64,000 nucleotides of DNA from Spirochaetaceae bacterium (GCA_051531975.1 JAOPTT010000009.1:465456-529455); one strand, 5' to 3'; positions 1-64,000 are shown, counted from the first letter of the stretch. Made by a program: numbers and translations. Notes: a model not told the origin generated them from the letters alone.

Positions 1-2160
1 ATTGATTTTGAGACATTTCTCTATGAGGGATATAATTTTACAACTGATAATAACTCAGCAATAGAAATTGAGACTTATCCTCTATCGATAGATCGAGAGT
101 TACCTCTTGTACACGGGATAATTTCAAAAGGGCAAAATTATAACATATGGCAGGTTGCTAAAAGTGGCTATATGCCTGCAGAACCTGAAGTTCCTTATCA
201 GTTTTTTTTAACAATATCTGGTAAAGGTACAAACAAGATGCATCTTAAGGCAAAATTCTATAATAGTCATAATGAAGAAGTTGGGACTGCTTATATTTTG
301 ACTCCTGAAAACAGTGTCAATTTTGAATATTTTAATTTTTTCGGTGAATATATTACACCAAAAGATACGGCATTTGTAAGAATAGATATTCTCAGTTTTA
401 GTAGACCCGAGCAGAATACCCATTGGTGGATACATGATTTCTCAATTATAGAACTATCAGAATATAGTGCACCTAATAGGATAACTATAGATTATACACC
501 AGATAATAAGGATGAACTTATACCTTTTGTAAGGATGTTTTTCTCCCCTGAGGGAGGTGAAGTTTCGATTTCATTAGGAGATAAAGAGACTTTAATAAAT
601 ACTAAGAAGTATGATTTTAGTGGTTTCTTGTGGCAGAGACTGGAAAGTTTTAAACATTTAGGCAATTCATTTCCAGTTATAATCGAAAATAAAGGTGGTT
701 TTAATGGAATAAACGAGATTGTTTTGATACCAAAATCACAGTATCTGCAGGAGTCATTTATACTTAATGAAGCCATATCAAAATCAAGAAATTTAATATC
801 TTTAGAATCAGAATATGACTTTGACTATATAGGAAGCATACAAACACAACGTAATTATACAAATCTAAGTATGGGTCGGGCTCGGACATCTTTTAATGGA
901 ACTTTATCTAATAAAATCGATCTACTTAAAGATGGAAGTTACTATTTAACAATGTATCTTGGTGGTGAAGAGAATCTAAGTAATTTTGATATATCTCTAA
1001 ATGGCATTGATAGCGATGGTAACTTTAAGAAAAAGATCTCAATTTCAAAAACTGAAACAGAAAACATCGGAGTAATTTTAGAGAATAAAGATTCGGTTAA
1101 TGGAAGTTATTTCAAAGCTGTTTCGGATTTTCCAGGACTAATACCAAATCTTCAAAAATATACAATAATTACAGATCCATTACCTAAAGGAAGCTATGAA
1201 TTAAACATAGATCTTAAATACACTGGTAAATCATTAATCGATATCAGTAAAATGAAATATTTTAATCCAAAAGAGGTTGTTGTTCCAGATTTTAAAGAAC
1301 CTGTAGATCTAGATGGGTATAGTGATTGTATTTTTATTACAAGGGATATGATAAGGCACAATTTAAGTAAAGATTTCTTGGGGATTGAATATGACCCAAC
1401 CTGTAGTGCTGATTGGTATATATCATCATCTCCAAAAGTCCTAGTTAAAAGTGGAGAGGAGTATATTATTAGTTTTAATATGAAGTCGGAAAAACTTAAT
1501 AGTAGACATACAAAAATACTATATTTAAATGATCTAGATCAGGTTATTAAAACTGATTTTATACCTGAAGTAGAAGAAAGGTTTAAAAGAAACTGGAATT
1601 CATACCAGTATATTTCAAAAGCCCCTGATAATGCAAAAAGTTTAATGTTTCATATCTGGGGTCGAGGAGACAAAAAAGAACAATCATCTTCAAGTATTAA
1701 GAACCTATCACTATACCCGTATAAAAATCTCCCATTACTAGACAGAATGTATATTAGTATGGAACCGTTAGAGACACTTTTTAAGGATATAAAAAGTGAT
1801 TCTGTATATGCGTCAATAAAGAGTTCTCCAACAATGCGTAAGTTTGAAAGCAAATATAATAATAATGAAATATCTGCATTTAAATTTGATATTAGCCCAC
1901 ACCCCATATGGGCATTAAATATAAATGGAAATGAAACAATTTCAGATACAAATTTAAATGGTTTAAGGGCATTATATTTTACTAAAGATAGTGGAGTAGC
2001 TAAAGTTGAGCCAAGATTGAAAACACACTATATCTTGGGGTTTGTTTTATGGCCTATTGGTTTTTTTATACTTTTTTACTTATATGTTTATGCAAAAAAA
2101 AGAGAATCCCTCATTGTATTATTTAGAAGGATTCTCAATAAATTATTTAATAAAGAGTAA
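1..2160 (+). CDS. 5'-truncated large membrane-anchored protein with two CBM-like beta-sandwich repeats; possibly the C-terminal part of a GT-C (YfhO/AftD-like) glycosyltransferase
   Basis: Frame is open from base 1 (IDFETFLYEG...) into the ORF at 172. It has two similar domains, a 'PHPIWALNING' segment like YfhO-type C-termini, and a C-terminal TM helix (YILGFVLWPIGFFILFYLYVY) with a basic tail. Confidence 0.5.
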   Translation: MDFETFLYEGYNFTTDNNSAIEIETYPLSIDRELPLVHGIISKGQNYNIWQVAKSGYMPAEPEVPYQFFLTISGKGTNKMHLKAKFYNSHNEEVGTAYILTPENSVNFEYFNFFGEYITPKDTAFVRIDILSFSRPEQNTHWWIHDFSIIELSEYSAPNRITIDYTPDNKDELIPFVRMFFSPEGGEVSISLGDKETLINTKKYDFSGFLWQRLESFKHLGNSFPVIIENKGGFNGINEIVLIPKSQYLQESFILNEAISKSRNLISLESEYDFDYIGSIQTQRNYTNLSMGRARTSFNGTLSNKIDLLKDGSYYLTMYLGGEENLSNFDISLNGIDSDGNFKKKISISKTETENIGVILENKDSVNGSYFKAVSDFPGLIPNLQKYTIITDPLPKGSYELNIDLKYTGKSLIDISKMKYFNPKEVVVPDFKEPVDLDGYSDCIFITRDMIRHNLSKDFLGIEYDPTCSADWYISSSPKVLVKSGEEYIISFNMKSEKLNSRHTKILYLNDLDQVIKTDFIPEVEERFKRNWNSYQYISKAPDNAKSLMFHIWGRGDKKEQSSSSIKNLSLYPYKNLPLLDRMYISMEPLETLFKDIKSDSVYASIKSSPTMRKFESKYNNNEISAFKFDISPHPIWALNINGNETISDTNLNGLRALYFTKDSGVAKVEPRLKTHYILGFVLWPIGFFILFYLYVYAKKRESLIVLFRRILNKLFNKE

Positions 2161-4119
2161 TGTATGATTTATATTTCCATTTAAGTCTAGAAACCAATCA
2201 CTGTCTGATAAACCATCACTATCAACCCAGCTATCATAATTAGTATACACCTGGTTTATCTCTACATCATCTTTAGGGTATTTGAAGCTTGAAGGTAAAT
2301 TAAGCGCCCAAGGACGATTATTTACAGTTTTATAGCTATCACCGTCAATTACTGTACTATAATCACTAGTTAAAACACTATTGTCATCGACGGAATTAAA
2401 ATAATCAATATGCACAAGATCTGTTGGAGCTTTCCCAGGTAGGTGAACTTCCCTTCCTCTCTCTCCATTACTCATAATAAACGGGTTATATGGAGGGTAA
2501 CCAAGATCGTTTCTAGTTACAGGATCTGTAAACTCAACAGTAATAACCATTTCAGTTCCAACATTCTCTACAAAATGTTGTTGTGCTGATTCAAAAATTC
2601 CAATTACAGCTTTAGATTGACGTTTTTCAGTTCCATTATTATCTCTTTTTATATATCCTCTTGAGAATTCTCCTCCTGTTGTATTTGCTATGTTATCAGG
2701 ACTTAAACCTAGTTCTATAGCAAATCCATTATTCATACTAGCTAGCATTCCTTGTATTAAGAACCAAGCCTTTATTGATACTACATCACCTGCTGAATTT
2801 TTATACTCTTCTATTCTTATATCGATTACTAAATCGTTAAAATCATAATCACCCATATGTGGCCAAAGATCCTCATACGCTAGTGTTCCATAATTACCTT
2901 CTGAAGGGTAGTAGTCTATTGCTGATAAATTACTATTATTAGGAAAGCTATCTAATGTATCAATTATTCCATCTCCATCACTATCTATTGTAGGACTATC
3001 TTCAGGTACTACTATACCATCCTTATCTATTGCAGTAATTGGGTTAGACTCTACAGAAAATATTGCGTCATTGAAGTCGTTATCACCATATGGTCTTTCA
3101 AGGTCTTCAAAAGATATAATAACTCTTTCATCAAATGCTATCTGAACAACATGTTGATTATTAGGACTTTCTTCTTTATTTAATTCATCTATAGAGTAGA
3201 ATGTATTATTACCATTTCCAACACTTGAGTCCGATTCAAAGCCATTTGCAACAAGTGCCCAGGCTATTGTTGTTCCAGCAGAAAAATCACCAATCTTTAC
3301 AGTATCACCTGAAGTTAAACCACCACCACTTCCACTATATGAAACATTTGGATAAATTATTGTAAGATCACTTTTTTCTATAGTACTTGGAATTCCACTA
3401 TTAGTTTGATATGTAAAAAATAGTAGTACATTTTTATATCCTGCACCTTCATGGACAAAAGTTACAAAGACTTCACCATCTTCGACAATACTTATATTAG
3501 TAATAGCACCATCAGAAAGATATTGAGGGTTATTTTCAGGAACAGGCTGATTTTCTGGAAGAACTGAGTTTAATACAGTTAAAAAATCTGATGTAAACAG
3601 TTCATTACTAAGAATATAATCGGGAACACCACTATTATCCCAGCTTCCTAAAGTTTGATAAGCACTATCTTGTTTTGATTTTGGTTTTCCTCTGGAAAAA
3701 TATGTAGCATTATTTAAATCTTTGGAAAAATATGTATATTTTATCTCACCATTTATCAAAGGAACCACGATAGATTGTGGAAGACCAATATAATCTGTTT
3801 TTAGAACTATTTCGGTTACATATGCTGGTATCGTTGTTGTTGTAGTTATCTTACCATTTCTATTAGAAATAACTGAAAGTCTTTTTTGCGTATCAAAATA
3901 TATATTTATAGGTACGCTGCTAAAAACAGTATCTATATCAAATGAAACTAGATTTGATGTTTCATAATTAAATTTTTCATTTTCAACAATAATGATATCA
4001 TTATCATCACCAATATTATCTTCAATAATTTCTTCAAAGTTATCATCTATTTGCTCAAAAAACGGGTTTTCACAAGATAAAGAAATTATTATTGTTATTA
4101 AAATCGCTATATATTTCAT
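2143..4119 (-). CDS. LruC/DUF4842-domain lipoprotein with DUF4114-like and thrombospondin type-3-like Ca-binding motifs
   Basis: GGAGG SD before ATG at 4119; signal MKYIAILITIIISLS-C; motifs FVHEGAGYKN, FEDLERPYGDNDFND, DSDGDGIIDTLDSFP, AYEDLWPHMGDYDFNDLV, REVHLPGKAPT, PWAL. Confidence 0.85.
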   Translation of the reverse strand: MKYIAILITIIISLSCENPFFEQIDDNFEEIIEDNIGDDNDIIIVENEKFNYETSNLVSFDIDTVFSSVPINIYFDTQKRLSVISNRNGKITTTTTIPAYVTEIVLKTDYIGLPQSIVVPLINGEIKYTYFSKDLNNATYFSRGKPKSKQDSAYQTLGSWDNSGVPDYILSNELFTSDFLTVLNSVLPENQPVPENNPQYLSDGAITNISIVEDGEVFVTFVHEGAGYKNVLLFFTYQTNSGIPSTIEKSDLTIIYPNVSYSGSGGGLTSGDTVKIGDFSAGTTIAWALVANGFESDSSVGNGNNTFYSIDELNKEESPNNQHVVQIAFDERVIISFEDLERPYGDNDFNDAIFSVESNPITAIDKDGIVVPEDSPTIDSDGDGIIDTLDSFPNNSNLSAIDYYPSEGNYGTLAYEDLWPHMGDYDFNDLVIDIRIEEYKNSAGDVVSIKAWFLIQGMLASMNNGFAIELGLSPDNIANTTGGEFSRGYIKRDNNGTEKRQSKAVIGIFESAQQHFVENVGTEMVITVEFTDPVTRNDLGYPPYNPFIMSNGERGREVHLPGKAPTDLVHIDYFNSVDDNSVLTSDYSTVIDGDSYKTVNNRPWALNLPSSFKYPKDDVEINQVYTNYDSWVDSDGLSDSDWFLDLNGNINHTLLFIK

Positions 4120-4142
4120 ACTAGCCTCCGCATATAAATAAT

Positions 4143-4160
4143 ATGCACAAACCGTACCAA
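4143..4160 (-). promoter_or_regulatory. sigma54 (-24/-12) promoter for the LruC gene
   Basis: Minus strand reads TTGGTACGGTTTGTGCAT, i.e. GG-N10-GC, close to consensus TGGCAC-N5-TTGCA; lies just upstream of the SD and ATG. Confidence 0.8.
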
Positions 4161-4162
4161 GT

Positions 4163-5533
4163 TTACGAAATATTATGCTTATCCATCTTGTAATAGAGTT
4201 GTCTTCTAGAAACCCCAAGTTCCTCTGCAACAATTGATTTATTAAATCGATTCTTTTTTAAGCATTTTTTTATTAACTGTATCTCTAAGTAATCAATATT
4301 TTCTTGGAGATTAAATGAATCTATTTCTTTGTGACTCTTAGCTGTATTTGAGTTTAAACTGGATAGTGGAATATCATCTACAGTAATTGTAGTTGATTCA
4401 CACATTGCAAAGGATCGGGCAATAATATTTTCTAGTTCCCTAATATTTCCTGGAAAATCAAAACTTTGCAATTTTTTAACTGCATCTTTATTAATCGTAA
4501 CTTCTTTCTCATACTCATTATTAAAGTTACGTAAAAAGGTATCGATTAGGATGGGAACATCATCTATACGTTCCCTTAATGGTGGAATCTCTATTGGAAT
4601 AATATTTAATCTATAATATAAATCTTCTCTAAATTCGCCATTAGAAATAAGTTTAGAAAGGTTTCTATTTGTTGCAGTAATTATTCTTGCATCAGAAAAT
4701 AGTTTTTCAGTCCCTCCTACTCTTTCAAAAGAACCATCTTGCAATACCCTAAGAAGTTTTACCTGTAGACTAATATCCATATCTCCAATTTCATCAAGAA
4801 AAAGTGTTCCTTGATTAGCTAATTCAAAACGACCTTTTTTACTAGTTATAGCCCCTGTGAAGGCCCCTTTTTCGTAACCAAACATCTCACTTTCTAAAAG
4901 GGTAGAAACAATTCCAGCACTATTGGTTTTAATATACGATCTGTTTTGCCTACTACTTCCGTAGTGTATCTGGTCAGCAATTATCTCTTTACCTGTACCA
5001 CTCTCGCCTAATATTAGCACAGGGAAATTACTATTCTGAGCTGTTTTTATCATTTTATGAACACTTAACATTGAATTACTAGAGGCAACAAAATCCTTTG
5101 TAATAGTTAAAATCGAGACTCTTTTCTCTAGCAAAGAAATTTTAAACTCATTACTTATAATAGTGAACAGTTGATTGAGTTTTAATATCAATTCTTCTAG
5201 TATTATAGGTTTAGATATATAGTCATAGACCCCTTTTTTAATAAAAGAGATTGCATTTGTAACGCTTCCACTACCAGTTATAACTATAATGTATGGAGGA
5301 TGTTCATATTTAAGTAGAATATCGATTAATACACTACCACCTTTTTTAGGCATTTTTAAATCAACTAATACAATATCAAATTTTATAAGATTTAGTTCGG
5401 TTATTGCACTATCTACAGAAGATACACATTTTAGAAATATTTCGTCCCATATTTCTGATCTTCTTAAACCACGCTCTAAGGAGTTTAAATACGATGTTTC
5501 ATCGTCAACAATTAGTATACTTTTTTTTATCAT
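4163..5533 (-). CDS. NtrC/AtoC-family sigma54-dependent response regulator (REC-AAA+-Fis HTH)
   Basis: IVDDE...DLKMP receiver; GESGTGKE Walker A; ESEMFGYEKGAFTGA; LFLDEIG; FREDLYYRL; FPGNIRELEN; C-terminal HTH. Confidence 0.95.
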   Translation of the reverse strand: MIKKSILIVDDETSYLNSLERGLRRSEIWDEIFLKCVSSVDSAITELNLIKFDIVLVDLKMPKKGGSVLIDILLKYEHPPYIIVITGSGSVTNAISFIKKGVYDYISKPIILEELILKLNQLFTIISNEFKISLLEKRVSILTITKDFVASSNSMLSVHKMIKTAQNSNFPVLILGESGTGKEIIADQIHYGSSRQNRSYIKTNSAGIVSTLLESEMFGYEKGAFTGAITSKKGRFELANQGTLFLDEIGDMDISLQVKLLRVLQDGSFERVGGTEKLFSDARIITATNRNLSKLISNGEFREDLYYRLNIIPIEIPPLRERIDDVPILIDTFLRNFNNEYEKEVTINKDAVKKLQSFDFPGNIRELENIIARSFAMCESTTITVDDIPLSSLNSNTAKSHKEIDSFNLQENIDYLEIQLIKKCLKKNRFNKSIVAEELGVSRRQLYYKMDKHNIS

Positions 5534-5626
5534 AAATTTGTTTTCCTAATATTAATAGTATATGATTAATTGATAATATACAAATTTTGCACACTTTGAG
5601 TTAATCTTTTCTCATAAGGAAATAAA

Positions 5627-6826
5627 ATGAAAATTAAAGAAAAAGTTATCTATCCATTTCTTGATATTCTTTTAAATGGTTTTAATTATGGTTTTCATGT
5701 TTACACTAGTTGGTATTTAATAAAAAGATCCTACGCTGTTCTAAACGCCTATTTAGCCCTTGTTTCACTTCTTATGGTTATTGGAATAGCACTTCAGAGT
5801 TACAATGCAAAACTCTCAGCAGGGGTTAAGATTTCCGGAACAGATTTAAAATTAGTAAATCCTTTTATTATTATGGGAATTCCATCAATTCTTTTAATCA
5901 TATTTTCACCTATTATTGTCCCATTCCTAAAAGGAGATTTTTTATCTTTAATTATAATCTCTATACTTCTTATTTTGCACTCGGTTTTAAGTAGTGGCCG
6001 AGGGTTAATGCAGGGGCAGGGAAGCTTCCTAAAACTTAATGTTAGTTTCTATATTGAAGTTATAGTTAAGATTGCTTTTTTAATAATATTTATGCCTAGG
6101 TTTCCTAATATTTATATCCCACTTCTTTCTATATTATTAGGTTATACCATAGCCCTGGTGCACCTTAAGTTTTATGTTGTTACTCTTAAAATTAGAAAAC
6201 TTCAACTAATGGGTGTTAAAAGCTTTTTGAAAAATAAAAAGATTGTTGTTTTCATTTTGAGTCAGTTTTTCATCTATAGTTATTTCTCAATGGATATGAT
6301 TCTAGTTAATGGATTACATCAGGAATTCGCACCTATATACGCGATAGTCCAAAAATTGGGTATGATCCAGTTTTTTGTTGGAAGTAGTTTAATGGCAGTT
6401 TTTTTACCTGAACTTGCGGATAATAGTATTGATAATTATGAATTTGAGAGAAGGTGGAAACGATTTCTTATTATACTAGTTATAGTATTAGCTTTCTTTC
6501 AGATATTCTATAACACTGTTTTCAAAATGATACTTCCATATATGTTTGGTGAACAATATCTTTCAGCAGGAGACTGGGTTCCATATGGAGGGGTGATATT
6601 TGCACTTTTAGTAATAATTAATTTCTTTATCATTACACTATTGGCCAAAAATAGCAGGATCTTTAATGTTGTTTTATTTGCTGGACTAGTTTTAGTGTCA
6701 GTTGGCATCATAATTGCAAGATCTATTAGTGAGGTACTGCTAATTGAAGGTATCGTGTATTTTGTTATCGCTCTAAGCTTATATGGAGTTATACTTAAGG
6801 AGAAAAAGAGATGGAATATAATTTAA
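5627..6826 (+). CDS. Wzx/MOP-like oligosaccharide flippase
   Basis: About 12 hydrophobic segments; RGLMQGQGSF, MDMILV and MFGEQY motifs typical of polysaccharide flippases; first gene of a GT operon. Confidence 0.7.
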   Translation: MKIKEKVIYPFLDILLNGFNYGFHVYTSWYLIKRSYAVLNAYLALVSLLMVIGIALQSYNAKLSAGVKISGTDLKLVNPFIIMGIPSILLIIFSPIIVPFLKGDFLSLIIISILLILHSVLSSGRGLMQGQGSFLKLNVSFYIEVIVKIAFLIIFMPRFPNIYIPLLSILLGYTIALVHLKFYVVTLKIRKLQLMGVKSFLKNKKIVVFILSQFFIYSYFSMDMILVNGLHQEFAPIYAIVQKLGMIQFFVGSSLMAVFLPELADNSIDNYEFERRWKRFLIILVIVLAFFQIFYNTVFKMILPYMFGEQYLSAGDWVPYGGVIFALLVIINFFIITLLAKNSRIFNVVLFAGLVLVSVGIIIARSISEVLLIEGIVYFVIALSLYGVILKEKKRWNII

Positions 6827-7971
6827 AAAAAAGTGATCTAAAAACAATATTATTTTTATCATGGAGAGATATTAAAGCACCTAAAATGGGTGGAGCTGAA
6901 ATTTTTACCCACGAAATGCTTAAAAGAATGGATAAAAAGAACTATAGAATATTACACTATTCACCTCTATTCAAGGATTGTACCGAAGAGGAAGAAATCG
7001 ATGGTATTCTTTATATTAGAAGTGGTTCTATTTTTACAGTTATATCTAAAGCAGTAAATTTTTATAAACAAAACAGAGATAAAATTGATTATGTAGTTAA
7101 TCAGTGTAATACACATCGGTTTTTTACAAAGTTCTGGGTTGAAAAGAGTAAAAGGATTTTTTTCATTCATCAGTTAACTAGGAAAATATGGTTTTACCAT
7201 ACAAAGTTTCCATTTAGCTTAATTGGTTATTTATTAGAGAAACCTCTATTAAAGCTAAATAAAAAAGATCTAACAATTACTGTTAGTGATTCTACAAAAA
7301 AGGATCTTGAAGCTATAGGTTTTTCTCCAGATAAGATCTCTATACTTCCTGAAGGTCTTAGTTTTACTCCTTGGAGTATCGATGATTTTAAAAAGAAAGA
7401 AGAAAATCCTACTTTTATCTATGTAGGGCGTTTTGCAAAATATAAAGGGATAGACGATGCTATTAAAGCATTTTCATTAGTAAAAGCAAATTACCCAGAA
7501 GCTAAACTTTGGATTGTTGGTAAAATCAATGTTGACTATATGGAGAAGCAACTTAATCCTTTATGTCGTGATTGCGGACTATCTGTTTCTACAGATAATT
7601 TACAAGGAGATGTTGAGTATAAAGGCTTTGTGACAGAAGAAGAAAAACTAAACTTAATGAGCCGCGCTCACCTTCTTATATTTCCTTCAATTAGAGAAGG
7701 ATGGGGATTAACAATTTCAGAAGCAGCAGCAGTAGGGACACCTAGTCTTGTATATAATGCTTCAGGTACAAGAGATGCTGTTCAACATGGAGAGAGTGGT
7801 TACATGGTCGATATCGGTAATATTCAAGGGCTAAGGGATTCGATGCAGGAGTCAATTACTTTGACCCAAGAATACAATGATATACGATTTAAAGCTTATG
7901 AGTTAAGTAAAACTCTTCATTGGGATAATACAGCTATTAAATTTAAAGAGTTTTGTGATAGAGAGTTGTAG
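6811..7971 (+). CDS. Glycosyltransferase family 4 (GT-B)
   Basis: SWRDIKAPKMGGAE, TVSDST, YVGRFAKYKG, PSIREGWGLTISEAAAVGTP. Confidence 0.92.
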   Translation: MEYNLKKSDLKTILFLSWRDIKAPKMGGAEIFTHEMLKRMDKKNYRILHYSPLFKDCTEEEEIDGILYIRSGSIFTVISKAVNFYKQNRDKIDYVVNQCNTHRFFTKFWVEKSKRIFFIHQLTRKIWFYHTKFPFSLIGYLLEKPLLKLNKKDLTITVSDSTKKDLEAIGFSPDKISILPEGLSFTPWSIDDFKKKEENPTFIYVGRFAKYKGIDDAIKAFSLVKANYPEAKLWIVGKINVDYMEKQLNPLCRDCGLSVSTDNLQGDVEYKGFVTEEEKLNLMSRAHLLIFPSIREGWGLTISEAAAVGTPSLVYNASGTRDAVQHGESGYMVDIGNIQGLRDSMQESITLTQEYNDIRFKAYELSKTLHWDNTAIKFKEFCDREL

Positions 7972-7980
7972 GAGATTAAA

Positions 7981-8859
7981 ATGAATAATTTAGTATCTAT
8001 AGTAATAACTACGTATAACAACAAATTAAAGGTAGACGAAGCCATATTAAGTTCAGTACATCAGAGCCATAAAAACCTTAATATTATTGTTGTTGATGAC
8101 GGATCAATTGATGGCACCCCTGAACACTTAACATCTCTTGCTGAAGAACATTCTGGGTTAAAATTAATTCTTAAAGAGCACGGAGAGAGAGGATTAGCTC
8201 GGGAAGCAGGTATAAAACTTTCAATGGAATTAGGTAGTGATTATCTGTTTTTTATGGATGATGATATGATTCTAGACTATCAGTTAGTAGAACTATGCCT
8301 TAAGTATTTTACATCTTATGAGAATTTAGGAGCTTTAGTAATACCTGAGAGACCATATTCAACTTATACAAATTTCTACAGTAAAGTAAAAGTATTTGAA
8401 AGGTCTATTATTAATAATGCAGGTAGGACCCTAGGGAAAAACTCAATTGAGGCTGCACGGTTTTGGAAGATGAATGCATATAACCAATCAGGTGGGCTAA
8501 ATCCCACAGAGATATCATTCGAGGAGACTCAACCAACAATAAGATATAGGGATAATGGTGGATATATTTTAAGAGCAGTTGATACATTTCTACGTCATGA
8601 TGAAAAAGAAGCAACATTTAAAGGGATAATTTCCAAAAAATATTACTACTTTAACTTAATGAATAAGACTTTCGAGTCAGAAGATAAAGGTTTTTTAAAG
8701 GCTCTAAGTAGATGGTATTTTTTTAGACCCGTACTATATAGAGCAGGTAATATACTTAGAGCTCTTAGGCATCCCATATTAGCTATGGGCATGTTTTTTA
8801 TGTATGTTTGCCTAAGTTTTACTGGCGTTGTTGCACTACTTAGAAAGCCTAGACTTTAA
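7981..8859 (+). CDS. Glycosyltransferase family 2 (GT-A) with C-terminal hydrophobic segment
   Basis: VSIVITTYN, VVDDGSIDGT, GLAREAG, FFMDDD (DxD). Confidence 0.9.
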   Translation: MNNLVSIVITTYNNKLKVDEAILSSVHQSHKNLNIIVVDDGSIDGTPEHLTSLAEEHSGLKLILKEHGERGLAREAGIKLSMELGSDYLFFMDDDMILDYQLVELCLKYFTSYENLGALVIPERPYSTYTNFYSKVKVFERSIINNAGRTLGKNSIEAARFWKMNAYNQSGGLNPTEISFEETQPTIRYRDNGGYILRAVDTFLRHDEKEATFKGIISKKYYYFNLMNKTFESEDKGFLKALSRWYFFRPVLYRAGNILRALRHPILAMGMFFMYVCLSFTGVVALLRKPRL

Positions 8860-9231
8860 ATAAGCTGCGTAATCAATTGATTCATTTATAATCTTGATTG
8901 CATCAGCTTCAAGTTTCCAGGGTTTGGTTATAAATCTATATACTTCACCACTATTCATTGCGTGTAATATTGTTGTTACATCAGCATAACCTGTAAGCAT
9001 AACACGTACACTTCCAGGGGAGCACTCTTTTGATTTCTGTAGCAACTCAAAACCATTCATTTCTGGCATTAGAATATCAGATATAATAACATCAGGTTTT
9101 CTTAAATTTATTTCCTTTAAAGCATCAATAGCACTTGTAAAGTAAAAACCATTAAAATCTTCATTCCTAAAAGCTCTTTTTATACTATTTAATACACTTT
9201 GTTCATCATCTATAAAAAATACTTCATTCAT
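8836..9231 (-). CDS. Stand-alone response regulator receiver protein
   Basis: FIDDE, ISDILMPEMNG, LTGYAD, TKPW; start overlaps upstream stop (ATGA). Confidence 0.92.
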   Translation of the reverse strand: MNEVFFIDDEQSVLNSIKRAFRNEDFNGFYFTSAIDALKEINLRKPDVIISDILMPEMNGFELLQKSKECSPGSVRVMLTGYADVTTILHAMNSGEVYRFITKPWKLEADAIKIINESIDYAAYLKSRLSK

Positions 9232-10334
9232 ATTTTACCTCTATTTTGTTTTGGAATTGAAAAAATTGCCTTTATAAACATTAGTGAATCTTTAATAATA
9301 TTTATGTGTGAACCCTCTCTGTCATAACAAGTAACTGGAAGTTGTAAAACTCTAAACCTATATTTTTTCGCTAAATATAACATTTCTAAGTCTGCTGCTA
9401 ATCCATTTTGTATATGCATATTATTAAGCAAAGTCTTAGCAACAGAACTTCGCATTCCCTTTAATCCTGTTTGTGAGTCTTTAACTCCATATGGTAACAA
9501 CCCCTTAGTTAAAAAACGTTTTACAAAACTCATAAGTCTTCTTATTGGTTTTCGATCCTCTGCAGTTTGGTCCTTAGTTCCAACAATAAAATCATAATAA
9601 CCATCCTGGAGTATATTAATCATCTTTGATACATCTTCCATAATAAATGAATCATCACCATCGAGAAAAAAGATATATTCCGCATCTACATTTTTAATTC
9701 CCTCAATGTAAGTACCAGCTTTACGGGTATTAACAATTAGGTTATGAGCAGAAAACAAAGGGCTCTTTTCAACTATATTGATCTCTTCATTTTTAGAGCT
9801 TACCATTTTGTTTAGAAGATTCAATGTGTCATCTTTACTTCCATCATTTACAAAATATATTGATGAGTTAATAAATGAGTTTTCAATTAATCCTTGTAAT
9901 TTTTTTGTTTGATTTAAAATATTCTGAAATCTTTGTTCTTCGTCAAATACTGAAACAATAATAGCTATGTCATGTTTCTTCCAAGGATATTCTGGGTGAA
10001 TGAGACTTTGACTATTAAGTAAAACTGAAGCTTTAAATCTATCCCTATATTCTAAAACTCTTGTAGCACCTAACCCATTTACATGTTTCAATATTTTAGT
10101 ATTTGTAGAGTTAGGATAATTAACCAATAATAAAATAGGTATAGAACTATCCTTACTTCTAATTTCATTTGCAATACTAATAGAATCATCTTGATCAAAT
10201 AAATCAATAATGACTAATAGCAGATTCTCAATAATATATGTTTTATCCAAAAAGGTAGCTTTGTAATATCCTAATATTGATTCATACTCAATTGATCTTT
10301 TTTGGTCGCTGTAAACTCCAATTGCCTCGGTCAT
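9228..10334 (-). CDS. Pseudo-receiver domain fused to a GT2 polyprenol-phosphate glycosyltransferase (DPG/DPM-synthase-like)
   Basis: N-terminus LLVIIDL...IANEIRSKDSSIPILLL is receiver-like; C-terminal part has IIVSVFDEEQR, FVNDGSKD, FLDGDDS, DSQTGLKG, AADLEML. Confidence 0.75.
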   Translation of the reverse strand: MTEAIGVYSDQKRSIEYESILGYYKATFLDKTYIIENLLLVIIDLFDQDDSISIANEIRSKDSSIPILLLVNYPNSTNTKILKHVNGLGATRVLEYRDRFKASVLLNSQSLIHPEYPWKKHDIAIIVSVFDEEQRFQNILNQTKKLQGLIENSFINSSIYFVNDGSKDDTLNLLNKMVSSKNEEINIVEKSPLFSAHNLIVNTRKAGTYIEGIKNVDAEYIFFLDGDDSFIMEDVSKMINILQDGYYDFIVGTKDQTAEDRKPIRRLMSFVKRFLTKGLLPYGVKDSQTGLKGMRSSVAKTLLNNMHIQNGLAADLEMLYLAKKYRFRVLQLPVTCYDREGSHINIIKDSLMFIKAIFSIPKQNRGKI

Positions 10335-10385
10335 AATCTCTCCTTTTATAAATTATATTTCTTTTTATATCTTAAATATTAAAAT

Positions 10386-11588
10386 CTAAAAAATTATTTG
10401 TTGTAGCTTTAATACTAACTGAAATCCTAAGTCTCTAGTTTGGATTTCTTCTATAACAGAAAATCCCTCTGGTTTTAGTACAGATATGTAAATTTCAAAA
10501 AGAGTATCTTCTGACCAAAGATTTTTCCACTTTAACCCACCTGAAAATATAGTTCCAATAAATGAGTCTTCTCTATCTTCAATGTCATATGTTTTAGCAG
10601 TAAAATGTGATGATGCACTTAACCAAATGTTAATATTATCTTTATCCCATGATTGATTAAGTCCAATACTATTTAATCCGTAAATATTACCAGCCTCTTG
10701 ATAGAGGTAGTTAAAATGAGAGCCATAATGAAATTCAAGATTCTTATTATCAATAGATGTAAAGTTATAGTTATCTGTTATTTCGTCATTACTAGTTAGA
10801 TGTGCACCAAGAATTTTCGTCTTAAAATTGAAATAATTAATTGAAACTTCTTCCCTTATAGCCCATGTAGAGACTTCATCACGGTACGCTAATCCAACAA
10901 AAGTATTAGCCTCTACAAAATCTAAATTTATATTATGATTAACTGATGGGTATATGGAATTAAAAAAATTAGAGTCCTGATACTCTATAGGGAGCCTAAA
11001 CAAAACTTTGTTACTTTGTAAGTTTAGATCAATTCCTAATAAGTTAATTATTAAATTGTCATCATTATATTTTTCACTATTAAAATCGTATGAACCATCA
11101 TCATTATAAGTATTAAATAAGCTATAAAAAATTCCTGAATAAAAGACATCTAAAATATCAGATTTATAACCTAATTCACCCTGACCTGTTGTAACTGTTG
11201 TTCCAAATCCAAAGGGCAACGATGCATTATATTTCCCAAACTTTATATAAAGTGGGGAGTCTTTATAATATCCTTGATAAAATGTATCTGCTTTTAATTG
11301 ACCACTAAGTTCTCCATCTTTTCCAAAACTACCATCTAGACTGCCAAGAGAACCAAAAAGTTCTATATTTAATAAAAGTATATTTCGGTTATCAGTCCAT
11401 ATAAATTGTGCAGTTAAAGATGTTAATAATTTAGAAATAGGAGTATTGTCAATTTCATTACCATCGTCATCATATATTAAATTAACTTCATCATAATTCT
11501 CATAAATTAATGCTGGTATACCACCAATTTGAACTTCAGAATATAATCTTAAAGGAATTAATAATAATAAAATAATGATTTTTTTCAT
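10386..11588 (-). CDS. Secreted probable outer-membrane beta-barrel protein
   Basis: Signal peptide MKKIIILLLLIPLRLYS; alternating hydrophobic/aromatic strands; C-terminal Phe (GFQLVLKLQQIIF). Confidence 0.55.
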   Translation of the reverse strand: MKKIIILLLLIPLRLYSEVQIGGIPALIYENYDEVNLIYDDDGNEIDNTPISKLLTSLTAQFIWTDNRNILLLNIELFGSLGSLDGSFGKDGELSGQLKADTFYQGYYKDSPLYIKFGKYNASLPFGFGTTVTTGQGELGYKSDILDVFYSGIFYSLFNTYNDDGSYDFNSEKYNDDNLIINLLGIDLNLQSNKVLFRLPIEYQDSNFFNSIYPSVNHNINLDFVEANTFVGLAYRDEVSTWAIREEVSINYFNFKTKILGAHLTSNDEITDNYNFTSIDNKNLEFHYGSHFNYLYQEAGNIYGLNSIGLNQSWDKDNINIWLSASSHFTAKTYDIEDREDSFIGTIFSGGLKWKNLWSEDTLFEIYISVLKPEGFSVIEEIQTRDLGFQLVLKLQQIIF

Positions 11589-12739
11589 TATTTATCAATC
11601 TCAATTGTTAATATTGTAATATCATCATCTATCTCTTCTGTTAGATGACGATCATAAATAGATTTTAGGATCTTGGTATGATTTGAAAGATCATTTATAT
11701 TTTCCTGGAGAATATTAATTAAATCATCTTCTGTATAAATCTCAGAACTATTTCCTGAAGGATATATACCGTCAGAACAGATAAAGATTTTTGAAGAAGG
11801 TTTAATTTCTATTGTTTCATTTGTGTAACTATTATCCTTTTCAATTCCAAGTACGATATTATTATTTTCTATAATTGAAACACTATTATTATTAAGTATT
11901 ATTGGTCTAGGCTGTCCAGAATTTGTGCAAGTACAGAGTTTATTGTCCAGATCAATGTATAGACATGTTAATGTTACAAAAAGCCCCGGATAAGGTTTTA
12001 AATAATCATAGAGTCTATTATTAAGCCATTGTGTAAACTTAATAGTTGAAAAGCTGTCGGTTTGAATATTTTTGAAATATTCAAAAGGAATTATTGATTT
12101 TAAAGCCATGGAGATAAATGCAGGTTGTATTCCGTGACCTGAGACATCCCCTAAAAGAACCACAATTTTCGTCTCTGATAATTTAAAAATATCATAGTAG
12201 TCACCACTGACACCAGTACTTATACAAGGTTGGTAAGTTACATTTATTGTAATAGGAAGATCTTTTTTTATAGCATTATCCATAATAGTCTTTTGAAAAT
12301 CCCTAGCCAAATGAAGCTCTCTTTTTATCTTCTCTTTTAATTCCCTATTCTCTTTTTTTATTAGAAAGTGATTCATTGCCTTTTTAATCTCTTCTTGCAA
12401 TTCAATGTTTTGCCATGGTTTTCCAATGAAAGAAAATATCTGAGATTTAATCATTTTCTCCATATCTTTCAAGTCCGAATGACCTGAGAGTATAATTGGG
12501 ACAATATCTGGATATTTGTTTTGAATAATTGATATAAGTTCATTACCGTTTAAATCAGGCATTCTTTGGTCAGATACAATGACACCAATTTCTTTTGAAT
12601 AACTTTTTAGCTCCCTAATAGCATCTTTTGCGGAAGTTACCATAATCGCTGTTATCCCTTCATCCCTAAACCAATTCTTTAGGCTTCTATTAATAGAGGT
12701 TAGAACATTTTTATCATCATCAATAAATAGTATATACAT
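11588..12739 (-). CDS. Receiver + PP2C/SpoIIE (RsbU-like) phosphatase
   Basis: FIDDD, VSDQRMP, KPW; VSGDYYD, GDVSGHG, NSGQP, CSDG, DDITIL. Confidence 0.92.
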   Translation of the reverse strand: MYILFIDDDKNVLTSINRSLKNWFRDEGITAIMVTSAKDAIRELKSYSKEIGVIVSDQRMPDLNGNELISIIQNKYPDIVPIILSGHSDLKDMEKMIKSQIFSFIGKPWQNIELQEEIKKAMNHFLIKKENRELKEKIKRELHLARDFQKTIMDNAIKKDLPITINVTYQPCISTGVSGDYYDIFKLSETKIVVLLGDVSGHGIQPAFISMALKSIIPFEYFKNIQTDSFSTIKFTQWLNNRLYDYLKPYPGLFVTLTCLYIDLDNKLCTCTNSGQPRPIILNNNSVSIIENNNIVLGIEKDNSYTNETIEIKPSSKIFICSDGIYPSGNSSEIYTEDDLINILQENINDLSNHTKILKSIYDRHLTEEIDDDITILTIEIDK

Positions 12740-12744
12740 CTGTA

Positions 12745-13506
12745 TTATCCTTCTATTCTTTCAAAAAGAATTAAAAACTTATATGGGTCTGATGGTCTTA
12801 ATAATCTAATAAATATAACATAGTTATGTTCGGATATTTTTAACTCAAAATCTTTTTGATCTGCATTATTATGTGCCCCTGATTCTATATTTTTATACAT
12901 TTCTTTAGAAATTATAGTTGTAATGTGATCCCCTATTACAAAGTTTTTTTCTAGCTCTTCTTTTGCATATTTATTAAAATTATCGATTATACCTTTCTCA
13001 TTAATTGCTATTATTGAAATATTCACTTCATCGATAACTTGTTTATCAAGAACAAGACTTGAATCTCTAAAGGATAACTTCATCTTAAGTCGGCGATTTT
13101 CTTCTAAAATTTGCTCAATATACTTTTTCTTTTTTACTTCAGATTCCCATTTCCCAATAGCCTGATTAATACAATCTAGCATCTCATCATAATTCCAAGG
13201 TTTGGAAATAAATCTAAATATTTCACCTTGGTTAATCGCATTTATAATAGTTTCACTATCAGCGTATCCAGATAAAATAATTCGAATTGTAGCTGGGTAG
13301 AGAGTTTTTACTTGTTTCATTAACTCTAAACCATTCATTTCCGGCATTCTTTCATCTGACAAAATGACTTTATAATTTCCCGCTTTAAGTAGTTCAAGAG
13401 CTTCATTCCCACTGTTACAGGTATCAATAGTAAATTTTTCTTTTCTAAACTGTCTTTTTATTGAGGATAATATCTCTTTTTCATCATCAACAAACAATAT
13501 TTCCAT
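12745..13506 (-). CDS. Receiver + PAS-like domain protein
   Basis: FVDDE, LSDERMPEMNG, LSGYAD, SKPW; C-terminal IIAINEKGIIDNFNKYA is PAS-like. Confidence 0.8.
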   Translation of the reverse strand: MEILFVDDEKEILSSIKRQFRKEKFTIDTCNSGNEALELLKAGNYKVILSDERMPEMNGLELMKQVKTLYPATIRIILSGYADSETIINAINQGEIFRFISKPWNYDEMLDCINQAIGKWESEVKKKKYIEQILEENRRLKMKLSFRDSSLVLDKQVIDEVNISIIAINEKGIIDNFNKYAKEELEKNFVIGDHITTIISKEMYKNIESGAHNNADQKDFELKISEHNYVIFIRLLRPSDPYKFLILFERIEG

Positions 13507-13604
13507 TATTACCCCATAATGTAATTTTTATTTATTTCATCTTATATTTCAAGCAATTTATTTTTGTATTTGTATTTTTCTCACAGTTAAATAATAATTA
13601 TATT

Positions 13605-14843
13605 ATGAAAAGTTTATTGAAAAAAATTACAATTTTATCTTTTTTTTTAATTCCACTGTTTGATTTAATATCTGAAACAAATGAATCATATAAAATATAC
13701 TTAAATGCAGATATGAGTGGTTCTAAATTATCAGGGGAAGCAATCGAGATGGGAATTAATGTCGCATTATCCGAGGTGAACTATACAATAGGTGATCGCA
13801 AAATTGAACTTGTAATTAAAGATCATCATGGGAATAGTAGGCGTAGTTTAAAATATCTCGAAGAGTTTGCATCAGATGAGAATGCATTAGTTACATATAC
13901 TGGGCTCCACTCATCTGCAATTATCAACAATTTTGATTATATAAATAAAAATGGAATACCAATATTAAATCCATGGGCTGCAGCTGGTCCTATAAGTAGG
14001 AGTATTGATAGTCTTGGTAGAAATTGGATATTTAGATTATCAGTCGATGATACTAAAGCAGGAGAGGTTATTACTTCATATTCCCTCGATGTTGAGAAGT
14101 TTAAAAATCCTATTTTGTTACTTGAAAACACACCATGGGGTAAATCAAATTATAAAAATATGAGAAAAGCTATAACATCAAGGGGTTTCAGAGATCCTGA
14201 AGTAATATGGTTTTCTTGGGGAATTAAAGAGATAGGTAGCAAACAAATTCTAAGTGATATATATAGTAAAAATAATGATGTTATTTTTTTTGTTGGTAAT
14301 TCACCAGAGGGGATCGTCTTTTCTAGAGCGATGTCTCAGAGAGAAGAAAATAAAAGAATTCCGATAAGGAGTCATTGGGGTATTACTGGAGGGAATTTTT
14401 TTGAGAGTTTAGGTTCTAATATTATAACTAATAAAATAGATCTTAAATTTATCCAAACCTCATTCTCGTTTTTGGATAAACCTGGAACAGATTTCTCTAT
14501 TAATGTTTTTAAAAATATAAAAAAACAATTTTCAAATATCAAAGATCCAAATGACTTAAAAGCACCAAATGGATTTATACATTCCTACGATTTAACTAGA
14601 ATATTTATTGAAGCGTGTAAACATATTAATTTTACTGAAGATATTAAGCTAAATAGGGAATTATTAAGAGTTGCATTAGAATCAGTTGAAACACCAATAA
14701 AAGGACTTGTTAAAACCTATAATAAACCATTTTCAACATTTACCCCCGAAAATGACTCTGCACACGAAGCCCTTAGTATTGATAACTTTAGGATGGCCAG
14801 ATATCTACCAAATGGTAGTATCGAGGTTATTAATGATAAGTAA
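13605..14843 (+). CDS. Periplasmic substrate-binding protein (LivJ-like type 1 fold), probable sensory partner of the adjacent kinase
   Basis: Signal peptide from ATG at 13605; KDHHGN, WIFRLSVDD, LLLENTPWG; no ABC permease nearby; overlaps the kinase start. Confidence 0.8.
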   Translation: MKSLLKKITILSFFLIPLFDLISETNESYKIYLNADMSGSKLSGEAIEMGINVALSEVNYTIGDRKIELVIKDHHGNSRRSLKYLEEFASDENALVTYTGLHSSAIINNFDYINKNGIPILNPWAAAGPISRSIDSLGRNWIFRLSVDDTKAGEVITSYSLDVEKFKNPILLLENTPWGKSNYKNMRKAITSRGFRDPEVIWFSWGIKEIGSKQILSDIYSKNNDVIFFVGNSPEGIVFSRAMSQREENKRIPIRSHWGITGGNFFESLGSNIITNKIDLKFIQTSFSFLDKPGTDFSINVFKNIKKQFSNIKDPNDLKAPNGFIHSYDLTRIFIEACKHINFTEDIKLNRELLRVALESVETPIKGLVKTYNKPFSTFTPENDSAHEALSIDNFRMARYLPNGSIEVINDK

Positions 14844-16689
14844 CATATTAAAAAAACGTAATAGCATATTATTAAAAACGGCAATATATTCATTTGGTAT
14901 TTTTGGACTGATTATGTTCTTTTCTATTACACTATTTATATGGATAACTGAAAGAAACCTTACTGAACTTGTTATAGATCAAAACGTTGAGCAATTATTT
15001 AATATTAAAACTCAATTTGATAAAAATATTGATAACTATAAATTTATACTTGAACAGGATTCAAATTCCTCCATATTTACAACCGCAGTTATGAATCCTG
15101 TAGATACAGAGTATTATTTAAAAGATTTTATGGATGATCTAAAAATAAGTAATCTAGACGGAGAATTACTACTATTAGCATTTGATGGACAGATAATATA
15201 TAGCACACACAACTCCGTAAATAAGATTAATAATATATTTACAAACTTTTCAGAAATTCTAGAAGTATTAGATACCAAAAAAAGTACACAAATATTAGAT
15301 GCCAATAATAATGTAGTTTTTATAAGTTGTATTAAATATAATGATCTAGTTGAGGGGTATCTAATTTTTATAACCGATTTTCAGAATATCTTTGAACATA
15401 ACCTTCATCTTTTTGAATCTGATACACATAAGCACTCATTTTCAGTATTAAATGGCAAGAATATTATTGCTAAAGTTGGCGAAACATCTGAAAGATTTAT
15501 CAGCTCTAATTTTACTCTTGAAAGTTTACCACTATCGTTACAAATAGATACGGATGAAAATGTTATTAAGGAATCTACAAGTGAAATACTACATAGTATT
15601 AGTTTAATATCAATATTATCTGTTATTTTACTTGCTATAATTTTCTCAATTATAACATCAAAAACAGTTACAAAACCATTATCAATACTTGAACATGAAA
15701 TCACTTTAGTTGGGAAAGGTGAACATGATAATCTACCCTTTAGAAAGAAAGACCCAATAGAAATTAAGTTTTTAAGGTCGTCATTTAATCAAATGCAAAA
15801 GGCTATAATAACTAATAAAGTGGAATTAGAAGAGTTTAATAGAAAACTTTTAAGTATCAACAGCGATTTAAAGTCAACTCAGAAGCAGTTAGTACAAAGT
15901 GAGAAAATGGCTTCATTGGGGCAATTAGCCGCAGGTGTTGCACATGAAATTAACAATCCTACAGGTTTTGTAACAACCAATTTACATACAATGAAAGAGT
16001 ATATTTGTGTTTATAATACTCTTTATAAACATAATGAAGAACTTTACAGCTATATAAAAGACAATATTAAAGAAACACAAATATTGAAGTTTATTGAGGA
16101 TATAGAAATTATAAAAAAAGAAGAAGATTTTAAATTCATATTAGAAGACACTACGGATCTGCTTGAAGAATCAATTGACGGTGTTGTTAGAATAAAAGAT
16201 ATTGTTACAGGTCTTAGGAATTTCGCAAGACCTAAAAGTAAAATAACTTCACCAGGAAATATAAATAACGGCATAAAGGATGCTTTAAGGTTAACAATAA
16301 ATGAGCTAAAATATACATGTACTATAGAGCAGAACTTAGGAAAATTAGTTGATGTTCCTTGTAGATTAGATCAAATAACACAGGTTTTTGTAAATTTACT
16401 TGTAAATGCGGCTCATGCAATAAAAGATCAAGGTTTTATAAAACTTACTACCTGGCAAGAAGATGAATTTATATTTGCATCAGTTGAAGATAATGGAGAA
16501 GGAATAAAACCTGAGAATATTGAAAAACTTTTTGATCCTTTTTTTACAACAAAAGAAGTTGGTAAGGGAACTGGCTTAGGACTTTCAATCTCTTATGGAA
16601 TAATAGAAGAGCATGGAGGTTCTATAGATGTCAGAAGCAAAGTTGGTGAAGGAACTTGTTTTACTCTTAAATTCCCCATAAACACCTAG
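14833..16689 (+). CDS. Membrane sensor histidine kinase (TM-periplasmic-TM-HAMP-HisKA-HATPase)
   Basis: GAGG SD before ATG 14833; LVQSEKMASLGQLAAGVAHEINNP H-box; NLLVNAAHA, DNGEGI, FDPFFTTK, GTGLGL. Confidence 0.95.
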   Translation: MISNILKKRNSILLKTAIYSFGIFGLIMFFSITLFIWITERNLTELVIDQNVEQLFNIKTQFDKNIDNYKFILEQDSNSSIFTTAVMNPVDTEYYLKDFMDDLKISNLDGELLLLAFDGQIIYSTHNSVNKINNIFTNFSEILEVLDTKKSTQILDANNNVVFISCIKYNDLVEGYLIFITDFQNIFEHNLHLFESDTHKHSFSVLNGKNIIAKVGETSERFISSNFTLESLPLSLQIDTDENVIKESTSEILHSISLISILSVILLAIIFSIITSKTVTKPLSILEHEITLVGKGEHDNLPFRKKDPIEIKFLRSSFNQMQKAIITNKVELEEFNRKLLSINSDLKSTQKQLVQSEKMASLGQLAAGVAHEINNPTGFVTTNLHTMKEYICVYNTLYKHNEELYSYIKDNIKETQILKFIEDIEIIKKEEDFKFILEDTTDLLEESIDGVVRIKDIVTGLRNFARPKSKITSPGNINNGIKDALRLTINELKYTCTIEQNLGKLVDVPCRLDQITQVFVNLLVNAAHAIKDQGFIKLTTWQEDEFIFASVEDNGEGIKPENIEKLFDPFFTTKEVGKGTGLGLSISYGIIEEHGGSIDVRSKVGEGTCFTLKFPINT

Positions 16690-16816
16690 CCACATAATAC
16701 TTCACAAAAATTTAACTATATGAATATTCTCTTATTTGACATTGGTAGCTAAAAGATATCTAATTACTCTCAATTATCAATACTATATTACTTATAAGGT
16801 TTAAACATATAAATAT

Positions 16817-18097
16817 ATGACAATAACTACAACAAATGAATTAGTTAAAAATCTAGATAAATCTAATGTTAAAATTATCGATATTCGACCAGTAGAAGGA
16901 TATAACGGTTGGATAATTGGTGGTGAAATTAGAGGTGGTCATATAAAAACAGCTAGAAGTTTACCTTTTAAGTTCTTTGAATATATAGAACTGGCAGAAA
17001 TAATTAACAAAAAAGGTATAGTCAAAGAAGATCATTTAATTATATATGGTGATAACAGTAAGCAAACTTTATTAGCAGGAAATCTTCTAATAAAAGAGGG
17101 ATTTAAAAAAGTAATTATCTATAATGATTTTGAAAATGAATGGAGTTCCGATCTTAAACTTCCAATGGAAAAACTAAGTAGATATAAACACTTAGTATCT
17201 GCTAATTGGTTAAATAATCTAATTAAAAACAGTACAAAAAATAGTTCTAAAATTGTGACTTGTCATTGCCATTTTGATAATCCAAGTGACTATAACAATG
17301 GGCATATCCCTGGGGCTATAGAATTAGATAGTAACACCTTAGAATCTACTGTTACATGGAATATTAAAAGACCAAAAGAGCTTAAAGAGAGTTTAGAATT
17401 ATTAGGAATTACATATGATTCTACTGTTATATTATATGGGCGGGGTTTTTATTCTTATGATAACAAACCTTTTACAGGTAGTAGTGGAGGATATTTAGCT
17501 GCTTTTAGATGTGCTCTTATTATGATGTATGCTGGTGTAGAAGATGTAAGAATACTAAATGGTGGTTTTGAGTCATGGGAATATGAAGATTTTGAAATTG
17601 AAACTATTAAAAATAGTATAGAACCTGTCTTTGATTTTGGTATAACAATTCCTGGGAATCCTAACCTCGTGGTTGATAAAAATGAAGTTGAAGATATTGT
17701 AAATTCAGATCATAAGAATTTAGTTAGTATACGTAGCTGGAAAGAGTATATTGGGGAAGTCAGCGGTTATAATTACATTACAAAAAAAGGTCGGATACCT
17801 GGATCTATATTTGGAAACTGTGGTACTGATACCTTTCATATGGAGAATTATAGAAACATAGATAATACAACCAGGGAGTACCATGAAATTAAAGAGTTCT
17901 GGGAAAAATTAGGGATCTGTTCTGATAAGTTTAATACCTTTTACTGTGGAACCGGGTGGCGTGGAAGTGAAGCTTTTTTAAACGCTTGGTTAATGGGGTG
18001 GTCAGATATTTCAGTTTATGATGGCGGTTGGTTTGAATGGTCTTCTGATAATAAAAACAGGTATGAAACAGGTATTCCACAAAAAATTGGAGTATAA
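16817..18097 (+). CDS. Triple-domain rhodanese sulfurtransferase (YnjE-like)
   Basis: Repeated GGHIK/GHIPGA/GRIPGS motifs; active-site loop YCGTGWR; YDGGWFEWS. Confidence 0.88.
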   Translation: MTITTTNELVKNLDKSNVKIIDIRPVEGYNGWIIGGEIRGGHIKTARSLPFKFFEYIELAEIINKKGIVKEDHLIIYGDNSKQTLLAGNLLIKEGFKKVIIYNDFENEWSSDLKLPMEKLSRYKHLVSANWLNNLIKNSTKNSSKIVTCHCHFDNPSDYNNGHIPGAIELDSNTLESTVTWNIKRPKELKESLELLGITYDSTVILYGRGFYSYDNKPFTGSSGGYLAAFRCALIMMYAGVEDVRILNGGFESWEYEDFEIETIKNSIEPVFDFGITIPGNPNLVVDKNEVEDIVNSDHKNLVSIRSWKEYIGEVSGYNYITKKGRIPGSIFGNCGTDTFHMENYRNIDNTTREYHEIKEFWEKLGICSDKFNTFYCGTGWRGSEAFLNAWLMGWSDISVYDGGWFEWSSDNKNRYETGIPQKIGV

Positions 18098-18098
18098 G

Positions 18099-18836
18099 TT
18101 AAAAATGTCTTTTATTCTTAATTTTATCAATTATGGTAAATATAGTATCAAATCCAAGAGCCAGAAGTGCTGTTAATATAGCTCCAGTAAATATATATGA
18201 GATATTATTATCAATTAATCCAGATATAATTAGTGAACCTAAACCTCCACCAGCAACTACAGCGGCAATAGCAGCGGTACCAACATTTATTACTACAGTT
18301 GTTCTAATACCAGCTAATATAATATCGATAGACAGAGGTATTTCAACTTTTAATAAAACCTGCATTTTATCCATCCCTATCGCTTTAGAAGCCTCTATAA
18401 CCGACTTGTCTACTGCATTTATACCAGCGATTGTATTGCTTACAATTGGGAAAATACTATAAATGAATAGGGCTGTAAAAGCTGGTGCAAATCCATAACC
18501 TAATGCTGGCACTGATAGTGCTAATACTGCTGCAGGAGGGAATGTTTGCATTATTGATATAAGTGATTCTACTAATTCTAATAGGTTCTTTCCTGTGTCT
18601 CTAGTCACAAATATACCTAAAGACAGTCCCACAATTATTGCAGATATTGATGATAATAAAACCAGAACTATATGTTCTATAAACATATCACTTAGGATTA
18701 ATCGGGGATGCATAACTTTTTTTATTCCAGGAAATATTGATTTAAGTATAAAACCAGTAAATTCTATATTAAATATAAAAAGGAATGTAAAAGTTAACAG
18801 ACAAAGAAGTAGTATATATTTAATTGTTTTATTCAT
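18099..18836 (-). CDS. Osmoprotectant ABC transporter permease (YehW-like)
   Basis: QTFPPAAVLAL, EASKAIGM (EAA loop), GGGLG. Confidence 0.9.
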   Translation of the reverse strand: MNKTIKYILLLCLLTFTFLFIFNIEFTGFILKSIFPGIKKVMHPRLILSDMFIEHIVLVLLSSISAIIVGLSLGIFVTRDTGKNLLELVESLISIMQTFPPAAVLALSVPALGYGFAPAFTALFIYSIFPIVSNTIAGINAVDKSVIEASKAIGMDKMQVLLKVEIPLSIDIILAGIRTTVVINVGTAAIAAVVAGGGLGSLIISGLIDNNISYIFTGAILTALLALGFDTIFTIIDKIKNKRHF

Positions 18837-19836
18837 TTGCTTTTCCAAATATTTCTTCTATGTCTTTTAAATAAACCTCACCGATAACTTTTTTATTCTC
18901 GATTACTGGTAATGTTCTTCTACTAAGTTTTAACATTATAGCTAGTGCATCTTTTAGACTTGATGATGATTCAACCGTATCTCTTTCTATGTTATATACA
19001 GATTTTCCATCATCACCTTTTAAAATTATATCATCACCTTCAATTACCCATCTCTCTATATCAAAATCTGTATTTATTATCTTTTCCACATAATAATAAA
19101 GTAGTAGTTTTAGTGATCTGTCTTTTCCAGTGAATTCCGATATAAAATCACACTTAGGAAGAGTAATTATTTTATCTGGGCTATCGTATTGCATTAAAGT
19201 TCCATTTTTGAGGATTGCAATTTTATTACCTAAAGTAACCGCTTCTTCAATATCGTGGGTAACAAAAATAACTGTCTTTTTTAGTTTTTTTTGTATTTTA
19301 AGAAACTCGTTTTGCAATACTGTTCTAGTTAGTGGGTCTACTGCACCAAATGGTTCATCCATTAATAATATTGGTGGGTCAGCAGCTAAAGCCCGTGCAA
19401 CTCCAATTCTTTGTGCTTCTCCTCCTGATAGTTGATTAGGATATTTATTGCTATACATTTCTGGATTTAAACCTACAAGGTCTAATAGTTCTAGAACTCT
19501 ATTATCTATTTTTTCACTACTCCATTTTAGTAATTTAGGAACAATGGATATATTCTCTTTTACTGTATAATGTGGAAGAAGTCCTACATTCTGTATTACA
19601 TATCCTATGCCTCTTCTTAAAATCTCTGCGGGCAGAGTCGTTATATCCTTTCCATTAACTTCTATAATCCCACTGTCCATCTCTATTAGTCTATTTATTA
19701 GACGTAAGGATGTAGATTTTCCGCAACCAGAAGGTCCAAGAAGTATACATAAATCCCCTTCTTTTACCTCAATATTTAAGTTATTTAAAGCTATAAAATC
19801 ACCATATTTTTTACTTACAGATTTAAATTTAATCAC
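18829..19836 (-). CDS. Osmoprotectant ABC transporter ATPase (YehX/OpuA-like)
   Basis: GPSGCGKS, LSGGEAQR, LLMDEPFGAVD; CBS-like C-terminus. Confidence 0.93.
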   Translation of the reverse strand: MIKFKSVSKKYGDFIALNNLNIEVKEGDLCILLGPSGCGKSTSLRLINRLIEMDSGIIEVNGKDITTLPAEILRRGIGYVIQNVGLLPHYTVKENISIVPKLLKWSSEKIDNRVLELLDLVGLNPEMYSNKYPNQLSGGEAQRIGVARALAADPPILLMDEPFGAVDPLTRTVLQNEFLKIQKKLKKTVIFVTHDIEEAVTLGNKIAILKNGTLMQYDSPDKIITLPKCDFISEFTGKDRSLKLLLYYYVEKIINTDFDIERWVIEGDDIILKGDDGKSVYNIERDTVESSSSLKDALAIMLKLSRRTLPVIENKKVIGEVYLKDIEEIFGKANE

Positions 19837-21028
19837 TATTACTCCTTAAGGGTTTTGGGGTTAAAATATGTATTAAGATTGATAGAAACTTATCAGATAT
19901 TAAAACAAGAAGTACTATTGGTATTACTCCTATTAAAATTAGATCCGGGGCTATCTGTTCTAATCCTCTAAAAACAAAGAACCCTAACCCACCGGCTCCA
20001 ATCAATGCAGCAATTGTTGTATTTCCTAGGGATTGTATTGCTGCTATTTTTATTCCAGTTAGAAGTAGGGGTATCGATAGAGGAAGTTCAATTTTAAAGA
20101 AACGTTGTTTTTTTGTCATACCCATTCCTTTTCCAGCATCTACAATAGATGAATTTATACTATCTAATCCAATATATGTATTTCTAACAATTGGTAATAG
20201 AGCATATAAAGTTAAAGCTATTAAAGCCGGTGTTACACCAATTCCTTTAATTCCCATAGATTTAAGAACTGGGAATTTGTTAGATAAAGCCGCTAAAGGA
20301 GCGATAATCAGACCAAATAGGGCCAATGATGGTATAGTTTGAATACTATTAATTATACTAAATATAATATTCTTAAATTTCTTACGCCTCCAAGAAAGTA
20401 TTCCTGTGGGTATTCCTATTATTGATGCATATAAAACAGACCTGAATGATATTGATATGTGTACTAAAACTTCTTTAGAAAATCTTTTTCTCTCTTTTAA
20501 CAATTCCTTAACAATACCAAGGTAATGCCCCTTATTAATCAAAAATAGAATAATTAGAAGTGCTGCCAATACAAAAGCTATATAATATATTTTTAAGTCT
20601 CTATTTTTTATTAATAAAACTGTTCCTACTATCTGAAAATATGCCCCTAGTAAGAGCATATAAAATCCTGATTCAAAACTAATTTGAGATTTTAAATTAC
20701 CCGTAGCTTCTATTTTAAAATTACTCTCAATAATAATTCTTCCAAGTAAAAATAGTAATAATAAACCACTACCTTGCCGAAGAAGCTGTGCTAAATTCAC
20801 AATCTTAAAATAATTATCTAGTACTGATGTAGAAAGTATTATTAATAAAATTATAATAACTATACATGTTATAATTACATCAGCTGAATAATCGTTTAAT
20901 GAGGATAATATACCTAGATCGATCCTATTTTTTTTTATATTTATGAGTGGTAAAAAAAGAGAGGCAACAGTAAATATTAATCCAAGAACTGTTGCCCCAT
21001 TATATGTAATTTTATTAAGTAACTTCAC
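19829..21028 (-). CDS. Osmoprotectant ABC transporter permease with N-terminal extension (YehY-like)
   Basis: IQTIPSLALFG, DAGKGMGM, ALIGAGGLG. Confidence 0.9.
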   Translation of the reverse strand: MKLLNKITYNGATVLGLIFTVASLFLPLINIKKNRIDLGILSSLNDYSADVIITCIVIIILLIILSTSVLDNYFKIVNLAQLLRQGSGLLLLFLLGRIIIESNFKIEATGNLKSQISFESGFYMLLLGAYFQIVGTVLLIKNRDLKIYYIAFVLAALLIILFLINKGHYLGIVKELLKERKRFSKEVLVHISISFRSVLYASIIGIPTGILSWRRKKFKNIIFSIINSIQTIPSLALFGLIIAPLAALSNKFPVLKSMGIKGIGVTPALIALTLYALLPIVRNTYIGLDSINSSIVDAGKGMGMTKKQRFFKIELPLSIPLLLTGIKIAAIQSLGNTTIAALIGAGGLGFFVFRGLEQIAPDLILIGVIPIVLLVLISDKFLSILIHILTPKPLRSNSD

Positions 21029-21030
21029 TG

Positions 21031-21978
21031 TTATTTAATGAATTTATTTTCTTGTAAGTATTCAACTGCTACATCAGCTGCACTTAATCCATCTACAGCT
21101 ATCATTCCGTTAAGTTTTTGTAGTGTAACCAGATCTAAGCTATCAAACACAGGTTTTAACAGTTTTTCAATTTCAGGATACTTTAACAATACCTCTTCTC
21201 TAATTATTGGTACTGGTAGATAAACAGGTTGAATTCCTAAGTTATCTTCTAATACCACAAGTCCAAGAGCTGCAATCTGACCATCAGTTCCATATGCCAT
21301 AGCAGCATTAACCCCATCTGTACCTCTAGCAGCAGCCTGTTCTGTCTGAGCTGTGTTTCCTCCTGCTAATACTAATAGGTTCTTAGATTCAAGTTTAAAT
21401 CCATATGCTTTTTCAAAAGCTGGTAAAGCAGCATCGCTACTTACAAACTCTTGAGAACCTACAATTTTAAATACACCACCATTGTTTATGTATTTTGCAA
21501 GATCAGAAAGTGTTTTTAATCCCTCTTCCTTTGCTAATTTCCCCTGCATTGCAATGGCCCATGTATTATTAGCTGGGGACGGGTGTAACCAGATAATTTT
21601 GTTTGCATCGTAATCTAGCTGCTTAACAGCTTCATACCCTTTTTTACTATTTTTCCAAGTTTCAGGGCTATAATCTGAAGCTAGAAAAAATGCTCCATTT
21701 CCTGTGTATTCAGGATAAATATCAGTTTCGCCATTAATTATTGCTTCTCTATTTATTTTTGTAGCACCAAGAGATGTATTATCTACTACCTCAAAACCGT
21801 CTTTTTCTAATACACTTATTATCATTTGTCCTAATAATGAGCCTTCAGTATCCATTTTTGATGCAACAATTATTGGACCTTTATCCATAACTTGTTCTTT
21901 TTCACCACTTGCAAAAAGTAATGGCGAACCTAATAGTGTTAATAAACACAGTACTAATATATATGTTTTTCTCATCAT
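21031..21978 (-). CDS. osmF: Osmoprotectant/glycine-betaine ABC substrate-binding protein (OsmF/YehZ)
   Basis: VASKMDTEGSLLG, DIYPEYTG, PANNTWAIA, AAMAYGTDG; GGAG SD. Confidence 0.88.
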   Translation of the reverse strand: MMRKTYILVLCLLTLLGSPLLFASGEKEQVMDKGPIIVASKMDTEGSLLGQMIISVLEKDGFEVVDNTSLGATKINREAIINGETDIYPEYTGNGAFFLASDYSPETWKNSKKGYEAVKQLDYDANKIIWLHPSPANNTWAIAMQGKLAKEEGLKTLSDLAKYINNGGVFKIVGSQEFVSSDAALPAFEKAYGFKLESKNLLVLAGGNTAQTEQAAARGTDGVNAAMAYGTDGQIAALGLVVLEDNLGIQPVYLPVPIIREEVLLKYPEIEKLLKPVFDSLDLVTLQKLNGMIAVDGLSAADVAVEYLQENKFIK

Positions 21979-22279
21979 AATCTCCTACTTATTAAGTATA
22001 GTTTAAACTCAAATCAATTTAAAACTCTTTTTTTAAAACTTAAAAAAACGTTTGATTTGTTAACCCAATGTTAACTACTGTTATTAAGGACTCAAAACTC
22101 TCGGTATCTTATATTAAGAATTTAAGAACACTACTGGATCAGAAAGAACAAGAGATGGACAAATAATATGTTACAGTAACTGTTTCGTGACATGTTCTCA
22201 CTTAGTATAAAATCTATATCATTAGAAGTAGTCAAAACTAGATTGTAGCTATATTATATATAGATTATAGGAGGTTTAA

Positions 22280-22684
22280 ATGGAATTAACTGAAGAGTTA
22301 TTAGGACTACAACATATTGGTATACCTGTTACAGCATTAGATGAATCAATTTCCTTTTATAAATCAATCGGATTTAAGGTAGATAAAAAGTACTCAATTG
22401 TTGTTGATAACGATCCAATTGAAGTTGCTTTTATTAAACTACACGACTTAAATATAGAGTTATACCAGAAGCATGGTTTAACAACAGTAAAAACAAATGG
22501 AGCAATAGATCACTTAGCACTGAATTGCAAAGATATCGATAAGATGTTTGAGTTTTGTAAAAAGGGTAATTATAGATTTGAGGAAGATAAAATATCAGAA
22601 CTTCCCTTTTTTAAAAACGGAGTTAAATATTTTATTATACTTGGACCAGATAATGAGAAGGTTGAGTTTAACCAATATTTGTAA
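22280..22684 (+). CDS. VOC/glyoxalase family protein
   Basis: LQHIGIPV, IELY, IDHLAL, GPDNEKVEF; GGAGG SD. Confidence 0.88.
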   Translation: MELTEELLGLQHIGIPVTALDESISFYKSIGFKVDKKYSIVVDNDPIEVAFIKLHDLNIELYQKHGLTTVKTNGAIDHLALNCKDIDKMFEFCKKGNYRFEEDKISELPFFKNGVKYFIILGPDNEKVEFNQYL

Positions 22685-22789
22685 ATAGAAAGAACACTTT
22701 TATTTAGTATTTCATTAATTTTATTGAATTTGATATGGGTTAGTTTATTATTTAATTTATATAAGTTTTTAAAATTAAAGTAATACTAA

Positions 22790-23578
22790 TTGGGATCTAT
22801 AATTTACTTATCTCATGGTGGAGGTCCATTACCACTTCTTGGTGATCCATCCCATAAAACCATGATATCGTTTATGAAAGAATGCAAAACTGCTAAAAAA
22901 CCAGATGCTGTTTTAGTTATAAGTGCCCACTGGGAAGAAGCTGTCCCAACAATAACTGGCAGTGCCAAACCATCGTTGTATTACGATTATTTTGGATTCC
23001 CTGGGGAGACATATAATCTGAACTATCCACTATCTAGTAGCCCTGAATTAGTTAAAAAAATAGAAATATTATTTAATACTCACAATATGGATCTTGTTAT
23101 AGATAAAAAAAGAGGTTTTGACCATGGAGTTTTTGTTCCTATGATCTTGATCTATCCAGAAGCCGACGTTCCAGTGGTTGAGATCTCACTAATTCAAGGT
23201 TTAGATCCAAAAGTTCATATCGAATTAGGTAAAATATTAACTTCTCTAAAAGATGAAAATATACTAATTATTGGTTCTGGGGCATCATTCCATAATATGA
23301 GTGGGTTTAATTCTGATGTTGAAACCACTGTAGATATTAAAAACGATGAGTTTCAAGAGTGGATAATAGAGACCTGTACAACTAATCTTTTATCATCAGA
23401 AATTGAAAACAGACTTATACATTGGGAGGTCGCTCCAGGTGCGCGGTATTGTCACCATAGAGAAGAGCATCTACTACCTCTACATGTTTGTTATGGTATT
23501 GCAGAAGATAAAGGTATTAAAGTATTTGATGATTTTATATTAGGAAAACGAGCAGTAGCCATTAGGTGGGATTTTTAA
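22790..23578 (+). CDS. DODA-type (YgiD/LigB family) extradiol ring-cleavage dioxygenase
   Basis: LSHGGGP, ISAHWE, RGFDHG, GSGASFHN, HHREEHLLPL; TTG start. Confidence 0.9.
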   Translation: MGSIIYLSHGGGPLPLLGDPSHKTMISFMKECKTAKKPDAVLVISAHWEEAVPTITGSAKPSLYYDYFGFPGETYNLNYPLSSSPELVKKIEILFNTHNMDLVIDKKRGFDHGVFVPMILIYPEADVPVVEISLIQGLDPKVHIELGKILTSLKDENILIIGSGASFHNMSGFNSDVETTVDIKNDEFQEWIIETCTTNLLSSEIENRLIHWEVAPGARYCHHREEHLLPLHVCYGIAEDKGIKVFDDFILGKRAVAIRWDF

Positions 23579-23592
23579 AAGAGGGGATTAAA

Positions 23593-25128
23593 ATGGATAA
23601 AACAGTAATTGCAGATAATAAACCGGCAAAGATCTTTTTAAAAAAAGGGCAGGAGTATCATTTTTGTACATGTGGTCGCTCTAAATCACAACCATCATGT
23701 GATGGTTCCCATGTTGGTACAGATTTTTCTCCTAAAGTTATAGTTCCAAAAGAAGATGGTGATAACTACCTCTGTGTATGTAAACAGAGTAATAATCTAC
23801 CATTTTGTGATGGCACTCATGTTAATATCCCTGATGATAAAATTGGATCAGAGGGTGCTGAACTATCCCATGGTAGACCAGACTCTCCACTACCTAGGGC
23901 AACAAAAGAAGAACCCCATGTGGAAGAGATTCATAGACTAGCAAAAGAGGGTCTAGCTGGTATTGGGCATCATGGTTTTATGGCATCTATGGGTGTACCT
24001 AGGGAGCAACTTCCTAAATGGGATAATATTCAGATATTAACTGCCCAATTTGCAAAAAAACCACTATTAGAAGATGTTGATATAAATACAGAACTTGTTA
24101 TTGGCCCAATGGCTAAAAAACCTTTGATAATGAAGATACCAATATTTGTATCTGATATGAGTTTTGGTGCCCTGTCGGAAGAAGCTAAAATAGCACTATC
24201 TAAAGGAGCTAATTTGTCTGGAACTGGGATCTGCTCCGGGGAAGGTGGAATGTTACCTGAGGAGAAAAATGAGAACTCTAGGTATCTATACGAATATGCA
24301 AGTGGTAAATTTGGTTATAACGAAAACATAATAAAAGATGTTCAGGCGTTCCATTTTAAAGGTGGTCAAGGAGCTAAAACAGGTACTGGAGGGCATCTTC
24401 CTGGAAATAAAAATAGAGGGAAAATTTCTGAAGTGAGAGGAATACCTGAAGGTCTGCCTGCTATATCTCCACCAACATTTAAAGATCTAAGCAGTGTAAA
24501 AGATTTTGCAGACTTTTCTGAGAATATTAGAAAAATTACCGGTGGCATTCCCATTGGTTTTAAAATGAGTGCTAACCATATAGAAGAGGACATGGCATTT
24601 GCAATAGATGCAGGGGCTGACTATATCATTTTAGATGGTAGAGGTGGAGGCACTGGAGCTGCCCCGGAAATATTTAGAGATAATATCTCAGTACCTACAA
24701 TTCCTGCACTATCAAGAGCAAGAAACTACCTTGATAAAACGGGAAACAGTGGTAAGATAACCCTGATTATTACTGGTGGTTTGCGTATTCCAATGGATTT
24801 TGTTAAAGCTATGGCTTTAGGAGCAGACGGTATTGCAGTTTCCAACAGTGCAATGCAGGCAATAGGCTGTGTTGGGGCAAGAATTTGTAACTCTAATAAC
24901 TGCCCAGCAGGTATAGCAACTCAGAATCCAGAATTAAGAAAACGGTTAGATATAAATAGTTCAGCAAATAACCTAAGTCAATTTTTTAACTCAAGTACAG
25001 AACTCATGAAGATTATGGCTAGAGCCTGCGGTCACAATAACCTGCAAGATTTCTCCAACTATGATCTAACTACATGGGATAAACAAATGAGTGTATTAAC
25101 TGGTATTCCATTTGGGGGTATTCATTAA
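23593..25128 (+). CDS. Two CDGSH Fe-S domains fused to an FMN-binding glutamate-synthase-like domain
   Basis: CTCGRSKSQPSCDGSH, CVCKQSNNLPFCDGTH; MSFGALS, SGEGG, GQGAK, DGRGGGTGAAP, CVGARICNSNNCP; SD GAGGGG before ATG 23593. Confidence 0.9.
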   Translation: MDKTVIADNKPAKIFLKKGQEYHFCTCGRSKSQPSCDGSHVGTDFSPKVIVPKEDGDNYLCVCKQSNNLPFCDGTHVNIPDDKIGSEGAELSHGRPDSPLPRATKEEPHVEEIHRLAKEGLAGIGHHGFMASMGVPREQLPKWDNIQILTAQFAKKPLLEDVDINTELVIGPMAKKPLIMKIPIFVSDMSFGALSEEAKIALSKGANLSGTGICSGEGGMLPEEKNENSRYLYEYASGKFGYNENIIKDVQAFHFKGGQGAKTGTGGHLPGNKNRGKISEVRGIPEGLPAISPPTFKDLSSVKDFADFSENIRKITGGIPIGFKMSANHIEEDMAFAIDAGADYIILDGRGGGTGAAPEIFRDNISVPTIPALSRARNYLDKTGNSGKITLIITGGLRIPMDFVKAMALGADGIAVSNSAMQAIGCVGARICNSNNCPAGIATQNPELRKRLDINSSANNLSQFFNSSTELMKIMARACGHNNLQDFSNYDLTTWDKQMSVLTGIPFGGIH

Positions 25129-25499
25129 AAAACATAGATAATAAGTTTATTTGGGATTTAATAGGAATCATAACTATATCTAATCGATAATACCGCTTAA
25201 TTATTAGTATAATGAGCTTATATTCAGCACAAAACGTAAACACATAGTAGTTTCCTTGCTTAATAAATGCAAAAGGAGTAGTGTGAATTCATAATTAGTA
25301 TTTAAAAATAATTTCAAAACACATTTCTTTTCAAAAAAATTATTAATAATGGGATTTTGCCATTACATTTATCATATCAATTCTTTATCAGTACTAGTAA
25401 TGAGCAGTTAATAACTAACAGCATTTATATTAAGAAATTACATCAGGAATTCAGATCAGTAATATACATTTATAGAGTATTACTTAGGAGATAAGTATT

Positions 25500-26606
25500 A
25501 TGATTAAAGCAATAGCATACTGTGAAAAACAGTTTGGTAAGATGGATGGAAAAGTAACAAATGGATTAGTTCGATACTCAGAGAAATATGAAATAGTAGG
25601 TGTTATAGATAGTACTAAAATTGGAATGGACGCAGGTGAATATTTAGATGGAATAAAAAATGGGATACCAGTATTTGAGAGTTTAAATAGTGCTTTAGAT
25701 CAATTAGATTCGACACCAGAATGTTTTATATATGGGATAGCTCCCCTGGAAGCATTTTTAGATACAGAGCAGCGTAAAATTATAGTTAGTGCTATAGAAA
25801 AAAACTTAGATATTGTGAACGGTCTACATGAATTCTTTACTGAAGATGAAGAATTTTCAATAAAAGCAAAAGAGCATAATGTTAAAATGTATGATATTAG
25901 AAAACCTCCAGCAAAAAAGGATTTACACCTGTTTACTGGCCGTATTCTTAGTGTGAAAACACCAACAGTTGCAGTATTAGGTACTGATGGTGCTGTAGGA
26001 AAAAGAACCACATCGGTGCTGCTTGTAGCCGCATTAAAAAAGGCAGGACTTAACGTTGTATTTATCGCCACAGGACAAACTGGATTAATCCAAGGTGCAA
26101 AGTATGGTGTAGCAATAGACGCAATTGTTGAAGAGTATATGACTGGGGAAATTGAGAATGCAGTTATGTTAGCCCACGATAACGATAATCCAGATATTAT
26201 TATTGTTGAAGGTCAGGGAGCAATAAGCCATCCTGCATATTTAAGTTCTTGTGCAATTGTACGTGGTGCAGCTCCAGGAGCTATAATTGTACAACATCCT
26301 CCTAAAAGAACACATGTTGGGGACTATCCTTTTATGCCAATGCCAACATTAGAAAGCGAAATAAATCTAATAGAGGTCTTTTCAAAATCTAAAGTTGTTG
26401 CAATTACAATAAATCATGAAGACATGACAGACTTAGAAGTAGATAATATAGTTACAGAATATGAAGAAACATATAAACTTCCAACTACTGATGCCTTAAA
26501 ACACGGCTGTGACAAACTTGTAAAACAAATATTCAATGTATTTCCAAATCTATCTAAAGAAACTGACTTAATAGAGGATGAAAGAAAAGTTCTACAATCT
26601 GTATGA
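25500..26606 (+). CDS. DUF1611 family protein (DgcN-like P-loop/N-acetyltransferase family)
   Basis: NGLHEF, GTDGAVGKRTT, ATGQTG, VEGQG. Confidence 0.85.
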   Translation: MIKAIAYCEKQFGKMDGKVTNGLVRYSEKYEIVGVIDSTKIGMDAGEYLDGIKNGIPVFESLNSALDQLDSTPECFIYGIAPLEAFLDTEQRKIIVSAIEKNLDIVNGLHEFFTEDEEFSIKAKEHNVKMYDIRKPPAKKDLHLFTGRILSVKTPTVAVLGTDGAVGKRTTSVLLVAALKKAGLNVVFIATGQTGLIQGAKYGVAIDAIVEEYMTGEIENAVMLAHDNDNPDIIIVEGQGAISHPAYLSSCAIVRGAAPGAIIVQHPPKRTHVGDYPFMPMPTLESEINLIEVFSKSKVVAITINHEDMTDLEVDNIVTEYEETYKLPTTDALKHGCDKLVKQIFNVFPNLSKETDLIEDERKVLQSV

Positions 26607-27679
26607 CAGATGGTTTGACTACCCCTAGAATCGATATAGATTTAAAAAAAATTATACACAATGCAAAAGTGCTTAAAAAATTATATAAGTCGAAAGATAT
26701 TGATATATTAGGGGTCACTAAAATGGTTTGCGGTGATCCCATAATAGCGAATGCATTATTAGAAAGTGAGATAAACATCTTAGCTGATTCTAGAATTTCT
26801 AATATTCGTAAAATGCGAAATGGTGGAGTTAAGGCTCAATTTTTACTACTTAGAACACCATTACCTAGTCAAATTAATGATGTTGTAAAATATAGTGATA
26901 TTAGCCTTAATTCTGAAATCTCAGTTTTAGAATCACTGTCTCGCTCTGCTCTATTACATAATGTGATACATAAAGTAATTTTAATGGTTGAATTAGGTGA
27001 TTTAAGAGAAGGTATAATGCCTGATGACTTAGAATTTGCCGTGGAATCAACTTTAGAAATGGCTGGAATTGAACTAATTGGCTTAGGTGCAAATCTAGCT
27101 TGTCATGGTGGAATAAGACCTGACGATAATAACATGAATAAACTTTCTGATATGGTATTAAATATTGAAAATAAGTTTGGACTTTCATTACAGGTTGTAT
27201 CTGGTGGAAACTCCGCTAATTATAATTGGTTTATTAATACAAATGAAGTTGGGACAATAAATAACCTAAGACTTGGTGAATCTATATATTTAGGTCTAGA
27301 AACATTGGACCGACAAAACATCCCAGGTCTTTTTTACGATGCGTTTACTTTAGTTGCCGAAGTTATAGAACTAAAAACAAAACCATCCCTTCCATATGGT
27401 GAAGTTGGCCAGGATGCATTTGGAAATATTCCTAAGTTTGAAGACCATGGTGATATGAAACGAGCTATATTAGGTGTTGGATTGCAGGATATAAAAGTCA
27501 GCGGTATAACTCCTAAAACCGATATCGATATAATCGGAATGAGTAGTGATCATATTATAATAAATACAAAAAACACAGATATACAGATGGGACAAGAAGT
27601 TGAATTTGGCTTTGATTATGGCTCTCTATTATCAGCAATGACATCTCCATATGTAATTAAAAACTATATAAATAAGTAG
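26603..27679 (+). CDS. PLP-dependent alanine/ornithine racemase family enzyme (Orr/YhfX-like)
   Basis: GVTKMVCG (PLP Lys), ADSRI, ELGDLREG, SGGNS, LRLGE, KPSLP, SSDH; ATGA overlap with upstream gene. Confidence 0.88.
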   Translation: MTDGLTTPRIDIDLKKIIHNAKVLKKLYKSKDIDILGVTKMVCGDPIIANALLESEINILADSRISNIRKMRNGGVKAQFLLLRTPLPSQINDVVKYSDISLNSEISVLESLSRSALLHNVIHKVILMVELGDLREGIMPDDLEFAVESTLEMAGIELIGLGANLACHGGIRPDDNNMNKLSDMVLNIENKFGLSLQVVSGGNSANYNWFINTNEVGTINNLRLGESIYLGLETLDRQNIPGLFYDAFTLVAEVIELKTKPSLPYGEVGQDAFGNIPKFEDHGDMKRAILGVGLQDIKVSGITPKTDIDIIGMSSDHIIINTKNTDIQMGQEVEFGFDYGSLLSAMTSPYVIKNYINK

Positions 27680-27743
27680 ATCCGTTTATTCTTTAAGTGT
27701 TAAATTAAAGTTGAATAAAAATTATTTTGAAACTAGAGGTCCT

Positions 27744-28145
27744 ATGTTTAAAATCCACCATATTTGTATACAGACTAATAATTATAGAGAATCATTAAAC
27801 TTCTACACAGAAGTATTAGGTTTTAAAATAATAGAAGAGACGACAAACTTTCATGGAAGAGAGTATAATACTTGGTTAGAATTAAATAGCTTTAAAATTG
27901 AACTTCAAACAGGGAAGGGTAGTTTGATCCTGGATGTTATGAAAAAGGAATCTGAAGGTATTGTACACTTTTGTCTATTTTCATCTGAGTTTATTAAAGA
28001 TTATAAAAACTTAAAGAAAAACGAATTAACTATCTTTATTAAAAAAAATGGTTCTGATATTTACGATGTAAATGGTAAACAGCTATTTAAGATAGCTGCA
28101 CCGGAGGGAACCATTGTAGAAGTTAGGGATACCTTAGAGTTATAA
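27744..28145 (+). CDS. VOC/glyoxalase family protein
   Basis: GAGG SD before ATG 27744; IHHICIQT, IELQ, VHFC, PEGTIVEV. Confidence 0.85.
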   Translation: MFKIHHICIQTNNYRESLNFYTEVLGFKIIEETTNFHGREYNTWLELNSFKIELQTGKGSLILDVMKKESEGIVHFCLFSSEFIKDYKNLKKNELTIFIKKNGSDIYDVNGKQLFKIAAPEGTIVEVRDTLEL

Positions 28146-28277
28146 CTTTAATCCAATATTCTTCACAACCTCTAACTCTCTTCAGGAATATGTTGAAATG
28201 TATCTAGGTGGTCGAATGATTTCAAAAAATAAATATTAATACACTAAAAAGTTTATCTATCCGTCATTATTAGTGAG

Positions 28278-28829
28278 ATGTATAAAATGAACGAAAAAAA
28301 TAAAACAGAAAACAGAGAACTCCAGGATACCTACAACAGTGAAAAGAAAAGACTTGAAGGTAAAGTTTTAAGGTTAGGAAGAACCTTAGAGGAAGCTGAA
28401 GATTTTGTTCACGACATTTTTACTGAGATAATGGACCGTTTTCCAATAGTTTCTGAAATTAAAAATCTACCAGCCCTAGTTAATTGGCTATTTAAAAGAC
28501 GACTAATTGATAAATGGAGACATGATCAAGTAAAAGAAGCTGCTGGGGAGGTTAATATCCCAGAAACTATTCTACACGAAATTATAAATGCAGCACAATT
28601 AAATCCTTTAGACGAATTTGTACAAGACTGCTTAATGGATACATTAAACGAAGCCATAGATTGCCTGCCTATAAAACAAAAAGTAGTAATAGAAGGCCAA
28701 GTTTACGAAGGTTTAACATTCAAAGAGATATCAGAAATCACTGGGGAGAGTATAAATACATTAATGGCAAGGAAGAGATATGCAATTAAGAACCTTTCTA
28801 ATGCCTTAAAAAGCTGGATTAAGGTTTAA
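28278..28829 (+). CDS. ECF-type RNA polymerase sigma factor
   Basis: EAEDFVHD (region 2); LPIKQKVV...GLTFKEISEITGESINTLMARKRYA (region 4). Confidence 0.88.
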   Translation: MYKMNEKNKTENRELQDTYNSEKKRLEGKVLRLGRTLEEAEDFVHDIFTEIMDRFPIVSEIKNLPALVNWLFKRRLIDKWRHDQVKEAAGEVNIPETILHEIINAAQLNPLDEFVQDCLMDTLNEAIDCLPIKQKVVIEGQVYEGLTFKEISEITGESINTLMARKRYAIKNLSNALKSWIKV

Positions 28830-28855
28830 ATAATAAAACAAACATTAAGGAGAAT

Positions 28856-29230
28856 ATGATGTTTAAAAAAAGTAGAGATGAAGAAGGATTTGATTTTGAG
28901 TACTGGTGGAGTGGAAGAACAATAATATTAAAAGTTATTATAGTTATTGGATTTATAATACTTGGGATCTCATTATTAGCAGGTTTTGGTTTAGTAGTTA
29001 TGTTATTATGGAATTGGTTAGTTCCAGAAATATTTGGTTTAAAACAGCTAAGCTTTTTAGAAGCCTGGGGTCTATTTATACTGTGTTCAATTTTATTTAA
29101 AGGTGTAAAGTTTGGAGACGAAGGTAGTAGAAAAGAGAGAAAAAGAAAAAAACAACTAAGAACATATTTAAATAGAGATGAATCTTCTGAAAATCTTGTA
29201 GCAGAATCTGAAACATTAGAAAATGAGTAA
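28856..29230 (+). CDS. Small membrane protein associated with the ECF sigma factor
   Basis: VMLLWNWLVPEIFGL...FLEAWGLFILCSILF hydrophobic core with a charged tail; GGAG SD. Confidence 0.65.
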   Translation: MMFKKSRDEEGFDFEYWWSGRTIILKVIIVIGFIILGISLLAGFGLVVMLLWNWLVPEIFGLKQLSFLEAWGLFILCSILFKGVKFGDEGSRKERKRKKQLRTYLNRDESSENLVAESETLENE

Positions 29231-29276
29231 TAATCTATATCGATGATACTAATACATTTATTATAAAGGAGCTAAG

Positions 29277-29843
29277 ATGGAAAAAAAGTTTAACCCAAAA
29301 AAATTAGAGAAGTTAAATAACCCTAAGCGTTTAGAAATAATTCCACCAGATTATATATGGGAAAAGTTAAACCTCTCTGAATGTAAAACAGTAGTAGATA
29401 TAGGGGCAGGAACAGGTCTGTTTAGTAAAGAATTTTCACGTTTAATGGAGAATGGAACTGTCCATGCTTTAGATATATCAGATGTCATGATTACCTGGAT
29501 GTTGGAGAATGTAGTTAATGATTATAAAGGTATAATCCCTAAAATAATGCCAGAATCCAAAATACCTTTAGATGATCAAAGCTCAGATTTGACAATAATG
29601 ATTACTTTGCACCATGAGTTAGAGGAACCCGAAACTCTGTTATTAGAAGCTTTACGGGTTCTAAAGAAGGGTGGCAAAGTCTGTATCATAGACTGGAAAA
29701 AAGAGGATATGCCCTTGGGACCACCATTAGAGATTAGGTGTAGTACTGAACAAATAATTAGTCAGTTAAAGTCTGTTGGTTTTAATAATATAAAAACTGA
29801 TTCCTCCTTAGATATGTTTAATATCGTTTGGGCAATTAAATAA
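29277..29843 (+). CDS. Class I SAM-dependent methyltransferase
   Basis: VDIGAGTG, ALDIS, LHHE, RVLKKGG. Confidence 0.9.
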   Translation: MEKKFNPKKLEKLNNPKRLEIIPPDYIWEKLNLSECKTVVDIGAGTGLFSKEFSRLMENGTVHALDISDVMITWMLENVVNDYKGIIPKIMPESKIPLDDQSSDLTIMITLHHELEEPETLLLEALRVLKKGGKVCIIDWKKEDMPLGPPLEIRCSTEQIISQLKSVGFNNIKTDSSLDMFNIVWAIK

Positions 29844-29899
29844 ACTATATGTAATTCATACAAATATGCATTTGTATGAATTTATATTTACATAAAAAA

Positions 29900-29928
29900 T
29901 TGACATGTTCTGAATGTTTATATAGTAT
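29900..29928 (+). promoter_or_regulatory. sigma70 promoter, probably leaderless, for the MCP gene
   Basis: TTGACA-17-TAGTAT, 7 nt before ATG 29936; no SD. Confidence 0.6.
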
Positions 29929-29935
29929 TTTTCAT

Positions 29936-31735
29936 ATGAAGAACTTAAAGATAACATCTAAGACAAAAATTCTAATATTAGCAGCTTTATTAGGTATGTC
30001 AATTATCAATGTAACCTCCTTTGTTTATACAAACAAAATAAAAGTAAAAGGTGACTTATACAATGAGATATCAGTTAATAACTCCCTTATTTCTAGTATC
30101 CAAACCCCTACATCTTATATTGTGGAGTCCTATCTTGCAGCATATGAGATTTATACATTTAGTGCTAATGGTGCGATTCAACCCTATCTTATTAAAATAA
30201 AAAAGTTAGAAGAGACATACTATAAACAAAATGACTATTGGTTAAAAGTTCTTCCTGAAGGTGATATTAAACAAAACCTAACTAAATATGCGTTTAAATC
30301 TGCTGATAAGTTTTATACTGTTATTAATACAGAGTTTCTTCCTGCAATAAAAAAAGGGGACCTGGAAGCTGCAAAAATTATACTAAATCAGACATTAACC
30401 CCAATATTTAAAGAACATAAAACATATGTGGATCGTATAATAAAACTCGCAAATGAAGTTAATGTGGAATTAGAAGACAAAACTACAACATTCCTTAAGT
30501 TCTTTCTAATTGTAATGATTGTTATTCCAGCCATATTTTATATTTTCATTATCTTTTTAGGTACAATAATAAACTCTCACATTGGTAAATCCATGAAAAT
30601 AGTACTTCTAGGGTTCAAAAAATCTTCTACTGGAGATTTAACTGACAGGGTTAGTGGTTTAAACAGAGATGAGATTGGGACAATAGGTAATTATCTCAAT
30701 ATCATGTTAGATAATATGAGTAAAATAGTTAAAGATGTAAAAATAAGATCAGAAAACCTCCTGAAAGTTGGAGATGAATTACATATTAATACTAATAAAA
30801 CATCTGATTCTATAAATGATATTAACAGTAACATAAAAGATATTAATGAACAGATAAACAGACAAGCATCAGGTGTAATAGAGACTCAGGATGTTGTTAA
30901 CGATATTGCAAAAAAAATAGAAGAGTTAAATTACGAAATTGAGAATCAGTCTGCAAGTGTTGTTCAATCCTCATCCTCTGTGGAGGAAATGGTTGCTAAT
31001 ATTAATTCTGTAAATGTAGCATTAAATACAAATTCTGAGTCGGTTAAACAACTTCAATTAGCATCTGATGATGGAAGAACTGGAATGAATGAAGTAACTG
31101 ATCATATAAAAGCTATAAGTGAAGAATCTTCAGTATTAATAGAAGCTACTACAATTATAAAAAATATTGCTAGCCAAACTAACTTGCTTGCAATGAATGC
31201 TGCTATAGAAGCGGCTCATGCAGGTGAAGCTGGAAAAGGTTTTGCCGTTGTTGCCGATGAAATAAGAAAGTTAGCGGAAGATTCAAATTCTCAGGTTGAT
31301 GCTATAAATAAAATATTAGAAAATTTCAGAAAATCAATAATTAGTGTTACTGAATATACAGATACTACTCAAGAACAATTTAATGATATTTATGATCTAT
31401 CTTCAGTAGTTAACGACCAAGAGAATCTAATTAAGAATGCAATGGAAGAGCAGAGCGCTGGTGGGGCTGAGATACTATTAGCGATGTCTGAAATAAGTAA
31501 TATTACTCAAAATGTTAAATCTTTTTCATCGGCTATAATGGAAAGTAGTTTAGAAGTTATGAAAGAAATGTCTCTTTTTAATAATATAACTAATCAAATT
31601 AAGGATAAGGTAATACAAATTTCTAGTAGCTCAAGTTCGATAGTTGAAAACTCAGATGGAAACAAAACATTGAGTAAAAAAAATCATGAGAATGTTAAAA
31701 TATTATTAGATGAGATAACAACTTTTAAGATATAA
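29936..31735 (+). CDS. Methyl-accepting chemotaxis protein
   Basis: Two TMs, helical periplasmic domain, [42 protein letters not shown]. Confidence 0.95.
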
Positions 31736-31740
31736 TCAGT

Positions 31741-31768
31741 AAACCCGTGGATCTTGTTCACGGGTTTT
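31741..31768. terminator. Bidirectional intrinsic terminator between convergent MCP genes
   Basis: AAACCCGTG...CACGGGTTTT inverted repeat. Confidence 0.75.
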
Positions 31769-31813
31769 ACATCTTCTCTTCAACTACCGGTGGTTCTAAA
31801 TGGCTGGTATATA

Positions 31814-33598
31814 TTAGACTGTAAATACTACAAGTTCTTCATTTATTTTAGTTATAGCTGACATATTGTCACTACTCATCTCTTGTACACTTTTTACAAT
31901 AGATTCAACATTCAATGTATTATCATATACATCACTTATTTTATCATTTACCAATTCACTTATGCCAAGTAACCTCTGCATTTCAGATAATACTTGCTGA
32001 CTTCCAGCACTCATTTCTTGTGATCCTGATTTAACATTCCCAGTTATTTCGTTCATTTTATTTAGGGAGTCTAATATAACTTCACTACCACTACTTTGTT
32101 CCATCATGGTATATTTCATCTCTTCTTCTAAACGGTTAACTGTTTCAATTAAACTATTTACTATATCGAAGGATTCCCCAGTCTCTTTAGATTTAATAAC
32201 AACATCATCAATTAACTTTTTCATAATATTTAGCTTTGATTCTATCTGTTTAGACTGTAGTGTAGCTGATTCTGCTAGTTTTCTTATCTCGTCGGCTACA
32301 ACAGCGAATCCTTTTCCAGATTCTCCAGCATGGGCAGCCTCAATTGCAGCATTCATTGCTAATAAGTTTGTTTGTGCCGCTATATCAGAAATAATCTGGT
32401 TCGTATCCATTAAACCTAAAGACTCATCATATACTTCACTAATTAATTGGTTAGATTCAGACATATTATTCCGACCCTTTTCTGATGCACTTTTTAACTC
32501 TATAAAATGGCTATTTACTTCTTCAACATTTTTTGTTGCTGATTTTATATTAGAAACCATCTGTTCAATGGAAGAGGATGAGCTTTCTATATGTTCAGCT
32601 TGAACCTCAATCATTGTATTTAATGATCCAATATTAGAAACAACTTCTTCGATTGCCGAAGATGACTCTGTAACAGATGCTGTTTGCTCTGTAATTTGGT
32701 CTCTAACTTCTTGTATATCCCTATTTATATCATCAACTGCAACTGATGTTTTACCCATATTCTCTACTAATGTATGTCCAAGCTTAGTTAATTTATCACC
32801 TGAACCTTTAATTCCGTTAACATTTGCCGAAAGACCTGTCATGAAATCATTTAAATGACCACCTAGAACACCAATTTCATCTGCAGATTTATCGTTAATT
32901 CTTACTGTTAAATCTCCTTTAGATGCCTGTATAAACTTTTCAAAAAATATTTTAATTGGACTTGATATTGAACCTATTATAACAATAGCAACAATTATGG
33001 CTGATAATATAGTAACTAAAATAAGAATAATAGAACTCAGTACACTACTCTTTTTAGTCTCTCTTGCACCTTCAATAAAAGATTCCGCTTTGTTAAATGC
33101 AAAATCTAGAATACTTTGGCTTTTATCAAAAAGTTTTTTTACATGGGCTGCCCCAGCTTGTTTTGTTATATCAGCAGCCTTTTCTTTTTGTCCACTTTTA
33201 CTATATACAATTACTTCATCCCTAATTGTTTTCCAATTAATGAAATCTTGTTTTAATGCTTCAATGTCTTTTAGATCCCCTAAAAACTGTGCCTCTACAA
33301 TAACAAATAGTTCTAATACTTCTTTTTCGTAATTATCAATTGATGTTTCAACTTTCACAATACTTGCACTATTATTTGCCATAGCAATATCTTTCATGTC
33401 TCTATGCATTCTTGTTATATCACCCTGAATTTCCAACATTGTAGTTGTTATCTTAAAAGGGTGCTGGTATAATTTTTCGGTTAAAGTTGCCACCGTATTT
33501 ATTTTCTGTAACTGTACCAAACTAACTATAACCATAATACTTATAGTCAAAAAAAACCCTATTGCTGTCCTTGTTCCGATGTTAATACTTCTAATCAC
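31814..33598 (-). CDS. Methyl-accepting chemotaxis protein (4HB-type sensor)
   Basis: GTG start; [48 protein letters not shown]. Confidence 0.95.
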
Positions 33599-33782
33599 TG
33601 TTATTCCCCATTATATTTTTCAAAATTCATATTACAATGATGTAAAGTTTAGTTCATTCTTGGGGAATGTCAATAATACTTATTACTAAATGTGAAAAAG
33701 TTTTTTTTAAAAATAATTGGATACATAAATGTTTGCTTTAAATATGTCAGCTTGTTCTATATACTAAATATTGGAGTATTTA

Positions 33783-34514
33783 ATGAAGTTCGAAGAAATA
33801 GTTGTAAAAAAACCATCTGACCTGATTGTTGATAAAATTTGGAAAAAAATATTATCAGCGGAACTTAAACCAGGTGATAAACTACCTTCTGAGAGAGAAC
33901 TTGTTAAAATCTTTAATGTTAGCAGTGTTACAGTTAGAGAAGCTCTGAATATTCTTGAAACAAATGGACAGATCCAAAAAAAAAGGGGAGCCCATGGTGG
34001 TAGTATTATTTTAGAGACAACTCCAGCTAGTGGGATCTCTCAAATAATGAATTTCTTCGAAAAAAACCAATATACGATTAAACAATTAGAAGAATTTATA
34101 CTTTCTGTATATCCTCAGATGGCATCAGAATCAGCAATTAATATTACAGATAAACAGATCAATTATATATCTTCTATTCTTAAAAATCATAAATTAAAAA
34201 TTGAAGAGACTGGTATCTCAGAATTGGCATTAGAATATGGTACATATGTTGGTTATACTACAAAAAACCCTATATATATGGTAATAAATGAACTATTTAA
34301 TAAAATGTTAAGGGAACTAGAAACTAAATCTGGTTTAAACTCATTAAACCCTAAAAAACAAGATACAAAATATTACAAAGATTGTTATGTTCAATATAAA
34401 AAAATAGCAAATGGACTTTCTACAAAAGACCCATCCATTGCTGGAGAAAATACTAAAGAGGCACTTATAGAGATCTTTAAACTCTTAAATAATTATATCT
34501 CAGATAACTGCTAG
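33783..34514 (+). CDS. GntR (FadR-like) transcriptional regulator
   Basis: GGAG SD before ATG 33783; LKPGDKLPSERELVKIFNVSSVTVREAL. Confidence 0.88.
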   Translation: MKFEEIVVKKPSDLIVDKIWKKILSAELKPGDKLPSERELVKIFNVSSVTVREALNILETNGQIQKKRGAHGGSIILETTPASGISQIMNFFEKNQYTIKQLEEFILSVYPQMASESAINITDKQINYISSILKNHKLKIEETGISELALEYGTYVGYTTKNPIYMVINELFNKMLRELETKSGLNSLNPKKQDTKYYKDCYVQYKKIANGLSTKDPSIAGENTKEALIEIFKLLNNYISDNC

Positions 34515-34549
34515 TTATACCTAATCAAAAGTTATAAAGCCAAAGATAA

Positions 34550-34589
34550 GGCAAAGTGGTTCGAAGAAGAACTTGAACCACAAGTTGCC
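34550..34589. terminator. Long hairpin between convergent gntR and nitroreductase genes
   Basis: GGCAA-A-GTGGTTC...GAACCAC-AAG-TTGCC. Confidence 0.55.
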
Positions 34590-34596
34590 GGAAATC

Positions 34597-35229
34597 TTAG
34601 GCTAGAATTGTAACTAACTCTTCTCTACTTTTACGCACCTTTGGTAAACTAGCAAGCCAGTCTTTTTCTTCATCTCTATATCCTAAAGGAAGTAAAAGAC
34701 AACTTCTAAGGCCTTTTTCTCGTAAACCTAAAAGTTTATCTAATTCATTTGGGTCAAAACCCTCAATTGGAGTAGAATCTACTTCTTCGAATGCTGCTGC
34801 TGTAATAGCTTGGCTAAAAGCAATATATGCTTGTTTTGACGTATGATGAAAATTCTCTTCAGCATCTCTATTTGGATATGATTTTAATAACATCTGCCTA
34901 TAACTTTCAAATCCTTCAAAAGTTTGTCCTCTTTTCTCATTTGTCAGATCAAACATTTTGTTTATTCTATCTTCAGTATATGTATCCCACGCTGCAAAAA
35001 CCAGCAGATGTGAACATTCGGATACTACTTGTTGATTCCAAGCCAATGCTTTAACTTTCTCTTTTAATTCTTTATTTGTAATCATTATAATTTCAAAAGG
35101 TTGTAATCCACTAGATGTTGGAGCTAATGATGCAGCCTCAATTATATTTTCAATTTTTTCGTTTGGAACAGTTTTACCATTCATCGCTTTAGAGGCATAT
35201 CGCCAATTTAATTTATCTAATAATTCCAT
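34597..35229 (-). CDS. NfsB-like NAD(P)H nitroreductase
   Basis: LNWRYASK, LAPTSSGLQP, DSTPIEGFD, LGYR, KVRK. Confidence 0.92.
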   Translation of the reverse strand: MELLDKLNWRYASKAMNGKTVPNEKIENIIEAASLAPTSSGLQPFEIIMITNKELKEKVKALAWNQQVVSECSHLLVFAAWDTYTEDRINKMFDLTNEKRGQTFEGFESYRQMLLKSYPNRDAEENFHHTSKQAYIAFSQAITAAAFEEVDSTPIEGFDPNELDKLLGLREKGLRSCLLLPLGYRDEEKDWLASLPKVRKSREELVTILA

Positions 35230-35326
35230 TATATATTCCTATGATAATAAGTTAATTTAAAGATACTACTTAATGGTAATGATTACTAGTAGTAGTGGTG
35301 AGAATTTAATTTAATAGTTAATAATT

Positions 35327-35356
35327 AGCTAACACCACAACTTTGTGATGTTAGTT
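35327..35356 (-). terminator. Hairpin downstream of the 144-aa gene
   Basis: Minus strand AACTAACATCACAA-AG-TTGTGGTGTTAGCT pairs, with G.U allowed. Confidence 0.6.
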
Positions 35357-35361
35357 TATTA

Positions 35362-35796
35362 TTAATAATGCTTTTTAAAGTTTAATTGTGCATACTTTCT
35401 AGAAAAGAAAGATTTTGATTCTCTTGCTATTATTGAATAACAAGCTTTGTTGTAATATGTCGATTTGTCTTTTTCGCTAAGGTAATAATACTCATCAGAA
35501 ACCATTTTAAATATATCAAATTTATCTAGGTGGTCTAATGTTTTTTCTATTTTTGTCCTAACCATTTCAAATGATTGTGGTAAAAATACATTTTCATGCC
35601 ATGAAAAAAATGCTTGTTCTAATGTAATAGTATATGGAATATTTTCGTTAACAAACCATTTATGTTTATTAATATATTTACTTATTCTTTCTAAAATAGC
35701 GTCACTACTTACCGCTTTCTCTCCGCCCAGAAATTCAATTACATCCGGGTACAATTTTAGTAATTTCTCAATTACTTCTTTTTCTTTATTACTCAT
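35362..35796 (-). CDS. Hypothetical protein, DUF4032-like helical domain
   Basis: HKWFVNE...ITLEQAFFSWHENVFLP resembles the HKW/HKY...SW..VY.P motif of DUF4032-type proteins; GAGG SD. Confidence 0.45.
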   Translation of the reverse strand: MSNKEKEVIEKLLKLYPDVIEFLGGEKAVSSDAILERISKYINKHKWFVNENIPYTITLEQAFFSWHENVFLPQSFEMVRTKIEKTLDHLDKFDIFKMVSDEYYYLSEKDKSTYYNKACYSIIARESKSFFSRKYAQLNFKKHY

Positions 35797-35885
35797 CTAT
35801 TTACCTCTTAATGTAATATTTATCTAAATGATAATAATTATTATTTAGAAAGTCCATAGTCAAAAGGATAAATTATTATAGATTC

Positions 35886-36560
35886 CTAATATTCTACTTC
35901 TAAATCGACTTTTTTAGCAAATTCTATACAGGTCTTCATATCTTTTTCTCCAATATGTCCTTTGTAGTATCTATTATCTTTATTTAATTTTATTAGTTTT
36001 TTGTACATTATTTTATAATCTGCGTCTGAAACTTTCTGTGTAGTATCAAAGCCTGCTTTATATAATACATAAGCAAATGTATGGTTTACCCATCTAATTC
36101 TAGAAAGATCTGAAAGTTTGGTAAGCTTTAAAATTTCTTCATTATCGATATCTGTTTTTATCTGTAAACCGGCTCTTTTTTCCTTGGTCCATGAGTTATT
36201 ATAAAAACTTAGTGTATCTTTTATTCCATGTTCTTTAAGTTTTCTAACTGTATTTTCATCTATTGAGGGTAAGTCTATTAATCTGTTAGGTTTTTGGGTT
36301 ATACCATTTATTACTCTTCGTAAAACAGTTAAATAATTTACTGGTATTTTGGTCAACGTAGAAAATTCATCAATTTTGTTTTTGTTTTTAATTGCTGATA
36401 TTAGTTCATAAAGATTCTTAATGTTAATACTTTCTACACTAGTAAAATTATCATCAATATTCTCTAAAAGTATTCTCCAGCTAGGAATCAGATCCGCGTT
36501 TTTTAATTCGTCTTTATATTCTGCTACTGATATTTTTTTTAAGTCTATATAGTAAGCCAT
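35886..36560 (-). CDS. DUF4332-like (helix-hairpin-helix) protein
   Basis: SDLSRIRWVNHTFAYVLYKAGFDT; GGAGG SD. Confidence 0.7.
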   Translation of the reverse strand: MAYYIDLKKISVAEYKDELKNADLIPSWRILLENIDDNFTSVESINIKNLYELISAIKNKNKIDEFSTLTKIPVNYLTVLRRVINGITQKPNRLIDLPSIDENTVRKLKEHGIKDTLSFYNNSWTKEKRAGLQIKTDIDNEEILKLTKLSDLSRIRWVNHTFAYVLYKAGFDTTQKVSDADYKIMYKKLIKLNKDNRYYKGHIGEKDMKTCIEFAKKVDLEVEY

Positions 36561-36629
36561 TTTTATAGCCTCCTAATTAATCTTAACATATCCCTACACC
36601 CAATTCAATTTTCAAATATTTTAATAAAT

Positions 36630-36658
36630 ACTCCATAGGCTTTACTTACCTATGGAGT
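36630..36658 (-). terminator. Intrinsic terminator after leuS
   Basis: ACTCCATAGG...CCTATGGAGT 10-bp stem, followed by a T-rich tract on the minus strand. Confidence 0.75.
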
Positions 36659-36665
36659 TAAAGAG

Positions 36666-39116
36666 CTATACAACTATAGAAACAAGTTTTTTAGGAACAT
36701 AGATAAACTTTTTAATATCTTTTCCATCAATGTATTTTTTAACATTATCATCAGCCAATGCTAACTTCTCAATTTCATCTTTTGTTATATCTGCACTTAC
36801 ATCAAGTTGTGCTCTAACCTTACCATGAATCTGAACAACAACTGTTATTTCAGACTTTGCAAGATAAGACTCGATAGCTTTTGGATAAGATTGTGTAAAA
36901 ATAGACTGTTTCTTTCCAATACTTTCCCACATCTCTTCAGCTAAATGTGGAGTAAAAGGTGCCATTAGAAGAATAAGAGTTTCTGTCGCGACTTTAACAA
37001 TAGCACCGCTCTGATTCTCTTTTGGCAATTTCTTGTATTTATAGAACTCGTTAACAAACTCCATAATTCTTGCAATAGAAGTATTAAACTGCATTTTATC
37101 AATATCTGTGTTTACATGCTTAATAGCATAGTGCATCTGGTAATATAGGTCTTTCTCTTCTTTTGAAGTAGGTTTTGCTTCCCCTTCATTAGAATTAATA
37201 CTCCAACTATTTTCATCAACTAGTTTATGAACTCTATTTACAAATTTATCAACTGATTTTATCTGAGAATCACTCCAGGCTCCACCCTCTGTATAGGAGA
37301 AGTTAAACATTAAGTATGCTCTAAAAACATCAGCACCATACTCTTCTATATACGGATCAGGAGAAATTGTATTTCCTTTAGATTTACTCATCCGAGTGCC
37401 ATCTTTTGCTAAAATAATACCTTGGTGAGTTAGGTTAGTAAAAGGTTCAAACTTTTTATCTTCCATTAAAACTTTACCAATAAATCTAGCATATAATAGG
37501 TGCATACATGCATGTTCTGGTCCACCAACATATCTATCAACTGGAAGCCAACTTTTGGTAATATCTTTATCAAAAGCGGCATCATTAATATTTGCAGAAG
37601 GATATCTGAAGTAGTACCAAGAAGAACAAACAAAAGTATCCATTGTATCTGCTTCTCTTTTAGCCTCTCCACCACATTTAGGACAACTTGCACTCATAAA
37701 CTCTGCATTAGTTGCAAGAGGTGCATCACCTTTAGGTTTTATCTCTACATCGTAGGGTAATTTTATTGGAAGTTCTGATTCAGGAACTGGTTGTTCTCCA
37801 CATTTATCACAATAAACTATTGGTATTGGTGCACCCCAGTATCTCTGTCTAGATATCAACCAGTCCCTAAGTCTAAAGTTTATTTCAGCATTACCAGAGT
37901 TTAACTCTTCTAGAACTTCTGTAACCTTTTTCTTCAAGTCTACTGACTTCATACCATCATATTCTCCAGAGTTAATCATAACTCCAGGATCAGTATAAGC
38001 AGTTGTAATTTCATCTGCAGCTTTATCATTTTTTTTCTTTATAACCTGGATAACTTCAAGACCAAAGTTGTTTGCAAACTCTAAATCTCTATCATCGTGG
38101 GCGGGAACAGCCATAACTGCACCAGTACCATAAGAGTATAATACATAGTCTCCAATCCAAATTGGAATTTGTTTCCCATTTATTGGATTTGTAGCATATG
38201 CACCAGTGAAAACTCCGGATTTATCTTTAGTTGTAGATAATCTATCAACTTCTGATTTTAATGAAGTTTCTGTAATATAGCTCTCAACAGCCTCTTTTTG
38301 TTCTGGTGTAGTAATCTCCCCAACTAATGGGTGCTCAGGAGCTAATGTCATATAAGTTACACCAAAAATAGTGTCCGGTCTTGTAGTAAAAACAGGAATA
38401 TCATGGTTTGGCATTTTAAAAACTATTTCAGCACCAACAGACTTTCCAACCCAGTTTTTTTGCATTGCAATTGTTTTTTCTGGCCAGTTAACATCGTTAT
38501 GCCCGTCTAATAAGTCTTGGGCATAATCGGTAATCTTAAAAAACCATTGAGTTAAGTTTTTCTTAATAACAAGAGTTTCACATCTCTCACAACCACCATC
38601 TTTTACCTGCTCATTTGCTAAAACAGTATTACAACTAGGGCACCAGTTAACAGGTGCTTTTTTTCTGTATGCTAAACCTTTTTCATATAATTTTAGGAAT
38701 ATCCATTGAGTCCACTTGTAATAATCTGGTTTTGACGTATCGATATACTTAGACCAATCATACATTGCTCCAATACCTTTTAACTGTTTAATCATATATT
38801 TAATATTTGCATTAGTACTATCTTCTGGGTGTATACCTTTTTTTATAGCGTGATTCTCAGCAGGTAAACCAAAGGCATCAAATCCCATAGGTTGGAATAC
38901 ATTGTATCCCATCATTTTTTTATACCGTGCATAAGTGTCTGAGGGACCATAGTTGTACCAGTGTCCGCAGTGAAGTTTATCTCCTGACGGATAACTAAAC
39001 ATTTCTAACATGTAGAATTTCTTTTTATCATCATCTAAATCTACTGTATGACAATTATTATCTTCCCAATAACCTTGCCATTTTTTTTCTATTTCACTAA
39101 AATTATAACTACTCAT
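36666..39116 (-). CDS. leuS: Leucine--tRNA ligase
   Basis: MFSYPSG..LHCGH, GFDAFGLPAEN, FTTRPDT, GTGAVMAVPAHD, DWLISRQRYWG, RMSKSKGN. Confidence 0.98.
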   Translation of the reverse strand: MSSYNFSEIEKKWQGYWEDNNCHTVDLDDDKKKFYMLEMFSYPSGDKLHCGHWYNYGPSDTYARYKKMMGYNVFQPMGFDAFGLPAENHAIKKGIHPEDSTNANIKYMIKQLKGIGAMYDWSKYIDTSKPDYYKWTQWIFLKLYEKGLAYRKKAPVNWCPSCNTVLANEQVKDGGCERCETLVIKKNLTQWFFKITDYAQDLLDGHNDVNWPEKTIAMQKNWVGKSVGAEIVFKMPNHDIPVFTTRPDTIFGVTYMTLAPEHPLVGEITTPEQKEAVESYITETSLKSEVDRLSTTKDKSGVFTGAYATNPINGKQIPIWIGDYVLYSYGTGAVMAVPAHDDRDLEFANNFGLEVIQVIKKKNDKAADEITTAYTDPGVMINSGEYDGMKSVDLKKKVTEVLEELNSGNAEINFRLRDWLISRQRYWGAPIPIVYCDKCGEQPVPESELPIKLPYDVEIKPKGDAPLATNAEFMSASCPKCGGEAKREADTMDTFVCSSWYYFRYPSANINDAAFDKDITKSWLPVDRYVGGPEHACMHLLYARFIGKVLMEDKKFEPFTNLTHQGIILAKDGTRMSKSKGNTISPDPYIEEYGADVFRAYLMFNFSYTEGGAWSDSQIKSVDKFVNRVHKLVDENSWSINSNEGEAKPTSKEEKDLYYQMHYAIKHVNTDIDKMQFNTSIARIMEFVNEFYKYKKLPKENQSGAIVKVATETLILLMAPFTPHLAEEMWESIGKKQSIFTQSYPKAIESYLAKSEITVVVQIHGKVRAQLDVSADITKDEIEKLALADDNVKKYIDGKDIKKFIYVPKKLVSIVV

Positions 39117-39158
39117 GGAAACGATAATATCAGAAGTAGAGGGGTTGGTCTAGAAAGA

Positions 39159-39554
39159 TTATCTCTTTCCCCTGCATCTATAACACCCAAGGACATGAAC
39201 ATGGTTTTTCCCTGGCTTTTCAAATAGTCTTGCAATTACATATTCTTTATCCGATAACCTTTTTTTACAAGCGGGGCAGGTACGTATGGATTCTGGTTGG
39301 AATTTCGGTTTTGGGTGTTCTCTATAACAATATGGACAGCCAAAAATGTGCATAATATCGTCAGACTTTGAGTTATACCTTATCGAGTGAACTCTCTCGT
39401 TTTTCTGCAGGGGCCACTGACAGATAGGACAAGGCTTTCCTACTGGTAGAGATTCAGTTATCTCTTCTTCTTGATGTTTTTTACTAGAGTTAGAGTAAAA
39501 AAGAAGTATAAATATTAAAAAAAGTAGAAAAATTACAAGTATATATGGAAGCAT
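39159..39554 (-). CDS. Membrane-anchored Zn-ribbon hypothetical protein
   Basis: N-terminal TM; four CxxC motifs (CPIC, CPYC, CPAC, CYRC). Confidence 0.7.
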   Translation of the reverse strand: MLPYILVIFLLFLIFILLFYSNSSKKHQEEEITESLPVGKPCPICQWPLQKNERVHSIRYNSKSDDIMHIFGCPYCYREHPKPKFQPESIRTCPACKKRLSDKEYVIARLFEKPGKNHVHVLGCYRCRGKR

Positions 39555-39625
39555 TACTTATAATATTTTTTCTATTTTTAAAAATCAATAGTTTTATTTT
39601 ATTCAGAGTGTGATATATTTATAGT

Positions 39626-41224
39626 ATGGGCGATTTTGATGACATAATAGGGCTACCAACAGGGGGCCAAGGTGAAGATATCTCTGTACTTCCATCTTTT
39701 AATGATCTTTTTGACGAAGAAGATGGTGGAGCATATGCTGAAGAAAAGGAAATCTTTGACGATATAAAGGTTTTTAAAGGACCAATTGTAAAAAATATAT
39801 TTGGTGAAAAATTTTATAAAATAGTTCTTCAAAATGAAGATGAACTAGCTCAAAAACTTCATACTTCTTTAGCATCATTTTTGAAAGCAACAGATCCCCA
39901 GGATAAAACTATGTTTCGTGGTCGTCTAGAACCAGTTGTTTGGGATATGGTAGGTAAAATAGCTCAGAAAGTAGGAAATGCTCTTCCAATGGAGAAGAAA
40001 CTGTTTTTACGGTATGCATTACTTCTTCCATCATTAATTAGTAAAGAACAGAAAAAGAACTTTTCATCAATAATTATCGATAATAAACATGGTGAACCTG
40101 TACATTATTTAGATGAATGGTTAGAGATGGTAACATTAGGGGAAGTCTCTCCTCTTGGCTCAGATGAAGCTCCAGTTAAAGCTACACAAAAAAGAGGAAA
40201 ATCTGGTCTTAGAATGCAAAAAGATAAATTTTCTGGTGTCTATGATGGGAAGCTTGCAACTCTTAAAAGTCTTCAGAAAAAAAGATCTATTATGGAAAAA
40301 TCAATAGTAAACCATATTAAGTCGCTAACTTCCCATTCTCCACATCCAAATCTTGCTCCAATAGAAATGCCATATTCATCAATTCAGAAAAGTTCTTTAG
40401 TTGAACTTATAACTACAACAAAGGACCTGCAGAGAATAGACAGAGAATTTAGTGCAGCAATTCAAGATGCTAAAGCTTCTAAGGTTAAGCTAGATGATGT
40501 CTTGCAACGAATGGACAATGAACCTACTGAGTCCGTTGATCCATCAATTATTAAAAAAGAAGTTAATAATCTTAGACAGATACATAAAATGTGCGTTGGT
40601 AGACAGGGGAATCACTTCCCCGTTTTACACGGGAATTATATATCTACTAATTTTAACGATATTGCAACTAGGGAACAGATCTTAGTTATTATGAAGGATG
40701 TAGAAAGTTTTGACCCTGGTGCATTTCAAAGAATTCACAAACGTGAAGCTCATAGAATTGTTCCCCATGTTATCATTATTCCTTGCTATGGAGATAAAGG
40801 TGTTTGTTGGGAGCCATTTGAAAAATTTAACAGAGCTACAAGTCGTGGGCGAATTGCCGTACCACTCTATCCAAAAAATATAAAACTAGCGGTTATTACA
40901 GCTATTGCCGATCTTAGATGGGAAGTTGCTAAAGCAAAAGCTCAATACTATTGGATGGAAGAGGGTATTACTGGAAAATACTTCCAGTGGTTCGATGAAA
41001 ATAAAATGCGTGGTGATGTAAAAATGAAGTTTATCGAAGACTATATTTTATGGATTACAAAAGAAAGTGCTGGAACTCAGAAACTAGATAAAGAGGTTAG
41101 GGGTATTTTTTGGAGAAACTTACCGTTTCCAAAAGAGACTAGAGAATATCTTAAAAATCGTGGATTTGTATATAACGAATTATATAAAAAGGATAATAAT
41201 CGAGAGCTTAGTAGTGGTTACTAA
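39626..41224 (+). CDS. Conserved-looking hypothetical cytoplasmic protein with central coiled coil
   Basis: 532-aa ORF; acidic N-terminus, heptad-rich middle, W/G-rich globular C-terminus (MCVGRQGNHFP, GVCWEPFE, YWMEEGITG). Confidence 0.75.
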   Translation: MGDFDDIIGLPTGGQGEDISVLPSFNDLFDEEDGGAYAEEKEIFDDIKVFKGPIVKNIFGEKFYKIVLQNEDELAQKLHTSLASFLKATDPQDKTMFRGRLEPVVWDMVGKIAQKVGNALPMEKKLFLRYALLLPSLISKEQKKNFSSIIIDNKHGEPVHYLDEWLEMVTLGEVSPLGSDEAPVKATQKRGKSGLRMQKDKFSGVYDGKLATLKSLQKKRSIMEKSIVNHIKSLTSHSPHPNLAPIEMPYSSIQKSSLVELITTTKDLQRIDREFSAAIQDAKASKVKLDDVLQRMDNEPTESVDPSIIKKEVNNLRQIHKMCVGRQGNHFPVLHGNYISTNFNDIATREQILVIMKDVESFDPGAFQRIHKREAHRIVPHVIIIPCYGDKGVCWEPFEKFNRATSRGRIAVPLYPKNIKLAVITAIADLRWEVAKAKAQYYWMEEGITGKYFQWFDENKMRGDVKMKFIEDYILWITKESAGTQKLDKEVRGIFWRNLPFPKETREYLKNRGFVYNELYKKDNNRELSSGY

Positions 41225-41234
41225 AAGACGGAAA

Positions 41235-41519
41235 CTACCGTCTTCTAGGTTTGATTAGCGGCTCTAAATATTTCTCTAAATCATATTTAGCAATTACAAA
41301 CTTTGTAATTTTTGAATAAACAACAAATGCTAAAACCATACCACCTAATATCGCAGCAATTAAAAATGGTATATAAATTGTGTGTCCTGGTTCATAACCT
41401 AAAGCTTTTAATGTAAAAGATACTCCAGCTAAAAGACCCATAATAAAAATTATCATTAATAATATATTTAACACCGTACCAGCTAAAACAAATAATATTG
41501 TACTTAATTTTTTATTCAT
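41235..41519 (-). CDS. Small two-TM membrane protein downstream of the lspA-like gene
   Basis: Two hydrophobic helices and a basic C-terminus; start overlaps the lspA-like stop. Confidence 0.7.
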   Translation of the reverse strand: MNKKLSTILFVLAGTVLNILLMIIFIMGLLAGVSFTLKALGYEPGHTIYIPFLIAAILGGMVLAFVVYSKITKFVIAKYDLEKYLEPLIKPRRR

Positions 41520-41985
41520 GTTGAATGTTACTCCTGTTTTTTATAATTAAGGATATTAACATAATAATGATACAAAAGACTACAGTCAGATCAGCAATAT
41601 TAAATATTGGTATAAATTGTGGCTGAGTTAAATGTATAAAAACTAGTTTACCTTCTGGCCTAATTATTCTATCTATAGTATTTCCAAGGACTCCTGAAAT
41701 TAGCGCCCATAGAGTCCATCGTTGTAACTTAATATAATAATTGCTTCTGATTAAAGAAATAATTAATATGATTACAACAACAATAGGGATTACTATTTGT
41801 ATTATTAATTGAGTTCTTCCATCAGTATATATAATGCTATTATCGTTTTGGTTTGTTAAATATAAACCCCTAATAAGAGGAATCCTATCAAATATTGTTG
41901 TATATTTATTTATTAAAATTTTTGAACTTTGATCTAATAATAAAAGGAAGAGACAAAGAGCTACTGGTAATCTGTTTCCTGCCAA
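41512..41985 (-). CDS. lspA: Signal peptidase II (LspA)-like protein with degenerate active-site motifs
   Basis: DQSSK, GVLGNTIDR and PIFNIAD are retained; the V-D-F motif reads L-V-F and the NxGxxF motif is absent. Confidence 0.7.
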   Translation of the reverse strand: MAGNRLPVALCLFLLLLDQSSKILINKYTTIFDRIPLIRGLYLTNQNDNSIIYTDGRTQLIIQIVIPIVVVIILIISLIRSNYYIKLQRWTLWALISGVLGNTIDRIIRPEGKLVFIHLTQPQFIPIFNIADLTVVFCIIIMLISLIIKNRSNIQHE

Positions 41986-41986
41986 T

Positions 41987-42745
41987 TTAAGCTCCAGTAG
42001 GGATATCTATAAAGAGTGTCTCTATCCCAAATTCTTTTGTTATCCACTGTCCAGTCTGCTTTACACCTAGAGTTTCAGTTGCATAATGTCCTGCACATAA
42101 CATGTTTATATTTTCTTCTAAACATTTATGGTAAACTTCATGACTTCTATCCCCTGTTATAAACAGGTCGATATTTTGTGTTATAGCTTCTTCTACAGAG
42201 TATGGTGATCCACCAGAAACTATGGCAATTGTTGATACTCTATTTTTGCCTCCAGGAATAATAAACACTGGTTCGTGATCTCCAAGAAGGATTTTTTTTA
42301 TATCATCAACCGGTTTTGGTTCAACTAATTGGCCTTTCACGCCAATATTAAAAGATTTATATTTACCAAATGGTTCTATATTTATCAAATTAAGCTGTTT
42401 GGCTAATCCAATATTGTTTCCAAGTTCCATATGTGCATCAAGGGGAAGGTGTGCTGCAAAAAGTGCTAATTTATTTTCTATTAGATATTTAACTCTGGTG
42501 TAATGATTACCTTTAATTGCTAAAGGTTTTCCCCAAAAAAGCCCATGGTGGCATAATATCAGGTCGGCACCCTGTTTTTTTGCCTGTTTAAACCCTTCTA
42601 AAGACGCATCAACCATTAATGCTACTTTTTTAATATCCATTTCTAAGTCCCCAACCTGTACCCCATTTAGGGAAGGATCAGTAGAATTATAGGGTTCCAT
42701 ATCAAGTTTTTTTGTCAAAGAGTATTCCAAATCGCATAGTTTCAT
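41987..42745 (-). CDS. Nif3-like dinuclear metal-centre protein
   Basis: NGVQVG, CHHGLFW, AHLPLDAH..LGNN, AGHYATE. Confidence 0.93.
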   Translation of the reverse strand: MKLCDLEYSLTKKLDMEPYNSTDPSLNGVQVGDLEMDIKKVALMVDASLEGFKQAKKQGADLILCHHGLFWGKPLAIKGNHYTRVKYLIENKLALFAAHLPLDAHMELGNNIGLAKQLNLINIEPFGKYKSFNIGVKGQLVEPKPVDDIKKILLGDHEPVFIIPGGKNRVSTIAIVSGGSPYSVEEAITQNIDLFITGDRSHEVYHKCLEENINMLCAGHYATETLGVKQTGQWITKEFGIETLFIDIPTGA

Positions 42746-42833
42746 AAAATCATATTAAAACTAAATAATTGGTGATGCAAGTAAATATAAATGTTTATTG
42801 TTTTTTCTTGTATTATAATGTTATAATATAACT

Positions 42834-44315
42834 ATGATTTCTGAAAAACAAAAAGTTAAAATATTCTCGGCATTAACCAAATCAATTCCTATAACAATTA
42901 CCACTCATAAAGTATCTAGAGATACAGAATTAAGGATAGAAGCAATTCTAGAACTAATTTTAGGTGAATTTGGATTAAGTGAAGTTTATGATAAAATTTC
43001 ATACTGCTTAAAAGAGATTATCACAAATGCAAAAAAGGCTAATACAAAACGTGTTTATTTTGAAATGAATGGCTTAAAAATGGATTCTGCTGAAGATTAT
43101 AAAAGAGGTATGAAATCATTTAAAGAGGATACTTTATCAAATATAGAACACTATCTAAATATGCAAGAAGATGCTGGGTTATATGTTAAGATATCTTTTC
43201 AATCCCAGGGTAGCGACTTAGTTCTTACTGTAAAAAATAATTCAGAGATCTCACAAAAAGAACTTTCAAGAGTTTATGATAGAATGGCTAGAGCAAGAAC
43301 ATATCACTCCATGGAAGAAGCTTTTTCTGAAATTCTAGATGACTCCGAAGGTGCAGGGCTTGGAATCGTAATTATGGTTCTTATGCTTAAAAAAATTGGA
43401 TTAACAGAAGAAGCATTTGAAATAACAGTTAATAAGGGTGTTACAAGTGCTGCATTAACACTACGAATGTCAGATGTTAGAGCAGAAGGAATTGAATTAT
43501 TAATTGATGAGATTGTTAATGGTATTGATAGTATTCCTCAGTTCCCTGAAAATATACGTAGAATTCAGAATCTTATAAACGATGCGGATTCTTCAATGAC
43601 TGATATAGCAAAACAGATAAGTATTGATCCTGCTATGACAGCAGATGTACTAAAAATTGTTAATTCATCTCAATTCATGTTACCTAATAAAGTTGAAAAT
43701 CTTTTAAGTGCAGTATCATTAATTGGAATGAAGGGTTTAAGAGACCTTATATTAAGATATGGTGCGCAAAAAACTCTTAAATTTGAAGGTAGTAAAGAGT
43801 TGTGGCAACATTCCCATTTTGTTGCTTTCTCAGCATATTCATTAGCTAGAGGTAGAAGATTATCTAAAGAGGTTGCAGAAGATGCATTTATGGGTGGTAT
43901 TTTACATGATATTGGTAAAGCAGTATTTGCTAATATCAGCACAGGTTTAATGACTCGATTTCATGATATTGCAAAAAATAAAGAGCTTCCAACAAAAATA
44001 ATAGAAGACCTCTTTGCAGGATATAATCATGCAGAGATAGGTGCTAGAATTGCTGAAAAATGGAATTTCCCAGAATCTTTAGTTGGATGTATTAGATTCC
44101 ATCACGATCCATTAAAATGTAGAAAGTCTGATAGAGGGTATGTTTTTGCTCTATATTTAGCCAATATAATTTGTGGGTATGAAATTGATGATATATCTTA
44201 CGATCAGATTGAACCTCAGATCCTGGGCTATTTTAACATACATAACGAAGATGATTTAGAAATGATTATATCTGAACTTCAGACGAAATTTAGTAGAGAG
44301 CAATCAACCTTCTAA
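42834..44315 (+). CDS. HATPase-like + HDOD domain signalling protein
   Basis: KEIITNAKKAN and DSEGAGLG in the N-terminus; DPAMTADVLKIVNS, LWQHS, LHDIGK, HAEIGARIAEKWNFP, FHH. Confidence 0.88.
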   Translation: MISEKQKVKIFSALTKSIPITITTHKVSRDTELRIEAILELILGEFGLSEVYDKISYCLKEIITNAKKANTKRVYFEMNGLKMDSAEDYKRGMKSFKEDTLSNIEHYLNMQEDAGLYVKISFQSQGSDLVLTVKNNSEISQKELSRVYDRMARARTYHSMEEAFSEILDDSEGAGLGIVIMVLMLKKIGLTEEAFEITVNKGVTSAALTLRMSDVRAEGIELLIDEIVNGIDSIPQFPENIRRIQNLINDADSSMTDIAKQISIDPAMTADVLKIVNSSQFMLPNKVENLLSAVSLIGMKGLRDLILRYGAQKTLKFEGSKELWQHSHFVAFSAYSLARGRRLSKEVAEDAFMGGILHDIGKAVFANISTGLMTRFHDIAKNKELPTKIIEDLFAGYNHAEIGARIAEKWNFPESLVGCIRFHHDPLKCRKSDRGYVFALYLANIICGYEIDDISYDQIEPQILGYFNIHNEDDLEMIISELQTKFSREQSTF

Positions 44316-45056
44316 GATATACTCTTGCCATCGTTGTAATAATATGGATGTAGCATTTGCTACATTTAAAGAACTTTTACTTCCTAATAGTGGTATAGAT
44401 ACCCGTCCTAAACTTTTGTCTGCAAGTTTTAAAGCATCAGGAGAAACACCTAACTCTTCGCTACCAATAATAACAGTTCCTGTTTTAGGAAACTTAAACT
44501 TGTTAATTGATGTTCCTCCAAGTTCTAAGGCAAATATTGGTCCTTCAATTTCTGAAACCTGAGTTCTTTGCCAATTTACTAGATCTATACAGCCCATAGA
44601 AGTTCTAATTGCTCTATTATGCCCTGGATCAGTAGTATTCTCTGATAATAAAACAGTTGAAACACCAAAACATTCCGCAGTTCTGAAAATAGAACCTAGA
44701 TTAAAGGGAGAACGTATATCGTCAAGGAAGATATTTATTCCAATTTCTTTTCTAGTTCTATTTTGATTATCAAGGGGAGCAATAAAGTCCCACTCACTTG
44801 GTTCAACTTTTAAATGACCCATTATTGAATGTCTTATACTGTTTATTATTCTTAACTCTATTTGTAAGGTGATAAGACTTTTAGTTTTATTTGGAATATG
44901 TTCTTCTGAAAGTATATTTTTTAGCACTGATAAATAATATGGCTTGTTATAATTTGTACCCTGGGTTAACTCTTTTTCAAGTCCTTGTAATATAACTATA
45001 TATTTCCTAAACCTAGTACCTTCTTTTAAAGTATTAAGCTTTTTTATTGTTATCAT
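44304..45056 (-). CDS. TrmH/SpoU-family RNA methyltransferase
   Basis: DIRSPFNLGSIFRTA, IGSEELGVS, SSLNVANA. Confidence 0.92.
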   Translation of the reverse strand: MITIKKLNTLKEGTRFRKYIVILQGLEKELTQGTNYNKPYYLSVLKNILSEEHIPNKTKSLITLQIELRIINSIRHSIMGHLKVEPSEWDFIAPLDNQNRTRKEIGINIFLDDIRSPFNLGSIFRTAECFGVSTVLLSENTTDPGHNRAIRTSMGCIDLVNWQRTQVSEIEGPIFALELGGTSINKFKFPKTGTVIIGSEELGVSPDALKLADKSLGRVSIPLLGSKSSLNVANATSILLQRWQEYILEG

Positions 45057-46012
45057 TAAAAAGCATCTTCAACTATTTTCATTATATCTGAATTGTCACT
45101 TATGATATCTTTAAATTGATCTAGGGTAAAACCTAATTCTGTTAATCTTGTTGGGATCGTATATTTGTCTAATATTTCACGGATTTTTAAGCTTAAACCA
45201 GATTCACCTTTTTTGGTTAAGTAACTAGGTAGAAGTTTTGCACTAATTATATTTGGCTCACAATTAAATCTATTTCCTGTAATCCAAGAGTAAAAAGTAG
45301 GTGTTAACTCTATATCAGATGATGCCCCATGATATAGGTTTGCTGTTAATCCGTACCGGCTAATTTTATCAACATCTAGATTGTCATCTTCTAGGTCTTT
45401 TAAAATTCTATTAAATAGGTTTTTGCTCTCTTCTATAGAAATTATATTATTTTGTGGGTTGGTGAATAGTTGGCTTAAATCAAATAAAATTGAAAGTGCC
45501 GTTAATACGATCCCAATTGAGTCAGTTTCTCTTATGAATTTATTATCAACATGTATTTCAGATATGCTTTCTAGAGATAGATGTGTCTTTATATAGTTAT
45601 CACTTACTCTGTTTGAATAATTTGATTGTGGAATTAATAAATAAGGATTATAAAGTAGTGTTGGAATTTCAAAATAATTCAACGATAGGTTGTCGGCAAT
45701 AGAACGACCACACATCCTTTGAGCTACTCCACCTATAGAAACTATAGAAGTAACACTAAATGTTTCTGCTCGTTCTTTTATTTTATCTATATCATCAATA
45801 TTAACAAAACCTTTACGCATATTACTTTGTATAAAGGTTAGACTATATTTTACAAATTGTTCTTTAAGCAGTGTTATTGAATTTCTATCTTTAGGATCTA
45901 AGGAACAGATAAGGAGTATTCTATTCCCAAAGTCCTGAAGTTTGCTTCCTAAATCTAAATGAGCTTCTGAATTATATGCTAATTTAGGATTTATTTTTGA
46001 AAGTGTAAACAT
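45056..46012 (-). CDS. Degenerate iron-containing alcohol dehydrogenase-fold protein
   Basis: GNRILLI, IVSIGG, EIPT and IPTRLTELG echo the Fe-ADH fold; GGGS..D and metal-binding His motifs are not seen. Confidence 0.55.
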   Translation of the reverse strand: MFTLSKINPKLAYNSEAHLDLGSKLQDFGNRILLICSLDPKDRNSITLLKEQFVKYSLTFIQSNMRKGFVNIDDIDKIKERAETFSVTSIVSIGGVAQRMCGRSIADNLSLNYFEIPTLLYNPYLLIPQSNYSNRVSDNYIKTHLSLESISEIHVDNKFIRETDSIGIVLTALSILFDLSQLFTNPQNNIISIEESKNLFNRILKDLEDDNLDVDKISRYGLTANLYHGASSDIELTPTFYSWITGNRFNCEPNIISAKLLPSYLTKKGESGLSLKIREILDKYTIPTRLTELGFTLDQFKDIISDNSDIMKIVEDAF

Positions 46013-46017
46013 TCTTA

Positions 46018-46302
46018 TTAAAGGCCAAAATCTTCCATTATTTTTTCTGCAACTGAATTTATTACAGTATCATTAATGTAATTTGGATCAGCTAGTTTAG
46101 CTTTTACCTCGGCAACTCTGTCTTCTCTGATATCAGGAGCATTGTTTGCAACATTTGCAGCTTTAATTAATTCAGCTTTACTAATAGCAGATTTTGAAAC
46201 CTTAATGGAATCTGTCTTATTAATCTGTTGCTTAGGCTGAACCTTGTTTGCGCTGTTGTACTTGCTGATCGGATCTGTTGGTCCAACTCTGTTTATTGTC
46301 AT
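46018..46302 (-). CDS. flgM: Anti-sigma28 factor FlgM
   Basis: DSIKVSKSA, PDIREDRVAEVKAKL..Y, VAEKI; GGAG SD; sigma28 promoter upstream. Confidence 0.9.
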   Translation of the reverse strand: MTINRVGPTDPISKYNSANKVQPKQQINKTDSIKVSKSAISKAELIKAANVANNAPDIREDRVAEVKAKLADPNYINDTVINSVAEKIMEDFGL

Positions 46303-46322
46303 AATTTCTCCTTAGGTTCTTA

Positions 46323-46350
46323 TGATCGACACAATATAATATAAACTTTA
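46323..46350 (-). promoter_or_regulatory. sigma28 (FliA) promoter of flgM
   Basis: Minus strand TAAA-N16-GTCGATCA (consensus TAAA-N15/16-GCCGATAA); -35 overlaps the rsmI TAA stop. Confidence 0.7.
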
Positions 46351-47022
46351 TTCGTTTCCTGCTATAAGTATTGCGAACTCTCCCTTAATTGTAGTCCTTG
46401 TTTTAAAATTTTCCAATACTTCTTGTGTTGTTCCTTGAATGAATTCTTCAAAAGTTTTAGTTATCTCTCGTCCAAGTAGTATATGTCTCTCAGAGTTAAT
46501 TTCGGCAAGCTGGGTTAAAAGCTTTACTATCCTATAAGGAGATTCGTAAATAATAAAAGATTCTTCCCTATTTAATAGCTCTGTTAACCTTTTTCCTCTC
46601 TTCCCTGATTTTTGGGGTAAAAACCCTTCAAATGTAACAGTTTTACCAACAAAGCCAGAAACACTAACCATTGCCCCAAAAGCATTTGGTCCAGGAATAG
46701 GTACTACTTCATGTTCACTTTCTCTAACTGCTCTTATTAAAACAGCTCCAGGATCACTTAATACAGGAGTACCTGCATCTGATACATATGCTATATCTTT
46801 ACCTTCGTTTAATAACTTAACAACACCAGGAGCAGCAACTTTTTCATTTCTTGCTCTAACACTTATTAGGTGTTTTTTTATTCCATAATGATTCAATAAT
46901 TTTGACGATTGTCTCGTATCTTCACAAGCAATTACATCCACATTTTTAAGTGTTTCTATCGCTCTATAAGTAATATCTTCTAGGTTTCCAATTGGCGTTG
47001 CGACCATATATAGTGTTGACAT
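46348..47022 (-). CDS. rsmI: 16S rRNA (cytidine1402-2'-O)-methyltransferase
   Basis: LYMVATPIGNLEDIT, ACEDTR, VSDAGTPVLSDPG, YESPYR, REITK.FEE. Confidence 0.96.
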   Translation of the reverse strand: MSTLYMVATPIGNLEDITYRAIETLKNVDVIACEDTRQSSKLLNHYGIKKHLISVRARNEKVAAPGVVKLLNEGKDIAYVSDAGTPVLSDPGAVLIRAVRESEHEVVPIPGPNAFGAMVSVSGFVGKTVTFEGFLPQKSGKRGKRLTELLNREESFIIYESPYRIVKLLTQLAEINSERHILLGREITKTFEEFIQGTTQEVLENFKTRTTIKGEFAILIAGNE

Positions 47023-47110
47023 AACTATAGTAAAAACTATTTAGAGTTTTATGTATAGTTAAAATTTATAATAACTTGATTATCTGTTCCATTATTACTA
47101 TATTTTTAAT

Positions 47111-49036
47111 GTGAACAAAATAGATTTTAAAATATATGTAGAGCATGGAATAGAAAAGCGTATAACATCCATAAATGATTATGATTATACGGAGTTTTGT
47201 GTTGATGAATTCGAAGATAAAATTCAGAACCATTTAGCTAGTAAAATATCCCAAAGCTTTATATTTTTTCTTACTCCCACAGCTCTTTCTCCTATGCATG
47301 ATTTTATGGTAAAACATGGCAAATCTAAATTTCAATTTGTAATAATTGGTGGCAAATTTCACGATGATGGTGAGATTCCATTAAATAGTGTTTTAAGTAT
47401 TCATAAAAGAAGTATCACTAAAAATAATTTCAAGTGGTTACTTGCAAAATTTAGGGACTACATTAGTGTAGAAAAGAGCCATGTTTCATACAATAGTCTT
47501 GAAGCAGATGATATTGCACAAGATCAAAAAGAGCTTATAGCTATTGGTCGTCTATTAGCCGAAGAGAGGAATAGGGATAAACTAATCCAAAAAATTCTTG
47601 AAACTTCTATTAAAATTACAGGTGCCGATGCAGGCTCAATTTTCTTAGTTGTTGCAAATGACGACGGAACTAAAGGTCTTTTATTTAAAAATTCTTTTAC
47701 ATTTAGTCGAAAGATAGATTTTCATGAGTTTGTAATGCCATTAAACGAAGAATCTATAGCAGGTTTTTGCGCCTGTAACGATGAAGTTGTTAATATTCCT
47801 GATGTATATCAAATTCCTGAAAGTGCGCCATTTTCATTTCATAGGGCAATAGATGAAAAATACGACTATGTATCTAAAAGTATGCTTGTATTCCCAATGA
47901 AAAATCATTTAGGTGAGATGCAGGGAGTTATCCAACTAATAAATAGTAAAGAACATTTTGATATAACTGATGACTATGATGAAACAGAATCCCATAAAAT
48001 ATACCTGGATAGCAAAGAGGATTTTTACAATAAAGTATATCCTTTTGCTGAAAGATACGAAGATTTAATGCTTGCTGTTGCAGGGCAAGCGACTGTTGCC
48101 CTAGATAACATTAAAATGATTAAACAGTTAGAGGGACAGTTTGATGGTATGGTCCGAGCTTCTGTTGATGCTATTGATTCCAAGGACCCCGCAACAAAAG
48201 GTCACTCGGCTAGAGTTGCAGAAATGGGCATCAGAATGCTTAAATGCATAAACAATTTAGAATGTGACAGATATAAAGATCTTTACTTCACTCCAAAAGA
48301 TTTGAAACAAATGGAATATGCAGCGATATTACATGACTATGGTAAAGTTTATATAGATAACGAGATTTTTTTAAAGGCAAAAAAACTATTTCCAAAAGAC
48401 TTTAGTATTCTAATGTTGAGGTTAGATCTGATTATTCATTCTCTAAGAAACTGCAAAGATGATGAAAGTCTTAGAAAAGCTGAAGAAGTTGTAAAAATAC
48501 GTGATAATGTAATTAAGCTCAATGAACCTAGAATCTTTAATGAAAATCCTAGTAAAATTATTGATGAACTGTTAATTCACAAAGATGAACTTATTGCCTA
48601 TGATAGTGACAATAATAAATTAATATTATTAACAGACGAAGAGATTGTAAATTTACAGATTTCTAGAGGAACATTAAACCAGAAAGAGCGGAAAGTTATA
48701 GAGTCTCACGTTACCTATACCCAGCACTTTTTAGAATCGATACCATGGCCTAAATATCTTGAACGGATTCCTGAAATAGCAGGAGGGCATCATGAATTGT
48801 TAGATGGTTCAGGATATCCTCTAGGGTTGTCTGGAGATCAGTTGTGTCTAGAATCTAGAGTATTAGCTATTTTAGATATATTTGATGCATTATCCGCTTC
48901 TGATAGACCTTATAAAGATGCAGTACCATTTGAACGAGTTAAATCAATTCTAATTGAGGAAGTAGGTCGAGGGAAACTCGATAAAGAACTTCTTGATCTC
49001 TTTTTAGAACATGAAATCTATGAAGGTTTATACTAA
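47111..49036 (+). CDS. GAF + HD-GYP cyclic-di-GMP phosphodiesterase
   Basis: ADAGSIF, SIAG..VNIPDVY GAF; GHSARVA, LHDYGK, HHELLDGSGYP, DIFDAL..DRPYK; GTG start. Confidence 0.92.
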   Translation: MNKIDFKIYVEHGIEKRITSINDYDYTEFCVDEFEDKIQNHLASKISQSFIFFLTPTALSPMHDFMVKHGKSKFQFVIIGGKFHDDGEIPLNSVLSIHKRSITKNNFKWLLAKFRDYISVEKSHVSYNSLEADDIAQDQKELIAIGRLLAEERNRDKLIQKILETSIKITGADAGSIFLVVANDDGTKGLLFKNSFTFSRKIDFHEFVMPLNEESIAGFCACNDEVVNIPDVYQIPESAPFSFHRAIDEKYDYVSKSMLVFPMKNHLGEMQGVIQLINSKEHFDITDDYDETESHKIYLDSKEDFYNKVYPFAERYEDLMLAVAGQATVALDNIKMIKQLEGQFDGMVRASVDAIDSKDPATKGHSARVAEMGIRMLKCINNLECDRYKDLYFTPKDLKQMEYAAILHDYGKVYIDNEIFLKAKKLFPKDFSILMLRLDLIIHSLRNCKDDESLRKAEEVVKIRDNVIKLNEPRIFNENPSKIIDELLIHKDELIAYDSDNNKLILLTDEEIVNLQISRGTLNQKERKVIESHVTYTQHFLESIPWPKYLERIPEIAGGHHELLDGSGYPLGLSGDQLCLESRVLAILDIFDALSASDRPYKDAVPFERVKSILIEEVGRGKLDKELLDLFLEHEIYEGLY

Positions 49037-51034
49037 TAAGGTATAGCTAATACAGTTATCAACAATAACTTTGTAGTTTTTACTGTTCTGACTAATATTT
49101 TGTTCTAACTTCTTATTACAATTAACAGGGCATCCACTTTCATTAGCTTTGAAACATGTTCTACTTATAAATAGTGGGGGATAATCAGCTTCTTTATCGG
49201 TTTCTACCCAAACTGTAGTCCATTTTAGATTATTTATTAAACTATTTAAAAGTTCAGTAGTATGGTTATTAACACAATAAAGACCATAGTCGCAGTAGTA
49301 TTCTGTATCTGATGATAGCTCTGGAATATAGGATAGTTGGGATATGTTATTTAATCCAATTACAAAATTATAATCACTGTTATTTTCTAGAAAAGTTTTA
49401 AGTTTTGAAAGATAATCTTCAGAATTAAATATTACTGGTGCTAGTGGTAGTAAATAACTAGTCTCAAATTTATTTAAGTTTTCAATTAGTAATTCTGAAA
49501 AATCTGTTACAAAGGGTAATGAGTTTCTGTTATTAACAAACTTTTTACTTGGTATTTTTAGTGTAGATATAGTTTTTAATATAGGCACCGGAATATTATT
49601 AATAAAATCTATTTGGAATGAGTTTCTTATCTCTTTTAATTTAGAAGAAGGAATAAATGGATCATTTATATCAGAACTATTAACGACGTTACATATAAAG
49701 TTGTATTCTGTTTCTCCTCCTGAATAAAATATTTTATGGAACTGTTTATTTAAGTCTACTGGATTTTTTGCTGGCTGAAGCTCAATAATATAACTGAATG
49801 TTTTATAATCTGTTTCTATAGTTATTCCACTATTAATTATCTCTATTTTAAGTTCAACTTTAGATTTCCATGGTTTATAACTCTGAGTCTTTTCCTCTTT
49901 TAGGTGTTTGTCATGGCTAGAAATCTTATAAAGCTTATGTGTTGTATTTTCTGGAATTGAACCTTTAAGTATAGCAATATCGGATTTAATATTTATTATA
50001 TTTGCAGCAAATTTTATTGAAGTATACGGTTTTGTTTTACTTAAAACTAATAACCCATCTCTGTTTTCAATTTTTTCTGAAAGTTTGACACTAAAGCTGT
50101 TTTTATCAACTGATAATATTTCACCTACAGGTAACCCAAGGTGGCTTGGATACTCTTTGTTTATGCTGTTATGGCCCTTAGGAGTGTTTAAGTAGGCATC
50201 CCCAGCTGTTCTATTAAATTCTGTAAGAGATCGCTTCAGTGGTTCCTTAAAGTCCTTGTTGTTAAGTATATTATAATAGAGTTCTGAAGTTGCGGAGACA
50301 TATCCAGGCCCTTTCATTCGTCCCTCTATTTTTAAAGATTCTACTCCGATCTCTTTTAATTTTAAAACTTTCTCTTGTAAAGATAGATCGTTTAGGGAGA
50401 AGCTATACTCTTTTTTCCCATTAACATTAAACCAGGTCCTACATATCTGACCACACTCTCCCCGGTTTGCAGATCTGTCTAATAGTTTTGATGAAGCAAG
50501 GCAGAGCCCTGAAAATCCATAACATAGAGCTCCATGGATAAATATTTCTAACTCCATTTTGGGGAATTGCTTTTTTATATCCTGGATCTCTTTTAGAGTT
50601 AATTCTCTACTTAAAACAGCTCTAGTAAAACCTAGATGCTTTAGAGTTTTAACACCATGTATATTATGTACACCAAGTTGCGTCGATGCATGTAATGGTA
50701 AATTTGTATTCTTTCTAATTATATTTGCTAAGCCTAAATCCTGAATTATTATTGCATCAACTTCTATATCTTCTAGTTGTTTTAACAGAGGGTATAGATC
50801 TGAAAGTTCAGTATCTTTGAGTAATGTATTTATAGCTACGTATATTTTTTTACTGTTATCAAAACAATATGTTTTTAATCTACGGAGTTGATCCATCGTG
50901 AAATTTGTTGCACTTTTACGTGCGGAGAAGGATGTAAGACCTATATAAACAGCATCAGCTCCACTTTTTAATGCGTGAATCGCGCTATTAAAGCTTCCAC
51001 CTGGAGCAAGAATTTCAGGATTGTTAATATTCAT
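49028..51034 (-). CDS. Peptidase U32 family protein (RlhA-like RNA hydroxylase)
   Basis: EILAPGG, GADAVYIG, HASTQ, HGALC..SG.C, NRGECGQICR, SLKIEGRMK; long C-terminal extension. Confidence 0.88.
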   Translation of the reverse strand: MNINNPEILAPGGSFNSAIHALKSGADAVYIGLTSFSARKSATNFTMDQLRRLKTYCFDNSKKIYVAINTLLKDTELSDLYPLLKQLEDIEVDAIIIQDLGLANIIRKNTNLPLHASTQLGVHNIHGVKTLKHLGFTRAVLSRELTLKEIQDIKKQFPKMELEIFIHGALCYGFSGLCLASSKLLDRSANRGECGQICRTWFNVNGKKEYSFSLNDLSLQEKVLKLKEIGVESLKIEGRMKGPGYVSATSELYYNILNNKDFKEPLKRSLTEFNRTAGDAYLNTPKGHNSINKEYPSHLGLPVGEILSVDKNSFSVKLSEKIENRDGLLVLSKTKPYTSIKFAANIINIKSDIAILKGSIPENTTHKLYKISSHDKHLKEEKTQSYKPWKSKVELKIEIINSGITIETDYKTFSYIIELQPAKNPVDLNKQFHKIFYSGGETEYNFICNVVNSSDINDPFIPSSKLKEIRNSFQIDFINNIPVPILKTISTLKIPSKKFVNNRNSLPFVTDFSELLIENLNKFETSYLLPLAPVIFNSEDYLSKLKTFLENNSDYNFVIGLNNISQLSYIPELSSDTEYYCDYGLYCVNNHTTELLNSLINNLKWTTVWVETDKEADYPPLFISRTCFKANESGCPVNCNKKLEQNISQNSKNYKVIVDNCISYTLLV

Positions 51035-51103
51035 TTAACTATAATAATATATAAAACCTGAATATTATATAGTTGTCTCTAACAGTTCTTGCTCCTATAT
51101 CAA

Positions 51104-52675
51104 TTAAATATTTAGATTTTTTTCTAAGGTTGCTCTTACTGAACCTGGACCATTTGACATTTCAGAATAATAATTCTCGATTATAACCCCTAATCCAGCT
51201 TTATATAGATCAACTCCAAAGATTTTGTTATTACTTAATATCCATTTTAAACCCTGAGGTTCTTTAATCTTTTCACTTAACATAGAAAATCCTGGATCAG
51301 AACTTGGTGTAAATTCTTTACCATTATCATCTATTCCACTTAAATATATTAACCATGCAGCAATAGTTAATGGTATTCCTACGAGGTCTCTAACATTCAG
51401 CTGATTAGATTCTTGATAAGACTTAATTGTTTCACCAAATCGGATTCCAATTTTTAAAGATGTATCGGAAGCTATTCTTTGAGGTGTATCTGGAATTGAT
51501 GGATTAATAAGCCTTTCATTTATTACTTCGTCAATAAAATCTTTTGGATCAATTATTTTAGGATTTATAACAACTTTTAGACCTTCAGTATATCCTATAG
51601 CTTTAACCAGTTTTAATAATAGTGGATCTTTCATTTCATCTGCTATTAATGTATATCCAAAAAGGCAACCTGTTATTGCAAGAGCTGTATGTAGAGGGTT
51701 TAGGCATGTTGTAACCTTCATTGTCTCAACACTGTTAACAGTTTCTCTTGTTGTAAAAATAATACCAGCTTTTTCTAGTGGAGGTCTTCCATTTACAAAA
51801 TTATCCTCTATCACAAGATATTCACAGATCTCTGCATTCACAAATGGAGCCATATATGATCCTTTTGTTGTAATAACAATATCCATATTATTAAGTCCAA
51901 GATTCTCTAGATCTTGTTGAAAGTTTTTTGCTGGTCTAGGTGTTATTTTATCTATCATGGATAGTGGGTAGGTTACCTTTGTTTTATCTGATAAATACTC
52001 GATGAAGCCTTTGTCTACAAAATTATTTTTAAGCCACTCTTTAGCTATTGTAGCCACGGCATCTTTTAATTTATCTCCATTATGAGAGCAGTTATCCATA
52101 CTTAAAAGTGTTACAGGAGATGCTCCATTTTTATATCTGTTATATAAATTAGATGTAATTATGCTCATTAAATGAATAGGATTCTCTAAACCGTTTTTTA
52201 TATCATTTTTTACAATATCTATGTATTCACCTGAGTTTGTAAATAGTCCATATCCTTTCTCTGTAACTGTAAAACTTACAATCTGTAGTTCTGGATTAAT
52301 AAACATCTTTTTAAGTTTTTTATTTTCTGTGGTTATAGCATCTGCAATACTTGCAATAACTCTTTTATCTGTAGACCCATCAGCTTTAGTTAAAACTAAA
52401 ATAGATAAGTTATTAAAAGGTTTATATATCTTCTCAATTACTTCAGGATCAAAAGATTCTACTGCAATTATCCCTGTCTCTACTAATTTATTATCAAGAA
52501 GATCTTGATATCTATTACATATAAGAGATTTAAATATATTTCCTGCTCCAAAATGAATCCACTTAGGGTTATCTTTTGTTTTGGATATAACTTCTTCGAT
52601 ATTAAATAGTGGAAGTTTTATATCTAAGTTTTCCCAATCTGATCTATTTTTAAGTGATTTTAATGATAATTCCAT
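51104..52675 (-). CDS. uxuB: Mannitol-dehydrogenase family D-mannonate oxidoreductase
   Basis: WIHFGAGNIF, TVTEKGY, SMDNCSHNG, MIDKITP, KVTTCLNPLH; follows uxuA. Confidence 0.85.
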   Translation of the reverse strand: MELSLKSLKNRSDWENLDIKLPLFNIEEVISKTKDNPKWIHFGAGNIFKSLICNRYQDLLDNKLVETGIIAVESFDPEVIEKIYKPFNNLSILVLTKADGSTDKRVIASIADAITTENKKLKKMFINPELQIVSFTVTEKGYGLFTNSGEYIDIVKNDIKNGLENPIHLMSIITSNLYNRYKNGASPVTLLSMDNCSHNGDKLKDAVATIAKEWLKNNFVDKGFIEYLSDKTKVTYPLSMIDKITPRPAKNFQQDLENLGLNNMDIVITTKGSYMAPFVNAEICEYLVIEDNFVNGRPPLEKAGIIFTTRETVNSVETMKVTTCLNPLHTALAITGCLFGYTLIADEMKDPLLLKLVKAIGYTEGLKVVINPKIIDPKDFIDEVINERLINPSIPDTPQRIASDTSLKIGIRFGETIKSYQESNQLNVRDLVGIPLTIAAWLIYLSGIDDNGKEFTPSSDPGFSMLSEKIKEPQGLKWILSNNKIFGVDLYKAGLGVIIENYYSEMSNGPGSVRATLEKNLNI

Positions 52676-52676
52676 A

Positions 52677-53753
52677 TTATTTACCCTCTGCTCTTTTTTC
52701 TAATGAGTCCCATATTCCAAGCATATACATAATACCTAGAGCTCTATCGTAAAGACCATACCCAGGTCTACACTCTGTTTCTTCTCCCCATAAATGCCTT
52801 CCATGATCAGGTCTTAAGTATCCTGAAAAACCGTTGTCATGATAAGCTTTTAAAACTTCATATACATCAACATTTCCATCAGAACCTCTGTGTGATGCCT
52901 CAATAAAGTCTCCATTATCAAAAACTTTAACATTTCTAATATGTGCAAAAGCTATTTTATCATGAAACTCCCTAACAATTGCTGGTATATCGTTTAATAG
53001 ATTAGGTCCAAGGGATCCAGTACAAAGTGTAAGACCATTATATGGTGAGTCTACTAATTTTAAAAACCAATCGATATGGTCTCTGCTTCTAATTATTCTT
53101 GGCAGACCAAATATTGGCCATGGTGGATCGTCAGGATGAATTGCCATCTTAATTCCACATCTTTCACAAACAGGAATAATATGTTCTAAAAAGTACTTAA
53201 GATTTTCAAAAAGAATATCCTCTGTAATACCTTCGTAAGCTTTAAAAAGATCGTCAAGTTTTGCCATTCTCTCTGGTTCCCAACCTGGCAATGTAAAATC
53301 CCCCGCACTATCAAGAATTCTATTAACCATGACCATTGGGTCAGTGTCTATGGCATTTTTTTCGTAAAAGAGTGCATTTGAACCATCGGGATGTTCTTTA
53401 TATAGATCAGTTCTTGTCCAATCAAATATAGGCATGAAATTATAACAAATAACTTTAACCCCTACCTGTGACAATTTTTCTATAGTATCTATGTAATTCT
53501 TTATATATTCATCTCTAGTATCTAATCCAAGTTTTATATCGTCGTGAATATTTACACTTTCTACAACTTCAGGATTAAACCCTTTACTTCGTATTAGATC
53601 GGTTACTTGAACAATTCGATCCATTTCCCAGATCTCTCCGGCAACCTTATCGTGCAACGACCACACAATTCCTGTAACCCCTGGAATCTGTCTAATATGA
53701 TCCAATGTAATAGAGTCATTATTCTCTCCGTACCATCGCCATGTCATTTGCAT
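52677..53753 (-). CDS. uxuA: Mannonate dehydratase
   Basis: MQMTWRWYG, VESVNIHDDIK, CYNFMP..DWTRT, HPDDPP, RPDHG, PGYGLYDRALG; GGAG SD before ATG 53753. Confidence 0.96.
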   Translation of the reverse strand: MQMTWRWYGENNDSITLDHIRQIPGVTGIVWSLHDKVAGEIWEMDRIVQVTDLIRSKGFNPEVVESVNIHDDIKLGLDTRDEYIKNYIDTIEKLSQVGVKVICYNFMPIFDWTRTDLYKEHPDGSNALFYEKNAIDTDPMVMVNRILDSAGDFTLPGWEPERMAKLDDLFKAYEGITEDILFENLKYFLEHIIPVCERCGIKMAIHPDDPPWPIFGLPRIIRSRDHIDWFLKLVDSPYNGLTLCTGSLGPNLLNDIPAIVREFHDKIAFAHIRNVKVFDNGDFIEASHRGSDGNVDVYEVLKAYHDNGFSGYLRPDHGRHLWGEETECRPGYGLYDRALGIMYMLGIWDSLEKRAEGK

Positions 53754-53765
53754 ATAAACTCCTAA

Positions 53766-53785
53766 CAAACTTGTATACAAGTTTG
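53766..53785. promoter_or_regulatory. GntR/FadR-type operator upstream of uxuA
   Basis: Perfect 20-bp palindrome CAAACTTGTATACAAGTTTG between the promoter and the SD. Confidence 0.8.
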
Positions 53786-53795
53786 GGTCTGTCTT

Positions 53796-53824
53796 AAGAT
53801 AGTGTAGAAAATTAGTGTTGTCAA
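53796..53824 (-). promoter_or_regulatory. sigma70 promoter of uxuAB
   Basis: Minus strand TTGACA-17-TATCTT. Confidence 0.65.
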
Positions 53825-53852
53825 GAGTGATATATTACGTGTATAAATAATA

Positions 53853-54506
53853 ATGTCATTATCTAAAGATCAAATTATAAATGAACTAAAAGGTGAAATC
53901 TTAAACTTAATATTAAAACCTGGTTCAGTTTTAAGTGAAGCAGTTTTAACAAAAAGATTTGGGATATCCAGAACACCAATAAGAGATATTCTTAAGCAAC
54001 TTTCAGCTGATGGTTATATTGTTATATCACCCCAAAGAGCAACTAGAGTATCGTATATAGATTTAAAATCTGTTGAGCAGATTATCTATTTGAGGTCTAC
54101 CTTAGAAAAACAGATACTTATCGACCTTTGTGGAAAACTACCTCAAGCTACAGCGTTAAAACTTAAAGAGTTATTGGAACTTCAGAAAAAGGTTATGATT
54201 GAAGATGATTATTATAATAAATTCTTAATATATGATGATGAGTTCCATAAAGAACTCTTTATAGCAGCTGATAGACTGTTTTTATGGGATTTAATGCTAA
54301 AACTAAATGTTCATTATGTTAGATACCGAATGCTTCACTTATTGGAAACAGATAAACTTGAAATACTTTATAAGGAACATAGAGATATAACAGATGTTCT
54401 AATCGAAGGTGATACCACAAAAATTGAGGAATTTATAAACAAACATATTAAAGATGATGTTAAATCAGACTATTTTGAACAGAATTTTTCAGAGTATATT
54501 CTCTGA
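53853..54506 (+). CDS. GntR family (FCD) regulator, probable uxuAB repressor
   Basis: LKPGSVLSE..LTKRFGISRTPIR; DDEFH, EHRDI; divergent from uxuA. Confidence 0.9.
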   Translation: MSLSKDQIINELKGEILNLILKPGSVLSEAVLTKRFGISRTPIRDILKQLSADGYIVISPQRATRVSYIDLKSVEQIIYLRSTLEKQILIDLCGKLPQATALKLKELLELQKKVMIEDDYYNKFLIYDDEFHKELFIAADRLFLWDLMLKLNVHYVRYRMLHLLETDKLEILYKEHRDITDVLIEGDTTKIEEFINKHIKDDVKSDYFEQNFSEYIL

Positions 54507-54567
54507 TCTAATTATACAATTTGTAATTTTAAATGTACGTACAAAAAAAAGAATGATAGGATAATGT

Positions 54568-56505
54568 ATGGAATCCCCAATATTTATTATAATCTCAAAT
54601 TTAATTGTACCCTTAGTTACAGGGCTATTTTTAGTTGTATATTTACTATATTTTATAATTGCCAATCACACAAAAGTTAAATCCTACAGATATTTTATGA
54701 TATTTTTAATAGGGTATAGTATATTTAATTTTGGCCGACCATTACAACTTTTATTAGGGCCATATCCATTACCATTGATAATTGTTAATATTAGGGTTTT
54801 TATTTTATGCACTGTAATATCTCCATCTATAATATTAGCTGCCATCTCTTTTAAAAATAGGGAAAAATTACTAAAAAAGGATGAAATTGCAATTACTTTG
54901 GTCTCATTAATATTAGGGGTAACATATGTAGTTTTTAATACTTTAGGGACACAAGATAGTTATATCATGTTAGATACACTGAACTTAACTATTTATGATA
55001 ACTTTACCCCATCACTATCTAAACCATTTTATGGAAGAGAAATTACAATTACTGTTCAAATTATTATTGGGGTCATTTTGACAATATTCAGTATCTCTAT
55101 GTTAGTTAAATTGAAGTTTGAAATTACGTGGAATAAATTTGTTAATCATAAAATATTTTATATAAATGTAGCTATATTGGTATTTGCCTTGTCTTTTATT
55201 TATGGATCAATTGCGAAACAGTGGTGGATTTATTATGCAGCTTCTATTATATCTACTCTCTCTTTTGGTTGGAGTGTCTTGCAAGATATAAAAGAGGTTT
55301 ATGATGACTATGATAAGCTTATTCCTTTCATAAAAGAAGACATTCTAAATAATGTAGTTTTTAATAAATCCTCTAAAGATAAGTTAAAAAAAATGCTTTT
55401 TTGTCTTAAAAAATGTGAAGATCCGGATACCTTTTTAATTATTGATTCAAAAAGTAAAAAGGATGAATTAAACTTAGATCCATATCAAATTGACCAGATA
55501 CAAAAAATATTAAAATTAGAACTTGGTAATTTTTTTGTTACAGAAGATTATCTGATTTTTCCTTTAACTAGTAATGAAATAGGTGTAGTCATTAGATTAT
55601 TAAATAATAGTGGTGAGAAAAATCCACTGTTTCTTGATCATTTAGATTCTATATCAAAAGAGATTAGTAAAAAAATTGAAAATGACATAAATATTGGTGT
55701 TGGTAATAGTTATTCTGGCCTCGAATATATGTATCAATCATTTTCAGAGGCTCAAAATGCCTTAGCCATAGCAAAAAGTATAGATGGGAATCAAGTTATA
55801 CATATTGAAAATATTATGGATGTTAAGTCTTCAGTTAACCATTACCCTGTTAGAGAAAAGATAAATTTCTTAAATTATATTAAAGTTGGTGATATTACTA
55901 ATGTAACAAAAGAACTAAATATATTTTTAAACTTATTTGAAGAGTTTATTAATAGAAGACCAGATAGTTTACAGGTTCGGCTTTATGAATTAGTTGGGTC
56001 GTTAATCGATACTGCTATAATTGCAGGTGGAGACGAAGATAAGCTAAATAATCTTGCTATTAAATACTTTAAAGAAGTAGAAAATATTTGTAACAGAGAC
56101 AATTTAAGAAGTTGGCTCACAACTACAACAATAGAAATTACCTCTATTGTAAGTAATGTATATGAGAGTAGATCAAAAGTTCTAGTTAATAAAGCATTAG
56201 ATTTTATGTGCAATAATATTATGAATGCATCTTTAGGGTATAAAGATGTGGCAAAAGAGATATTTATAAGTCCTTCATACTTTCTAAGCCTATTTAAACA
56301 GGAGACAGGAACTACTTTTGTAGAAAAGCTAAATAATTTAAGATTAAAAATGGCAAAAGAACTCCTGTTAAACAGTAATAAAAGTATAACTGAGATATCT
56401 TTTGATGTAGGTTTTAATAATTCTAACTATTTTAGTAGTAAGTTTTCAAAAACAGTAGGGGTAAGCGCTATGGAGTATAGAAAACAGTGCCAAGGTAATA
56501 ATTAA
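54568..56505 (+). CDS. Membrane-anchored AraC-family regulator (about 7 TM + CdaR/GGDEF-like + AraC HTH)
   Basis: Hydrophobic first ~240 aa; INIGVGNSY...SFSEAQNAL; ISPSYFLSLFKQETG...VGFNNSNYFSSKF. Confidence 0.85.
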   Translation: MESPIFIIISNLIVPLVTGLFLVVYLLYFIIANHTKVKSYRYFMIFLIGYSIFNFGRPLQLLLGPYPLPLIIVNIRVFILCTVISPSIILAAISFKNREKLLKKDEIAITLVSLILGVTYVVFNTLGTQDSYIMLDTLNLTIYDNFTPSLSKPFYGREITITVQIIIGVILTIFSISMLVKLKFEITWNKFVNHKIFYINVAILVFALSFIYGSIAKQWWIYYAASIISTLSFGWSVLQDIKEVYDDYDKLIPFIKEDILNNVVFNKSSKDKLKKMLFCLKKCEDPDTFLIIDSKSKKDELNLDPYQIDQIQKILKLELGNFFVTEDYLIFPLTSNEIGVVIRLLNNSGEKNPLFLDHLDSISKEISKKIENDINIGVGNSYSGLEYMYQSFSEAQNALAIAKSIDGNQVIHIENIMDVKSSVNHYPVREKINFLNYIKVGDITNVTKELNIFLNLFEEFINRRPDSLQVRLYELVGSLIDTAIIAGGDEDKLNNLAIKYFKEVENICNRDNLRSWLTTTTIEITSIVSNVYESRSKVLVNKALDFMCNNIMNASLGYKDVAKEIFISPSYFLSLFKQETGTTFVEKLNNLRLKMAKELLLNSNKSITEISFDVGFNNSNYFSSKFSKTVGVSAMEYRKQCQGNN

Positions 56506-56539
56506 AACCTTTGATTAACCAGTTAAGTTATCAAAGGTT
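56506..56539. terminator. Bidirectional terminator between araC-like and dctM
   Basis: AACCTTTGAT...ATCAAAGGTT. Confidence 0.7.
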
Positions 56540-56551
56540 ATATTAAAAACT

Positions 56552-57841
56552 TCACCCACCGTAAATTAGGTTTGGTATAAATGTTACTAAACCTGGTAGA
56601 AAAACTAGAATTGCAATTTCAAGAAAAACAGCAAGCATAAAAGGTATTGATTCTTTGGTATATTCCTCAGGAGGACAGTCAATAATACCACATACCGTAT
56701 ACAGTGCTGATCCAATAGGAGGGGTCATAACACCTAAAGTAACTATTGTTGCCATTAAAACACCAAAGTGTACTGGATCTACCCCAAGTTCCTTAACCAT
56801 GGGTAAAAAGATAGGTGTTAAAAGTAGAAAATTCACATTGCTATCTACTAACATTCCTGAGAAAAATAGGAAACCTAACATAATTAATATGAGAAGTTGA
56901 GGATTATTAGTTATTCCAAAAATAAAACTACTTAATACTACAGGTAATTGAACCCATGTTAGAGCATAACTAAATGGCCCTGACATGGCGATTATTAACA
57001 TAATTGCACCATTATCTTTAAAACTTGTAACAAGTGCGGATTTAAAGTTCTCCCAGGTTAACTCTTTGTAGACAAATTTTCCTATAACTAATGCATATAC
57101 GACAGCAAAAGCGCCTGATTCCGAAGGTGTAAAAAATCCGAATCTAATACCAAAAATTAAAATTAACGGAAATAGTAATGCCCAAATAGAATCTTTAAGG
57201 TCTTCACCGAGTTCTTTAAAAGTTAATTTTTTTGCATCCTGCTGAGGTGGATCATAATTGTTAATTCTACTGGTTATTGAAGTTGTAACCATTAAAAATA
57301 TCATCATTAATATTCCAGGTATTATTCCTGCTGCAAAAAGTCTTCCAATTGAAACTTCACCAACAAATCCAAATATAATTAAACCTAAGCTAGGTGGAAT
57401 AGTTGCAGTAATTAGAGCTGAAACACAGTTAACTGAGCAAATATAACCTTTTTTATAGCCAAGACGAATCATTTCAGGTCCAAGTATCCTAGTTTCCATT
57501 GCTGCATCCGCTGTTGCTGATCCTGAAACTCCACCCATTAGTGTACTCATCACAACACTTATTTGTGCTGTTCCACCGTACATTCTACGGGTTATTAATC
57601 TTGATAAACCTAGAAGTCTTTGGGTTATTCCAGAAACATTCATTAAGTTTCCAGCTAATATAAAAAAAGGAACAGCTAAAAATGCAAAAGATTGACTTTG
57701 CAATACAATCATTTGAACTGCACTTTCTGTGGGCAACATTGACTGGGATAAGAAAAATACTATACCTGATATACCAATAACAAAAGCAATGGGCATTCCA
57801 AGTATTAATAGTGTTATAAAACAAATTAGTAATATAGTCAT
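56552..57841 (-). CDS. dctM: TRAP transporter large permease
   Basis: LAVPFFILAGNLM, GVSGSATADAA, IPPS, FTPSE, GVDPVHFG, TPPIG. Confidence 0.95.
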   Translation of the reverse strand: MTILLICFITLLILGMPIAFVIGISGIVFFLSQSMLPTESAVQMIVLQSQSFAFLAVPFFILAGNLMNVSGITQRLLGLSRLITRRMYGGTAQISVVMSTLMGGVSGSATADAAMETRILGPEMIRLGYKKGYICSVNCVSALITATIPPSLGLIIFGFVGEVSIGRLFAAGIIPGILMMIFLMVTTSITSRINNYDPPQQDAKKLTFKELGEDLKDSIWALLFPLILIFGIRFGFFTPSESGAFAVVYALVIGKFVYKELTWENFKSALVTSFKDNGAIMLIIAMSGPFSYALTWVQLPVVLSSFIFGITNNPQLLILIMLGFLFFSGMLVDSNVNFLLLTPIFLPMVKELGVDPVHFGVLMATIVTLGVMTPPIGSALYTVCGIIDCPPEEYTKESIPFMLAVFLEIAILVFLPGLVTFIPNLIYGG

Positions 57842-58372
57842 TTATTCACCCTTATTATCAGAAAGAAGTACTTTTGAAGAAAGCTTTCCTGACATTTCTA
57901 AGATAATAATCTGTAATTTTTGTAGAGTTGTAAAAATCATAGAAAACGATGCAACTACAAGACTTATAGTTACAAGAGAATATGGTATAGCCATAGATTG
58001 ATATCTTGCTAGACGTTCAGTCCAAGATAATTTAATTCCATAATAAAATATAAGAACTAAAGCTACTAATACAAATAGGTTTATAAAAATACTAATTATT
58101 TGTTGTAAAGATTTAGGTAAATTTCTTGTAACAAGATTTACACCAATAACCTGTCCACTTCTCCATGCAACATCTGCACCTAAAAAGGCAGTCCATGCTA
58201 ATAGAAGCATACTAAGGTCTAGATTCCAAGAGACTGAAAATCTCATGAATCTAAGAACTGCAGATAAAAAAACTAAAGCAACTAGAAGCATTAAACCTAC
58301 TCCACATACTATCTCCTCAGCTTTACAGAACCTAAGATATATTTTTTTAAGAGTGCTTATAGCTTTCTCCAT
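57842..58372 (-). CDS. dctQ: TRAP transporter small permease
   Basis: Four TMs; W..DLSMLLLAW.AFLGA. Confidence 0.9.
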   Translation of the reverse strand: MEKAISTLKKIYLRFCKAEEIVCGVGLMLLVALVFLSAVLRFMRFSVSWNLDLSMLLLAWTAFLGADVAWRSGQVIGVNLVTRNLPKSLQQIISIFINLFVLVALVLIFYYGIKLSWTERLARYQSMAIPYSLVTISLVVASFSMIFTTLQKLQIIILEMSGKLSSKVLLSDNKGE

Positions 58373-58407
58373 AATTTATTCTCCTAATATTTTATTTGTG
58401 AATTGGG

Positions 58408-58436
58408 AGGTATAGCCCAAAAAACAAGCTATACCT
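58408..58436 (-). other. Intercistronic stem-loop after dctP (mRNA stabiliser or partial terminator)
   Basis: AGGTATAGC...GCTATACCT 9-bp stem between the binding-protein and permease genes. Confidence 0.6.
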
Positions 58437-58444
58437 ATGCCATA

Positions 58445-59458
58445 TTAGATACCTAACTGTTTAAATAGTTCATCTTTAAGTCCTGGTGAAAACCCTAATT
58501 CATTATTATCATAAAGAGGCTGCACCGCAGCTTGGAATTCTCCGATATCAACATTAGTTATCTCAACACCATTATCTTTCATTTGTTGGTAATAGCCATC
58601 TTCTGCAGCTTGGCCAAGTACTCCATATCTAATAGACTTTTCACGGATTGTTTTTAAGAAGAATTCTTTAGCTTCTTCTGGCATACCATCTAATAATCTA
58701 GTAGAACAAACAAAAGCAGTTTGTAACATATAGTGTTTAGTCATAGCTATATATGGTGTAACTTCCCAAAAAGAGTTTGGTGCAGCAGCAGATACTTGTA
58801 CCTCCGTACCATCTAATGTTTTTTGCTGAATCCCCGGGAATACTTCTCCAAAACCGATTGCAATATTGGCATAACCTAAGTTTTTAGCTAAACCATTTCC
58901 AACAGAGTTTCCAAAACCACGAATTCTCATACCTGCAAGGTCTTCAACATGAGTAACTTTTTTTGTTGTGTAAAAGTTTCTGAATCCATTGTACATATCA
59001 GATATCAATACTAAACCTTGAGTTTCTAACTCTCCTGACCACTTCTTAAATAGTTCTGTATCTGGTAATTTTTTAAGAACAGATGGGTCTGTTAAAACAT
59101 ATGGAGCCATTAATATACTCATGTCAGGAATATTAAACTGACTGGCTAATCTTCCTGGATCTGTAGGAACAACTAAAGGAACTCCTAATTTGGCCTGTGT
59201 AACTAGAGCGTTTGTATCTCCAGATAGAGCTCCGGATACTAGAACCTTTGCATCAAATCTACCGTCTTCATTTAGTATATCTGCTACTTCCATCATCATT
59301 AAACTTTGTGTTGATGCAGGGCCTTCTGTACCAGCGAATGTTACTGTAATTTTTCCAGAATTACCTTCTGTTTCTTTTTGACCATTTGCAAATACTATAC
59401 TTGGAAATGATAAAGTAAGTATTAACACAATTAGAGTGATTTTCTTTTTCATAATCAC
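58445..59458 (-). CDS. dctP: TRAP transporter substrate-binding protein
   Basis: NGFRNF, DLAGMRIR, GEVFPGIQQKTLDG; upstream of dctQM. Confidence 0.92.
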   Translation of the reverse strand: MIMKKKITLIVLILTLSFPSIVFANGQKETEGNSGKITVTFAGTEGPASTQSLMMMEVADILNEDGRFDAKVLVSGALSGDTNALVTQAKLGVPLVVPTDPGRLASQFNIPDMSILMAPYVLTDPSVLKKLPDTELFKKWSGELETQGLVLISDMYNGFRNFYTTKKVTHVEDLAGMRIRGFGNSVGNGLAKNLGYANIAIGFGEVFPGIQQKTLDGTEVQVSAAAPNSFWEVTPYIAMTKHYMLQTAFVCSTRLLDGMPEEAKEFFLKTIREKSIRYGVLGQAAEDGYYQQMKDNGVEITNVDIGEFQAAVQPLYDNNELGFSPGLKDELFKQLGI

Positions 59459-59673
59459 AATCTCCTTTTAATTTGTTTTGCTTTACAAGCTAATTTAATG
59501 TTAGCAGAGCTTAGAAATTGTGCGTTTTATATCTTACTGATTTTCTTTAAAATATGATTATGTGATATTTAAAATATTATGATAGATTGTTAAAATATTA
59601 CTATTGTTGGTTTTTATAACAACTTTTACTGATTATCTATTAAATTATTCTTTGTGTTGTATATAATACAGCT

Positions 59674-60375
59674 ATGTTAATGTACGTAGAACCAACCAAT
59701 GCTGATCCAGTAAATTGTCCTTATATAGATGGAAATAAATTTAGGCAAAGATACACCGTTGTTAAGGATTTAACAGGTGCTGACTTTGATATGTTTCTGC
59801 TTAACGGGTGGCGACATTTTGGTAATTTCTTTTTTATGCCAAATTGTGATAATTGTAATGCATGTAGACCAATCCGTACTTTAGTTTCTGAGTTTAAAGC
59901 AAGTAAAAGCCAGCGTCGTAATTTTAATAAAAACAATAACAGTGTTGAAGTTGCATTTTCCGATCTAGTATATTCCCAAGAAATATATAATGTATATAAA
60001 AAACATTCAGATGTTAAGTTTGATCAAGAAACCACTGAGAAAGAATTCAGAGAAAGCTTTTTTAAAGATGCCTTAATGGGTAGCAGCAAACTTTCATTAT
60101 ATAAAATAGAGAATATATTAGTCGGGGTAGGGTTTATTGATATCTCAGATACTGGTATAAGCTCAATCTATTTTTGCTACGATACTGATTATAGGGCCCT
60201 TGGTTTAGGTGTTTTTAGCGTAATTAAAGAGATCGAATATGCTAAATCCATAGGTAAATCTTATTATTATCTAGGTTATTATATTGAGGGAAACAAATCC
60301 ATGGAGTATAAAAATAAATATACTCCATCGGAGGTTTTAGATTGGGAAAAAAACAGATGGGTTAAATTTAAATAA
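59674..60375 (+). CDS. Arginyl-tRNA--protein transferase family (bacterial Ate/Bpt)
   Basis: CPYI, GWRHFG.FFF.PNC..C.AC.PIR, SKSQRR, SIYFCYD, LGVFS, YYYLGYYI...MEYK. Confidence 0.9.
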   Translation: MLMYVEPTNADPVNCPYIDGNKFRQRYTVVKDLTGADFDMFLLNGWRHFGNFFFMPNCDNCNACRPIRTLVSEFKASKSQRRNFNKNNNSVEVAFSDLVYSQEIYNVYKKHSDVKFDQETTEKEFRESFFKDALMGSSKLSLYKIENILVGVGFIDISDTGISSIYFCYDTDYRALGLGVFSVIKEIEYAKSIGKSYYYLGYYIEGNKSMEYKNKYTPSEVLDWEKNRWVKFK

Positions 60376-60390
60376 ATTAGGATTTAATTA

Positions 60391-61098
60391 CTATTTTAAT
60401 ATAGACCCACAACAGTCTTTAGTAGGTGGCAAATAGACTCGATCCACCTGATAGTTGTTAAAATCTATTGAAATGTAGCTATATGAATCATCCCATAAAC
60501 CTGTTAGAATTTTTATTAGTTCAAGGCTCTGCATAGATCCAATAATTCCAGCTGCGGCACCTATTACCTGTCTTTGTATATTTTGGGTTTCAGACTCTAA
60601 GCAGTTAAAACATGCACTTTTCCCAGGTATTATAATCTGAATAAAACCATACATCATCTCTATACCTGCTTCGATGAGTATTTTATTATGTTTAACAGCC
60701 TTATTACTTACAATTTTTCTGGTCTCATAATTATCAACACAATTAACTATAACATCATATTCGGGAAATAGCTCATCAGCTAGTGGATCTGTTAAATTAC
60801 ATGAGTAATACTTTAATTCTGTTTCTGAATTGAACTCTTTAAGGGAGTTAAAAGCGGATTTGGATTTATCCGCTCCTATGGAACTCTCCTTGTGTAAAAT
60901 TTGTCTATTAAGGTTTGATAACTCCAGTTTGTCCTTATCTACAATTCCAATTGATCCAATTCCTGCTGCTGTCAGATAGTATAGGGCTGCTGAACCAAGT
61001 CCCCCTGATCCAATAACAAGAACTTTTGAAGCGATGAGTTTTTTCTGTCCTTCTTTATCGATTATATCAGACTGTCTTGAGTATCTCTCAATGTTCAT
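60391..61098 (-). CDS. ThiF/MoeB/HesA family E1-like adenylyltransferase
   Basis: RYSRQ, GSGGLG, SNLNRQILH, DNYETR, ACFNC. Confidence 0.9.
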   Translation of the reverse strand: MNIERYSRQSDIIDKEGQKKLIASKVLVIGSGGLGSAALYYLTAAGIGSIGIVDKDKLELSNLNRQILHKESSIGADKSKSAFNSLKEFNSETELKYYSCNLTDPLADELFPEYDVIVNCVDNYETRKIVSNKAVKHNKILIEAGIEMMYGFIQIIIPGKSACFNCLESETQNIQRQVIGAAAGIIGSMQSLELIKILTGLWDDSYSYISIDFNNYQVDRVYLPPTKDCCGSILK

Positions 61099-61322
61099 CC
61101 GGCACCCACTAGCATTAAGAACTTAATATTATCACCTTCGGTTATTGGGTGTTTTCCATTTTTGATAGCTCCATTTACCATATATCCACAGACAAAATTA
61201 GTAGGAATTCCAATTTCGTCTTTTAATTCTGAAACTAGAGCCATGTTAGATCTTATTTCACCACTTTGAGGAATAAACTGCTTTAGTTTACCTGTGGCTG
61301 ATACATATATTGTTTTCATCAT
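61095..61322 (-). CDS. ThiS/MoaD-like beta-grasp protein ending in GAG
   Basis: 75 aa; MVNG...ITEGDNIKFLMLVGAG-stop; ATGA-coupled to the thiF-like gene. Confidence 0.75.
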   Translation of the reverse strand: MMKTIYVSATGKLKQFIPQSGEIRSNMALVSELKDEIGIPTNFVCGYMVNGAIKNGKHPITEGDNIKFLMLVGAG

Positions 61323-61345
61323 AAATTCTCAATCTCCCCCAGCTG

Positions 61346-61371
61346 ATAGGGCCTTTATATAAAGACCCTAT
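61346..61371 (-). other. Stem-loop between kduD and the ThiS-like gene
   Basis: Minus strand ATAGGGTCTTT-ATAT-AAAGGCCCTAT with one G.U pair; no U-tract follows. Confidence 0.5.
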
Positions 61372-61386
61372 TGTGAATCTTGTTAC

Positions 61387-62148
61387 CTAACGCGATAACC
61401 ATCCACCATCTACAGCAAGTGTATAACCCTGTATATATCGGCAGGCATCTGACGATAAGAATACAGCTGCTCCATGTAAATCGGAAGGTTTCCCCCATCT
61501 TCCTGCAGGAATACGTCCAATAATTTCAGAATTTCTCTTCTCATCTGCTCTTAATGCTGCAGTATTGTTGGTTGCCATATACCCAGGGGCAATTGCATTA
61601 ACATTAATACCGTACTGACCCCACTCATTTGCCATTAAACGTGTTACTCCCATAACTCCACTTTTACTTGCAGTATAGGAAGGAACCCTGATTCCACCCT
61701 GAAAAGATAACATACTGGCAACATTTACAATATTACCACCACTCTCCTGTTTAATAAACTGTCTTGCAACTGCTTGGCTAAAAAAGAATAGTGTCTTTAC
61801 GTTTATATTCATAACGTCATCCCAATCTTTTTCGGAGAAGTCTATAGCATCGTCCCTTCTAATAATTCCAGCATTATTAATAAGAATATCAATTTTACCA
61901 TACTCTTTCAAAGCTGATTCAATAATCATCCCAATTGGTTCAATACTTAAAAGATTTGCTTTTATAGGAAGGAATTTTCTTCCCAATTTTTCCACCAAAT
62001 CTTTTGTTTCATCCATATCAACATAATCGACACCAACTATATCAGCTCCAGCTTCTGCAAGACCTAATAACATCCCCTGACCTAAACCTGTACTTGCTCC
62101 TGTAACTATTGCTACTTTTCCATCTAAATTAAAATTATCTAATATCAT
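61387..62148 (-). CDS. kduD: 2-dehydro-3-deoxy-D-gluconate 5-dehydrogenase (SDR)
   Basis: TGASTGLGQG, NNAGIIRR, ASMLSFQGGIRVPSYTASKSG, IPAGRWG, VDGGWL; GGAGAG SD before ATG 62148. Confidence 0.93.
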   Translation of the reverse strand: MILDNFNLDGKVAIVTGASTGLGQGMLLGLAEAGADIVGVDYVDMDETKDLVEKLGRKFLPIKANLLSIEPIGMIIESALKEYGKIDILINNAGIIRRDDAIDFSEKDWDDVMNINVKTLFFFSQAVARQFIKQESGGNIVNVASMLSFQGGIRVPSYTASKSGVMGVTRLMANEWGQYGINVNAIAPGYMATNNTAALRADEKRNSEIIGRIPAGRWGKPSDLHGAAVFLSSDACRYIQGYTLAVDGGWLSR

Positions 62149-62175
62149 TATTCTCTCCAATTCTTATTTTATTTT

Positions 62176-63195
62176 TTATCTGCAGTCTATTAGTACTTTC
62201 ATTGCATTTGAGTCTTTTTTTGAAAGTTCATCCATTACTTCCTGTAACTCAGCCATAGGAGCAATTTTAGTTATAATTTCTTTTAGTGGTAAATCTCCTG
62301 AAACGGCAAGATCTATCGCTTTTTCATAATCAATACTTTCATAAACCCTTGCACCAACTAGCTCAAGTTCCCTCAAGAAAAATGCTTTAAGGTCTATTTC
62401 TGTAGGTTGACCAAAGATACCAACAACAACTATCCGTCCCCTTGCTCTAGATAGCTTTGTCATATCCCTTGCTCCAGCTTTGGAGGCTGATGCTTCAAAT
62501 ACAACATCCACACCAACACCATCAGTCCATTTATCTACATATTCATCTATGGGTTGTTCTATTGGGTTAACTGTCTTTAAGTTAAGTTTCTCTGCAAAAT
62601 CAAGTCGAAATTTATTAACTTCTGAAATCACTACATCAGCACCAGCATGTCTAGCTACCAGTGAAACAAGAAGTCCAATAGGGCCTCCTCCTATAACTAC
62701 TACTTTGTCACCCTTTTGTACTCGACCCCTTGAAATATCGTGACAGGCTACAGCAAGTGGTTCAATTAATGCCGCAAAGTCAAGAGATAACTCTTTAGGT
62801 ATTTTGTGAATTGTTTCTGCAGGAACTATCCAGTTTGACTGGATAGCCCCAGAGGTATCTACTCCAAGAAAGTTCAAGTTGTAACATATATGGCTGTTCC
62901 CGGATTTACATGCGGCGCACTCTCCACAAGAGGATAGAGGTCTTATTACAACCCTATCTCCAATTTTAATGTTACTAACATTATCTCCAATCTGGGATAC
63001 TACTCCGGAACACTCATGCCCCATAATGTGTGGAATTTTGACCCTCTGATCCATAACTCCATGGAATATATGGAGATCAGTCCCACAAATACCACAATAG
63101 GAAATTTTTACTTCAACTTCATCGTTAGCCAGAGATCCATTTGTTACTTCTTTTACACTTATATCTTCATTGCCATTATAAAAGGTTGCAATCAT
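62176..63195 (-). CDS. Zn-dependent (MDR) sugar-acid/polyol dehydrogenase
   Basis: GICGTD, GHE, CGECAAC..G..HIC, EPLAV, GGGPIG; GGAGGGG SD. Confidence 0.9.
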   Translation of the reverse strand: MIATFYNGNEDISVKEVTNGSLANDEVEVKISYCGICGTDLHIFHGVMDQRVKIPHIMGHECSGVVSQIGDNVSNIKIGDRVVIRPLSSCGECAACKSGNSHICYNLNFLGVDTSGAIQSNWIVPAETIHKIPKELSLDFAALIEPLAVACHDISRGRVQKGDKVVVIGGGPIGLLVSLVARHAGADVVISEVNKFRLDFAEKLNLKTVNPIEQPIDEYVDKWTDGVGVDVVFEASASKAGARDMTKLSRARGRIVVVGIFGQPTEIDLKAFFLRELELVGARVYESIDYEKAIDLAVSGDLPLKEIITKIAPMAELQEVMDELSKKDSNAMKVLIDCR

Positions 63196-63304
63196 AACCC
63201 CTCCTTATTTTATATGATTTAATTTTATTCAATTAAAATATCAGTCATTCAAGTGATATTCCTAACTTTGCCATACATGCAATTACCTCGTATGAACATA
63301 ATAA

Positions 63305-63333
63305 ATAGTAGTGCCCGACCTGTTTTTTGTCAA
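63305..63333 (-). promoter_or_regulatory. sigma70 promoter of the dehydrogenase-kduD operon
   Basis: Minus strand TTGACA-17-TACTAT. Confidence 0.7.
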
Positions 63334-63340
63334 TGCTTAA

Positions 63341-63357
63341 TTGTCAACAATCTACAA
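63341..63357. promoter_or_regulatory. Operator copy 1 (TTGTCAACAATCTACAA)
   Basis: 15/17 identical to the copy at 63802-63818; TTGT-N2-ACAA core. Confidence 0.65.
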
Positions 63358-63801
63358 GTAGCTAAAAAGAGAGGGTAAATAGAGACATCATAAATCGATC
63401 CGCTCTTAATTATTTAATCAATATCAAGATATATATATTATAAAGTCTGGGTTACTATTGTTAATAGAAAGATGTAAATATAATCTAATGTTATACACCA
63501 CCAGAATGGTGGTAAATTCAAGGAATAGAATGATTTATTTGATGGATGAAATATCTCTAACAACTATGTAATCAGAATACATAGAAAAAATTCTTTATAG
63601 TAATAGATTATAAATTTATACTACAAACTCTTATTAAAATTATAGAAGTTAATAATCCAAAGAGTTCATATCGCTTCGTATCCCCCAATGTAAAGTTTGG
63701 CATATTTAAAAAAAATCACATCTTTAAATAATACAGATCAATAGAACATTTATATACCTTTCTACCCTAATTAGGGAAAGCGCATCACAGTTGACAGTTT
63801 A

Positions 63802-63833
63802 TTGTTGACAATCTACAAAAGCGGGTGTAACAT
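63802..63833 (+). promoter_or_regulatory. sigma70 promoter with overlapping operator copy 2
   Basis: TTGACA(63805)-17-TAACAT; TTGTTGACAATCTACAA overlaps the -35. Confidence 0.7.
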
Positions 63834-63861
63834 TAATAAAAATTAAAAAGGAGTACAGGAA

Positions 63862-64000
63862 ATGAAGAAAATTTCACTTGTATTAGTATTGGTTCTTAAT
63901 GTTATGGCATTTGGTTTTGCAAATGGGCAGAAGGAAGCAAAAGAAACAGAAACAAAAACAATTGAATTGTGGTCATTGTTTACAGAAGGGAATCCAATGA
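63862..64000 (+). CDS. Start of a sugar ABC transporter substrate-binding protein (3'-truncated)
   Basis: AAGGAG SD; MKKISLVLVLVLNVMAFGFANGQKEAKETETKTIELWSLFTEG; open to the window end. Confidence 0.75.
   Translation, partial: MKKISLVLVLVLNVMAFGFANGQKEAKETETKTIELWSLFTEGNPM

Follow-up and report, generated by a model that had tools for sequence, protein, structure and literature searches.

A conserved putative glycan cassette interleaved with a predicted LruC regulatory module in a Spirochaetaceae bacterium

The first 16.7 kb of the window (the whole 64,000-nucleotide stretch of Spirochaetaceae DNA analyzed here) bring together glycosyltransferases (GTs), a flippase, receiver proteins and a LruC lipoprotein, which raises the question of whether these genes form a single machine. 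The first-pass annotation had proposed one sigma54-controlled surface glycan or glycoprotein system built around LruC. Our analysis showed that the region is two modules and no single novel machine. Module A comprises a giant GT-C protein (ORF1), a flippase of the Wzx type, one GT4, two GT2s, of which one is of the polyprenyl-phosphate type and carries a receiver-like N-domain, and a small receiver protein; Module B comprises a binding protein, a kinase and an NtrC-type activator predicted to act through sigma54 on LruC. We propose, with a probability of about 0.55, that these two conserved modules are interleaved and have been placed under common sigma54 control in this Spirochaetia bacterium. 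The meeting of a widespread, unnamed cassette with a signal-controlled, lectin-like LruC suggests for both a testable role in making and holding a cell-surface glycan.

All of the genes listed in the first-pass annotation were present where it had placed them, and several neighbouring genes share overlaps of 4-16 nt. The features are as follows.

1..2160, + strand: C-terminal part (719 aa) of ORF1, the giant GT-C, with one C-terminal TM helix
2143..4233, - strand: lruC ORF (TIGR04456, DUF4114, DUF4842); probable start ATG at 4119, giving 2143..4119
4144..4159, - strand: sigma54-type -24/-12 element before lruC (TGGTAC-N5-TGTGCA)
4163..5533, - strand: NtrC-type activator (EBP), REC + Sigma54_activat + HTH_8
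5627..6826, + strand: divergent Wzx-type (MOP) flippase, 12 TM; orthologues match PF01943
6703..6718, + strand: sigma54-type -24/-12 element before GT4, TGGCATCATAATTGCA
6811..7971, + strand: GT4 glycosyltransferase; orthologues in 57/65 ORF1 loci
7981..8859, + strand: GT2 glycosyltransferase with a C-terminal hydrophobic helix; orthologues in 61/65 ORF1 loci
8836..9231, - strand: single-domain REC protein, sharing 4 nt with the end of the polyprenyl-phosphate-type GT2 gene
9228..10334, - strand: polyprenyl-phosphate-type GT2 (DPM1/GtrB/ArnC-like) with an N-extension; no TM helix
10386..11588, - strand: secreted 400-aa protein, candidate outer-membrane barrel; signal peptide, C-terminal Phe
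11588..12739, - strand: REC-PP2C (SpoIIE-type) phosphatase; full-length orthologue adjoining lruC in locus L016
12745..13506, - strand: REC with an extra, unassigned C-terminal domain, cassette-linked REC-X family; cluster in 51/65 loci
13461..14843 (likely start 13605), + strand: Peripla_BP_6 protein, presumed sensor partner of the kinase
14707..16689 (likely start 14833), + strand: membrane histidine kinase with 2 TM, a periplasmic domain, HisKA and HATPase_c

The giant GT-C and its cassette

The whole ORF1 gene (G000:C9:463158-467615, about -2297..2160 in window coordinates, 1485-1488 aa) extends 2.3 kb upstream of the window, and its GT-C membrane domain lies in that upstream part; the portion inside the window encodes an extracytoplasmic beta-rich domain followed by one C-terminal TM anchor. 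In an AF2 model of residues 1-760 (pLDDT 83.4, pTM 0.86), the N-terminal membrane domain consists of 13 helices. The best structural match of residues 18-724 was AftD, the mycobacterial arabinofuranosyltransferase D (6w98, 6wbx, 6wby), with a Z of 25.9 over 539 aligned residues at an rmsd of 4.1 and a Foldseek E of 1.4e-6 to 6w98_A; yeast STT3 (Z 23.9), PglB (19.6), AftA (18.4) and ArnT (17.6) also matched. An invariant Asp in 'SDLD' lies directly past TM1, and FRDPNK and YWWPM form further invariant loops. None of the Pfam GT-C models, among them PF11847, matched ORF1 at E <= 1; its family has no significant Pfam or NCBIfam model, and a 26-sequence profile found no PDB sequence match. The modeled fold shows ORF1 to be a GT-C enzyme with an AftD/STT3-like membrane domain, and the multi-TM GT-C domain predicted for the upstream part of this ORF is thus borne out. 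The annotation had also described the protein as TM-anchored with CBM-like repeats. The anchor was recovered, whereas the repeats gave only sub-threshold matches, to Sec-ASP3 in 5/26 homologues and to CBM_4_9 in 1/26, and the two putative outer-domain repeats did not match each other (BLASTP E 0.089).

ORF1 and AftD are built alike: both are about 1400-1500 aa long, with the GT-C membrane domain at the N-terminus, then a large outer domain and one or more TM segments at the C-terminus. ORF1 resembles AftD also in that a polyprenyl-phosphate sugar synthase is encoded nearby. However, their sequence identity is only about 10%. Unlike AftD, ORF1 occurs in Bacillota, Fusobacteria, Spirochaetia and others and not in Mycobacteriales, it is accompanied by Wzx, GT4, GT2 and receiver proteins, and the carbohydrate-binding modules of its outer domain are putative, with sub-threshold matches. 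Given that AftD, STT3 and ArnT are described as the usual top matches for any GT-C (PMC8035078), the fold is silent on what ORF1 transfers.

We defined cassette membership by unbiased clustering of all ORFs at 65 ORF1 loci carrying 29 genus-level labels. Module A was conserved in 53-61 of these loci and 19-26 of the labels, with clusters (loci/labels) for the GT2 (61/26), GT4 (57/24), Wzx (56/23), full-length polyprenyl-phosphate-type GT2 (53/19), REC-X (51/20) and a ManC-like protein (46/13). The carriers span several phyla, both monoderm and diderm, and include Paenibacillus, Clostridium, Exiguobacterium, Fusobacteria and Spirochaetia; in Paenibacillus the cassette genes form one co-directional operon, and GT4 orthologues are 48-58% identical to the window gene. 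Both GT2 types, the flippase and the GT4 thus co-occur with ORF1 across genomes, which supports this part of the earlier proposal. A ManC-like gene often accompanies the cassette; none lies within the window locus, and the genome (G000) has one elsewhere. The literature searches found no paper describing such an assembly, in line with the earlier statement that no system of this composition had been described.

The 12-TM protein has no Pfam match of its own, but all six of its cassette orthologues match PF01943 (Wzx type; E 5e-14 to 2e-4, two of them above the gathering score) and its Atlas features score 0.99 to Polysacc_synt clusters; the PF01943 matches uphold its description as Wzx-like. 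A profile of the GT2 at 9228-10334 had exclusively polyprenyl-phosphate GTs as its top matches, the closest solved relatives being ArnC (7e-10), the P. furiosus DPM synthase (6.7e-9) and GtrB (5.3e-7), with NCBIfam matches to AglJ and PpgS, which supports the polyprenyl-phosphate type first suggested for it. Its N-domain of about 120 aa is conserved. The receiver-like character claimed for this domain is weak (hhalign 65.7%, E 5.8e-5 over 44 columns, no Pfam match). A REC gene lies directly 3' of the polyprenyl-phosphate-type GT2 also in L039, L012, L047, L055 and L060, and members of the REC-X family are about 212 aa long with no DNA-binding domain.

In multi-component transmembrane glycosylation, a sugar is linked to polyprenyl phosphate by a cytoplasmic GT2, moved by a flippase and then used outside by a GT-C (PMC8035078). 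The systems CsbB/GtcA/YfhO, GtrA/GtrB/GtrV and ArnC/ArnT share this logic with the cassette. However, the cassette flippase is of the Wzx rather than the GtrA type, there are two extra core cytoplasmic GTs, the GT2 has no TM helices and carries a receiver-like N-domain, and the GT-C is about twice as long. Were the cassette nevertheless a version of the three-component type (CsbB/GtcA/YfhO, GtrA/B/V), its role would be limited to attaching side-chain sugars to a polymer from another source, for example teichoic acid, LPS or a capsule. It does contain the polyprenyl-phosphate-type GT2 and the GT-C that together are given as the hallmark of these systems (PMC8035078, PMC11127046), and genes for an initiating phosphoglycosyl transferase, for Wzy and for export are all missing from the core conserved across the 65 loci. 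On the other hand, the two further GTs and the Wzx-type flippase are always part of the core and would be unneeded for simple decoration, and the cassette is shared by monoderm and diderm phyla with differing envelope polymers. We regard simple decoration as distinctly unlikely.

The actinobacterial lipomannan/LAM pathway employs the GT4s PimA/PimB, Ppm1 and GT-C mannosyl- and arabinosyltransferases, and the archaeal Agl N-glycosylation pathways employ AglJ, AglG, AglR and AglB/AglS. The cassette agrees with both in its enzyme classes and in their order, with GT4/GT2 inside, a polyprenyl-phosphate-hexose synthase, a Wzx-like flippase (AglR) and a GT-C outside. The NCBIfam matches to AglJ, AglG and Agl16 are weak and all far under the family cut-offs. 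We know of no description of receiver-protein regulation for the lipomannan/LAM or Agl pathways. GT-C enzymes are described as using polyprenyl-phosphate mannose (PMC3485146).

LruC and its association with ORF1

LruC scored 208 bits against TIGR04456 (cut-off 36); after the probable start at ATG 4119 come a signal peptide and a Cys16 that is invariant. Its AF2 model (pLDDT 81.6) consists of an N-terminal transthyretin/CnaB-like sandwich, the DUF4114 domain, a TSP3-like Asp-rich linker and the C-terminal LruC/DUF4842 domain. Residues 204-361 matched the Ca-dependent lectin PA-IIL (1gzt_A, PA-IIL/LecB type) with a modest Z of 7.1 over 109 of 114 residues and no PDB sequence match, and lectin activity of LruC is thus a prediction. 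Published work describes DUF4114 as a domain that binds sugars in a Ca-dependent manner and reports mannose-agarose binding for one example (PMC9109919, PMC11934332). Residues 373-658 clearly matched BACOVA_00967, a putative lipoprotein of Bacteroides ovatus (3oqq_A; Z 18.0, 242 aligned, Foldseek E 1.2e-9), a structural-genomics entry without known function that adds no mechanism for LruC. The Leptospira LruC, described as an antigen to which no function has been assigned, shares the LruC domain and lipoprotein signal; in the window, the gene is part of a glycan locus and is predicted to be controlled by an NtrC-type activator.

At 14 unselected long-flank LruC loci, glycan-synthesis genes occurred within three genes of LruC in five and two-component genes in eight, while six had no glycan or signalling neighbours. 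One homologue (P0180) is a natural fusion of a membrane GT2 synthase with LruC. Based on this fusion and the PA-IIL-like lectin domain in the model, we suggest that LruC handles glycan and is more likely a glycan-binding partner than a glycosylated substrate; the earlier idea that LruC itself is the substrate found no support.

A related possibility is that ORF1 is an oligosaccharyltransferase (OST) that passes a flipped lipid-linked oligosaccharide to LruC, or to other surface proteins where LruC is missing. STT3, PglB and AglB nearly equal AftD as structural matches (Z 18.7-23.9), a match to the C-terminal globular domain of AglB (Z 6.6) covers ORF1 residues 473-621, the combination of GT4, GT2, Wzx-like flippase and GT-C is that of the pgl/agl pathways, weak NCBIfam matches name Agl16, AglG, AglJ, PglI and PglJ, and in Spirochaetia and Bdellovibrionales lruC always adjoins the GT-C gene. 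However, ORF1 has no Pfam STT3 match, and the WWDYG motif of OSTs is located in the periplasmic domain, whereas the conserved WW of ORF1 (YWWPM, about 323-327) lies in a membrane-domain loop. In addition, 62 of the 65 cassette loci are without LruC, all 77 other LruC loci are without ORF1, and LruC, apart from its lectin-like domain and its fusion to a GT2 synthase, has acidic disordered linkers and no Ser/Thr-rich or repeated sequon tract. Protein glycosylation thus appears very unlikely.

Among 67 loci, the genes beside ORF1 included LruC in three, full-length NtrC in two and the secreted 400-aa protein in two, and a Peripla_BP_6 protein in none. With ORF1 in 0/77 LruC loci as well, one indivisible system built around LruC can no longer be maintained. 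The cassette is also present without LruC in the diderm Fusobacteria and Kosmotogaceae.

Could the two sets of genes then be mere neighbours, that is, a cassette and a LruC/NtrC/kinase regulon interleaved in an accessory island without cooperating? Either module is widespread without the other, and gene order differs among the window, L016, L039 and L055. The locus is patchy, as ORF1 was found in only 1/24 genomes of the same family and in none of three of the same genus (completeness 96, 81 and 71%), and this scarcity indicates that the locus is accessory. Nevertheless, lruC abuts the 3' end of ORF1 in the window, L016, L039 and L055, all four of the Spirochaetia/Bdellovibrionales loci whose flanks are long enough, so that the adjacency, which is confined to these groups, was kept in two phyla despite rearrangements. 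The closest subfamily of LruC follows ORF1-bearing contigs (of the 30 nearest homologues, 10 lie on contigs equal in length to contigs that carry ORF1), and GT4 in L039 has the same sigma54 element ahead of it as GT4 in the window. We consider non-cooperation unlikely, and common control remains our preferred reading.

Sigma54 control and a possible pathway

The NtrC-type activator (Sigma54_activat E 1.5e-65, GAFTGA present) is encoded directly upstream of lruC, and rpoN is present in the genome. The EBP-LruC pair recurs in L016 and L039, and a full-length EBP occurs in 9/77 metagenome LruC loci. It lies directly upstream of LruC on the same strand in L084, L085, L143 and L144, and in L131 it is again upstream in the same orientation but truncated where the contig ends. 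Binding protein and kinase accompany NtrC and LruC in L139, L143 and L147 (binding-protein orthologues 42-47% identical, kinase orthologues at coverage 0.86-0.92), and Module B is thus also present in other glycan loci that lack Module A.

The lruC -24/-12 element lies within the 43 nt that separate the ntrC stop from the lruC ATG and agrees with 9/11 consensus positions, compared with 10/11 in L039 and 11/11 in L016; 9/11 sites also precede lruC in L118, L143 and L147, and such a site was absent before LruC in five EBP- or ORF1-linked loci (L084, L085, L144, L131 and L055). The GT4 element precedes the GT4 ATG by 108 nt and falls within the 3' end of the flippase gene, hence in coding DNA. 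Its counterpart in L039, TGGCATCATTATTGCA, is intergenic and lies 44 nt before GT4, with ntrC as the divergent neighbour; both score 10/11 and they differ at 1 of 16 bases. Sites of this quality number 69 in the 5.46-Mb genome, which corresponds to an expectation of about 1e-3 for each 150-nt oriented upstream region; 2-mismatch matches over the whole window showed no enrichment (22 found, 15.7 expected). With rpoN present in the genome and these sites conserved in related Spirochaetia loci, the sigma54 control proposed at the outset gains support.

We propose the following pathway for the two modules under common control. The soluble GT2 with the receiver-like N-domain would load a sugar onto polyprenyl phosphate at the inner membrane face; the ManC-like genes neighbouring the cassette in other phyla suggest that this is probably mannose, from GDP-mannose. 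The GT4 and the second GT2 may then extend the lipid-linked sugar, as GTs do in archaeal Agl pathways, or build the acceptor. The Wzx-type flippase would move the lipid-linked glycan outward, where ORF1 would transfer or polymerise it onto an extracytoplasmic acceptor. The binding protein and membrane kinase would phosphorylate the NtrC-type activator, which with sigma54 would turn on lruC and the GT4-GT2 genes, as their motifs suggest. The small receiver without a DNA-binding domain and the receiver-like domain of the GT2 suggest that a phosphorelay may also gate the pathway after translation. LruC, through its Ca-lectin-like DUF4114, may bind or hold the product of the pathway, either in the periplasm or at the outer membrane.

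The secreted 400-aa protein may provide a route across the outer membrane. Of its earlier description as barrel-like, the signal peptide and C-terminal Phe stand, and the remainder is a language-model lead to alginate-export porins (Alginate_exp), with no Pfam or PDB sequence match. The protein has nine representatives among 1.84 billion proteins, and among the ORF1 loci its orthologues occur only in L016 and L039.

Gene content of the locus and the fold of ORF1

The genes named in the first-pass annotation were all recovered when the window (G000:C9:465456-529455, ~30% G+C), which comes from a marine organism, was analyzed by ORF listing and by Pfam and NCBIfam scans. The first of them, ORF1, starts 2.3 kb upstream of the window.

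Genes of the locus (coordinates, strand, description). All are from the ORF listing; further sources are given in brackets.
1-2160, +, C-terminus of ORF1
2143-4233, -, lruC, with a likely ATG at 4119 (Pfam/NCBIfam)
4163-5533, -, ntrC-type activator (Pfam/NCBIfam)
5627-6826, +, 12-TM protein
6811-7971, +, GT4 glycosyltransferase (Pfam/NCBIfam)
7981-8859, +, GT2 glycosyltransferase (Pfam/NCBIfam)
8836-9231, -, receiver (REC) protein (Pfam/NCBIfam)
9228-10334, -, GT2 with an N-terminal extension, N-extension::GT2 (Pfam/NCBIfam)
10386-11588, -, secreted 400-aa protein
11588-12739, -, REC-PP2C protein (Pfam/NCBIfam)
12745-13506, -, REC protein of 253 aa with an extra domain, the REC-X member of the window (Pfam/NCBIfam)
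13461-14843, +, Peripla_BP_6 protein (Pfam)
14707-16689, +, histidine kinase (Pfam/NCBIfam)

Scans for sigma70 promoters and terminators across window positions 1-17200 gave counts no higher than the shuffle expectation. Beyond 16.7 kb, positions 16817-21028 encode a triple-rhodanese protein and then, from the other strand, an ABC transporter made up of two permeases and a CBS-domain ATPase; no tie between these genes and the glycan locus was seen.

With its upstream DNA, ORF1 encodes 1485-1488 aa: membrane helices make up the first ~470 residues, and a long outer part then leads to a single TM helix at the C-terminus. The upstream part, in which a multi-TM GT-C domain had been suggested, does contain one, as judged with AF2, Foldseek and VIA-align. 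The AF2 model of residues 1-760, built from 27 sequences (pLDDT 83.4, pTM 0.86), retrieved AftD first in Foldseek (E 1.4e-6), then STT3, PglB, ArnT, AftA, DPY19 and Pmt. VIA-align gave AftD a Z of 25.9 (539 aligned, rmsd 4.1), followed by yeast STT3 (Z 23.9), PglB (Z 19.6), AftA (Z 18.4) and ArnT (Z 17.6), and its top 47 rows (Z 9.8-25.9) contained nothing but GT-C enzymes and the GT-C-like PIG-U subunit. By the core fold of this model, ORF1 belongs to the GT-C glycosyltransferase superfamily. A top list of the AftD/STT3/ArnT kind is typical for any GT-C, as excerpts of PMC8035078 indicate, so that it assigns ORF1 to the superfamily and not to a substrate.

Sequence searches with ORF1 returned only Sec-ASP3 and a TM segment from Pfam at E <= 1 and, likewise, noise only from NCBIfam, and the best E-value of a profile of 26 family sequences against PDB sequences was 0.23. 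Homologues number in the hundreds (1410-1560 aa), nearly all annotated as 'hypothetical' and none with Pfam domains, and share 35-48% identity among Bacillota, Fusobacteria, Spirochaetia, Bdellovibrionales and others. Logan contigs carry copies with 61-77% identity to ORF1 (P0002-P0006). GT-C enzymes carry a conserved acidic residue, with a recognized role, in the first extracytoplasmic loop. The ORF1 family has an invariant Asp in GHIVFSDLDF (residues ~42-51), in the loop directly after TM1 (model helix 18-34), and by alignment and model this is a candidate catalytic position of that kind. Two other invariant loops, YWWPM and FRDPNK, also mark the family.

Membership of the AftD family, its first structural match, found no support from sequence: the model PF11847 (GT-C_AftD) gave no match at E <= 1 and matched 0 of 26 homologues at E <= 0.01. 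AftD has carbohydrate-binding modules in its outer part and TM helices at the C-terminus; in ORF1, one C-terminal TM helix was seen, and the CBM-like matches were below threshold. The outer part had earlier been described as carrying CBM-like repeats; the repeats were not borne out (segment-versus-segment BLASTP, E 0.089), and the CBM-likeness keeps weak, sub-threshold support. An oligosaccharyltransferase of the STT3/PglB/AglB type likewise found no support from sequence. The fold of these enzymes resembles the ORF1 membrane domain (Z 18.7-23.9), and their hallmark is a WWDYG-type motif in the periplasmic domain; however, ORF1 shows neither a Pfam STT3 match nor a periplasmic WWDYG-type motif, and its sole conserved WW (YWWPM, ~323-327) falls between membrane helices. 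GT-C enzymes use polyprenyl-(di)phosphate-linked sugars as donors, and a polyprenyl-phosphate-type GT2 was found in 53 of 65 ORF1 loci.

Just upstream of the window (L002:2574-3728), a gene for a 384-aa protein shares 35 nt with the start of ORF1. Its product, which is without a Pfam family, has two TM helices flanking a ~250-aa periplasmic domain and a coiled cytoplasmic tail, and resembles a sensor-like accessory subunit. Genes in the corresponding position are found ahead of ORF1 in 29 of 65 loci.

A conserved glycan cassette around ORF1

When a single genome of each species was scanned, 67 ORF1 loci were obtained. Carriers include Paenibacillus, Clostridium, Exiguobacterium, Brevibacillus, Salimicrobium, Lysinibacillus and Peptostreptococcaceae, and further Fusobacteria, Kosmotogaceae, Margulisiibacteriota, Bdellovibrionales and two Spirochaetia MAGs. 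Cassette membership was assessed by BLAST of the window proteins against all locus ORFs and by unbiased all-against-all clustering (65 loci, 29 genus labels), and the two agreed. The BLAST count of loci with a REC match (55/67) was inflated by generic receiver similarity, and the stricter cluster was therefore used.

Genes clustering with ORF1 (loci out of 65; genus labels out of 29)
GT2: 61; 26
GT4: 57; 24
12-TM protein: 56; 23
N-extension::GT2: 53; 19
REC-X, a receiver protein of ~212 aa without a DNA-binding domain: 51; 20
ManC-like nucleotidyltransferase: 46; 13
membrane protein overlapping the ORF1 start: 29; 11

The expected gene-neighbourhood association thus holds for the cassette part, in that the flippase, GT4, GT2 and N-extension::GT2 genes co-occur with ORF1 in 53-61 of 65 loci; in Paenibacillus the five enzymes form a single co-directional operon. 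The 12-TM window protein had no Pfam match at E <= 10, but all six orthologous cassette copies compared matched PF01943, two of them above the gathering score, and its language-model neighbours are flippase clusters (Atlas features score 0.99). By this homology it is a putative Wzx-like protein. The initiating phosphoglycosyl transferase, Wzy polymerase and chain-length/export proteins of a Wzx/Wzy-dependent polysaccharide pathway were found neither among the window genes nor in the conserved clusters of the 65 loci.

The seven best matches of the N-extension::GT2 profile against the PDB were ArnC, DPMS and GtrB, and the NCBIfam matches were AglJ, PpgS and ArnC (1e-7 to 4e-10, all under equivalog cut-offs). 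Judged from these profiles, the protein is assigned to the DPM1/GtrB/ArnC-type polyprenyl-phosphate GT2 subgroup. Enzymes of this type have C-terminal transmembrane helices, whereas the 368-aa window protein has no hydrophobic helix, and its membrane contact would need amphipathic helices. Its N-domain, which has no Pfam match, is kept across the whole family with Asp44 at least 90% conserved. Against REC it gave a moderate match (hhalign probability 65.7%, E 5.8e-5, 44 columns) in which Asp44 aligns with the acceptor Asp. N-extension::GT2 is directly followed by a receiver gene in L039, L012, L047, L055 and L060 as well as in the window, where the two genes overlap by 4 nt. Complex prediction for the GT2 and the adjacent receiver protein, run without controls, scored 0.00 against a mark of 0.32 and is evidence neither way. 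In Exiguobacterium/Salimicrobium copies of REC-X (L032:19080-19688, L048:19124-19723, L036:7768-8430), Glu or Asn takes the place of the acceptor Asp (TELRLP, TNLRLP), which suggests phosphorylation-independent, possibly locked forms.

The ManC-like gene combines an NTP_transferase domain with a mannose-6-P isomerase C-terminal/cupin domain (e.g. L007:15212-16609, L032:19729-21063); the sole copy detected in the window's genome lies on another contig (C2) and has 30% identity. In the Kosmotogaceae locus (L010:14409-15659), a GGDEF diguanylate cyclase gene directly follows the GT-C gene.

Among close relatives, ORF1 was found in two of the 41 genomes searched, the window's own included. It occurred in one of 24 same-family genomes (37% identity; the source of the Spirochaetia locus L016), in none of three other genomes of the genus and, at E <= 1e-20, in none of 400 other sampled genomes of the phylum. 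Maintenance by vertical descent was rejected because of these counts; the locus is accessory and was probably acquired laterally. In Cetobacterium sp. SF1, plasmid p1 (L042; 189,727 bp) carries the whole cassette, which fits the patchy spread across phyla.

LruC, its neighbours and sigma54 motifs

The lruC product scored 208.1 bits against TIGR04456 (cut-off 36) and has an invariant Cys16 after a hydrophobic leader, which identify it as an LruC domain protein with a lipoprotein signal. The neighbouring activator combines REC, a sigma54-interaction AAA+ domain with GAFTGA, and HTH_8, the architecture of an NtrC-type bacterial enhancer-binding protein.

The first-pass annotation had treated the locus as one system centred on LruC. 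This was not supported: among the 67 ORF1 loci, LruC is present in three (L016 and L039, Spirochaetia MAGs, and L055, a Bdellovibrionales MAG with LruC only), a full-length NtrC in two, the 400-aa protein in two (L016, L039) and the window's binding protein in none. Where flanks suffice in Spirochaetia/Bdellovibrionales loci, lruC is the immediate neighbour at the 3' end of the GT-C gene (4/4). Of the 30 closest LruC homologues, 10 sit on contigs equal in length to ORF1-bearing ones. The LruC family has more than 2297 matches, those named at source being mostly Bacteroidota. In 77 metagenome LruC loci, no ORF1, flippase or N-extension GT2 was found. A full-length NtrC-type activator occurs in nine of the 77; in L084, L085, L143 and L144 it is the gene immediately upstream of lruC, in the same orientation, and the L131 copy, also upstream and co-oriented, is truncated at the end of the contig. 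In three of the 77 (L139, L143, L147), the binding protein and the kinase of the window have orthologues too. The module of binding protein, kinase, activator and LruC therefore recurs independently of the cassette.

A membrane GT2 synthase is present in seven of the 77 loci, and one LruC homologue (P0180, 1097 aa) is a natural fusion in which such a synthase (Glyco_tranf_2_3 type) is joined to an entire LruC protein. The unfused genes adjoin in L076, L093 and L116. In a content-blind survey of 14 long-flank LruC loci, glycan-synthesis genes lay within three genes in 5/14 and two-component genes in 8/14, with neither in 6/14.

The AF2 model of LruC (pLDDT 81.6) has three parts: an N-terminal transthyretin/CnaB-like sandwich of generic fold (Z ~8-9), a DUF4114 domain matching the fucose/mannose lectin PA-IIL (1gzt_A; Z 7.1, 109 aligned) and a C-terminal domain resembling the Bacteroides lipoprotein 3oqq (Z 18.0). 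The DUF4114 region had no match among PDB sequences at E <= 1. According to excerpts of two papers, DUF4114 is the Ca-dependent sugar-binding domain of PA-IIL-type lectins (PMC9109919), and one DUF4114 domain is reported to bind mannose-agarose (PMC11934332). Taken with the PA-IIL-like model, this leads us to read LruC as a glycan-binding partner and not as the acceptor; glycosylation of LruC itself is the less likely alternative.

The genome encodes rpoN (174 bits). A -24/-12 element, TGGTAC-N5-TGTGCA (9/11 consensus positions), lies in the 43-nt ntrC-lruC gap, with elements at the matching place in L016 (11/11) and L039 (10/11), and others at 9/11 in L118, L143 and L147. None was found before lruC in L084, L085, L144, L131 and L055; L094, L105, L110 and L127, at contig edges, were left out of this survey. 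A second element, TGGCATCATAATTGCA (10/11), lies 108 nt before GT4 within the flippase gene, and L039 has TGGCATCATTATTGCA 44 nt before GT4, intergenic and beside a divergent ntrC. The genome holds 69 elements of GT4-site quality in 5.46 Mb, so that ~1 in 1000 would be expected per given 150-nt oriented upstream region. No such site was found before the flippase gene or before ORF1 and the gene preceding it. Across the whole window, the consensus at two mismatches was not enriched (22 found versus 15.7 expected), and the weight of the lruC and GT4 sites thus comes from position and conservation only. Putative sigma54 motifs before both genes are present and conserved.

The 400-aa protein (10386-11588) has so far been seen solely beside this locus type (L016, L039), and a search of 1.84 billion proteins gave nine representatives at E <= 0.001. 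None of seven family members matched Pfam, and no PDB sequence matched. Language-model neighbours point to alginate-export porins (PF13372; score 0.96, common to 11 of 30 matches). The protein may be an outer-membrane channel, the alginate-export identity being a lead only.

A possible phosphorelay-switched glycan pathway

From the gene content, GT-C fold, polyprenyl-phosphate GT2 class, Wzx homology and cassette conservation that the analysis established, the following scheme can be drawn. N-extension::GT2 would load polyprenyl phosphate with a sugar; GT4 and GT2 would extend the lipid-linked sugar or prepare the acceptor; the Wzx-type flippase would flip the product outward; and the GT-C enzyme would transfer it outside. 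The sugar may be mannose, given the ManC-like neighbours elsewhere and the ManC-like gene in another part of this genome. A phosphorelay could gate the pathway via the receiver-like domain of the GT2, and LruC may act as a lectin.

In full, we speculate that the cassette represents a pathway, so far undescribed and mobile by horizontal transfer, that makes a lipid- or wall-linked glycan containing mannose, that polyprenyl-phosphate sugar synthesis, its first committed step, is switched directly by phosphorelay through the GT2 receiver-like domain and a dedicated receiver partner lacking a DNA-binding domain, and that LruC-domain lipoproteins, that of Leptospira included, are Ca-dependent lectins capturing such glycans at the outer membrane. 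We give this reading about one chance in five. If it is true, the lectin role would be the first function for the LruC family.

The cassette follows the same logic as known multi-component transmembrane glycosylation and the LM/LAM and Agl pathways. What is new is the unannotated GT-C family, its fixed set of partners, which includes REC-X and a soluble GT2 with a receiver-like domain, and the recurrent LruC/sigma54 module. The earlier statement that no system of this composition has been described agrees with full-text literature searches (subscription-only papers being outside their scope), which found no account of the cassette or of LruC function. No Pfam or NCBIfam model matches the ~1480-aa GT-C family significantly, and its source records give it no functional name; its fixed partner genes define a testable glycan pathway in the culturable and harmless genera Paenibacillus, Exiguobacterium and (solventogenic) Clostridium. 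Lipid-linked sugar supply would come under phosphorelay control if the receiver-like GT2 and its partner receiver are functional. For LruC, known so far only as a leptospiral antigen, the links to glycan loci, sigma54 activators and a lectin-type domain offer a first functional hypothesis.

The three receiver domains of the window have a 'NosR-family' receiver as their best NCBIfam match (E 1e-49 to 5e-31). In other glycan loci, genes for H-NOX (haem-NO-binding) proteins (L143:6510-7115, L093:12048-12578) with partner kinases and for REC-HD-GYP proteins adjoin LruC. Together, these observations hint at NO- or c-di-GMP-type biofilm signalling.
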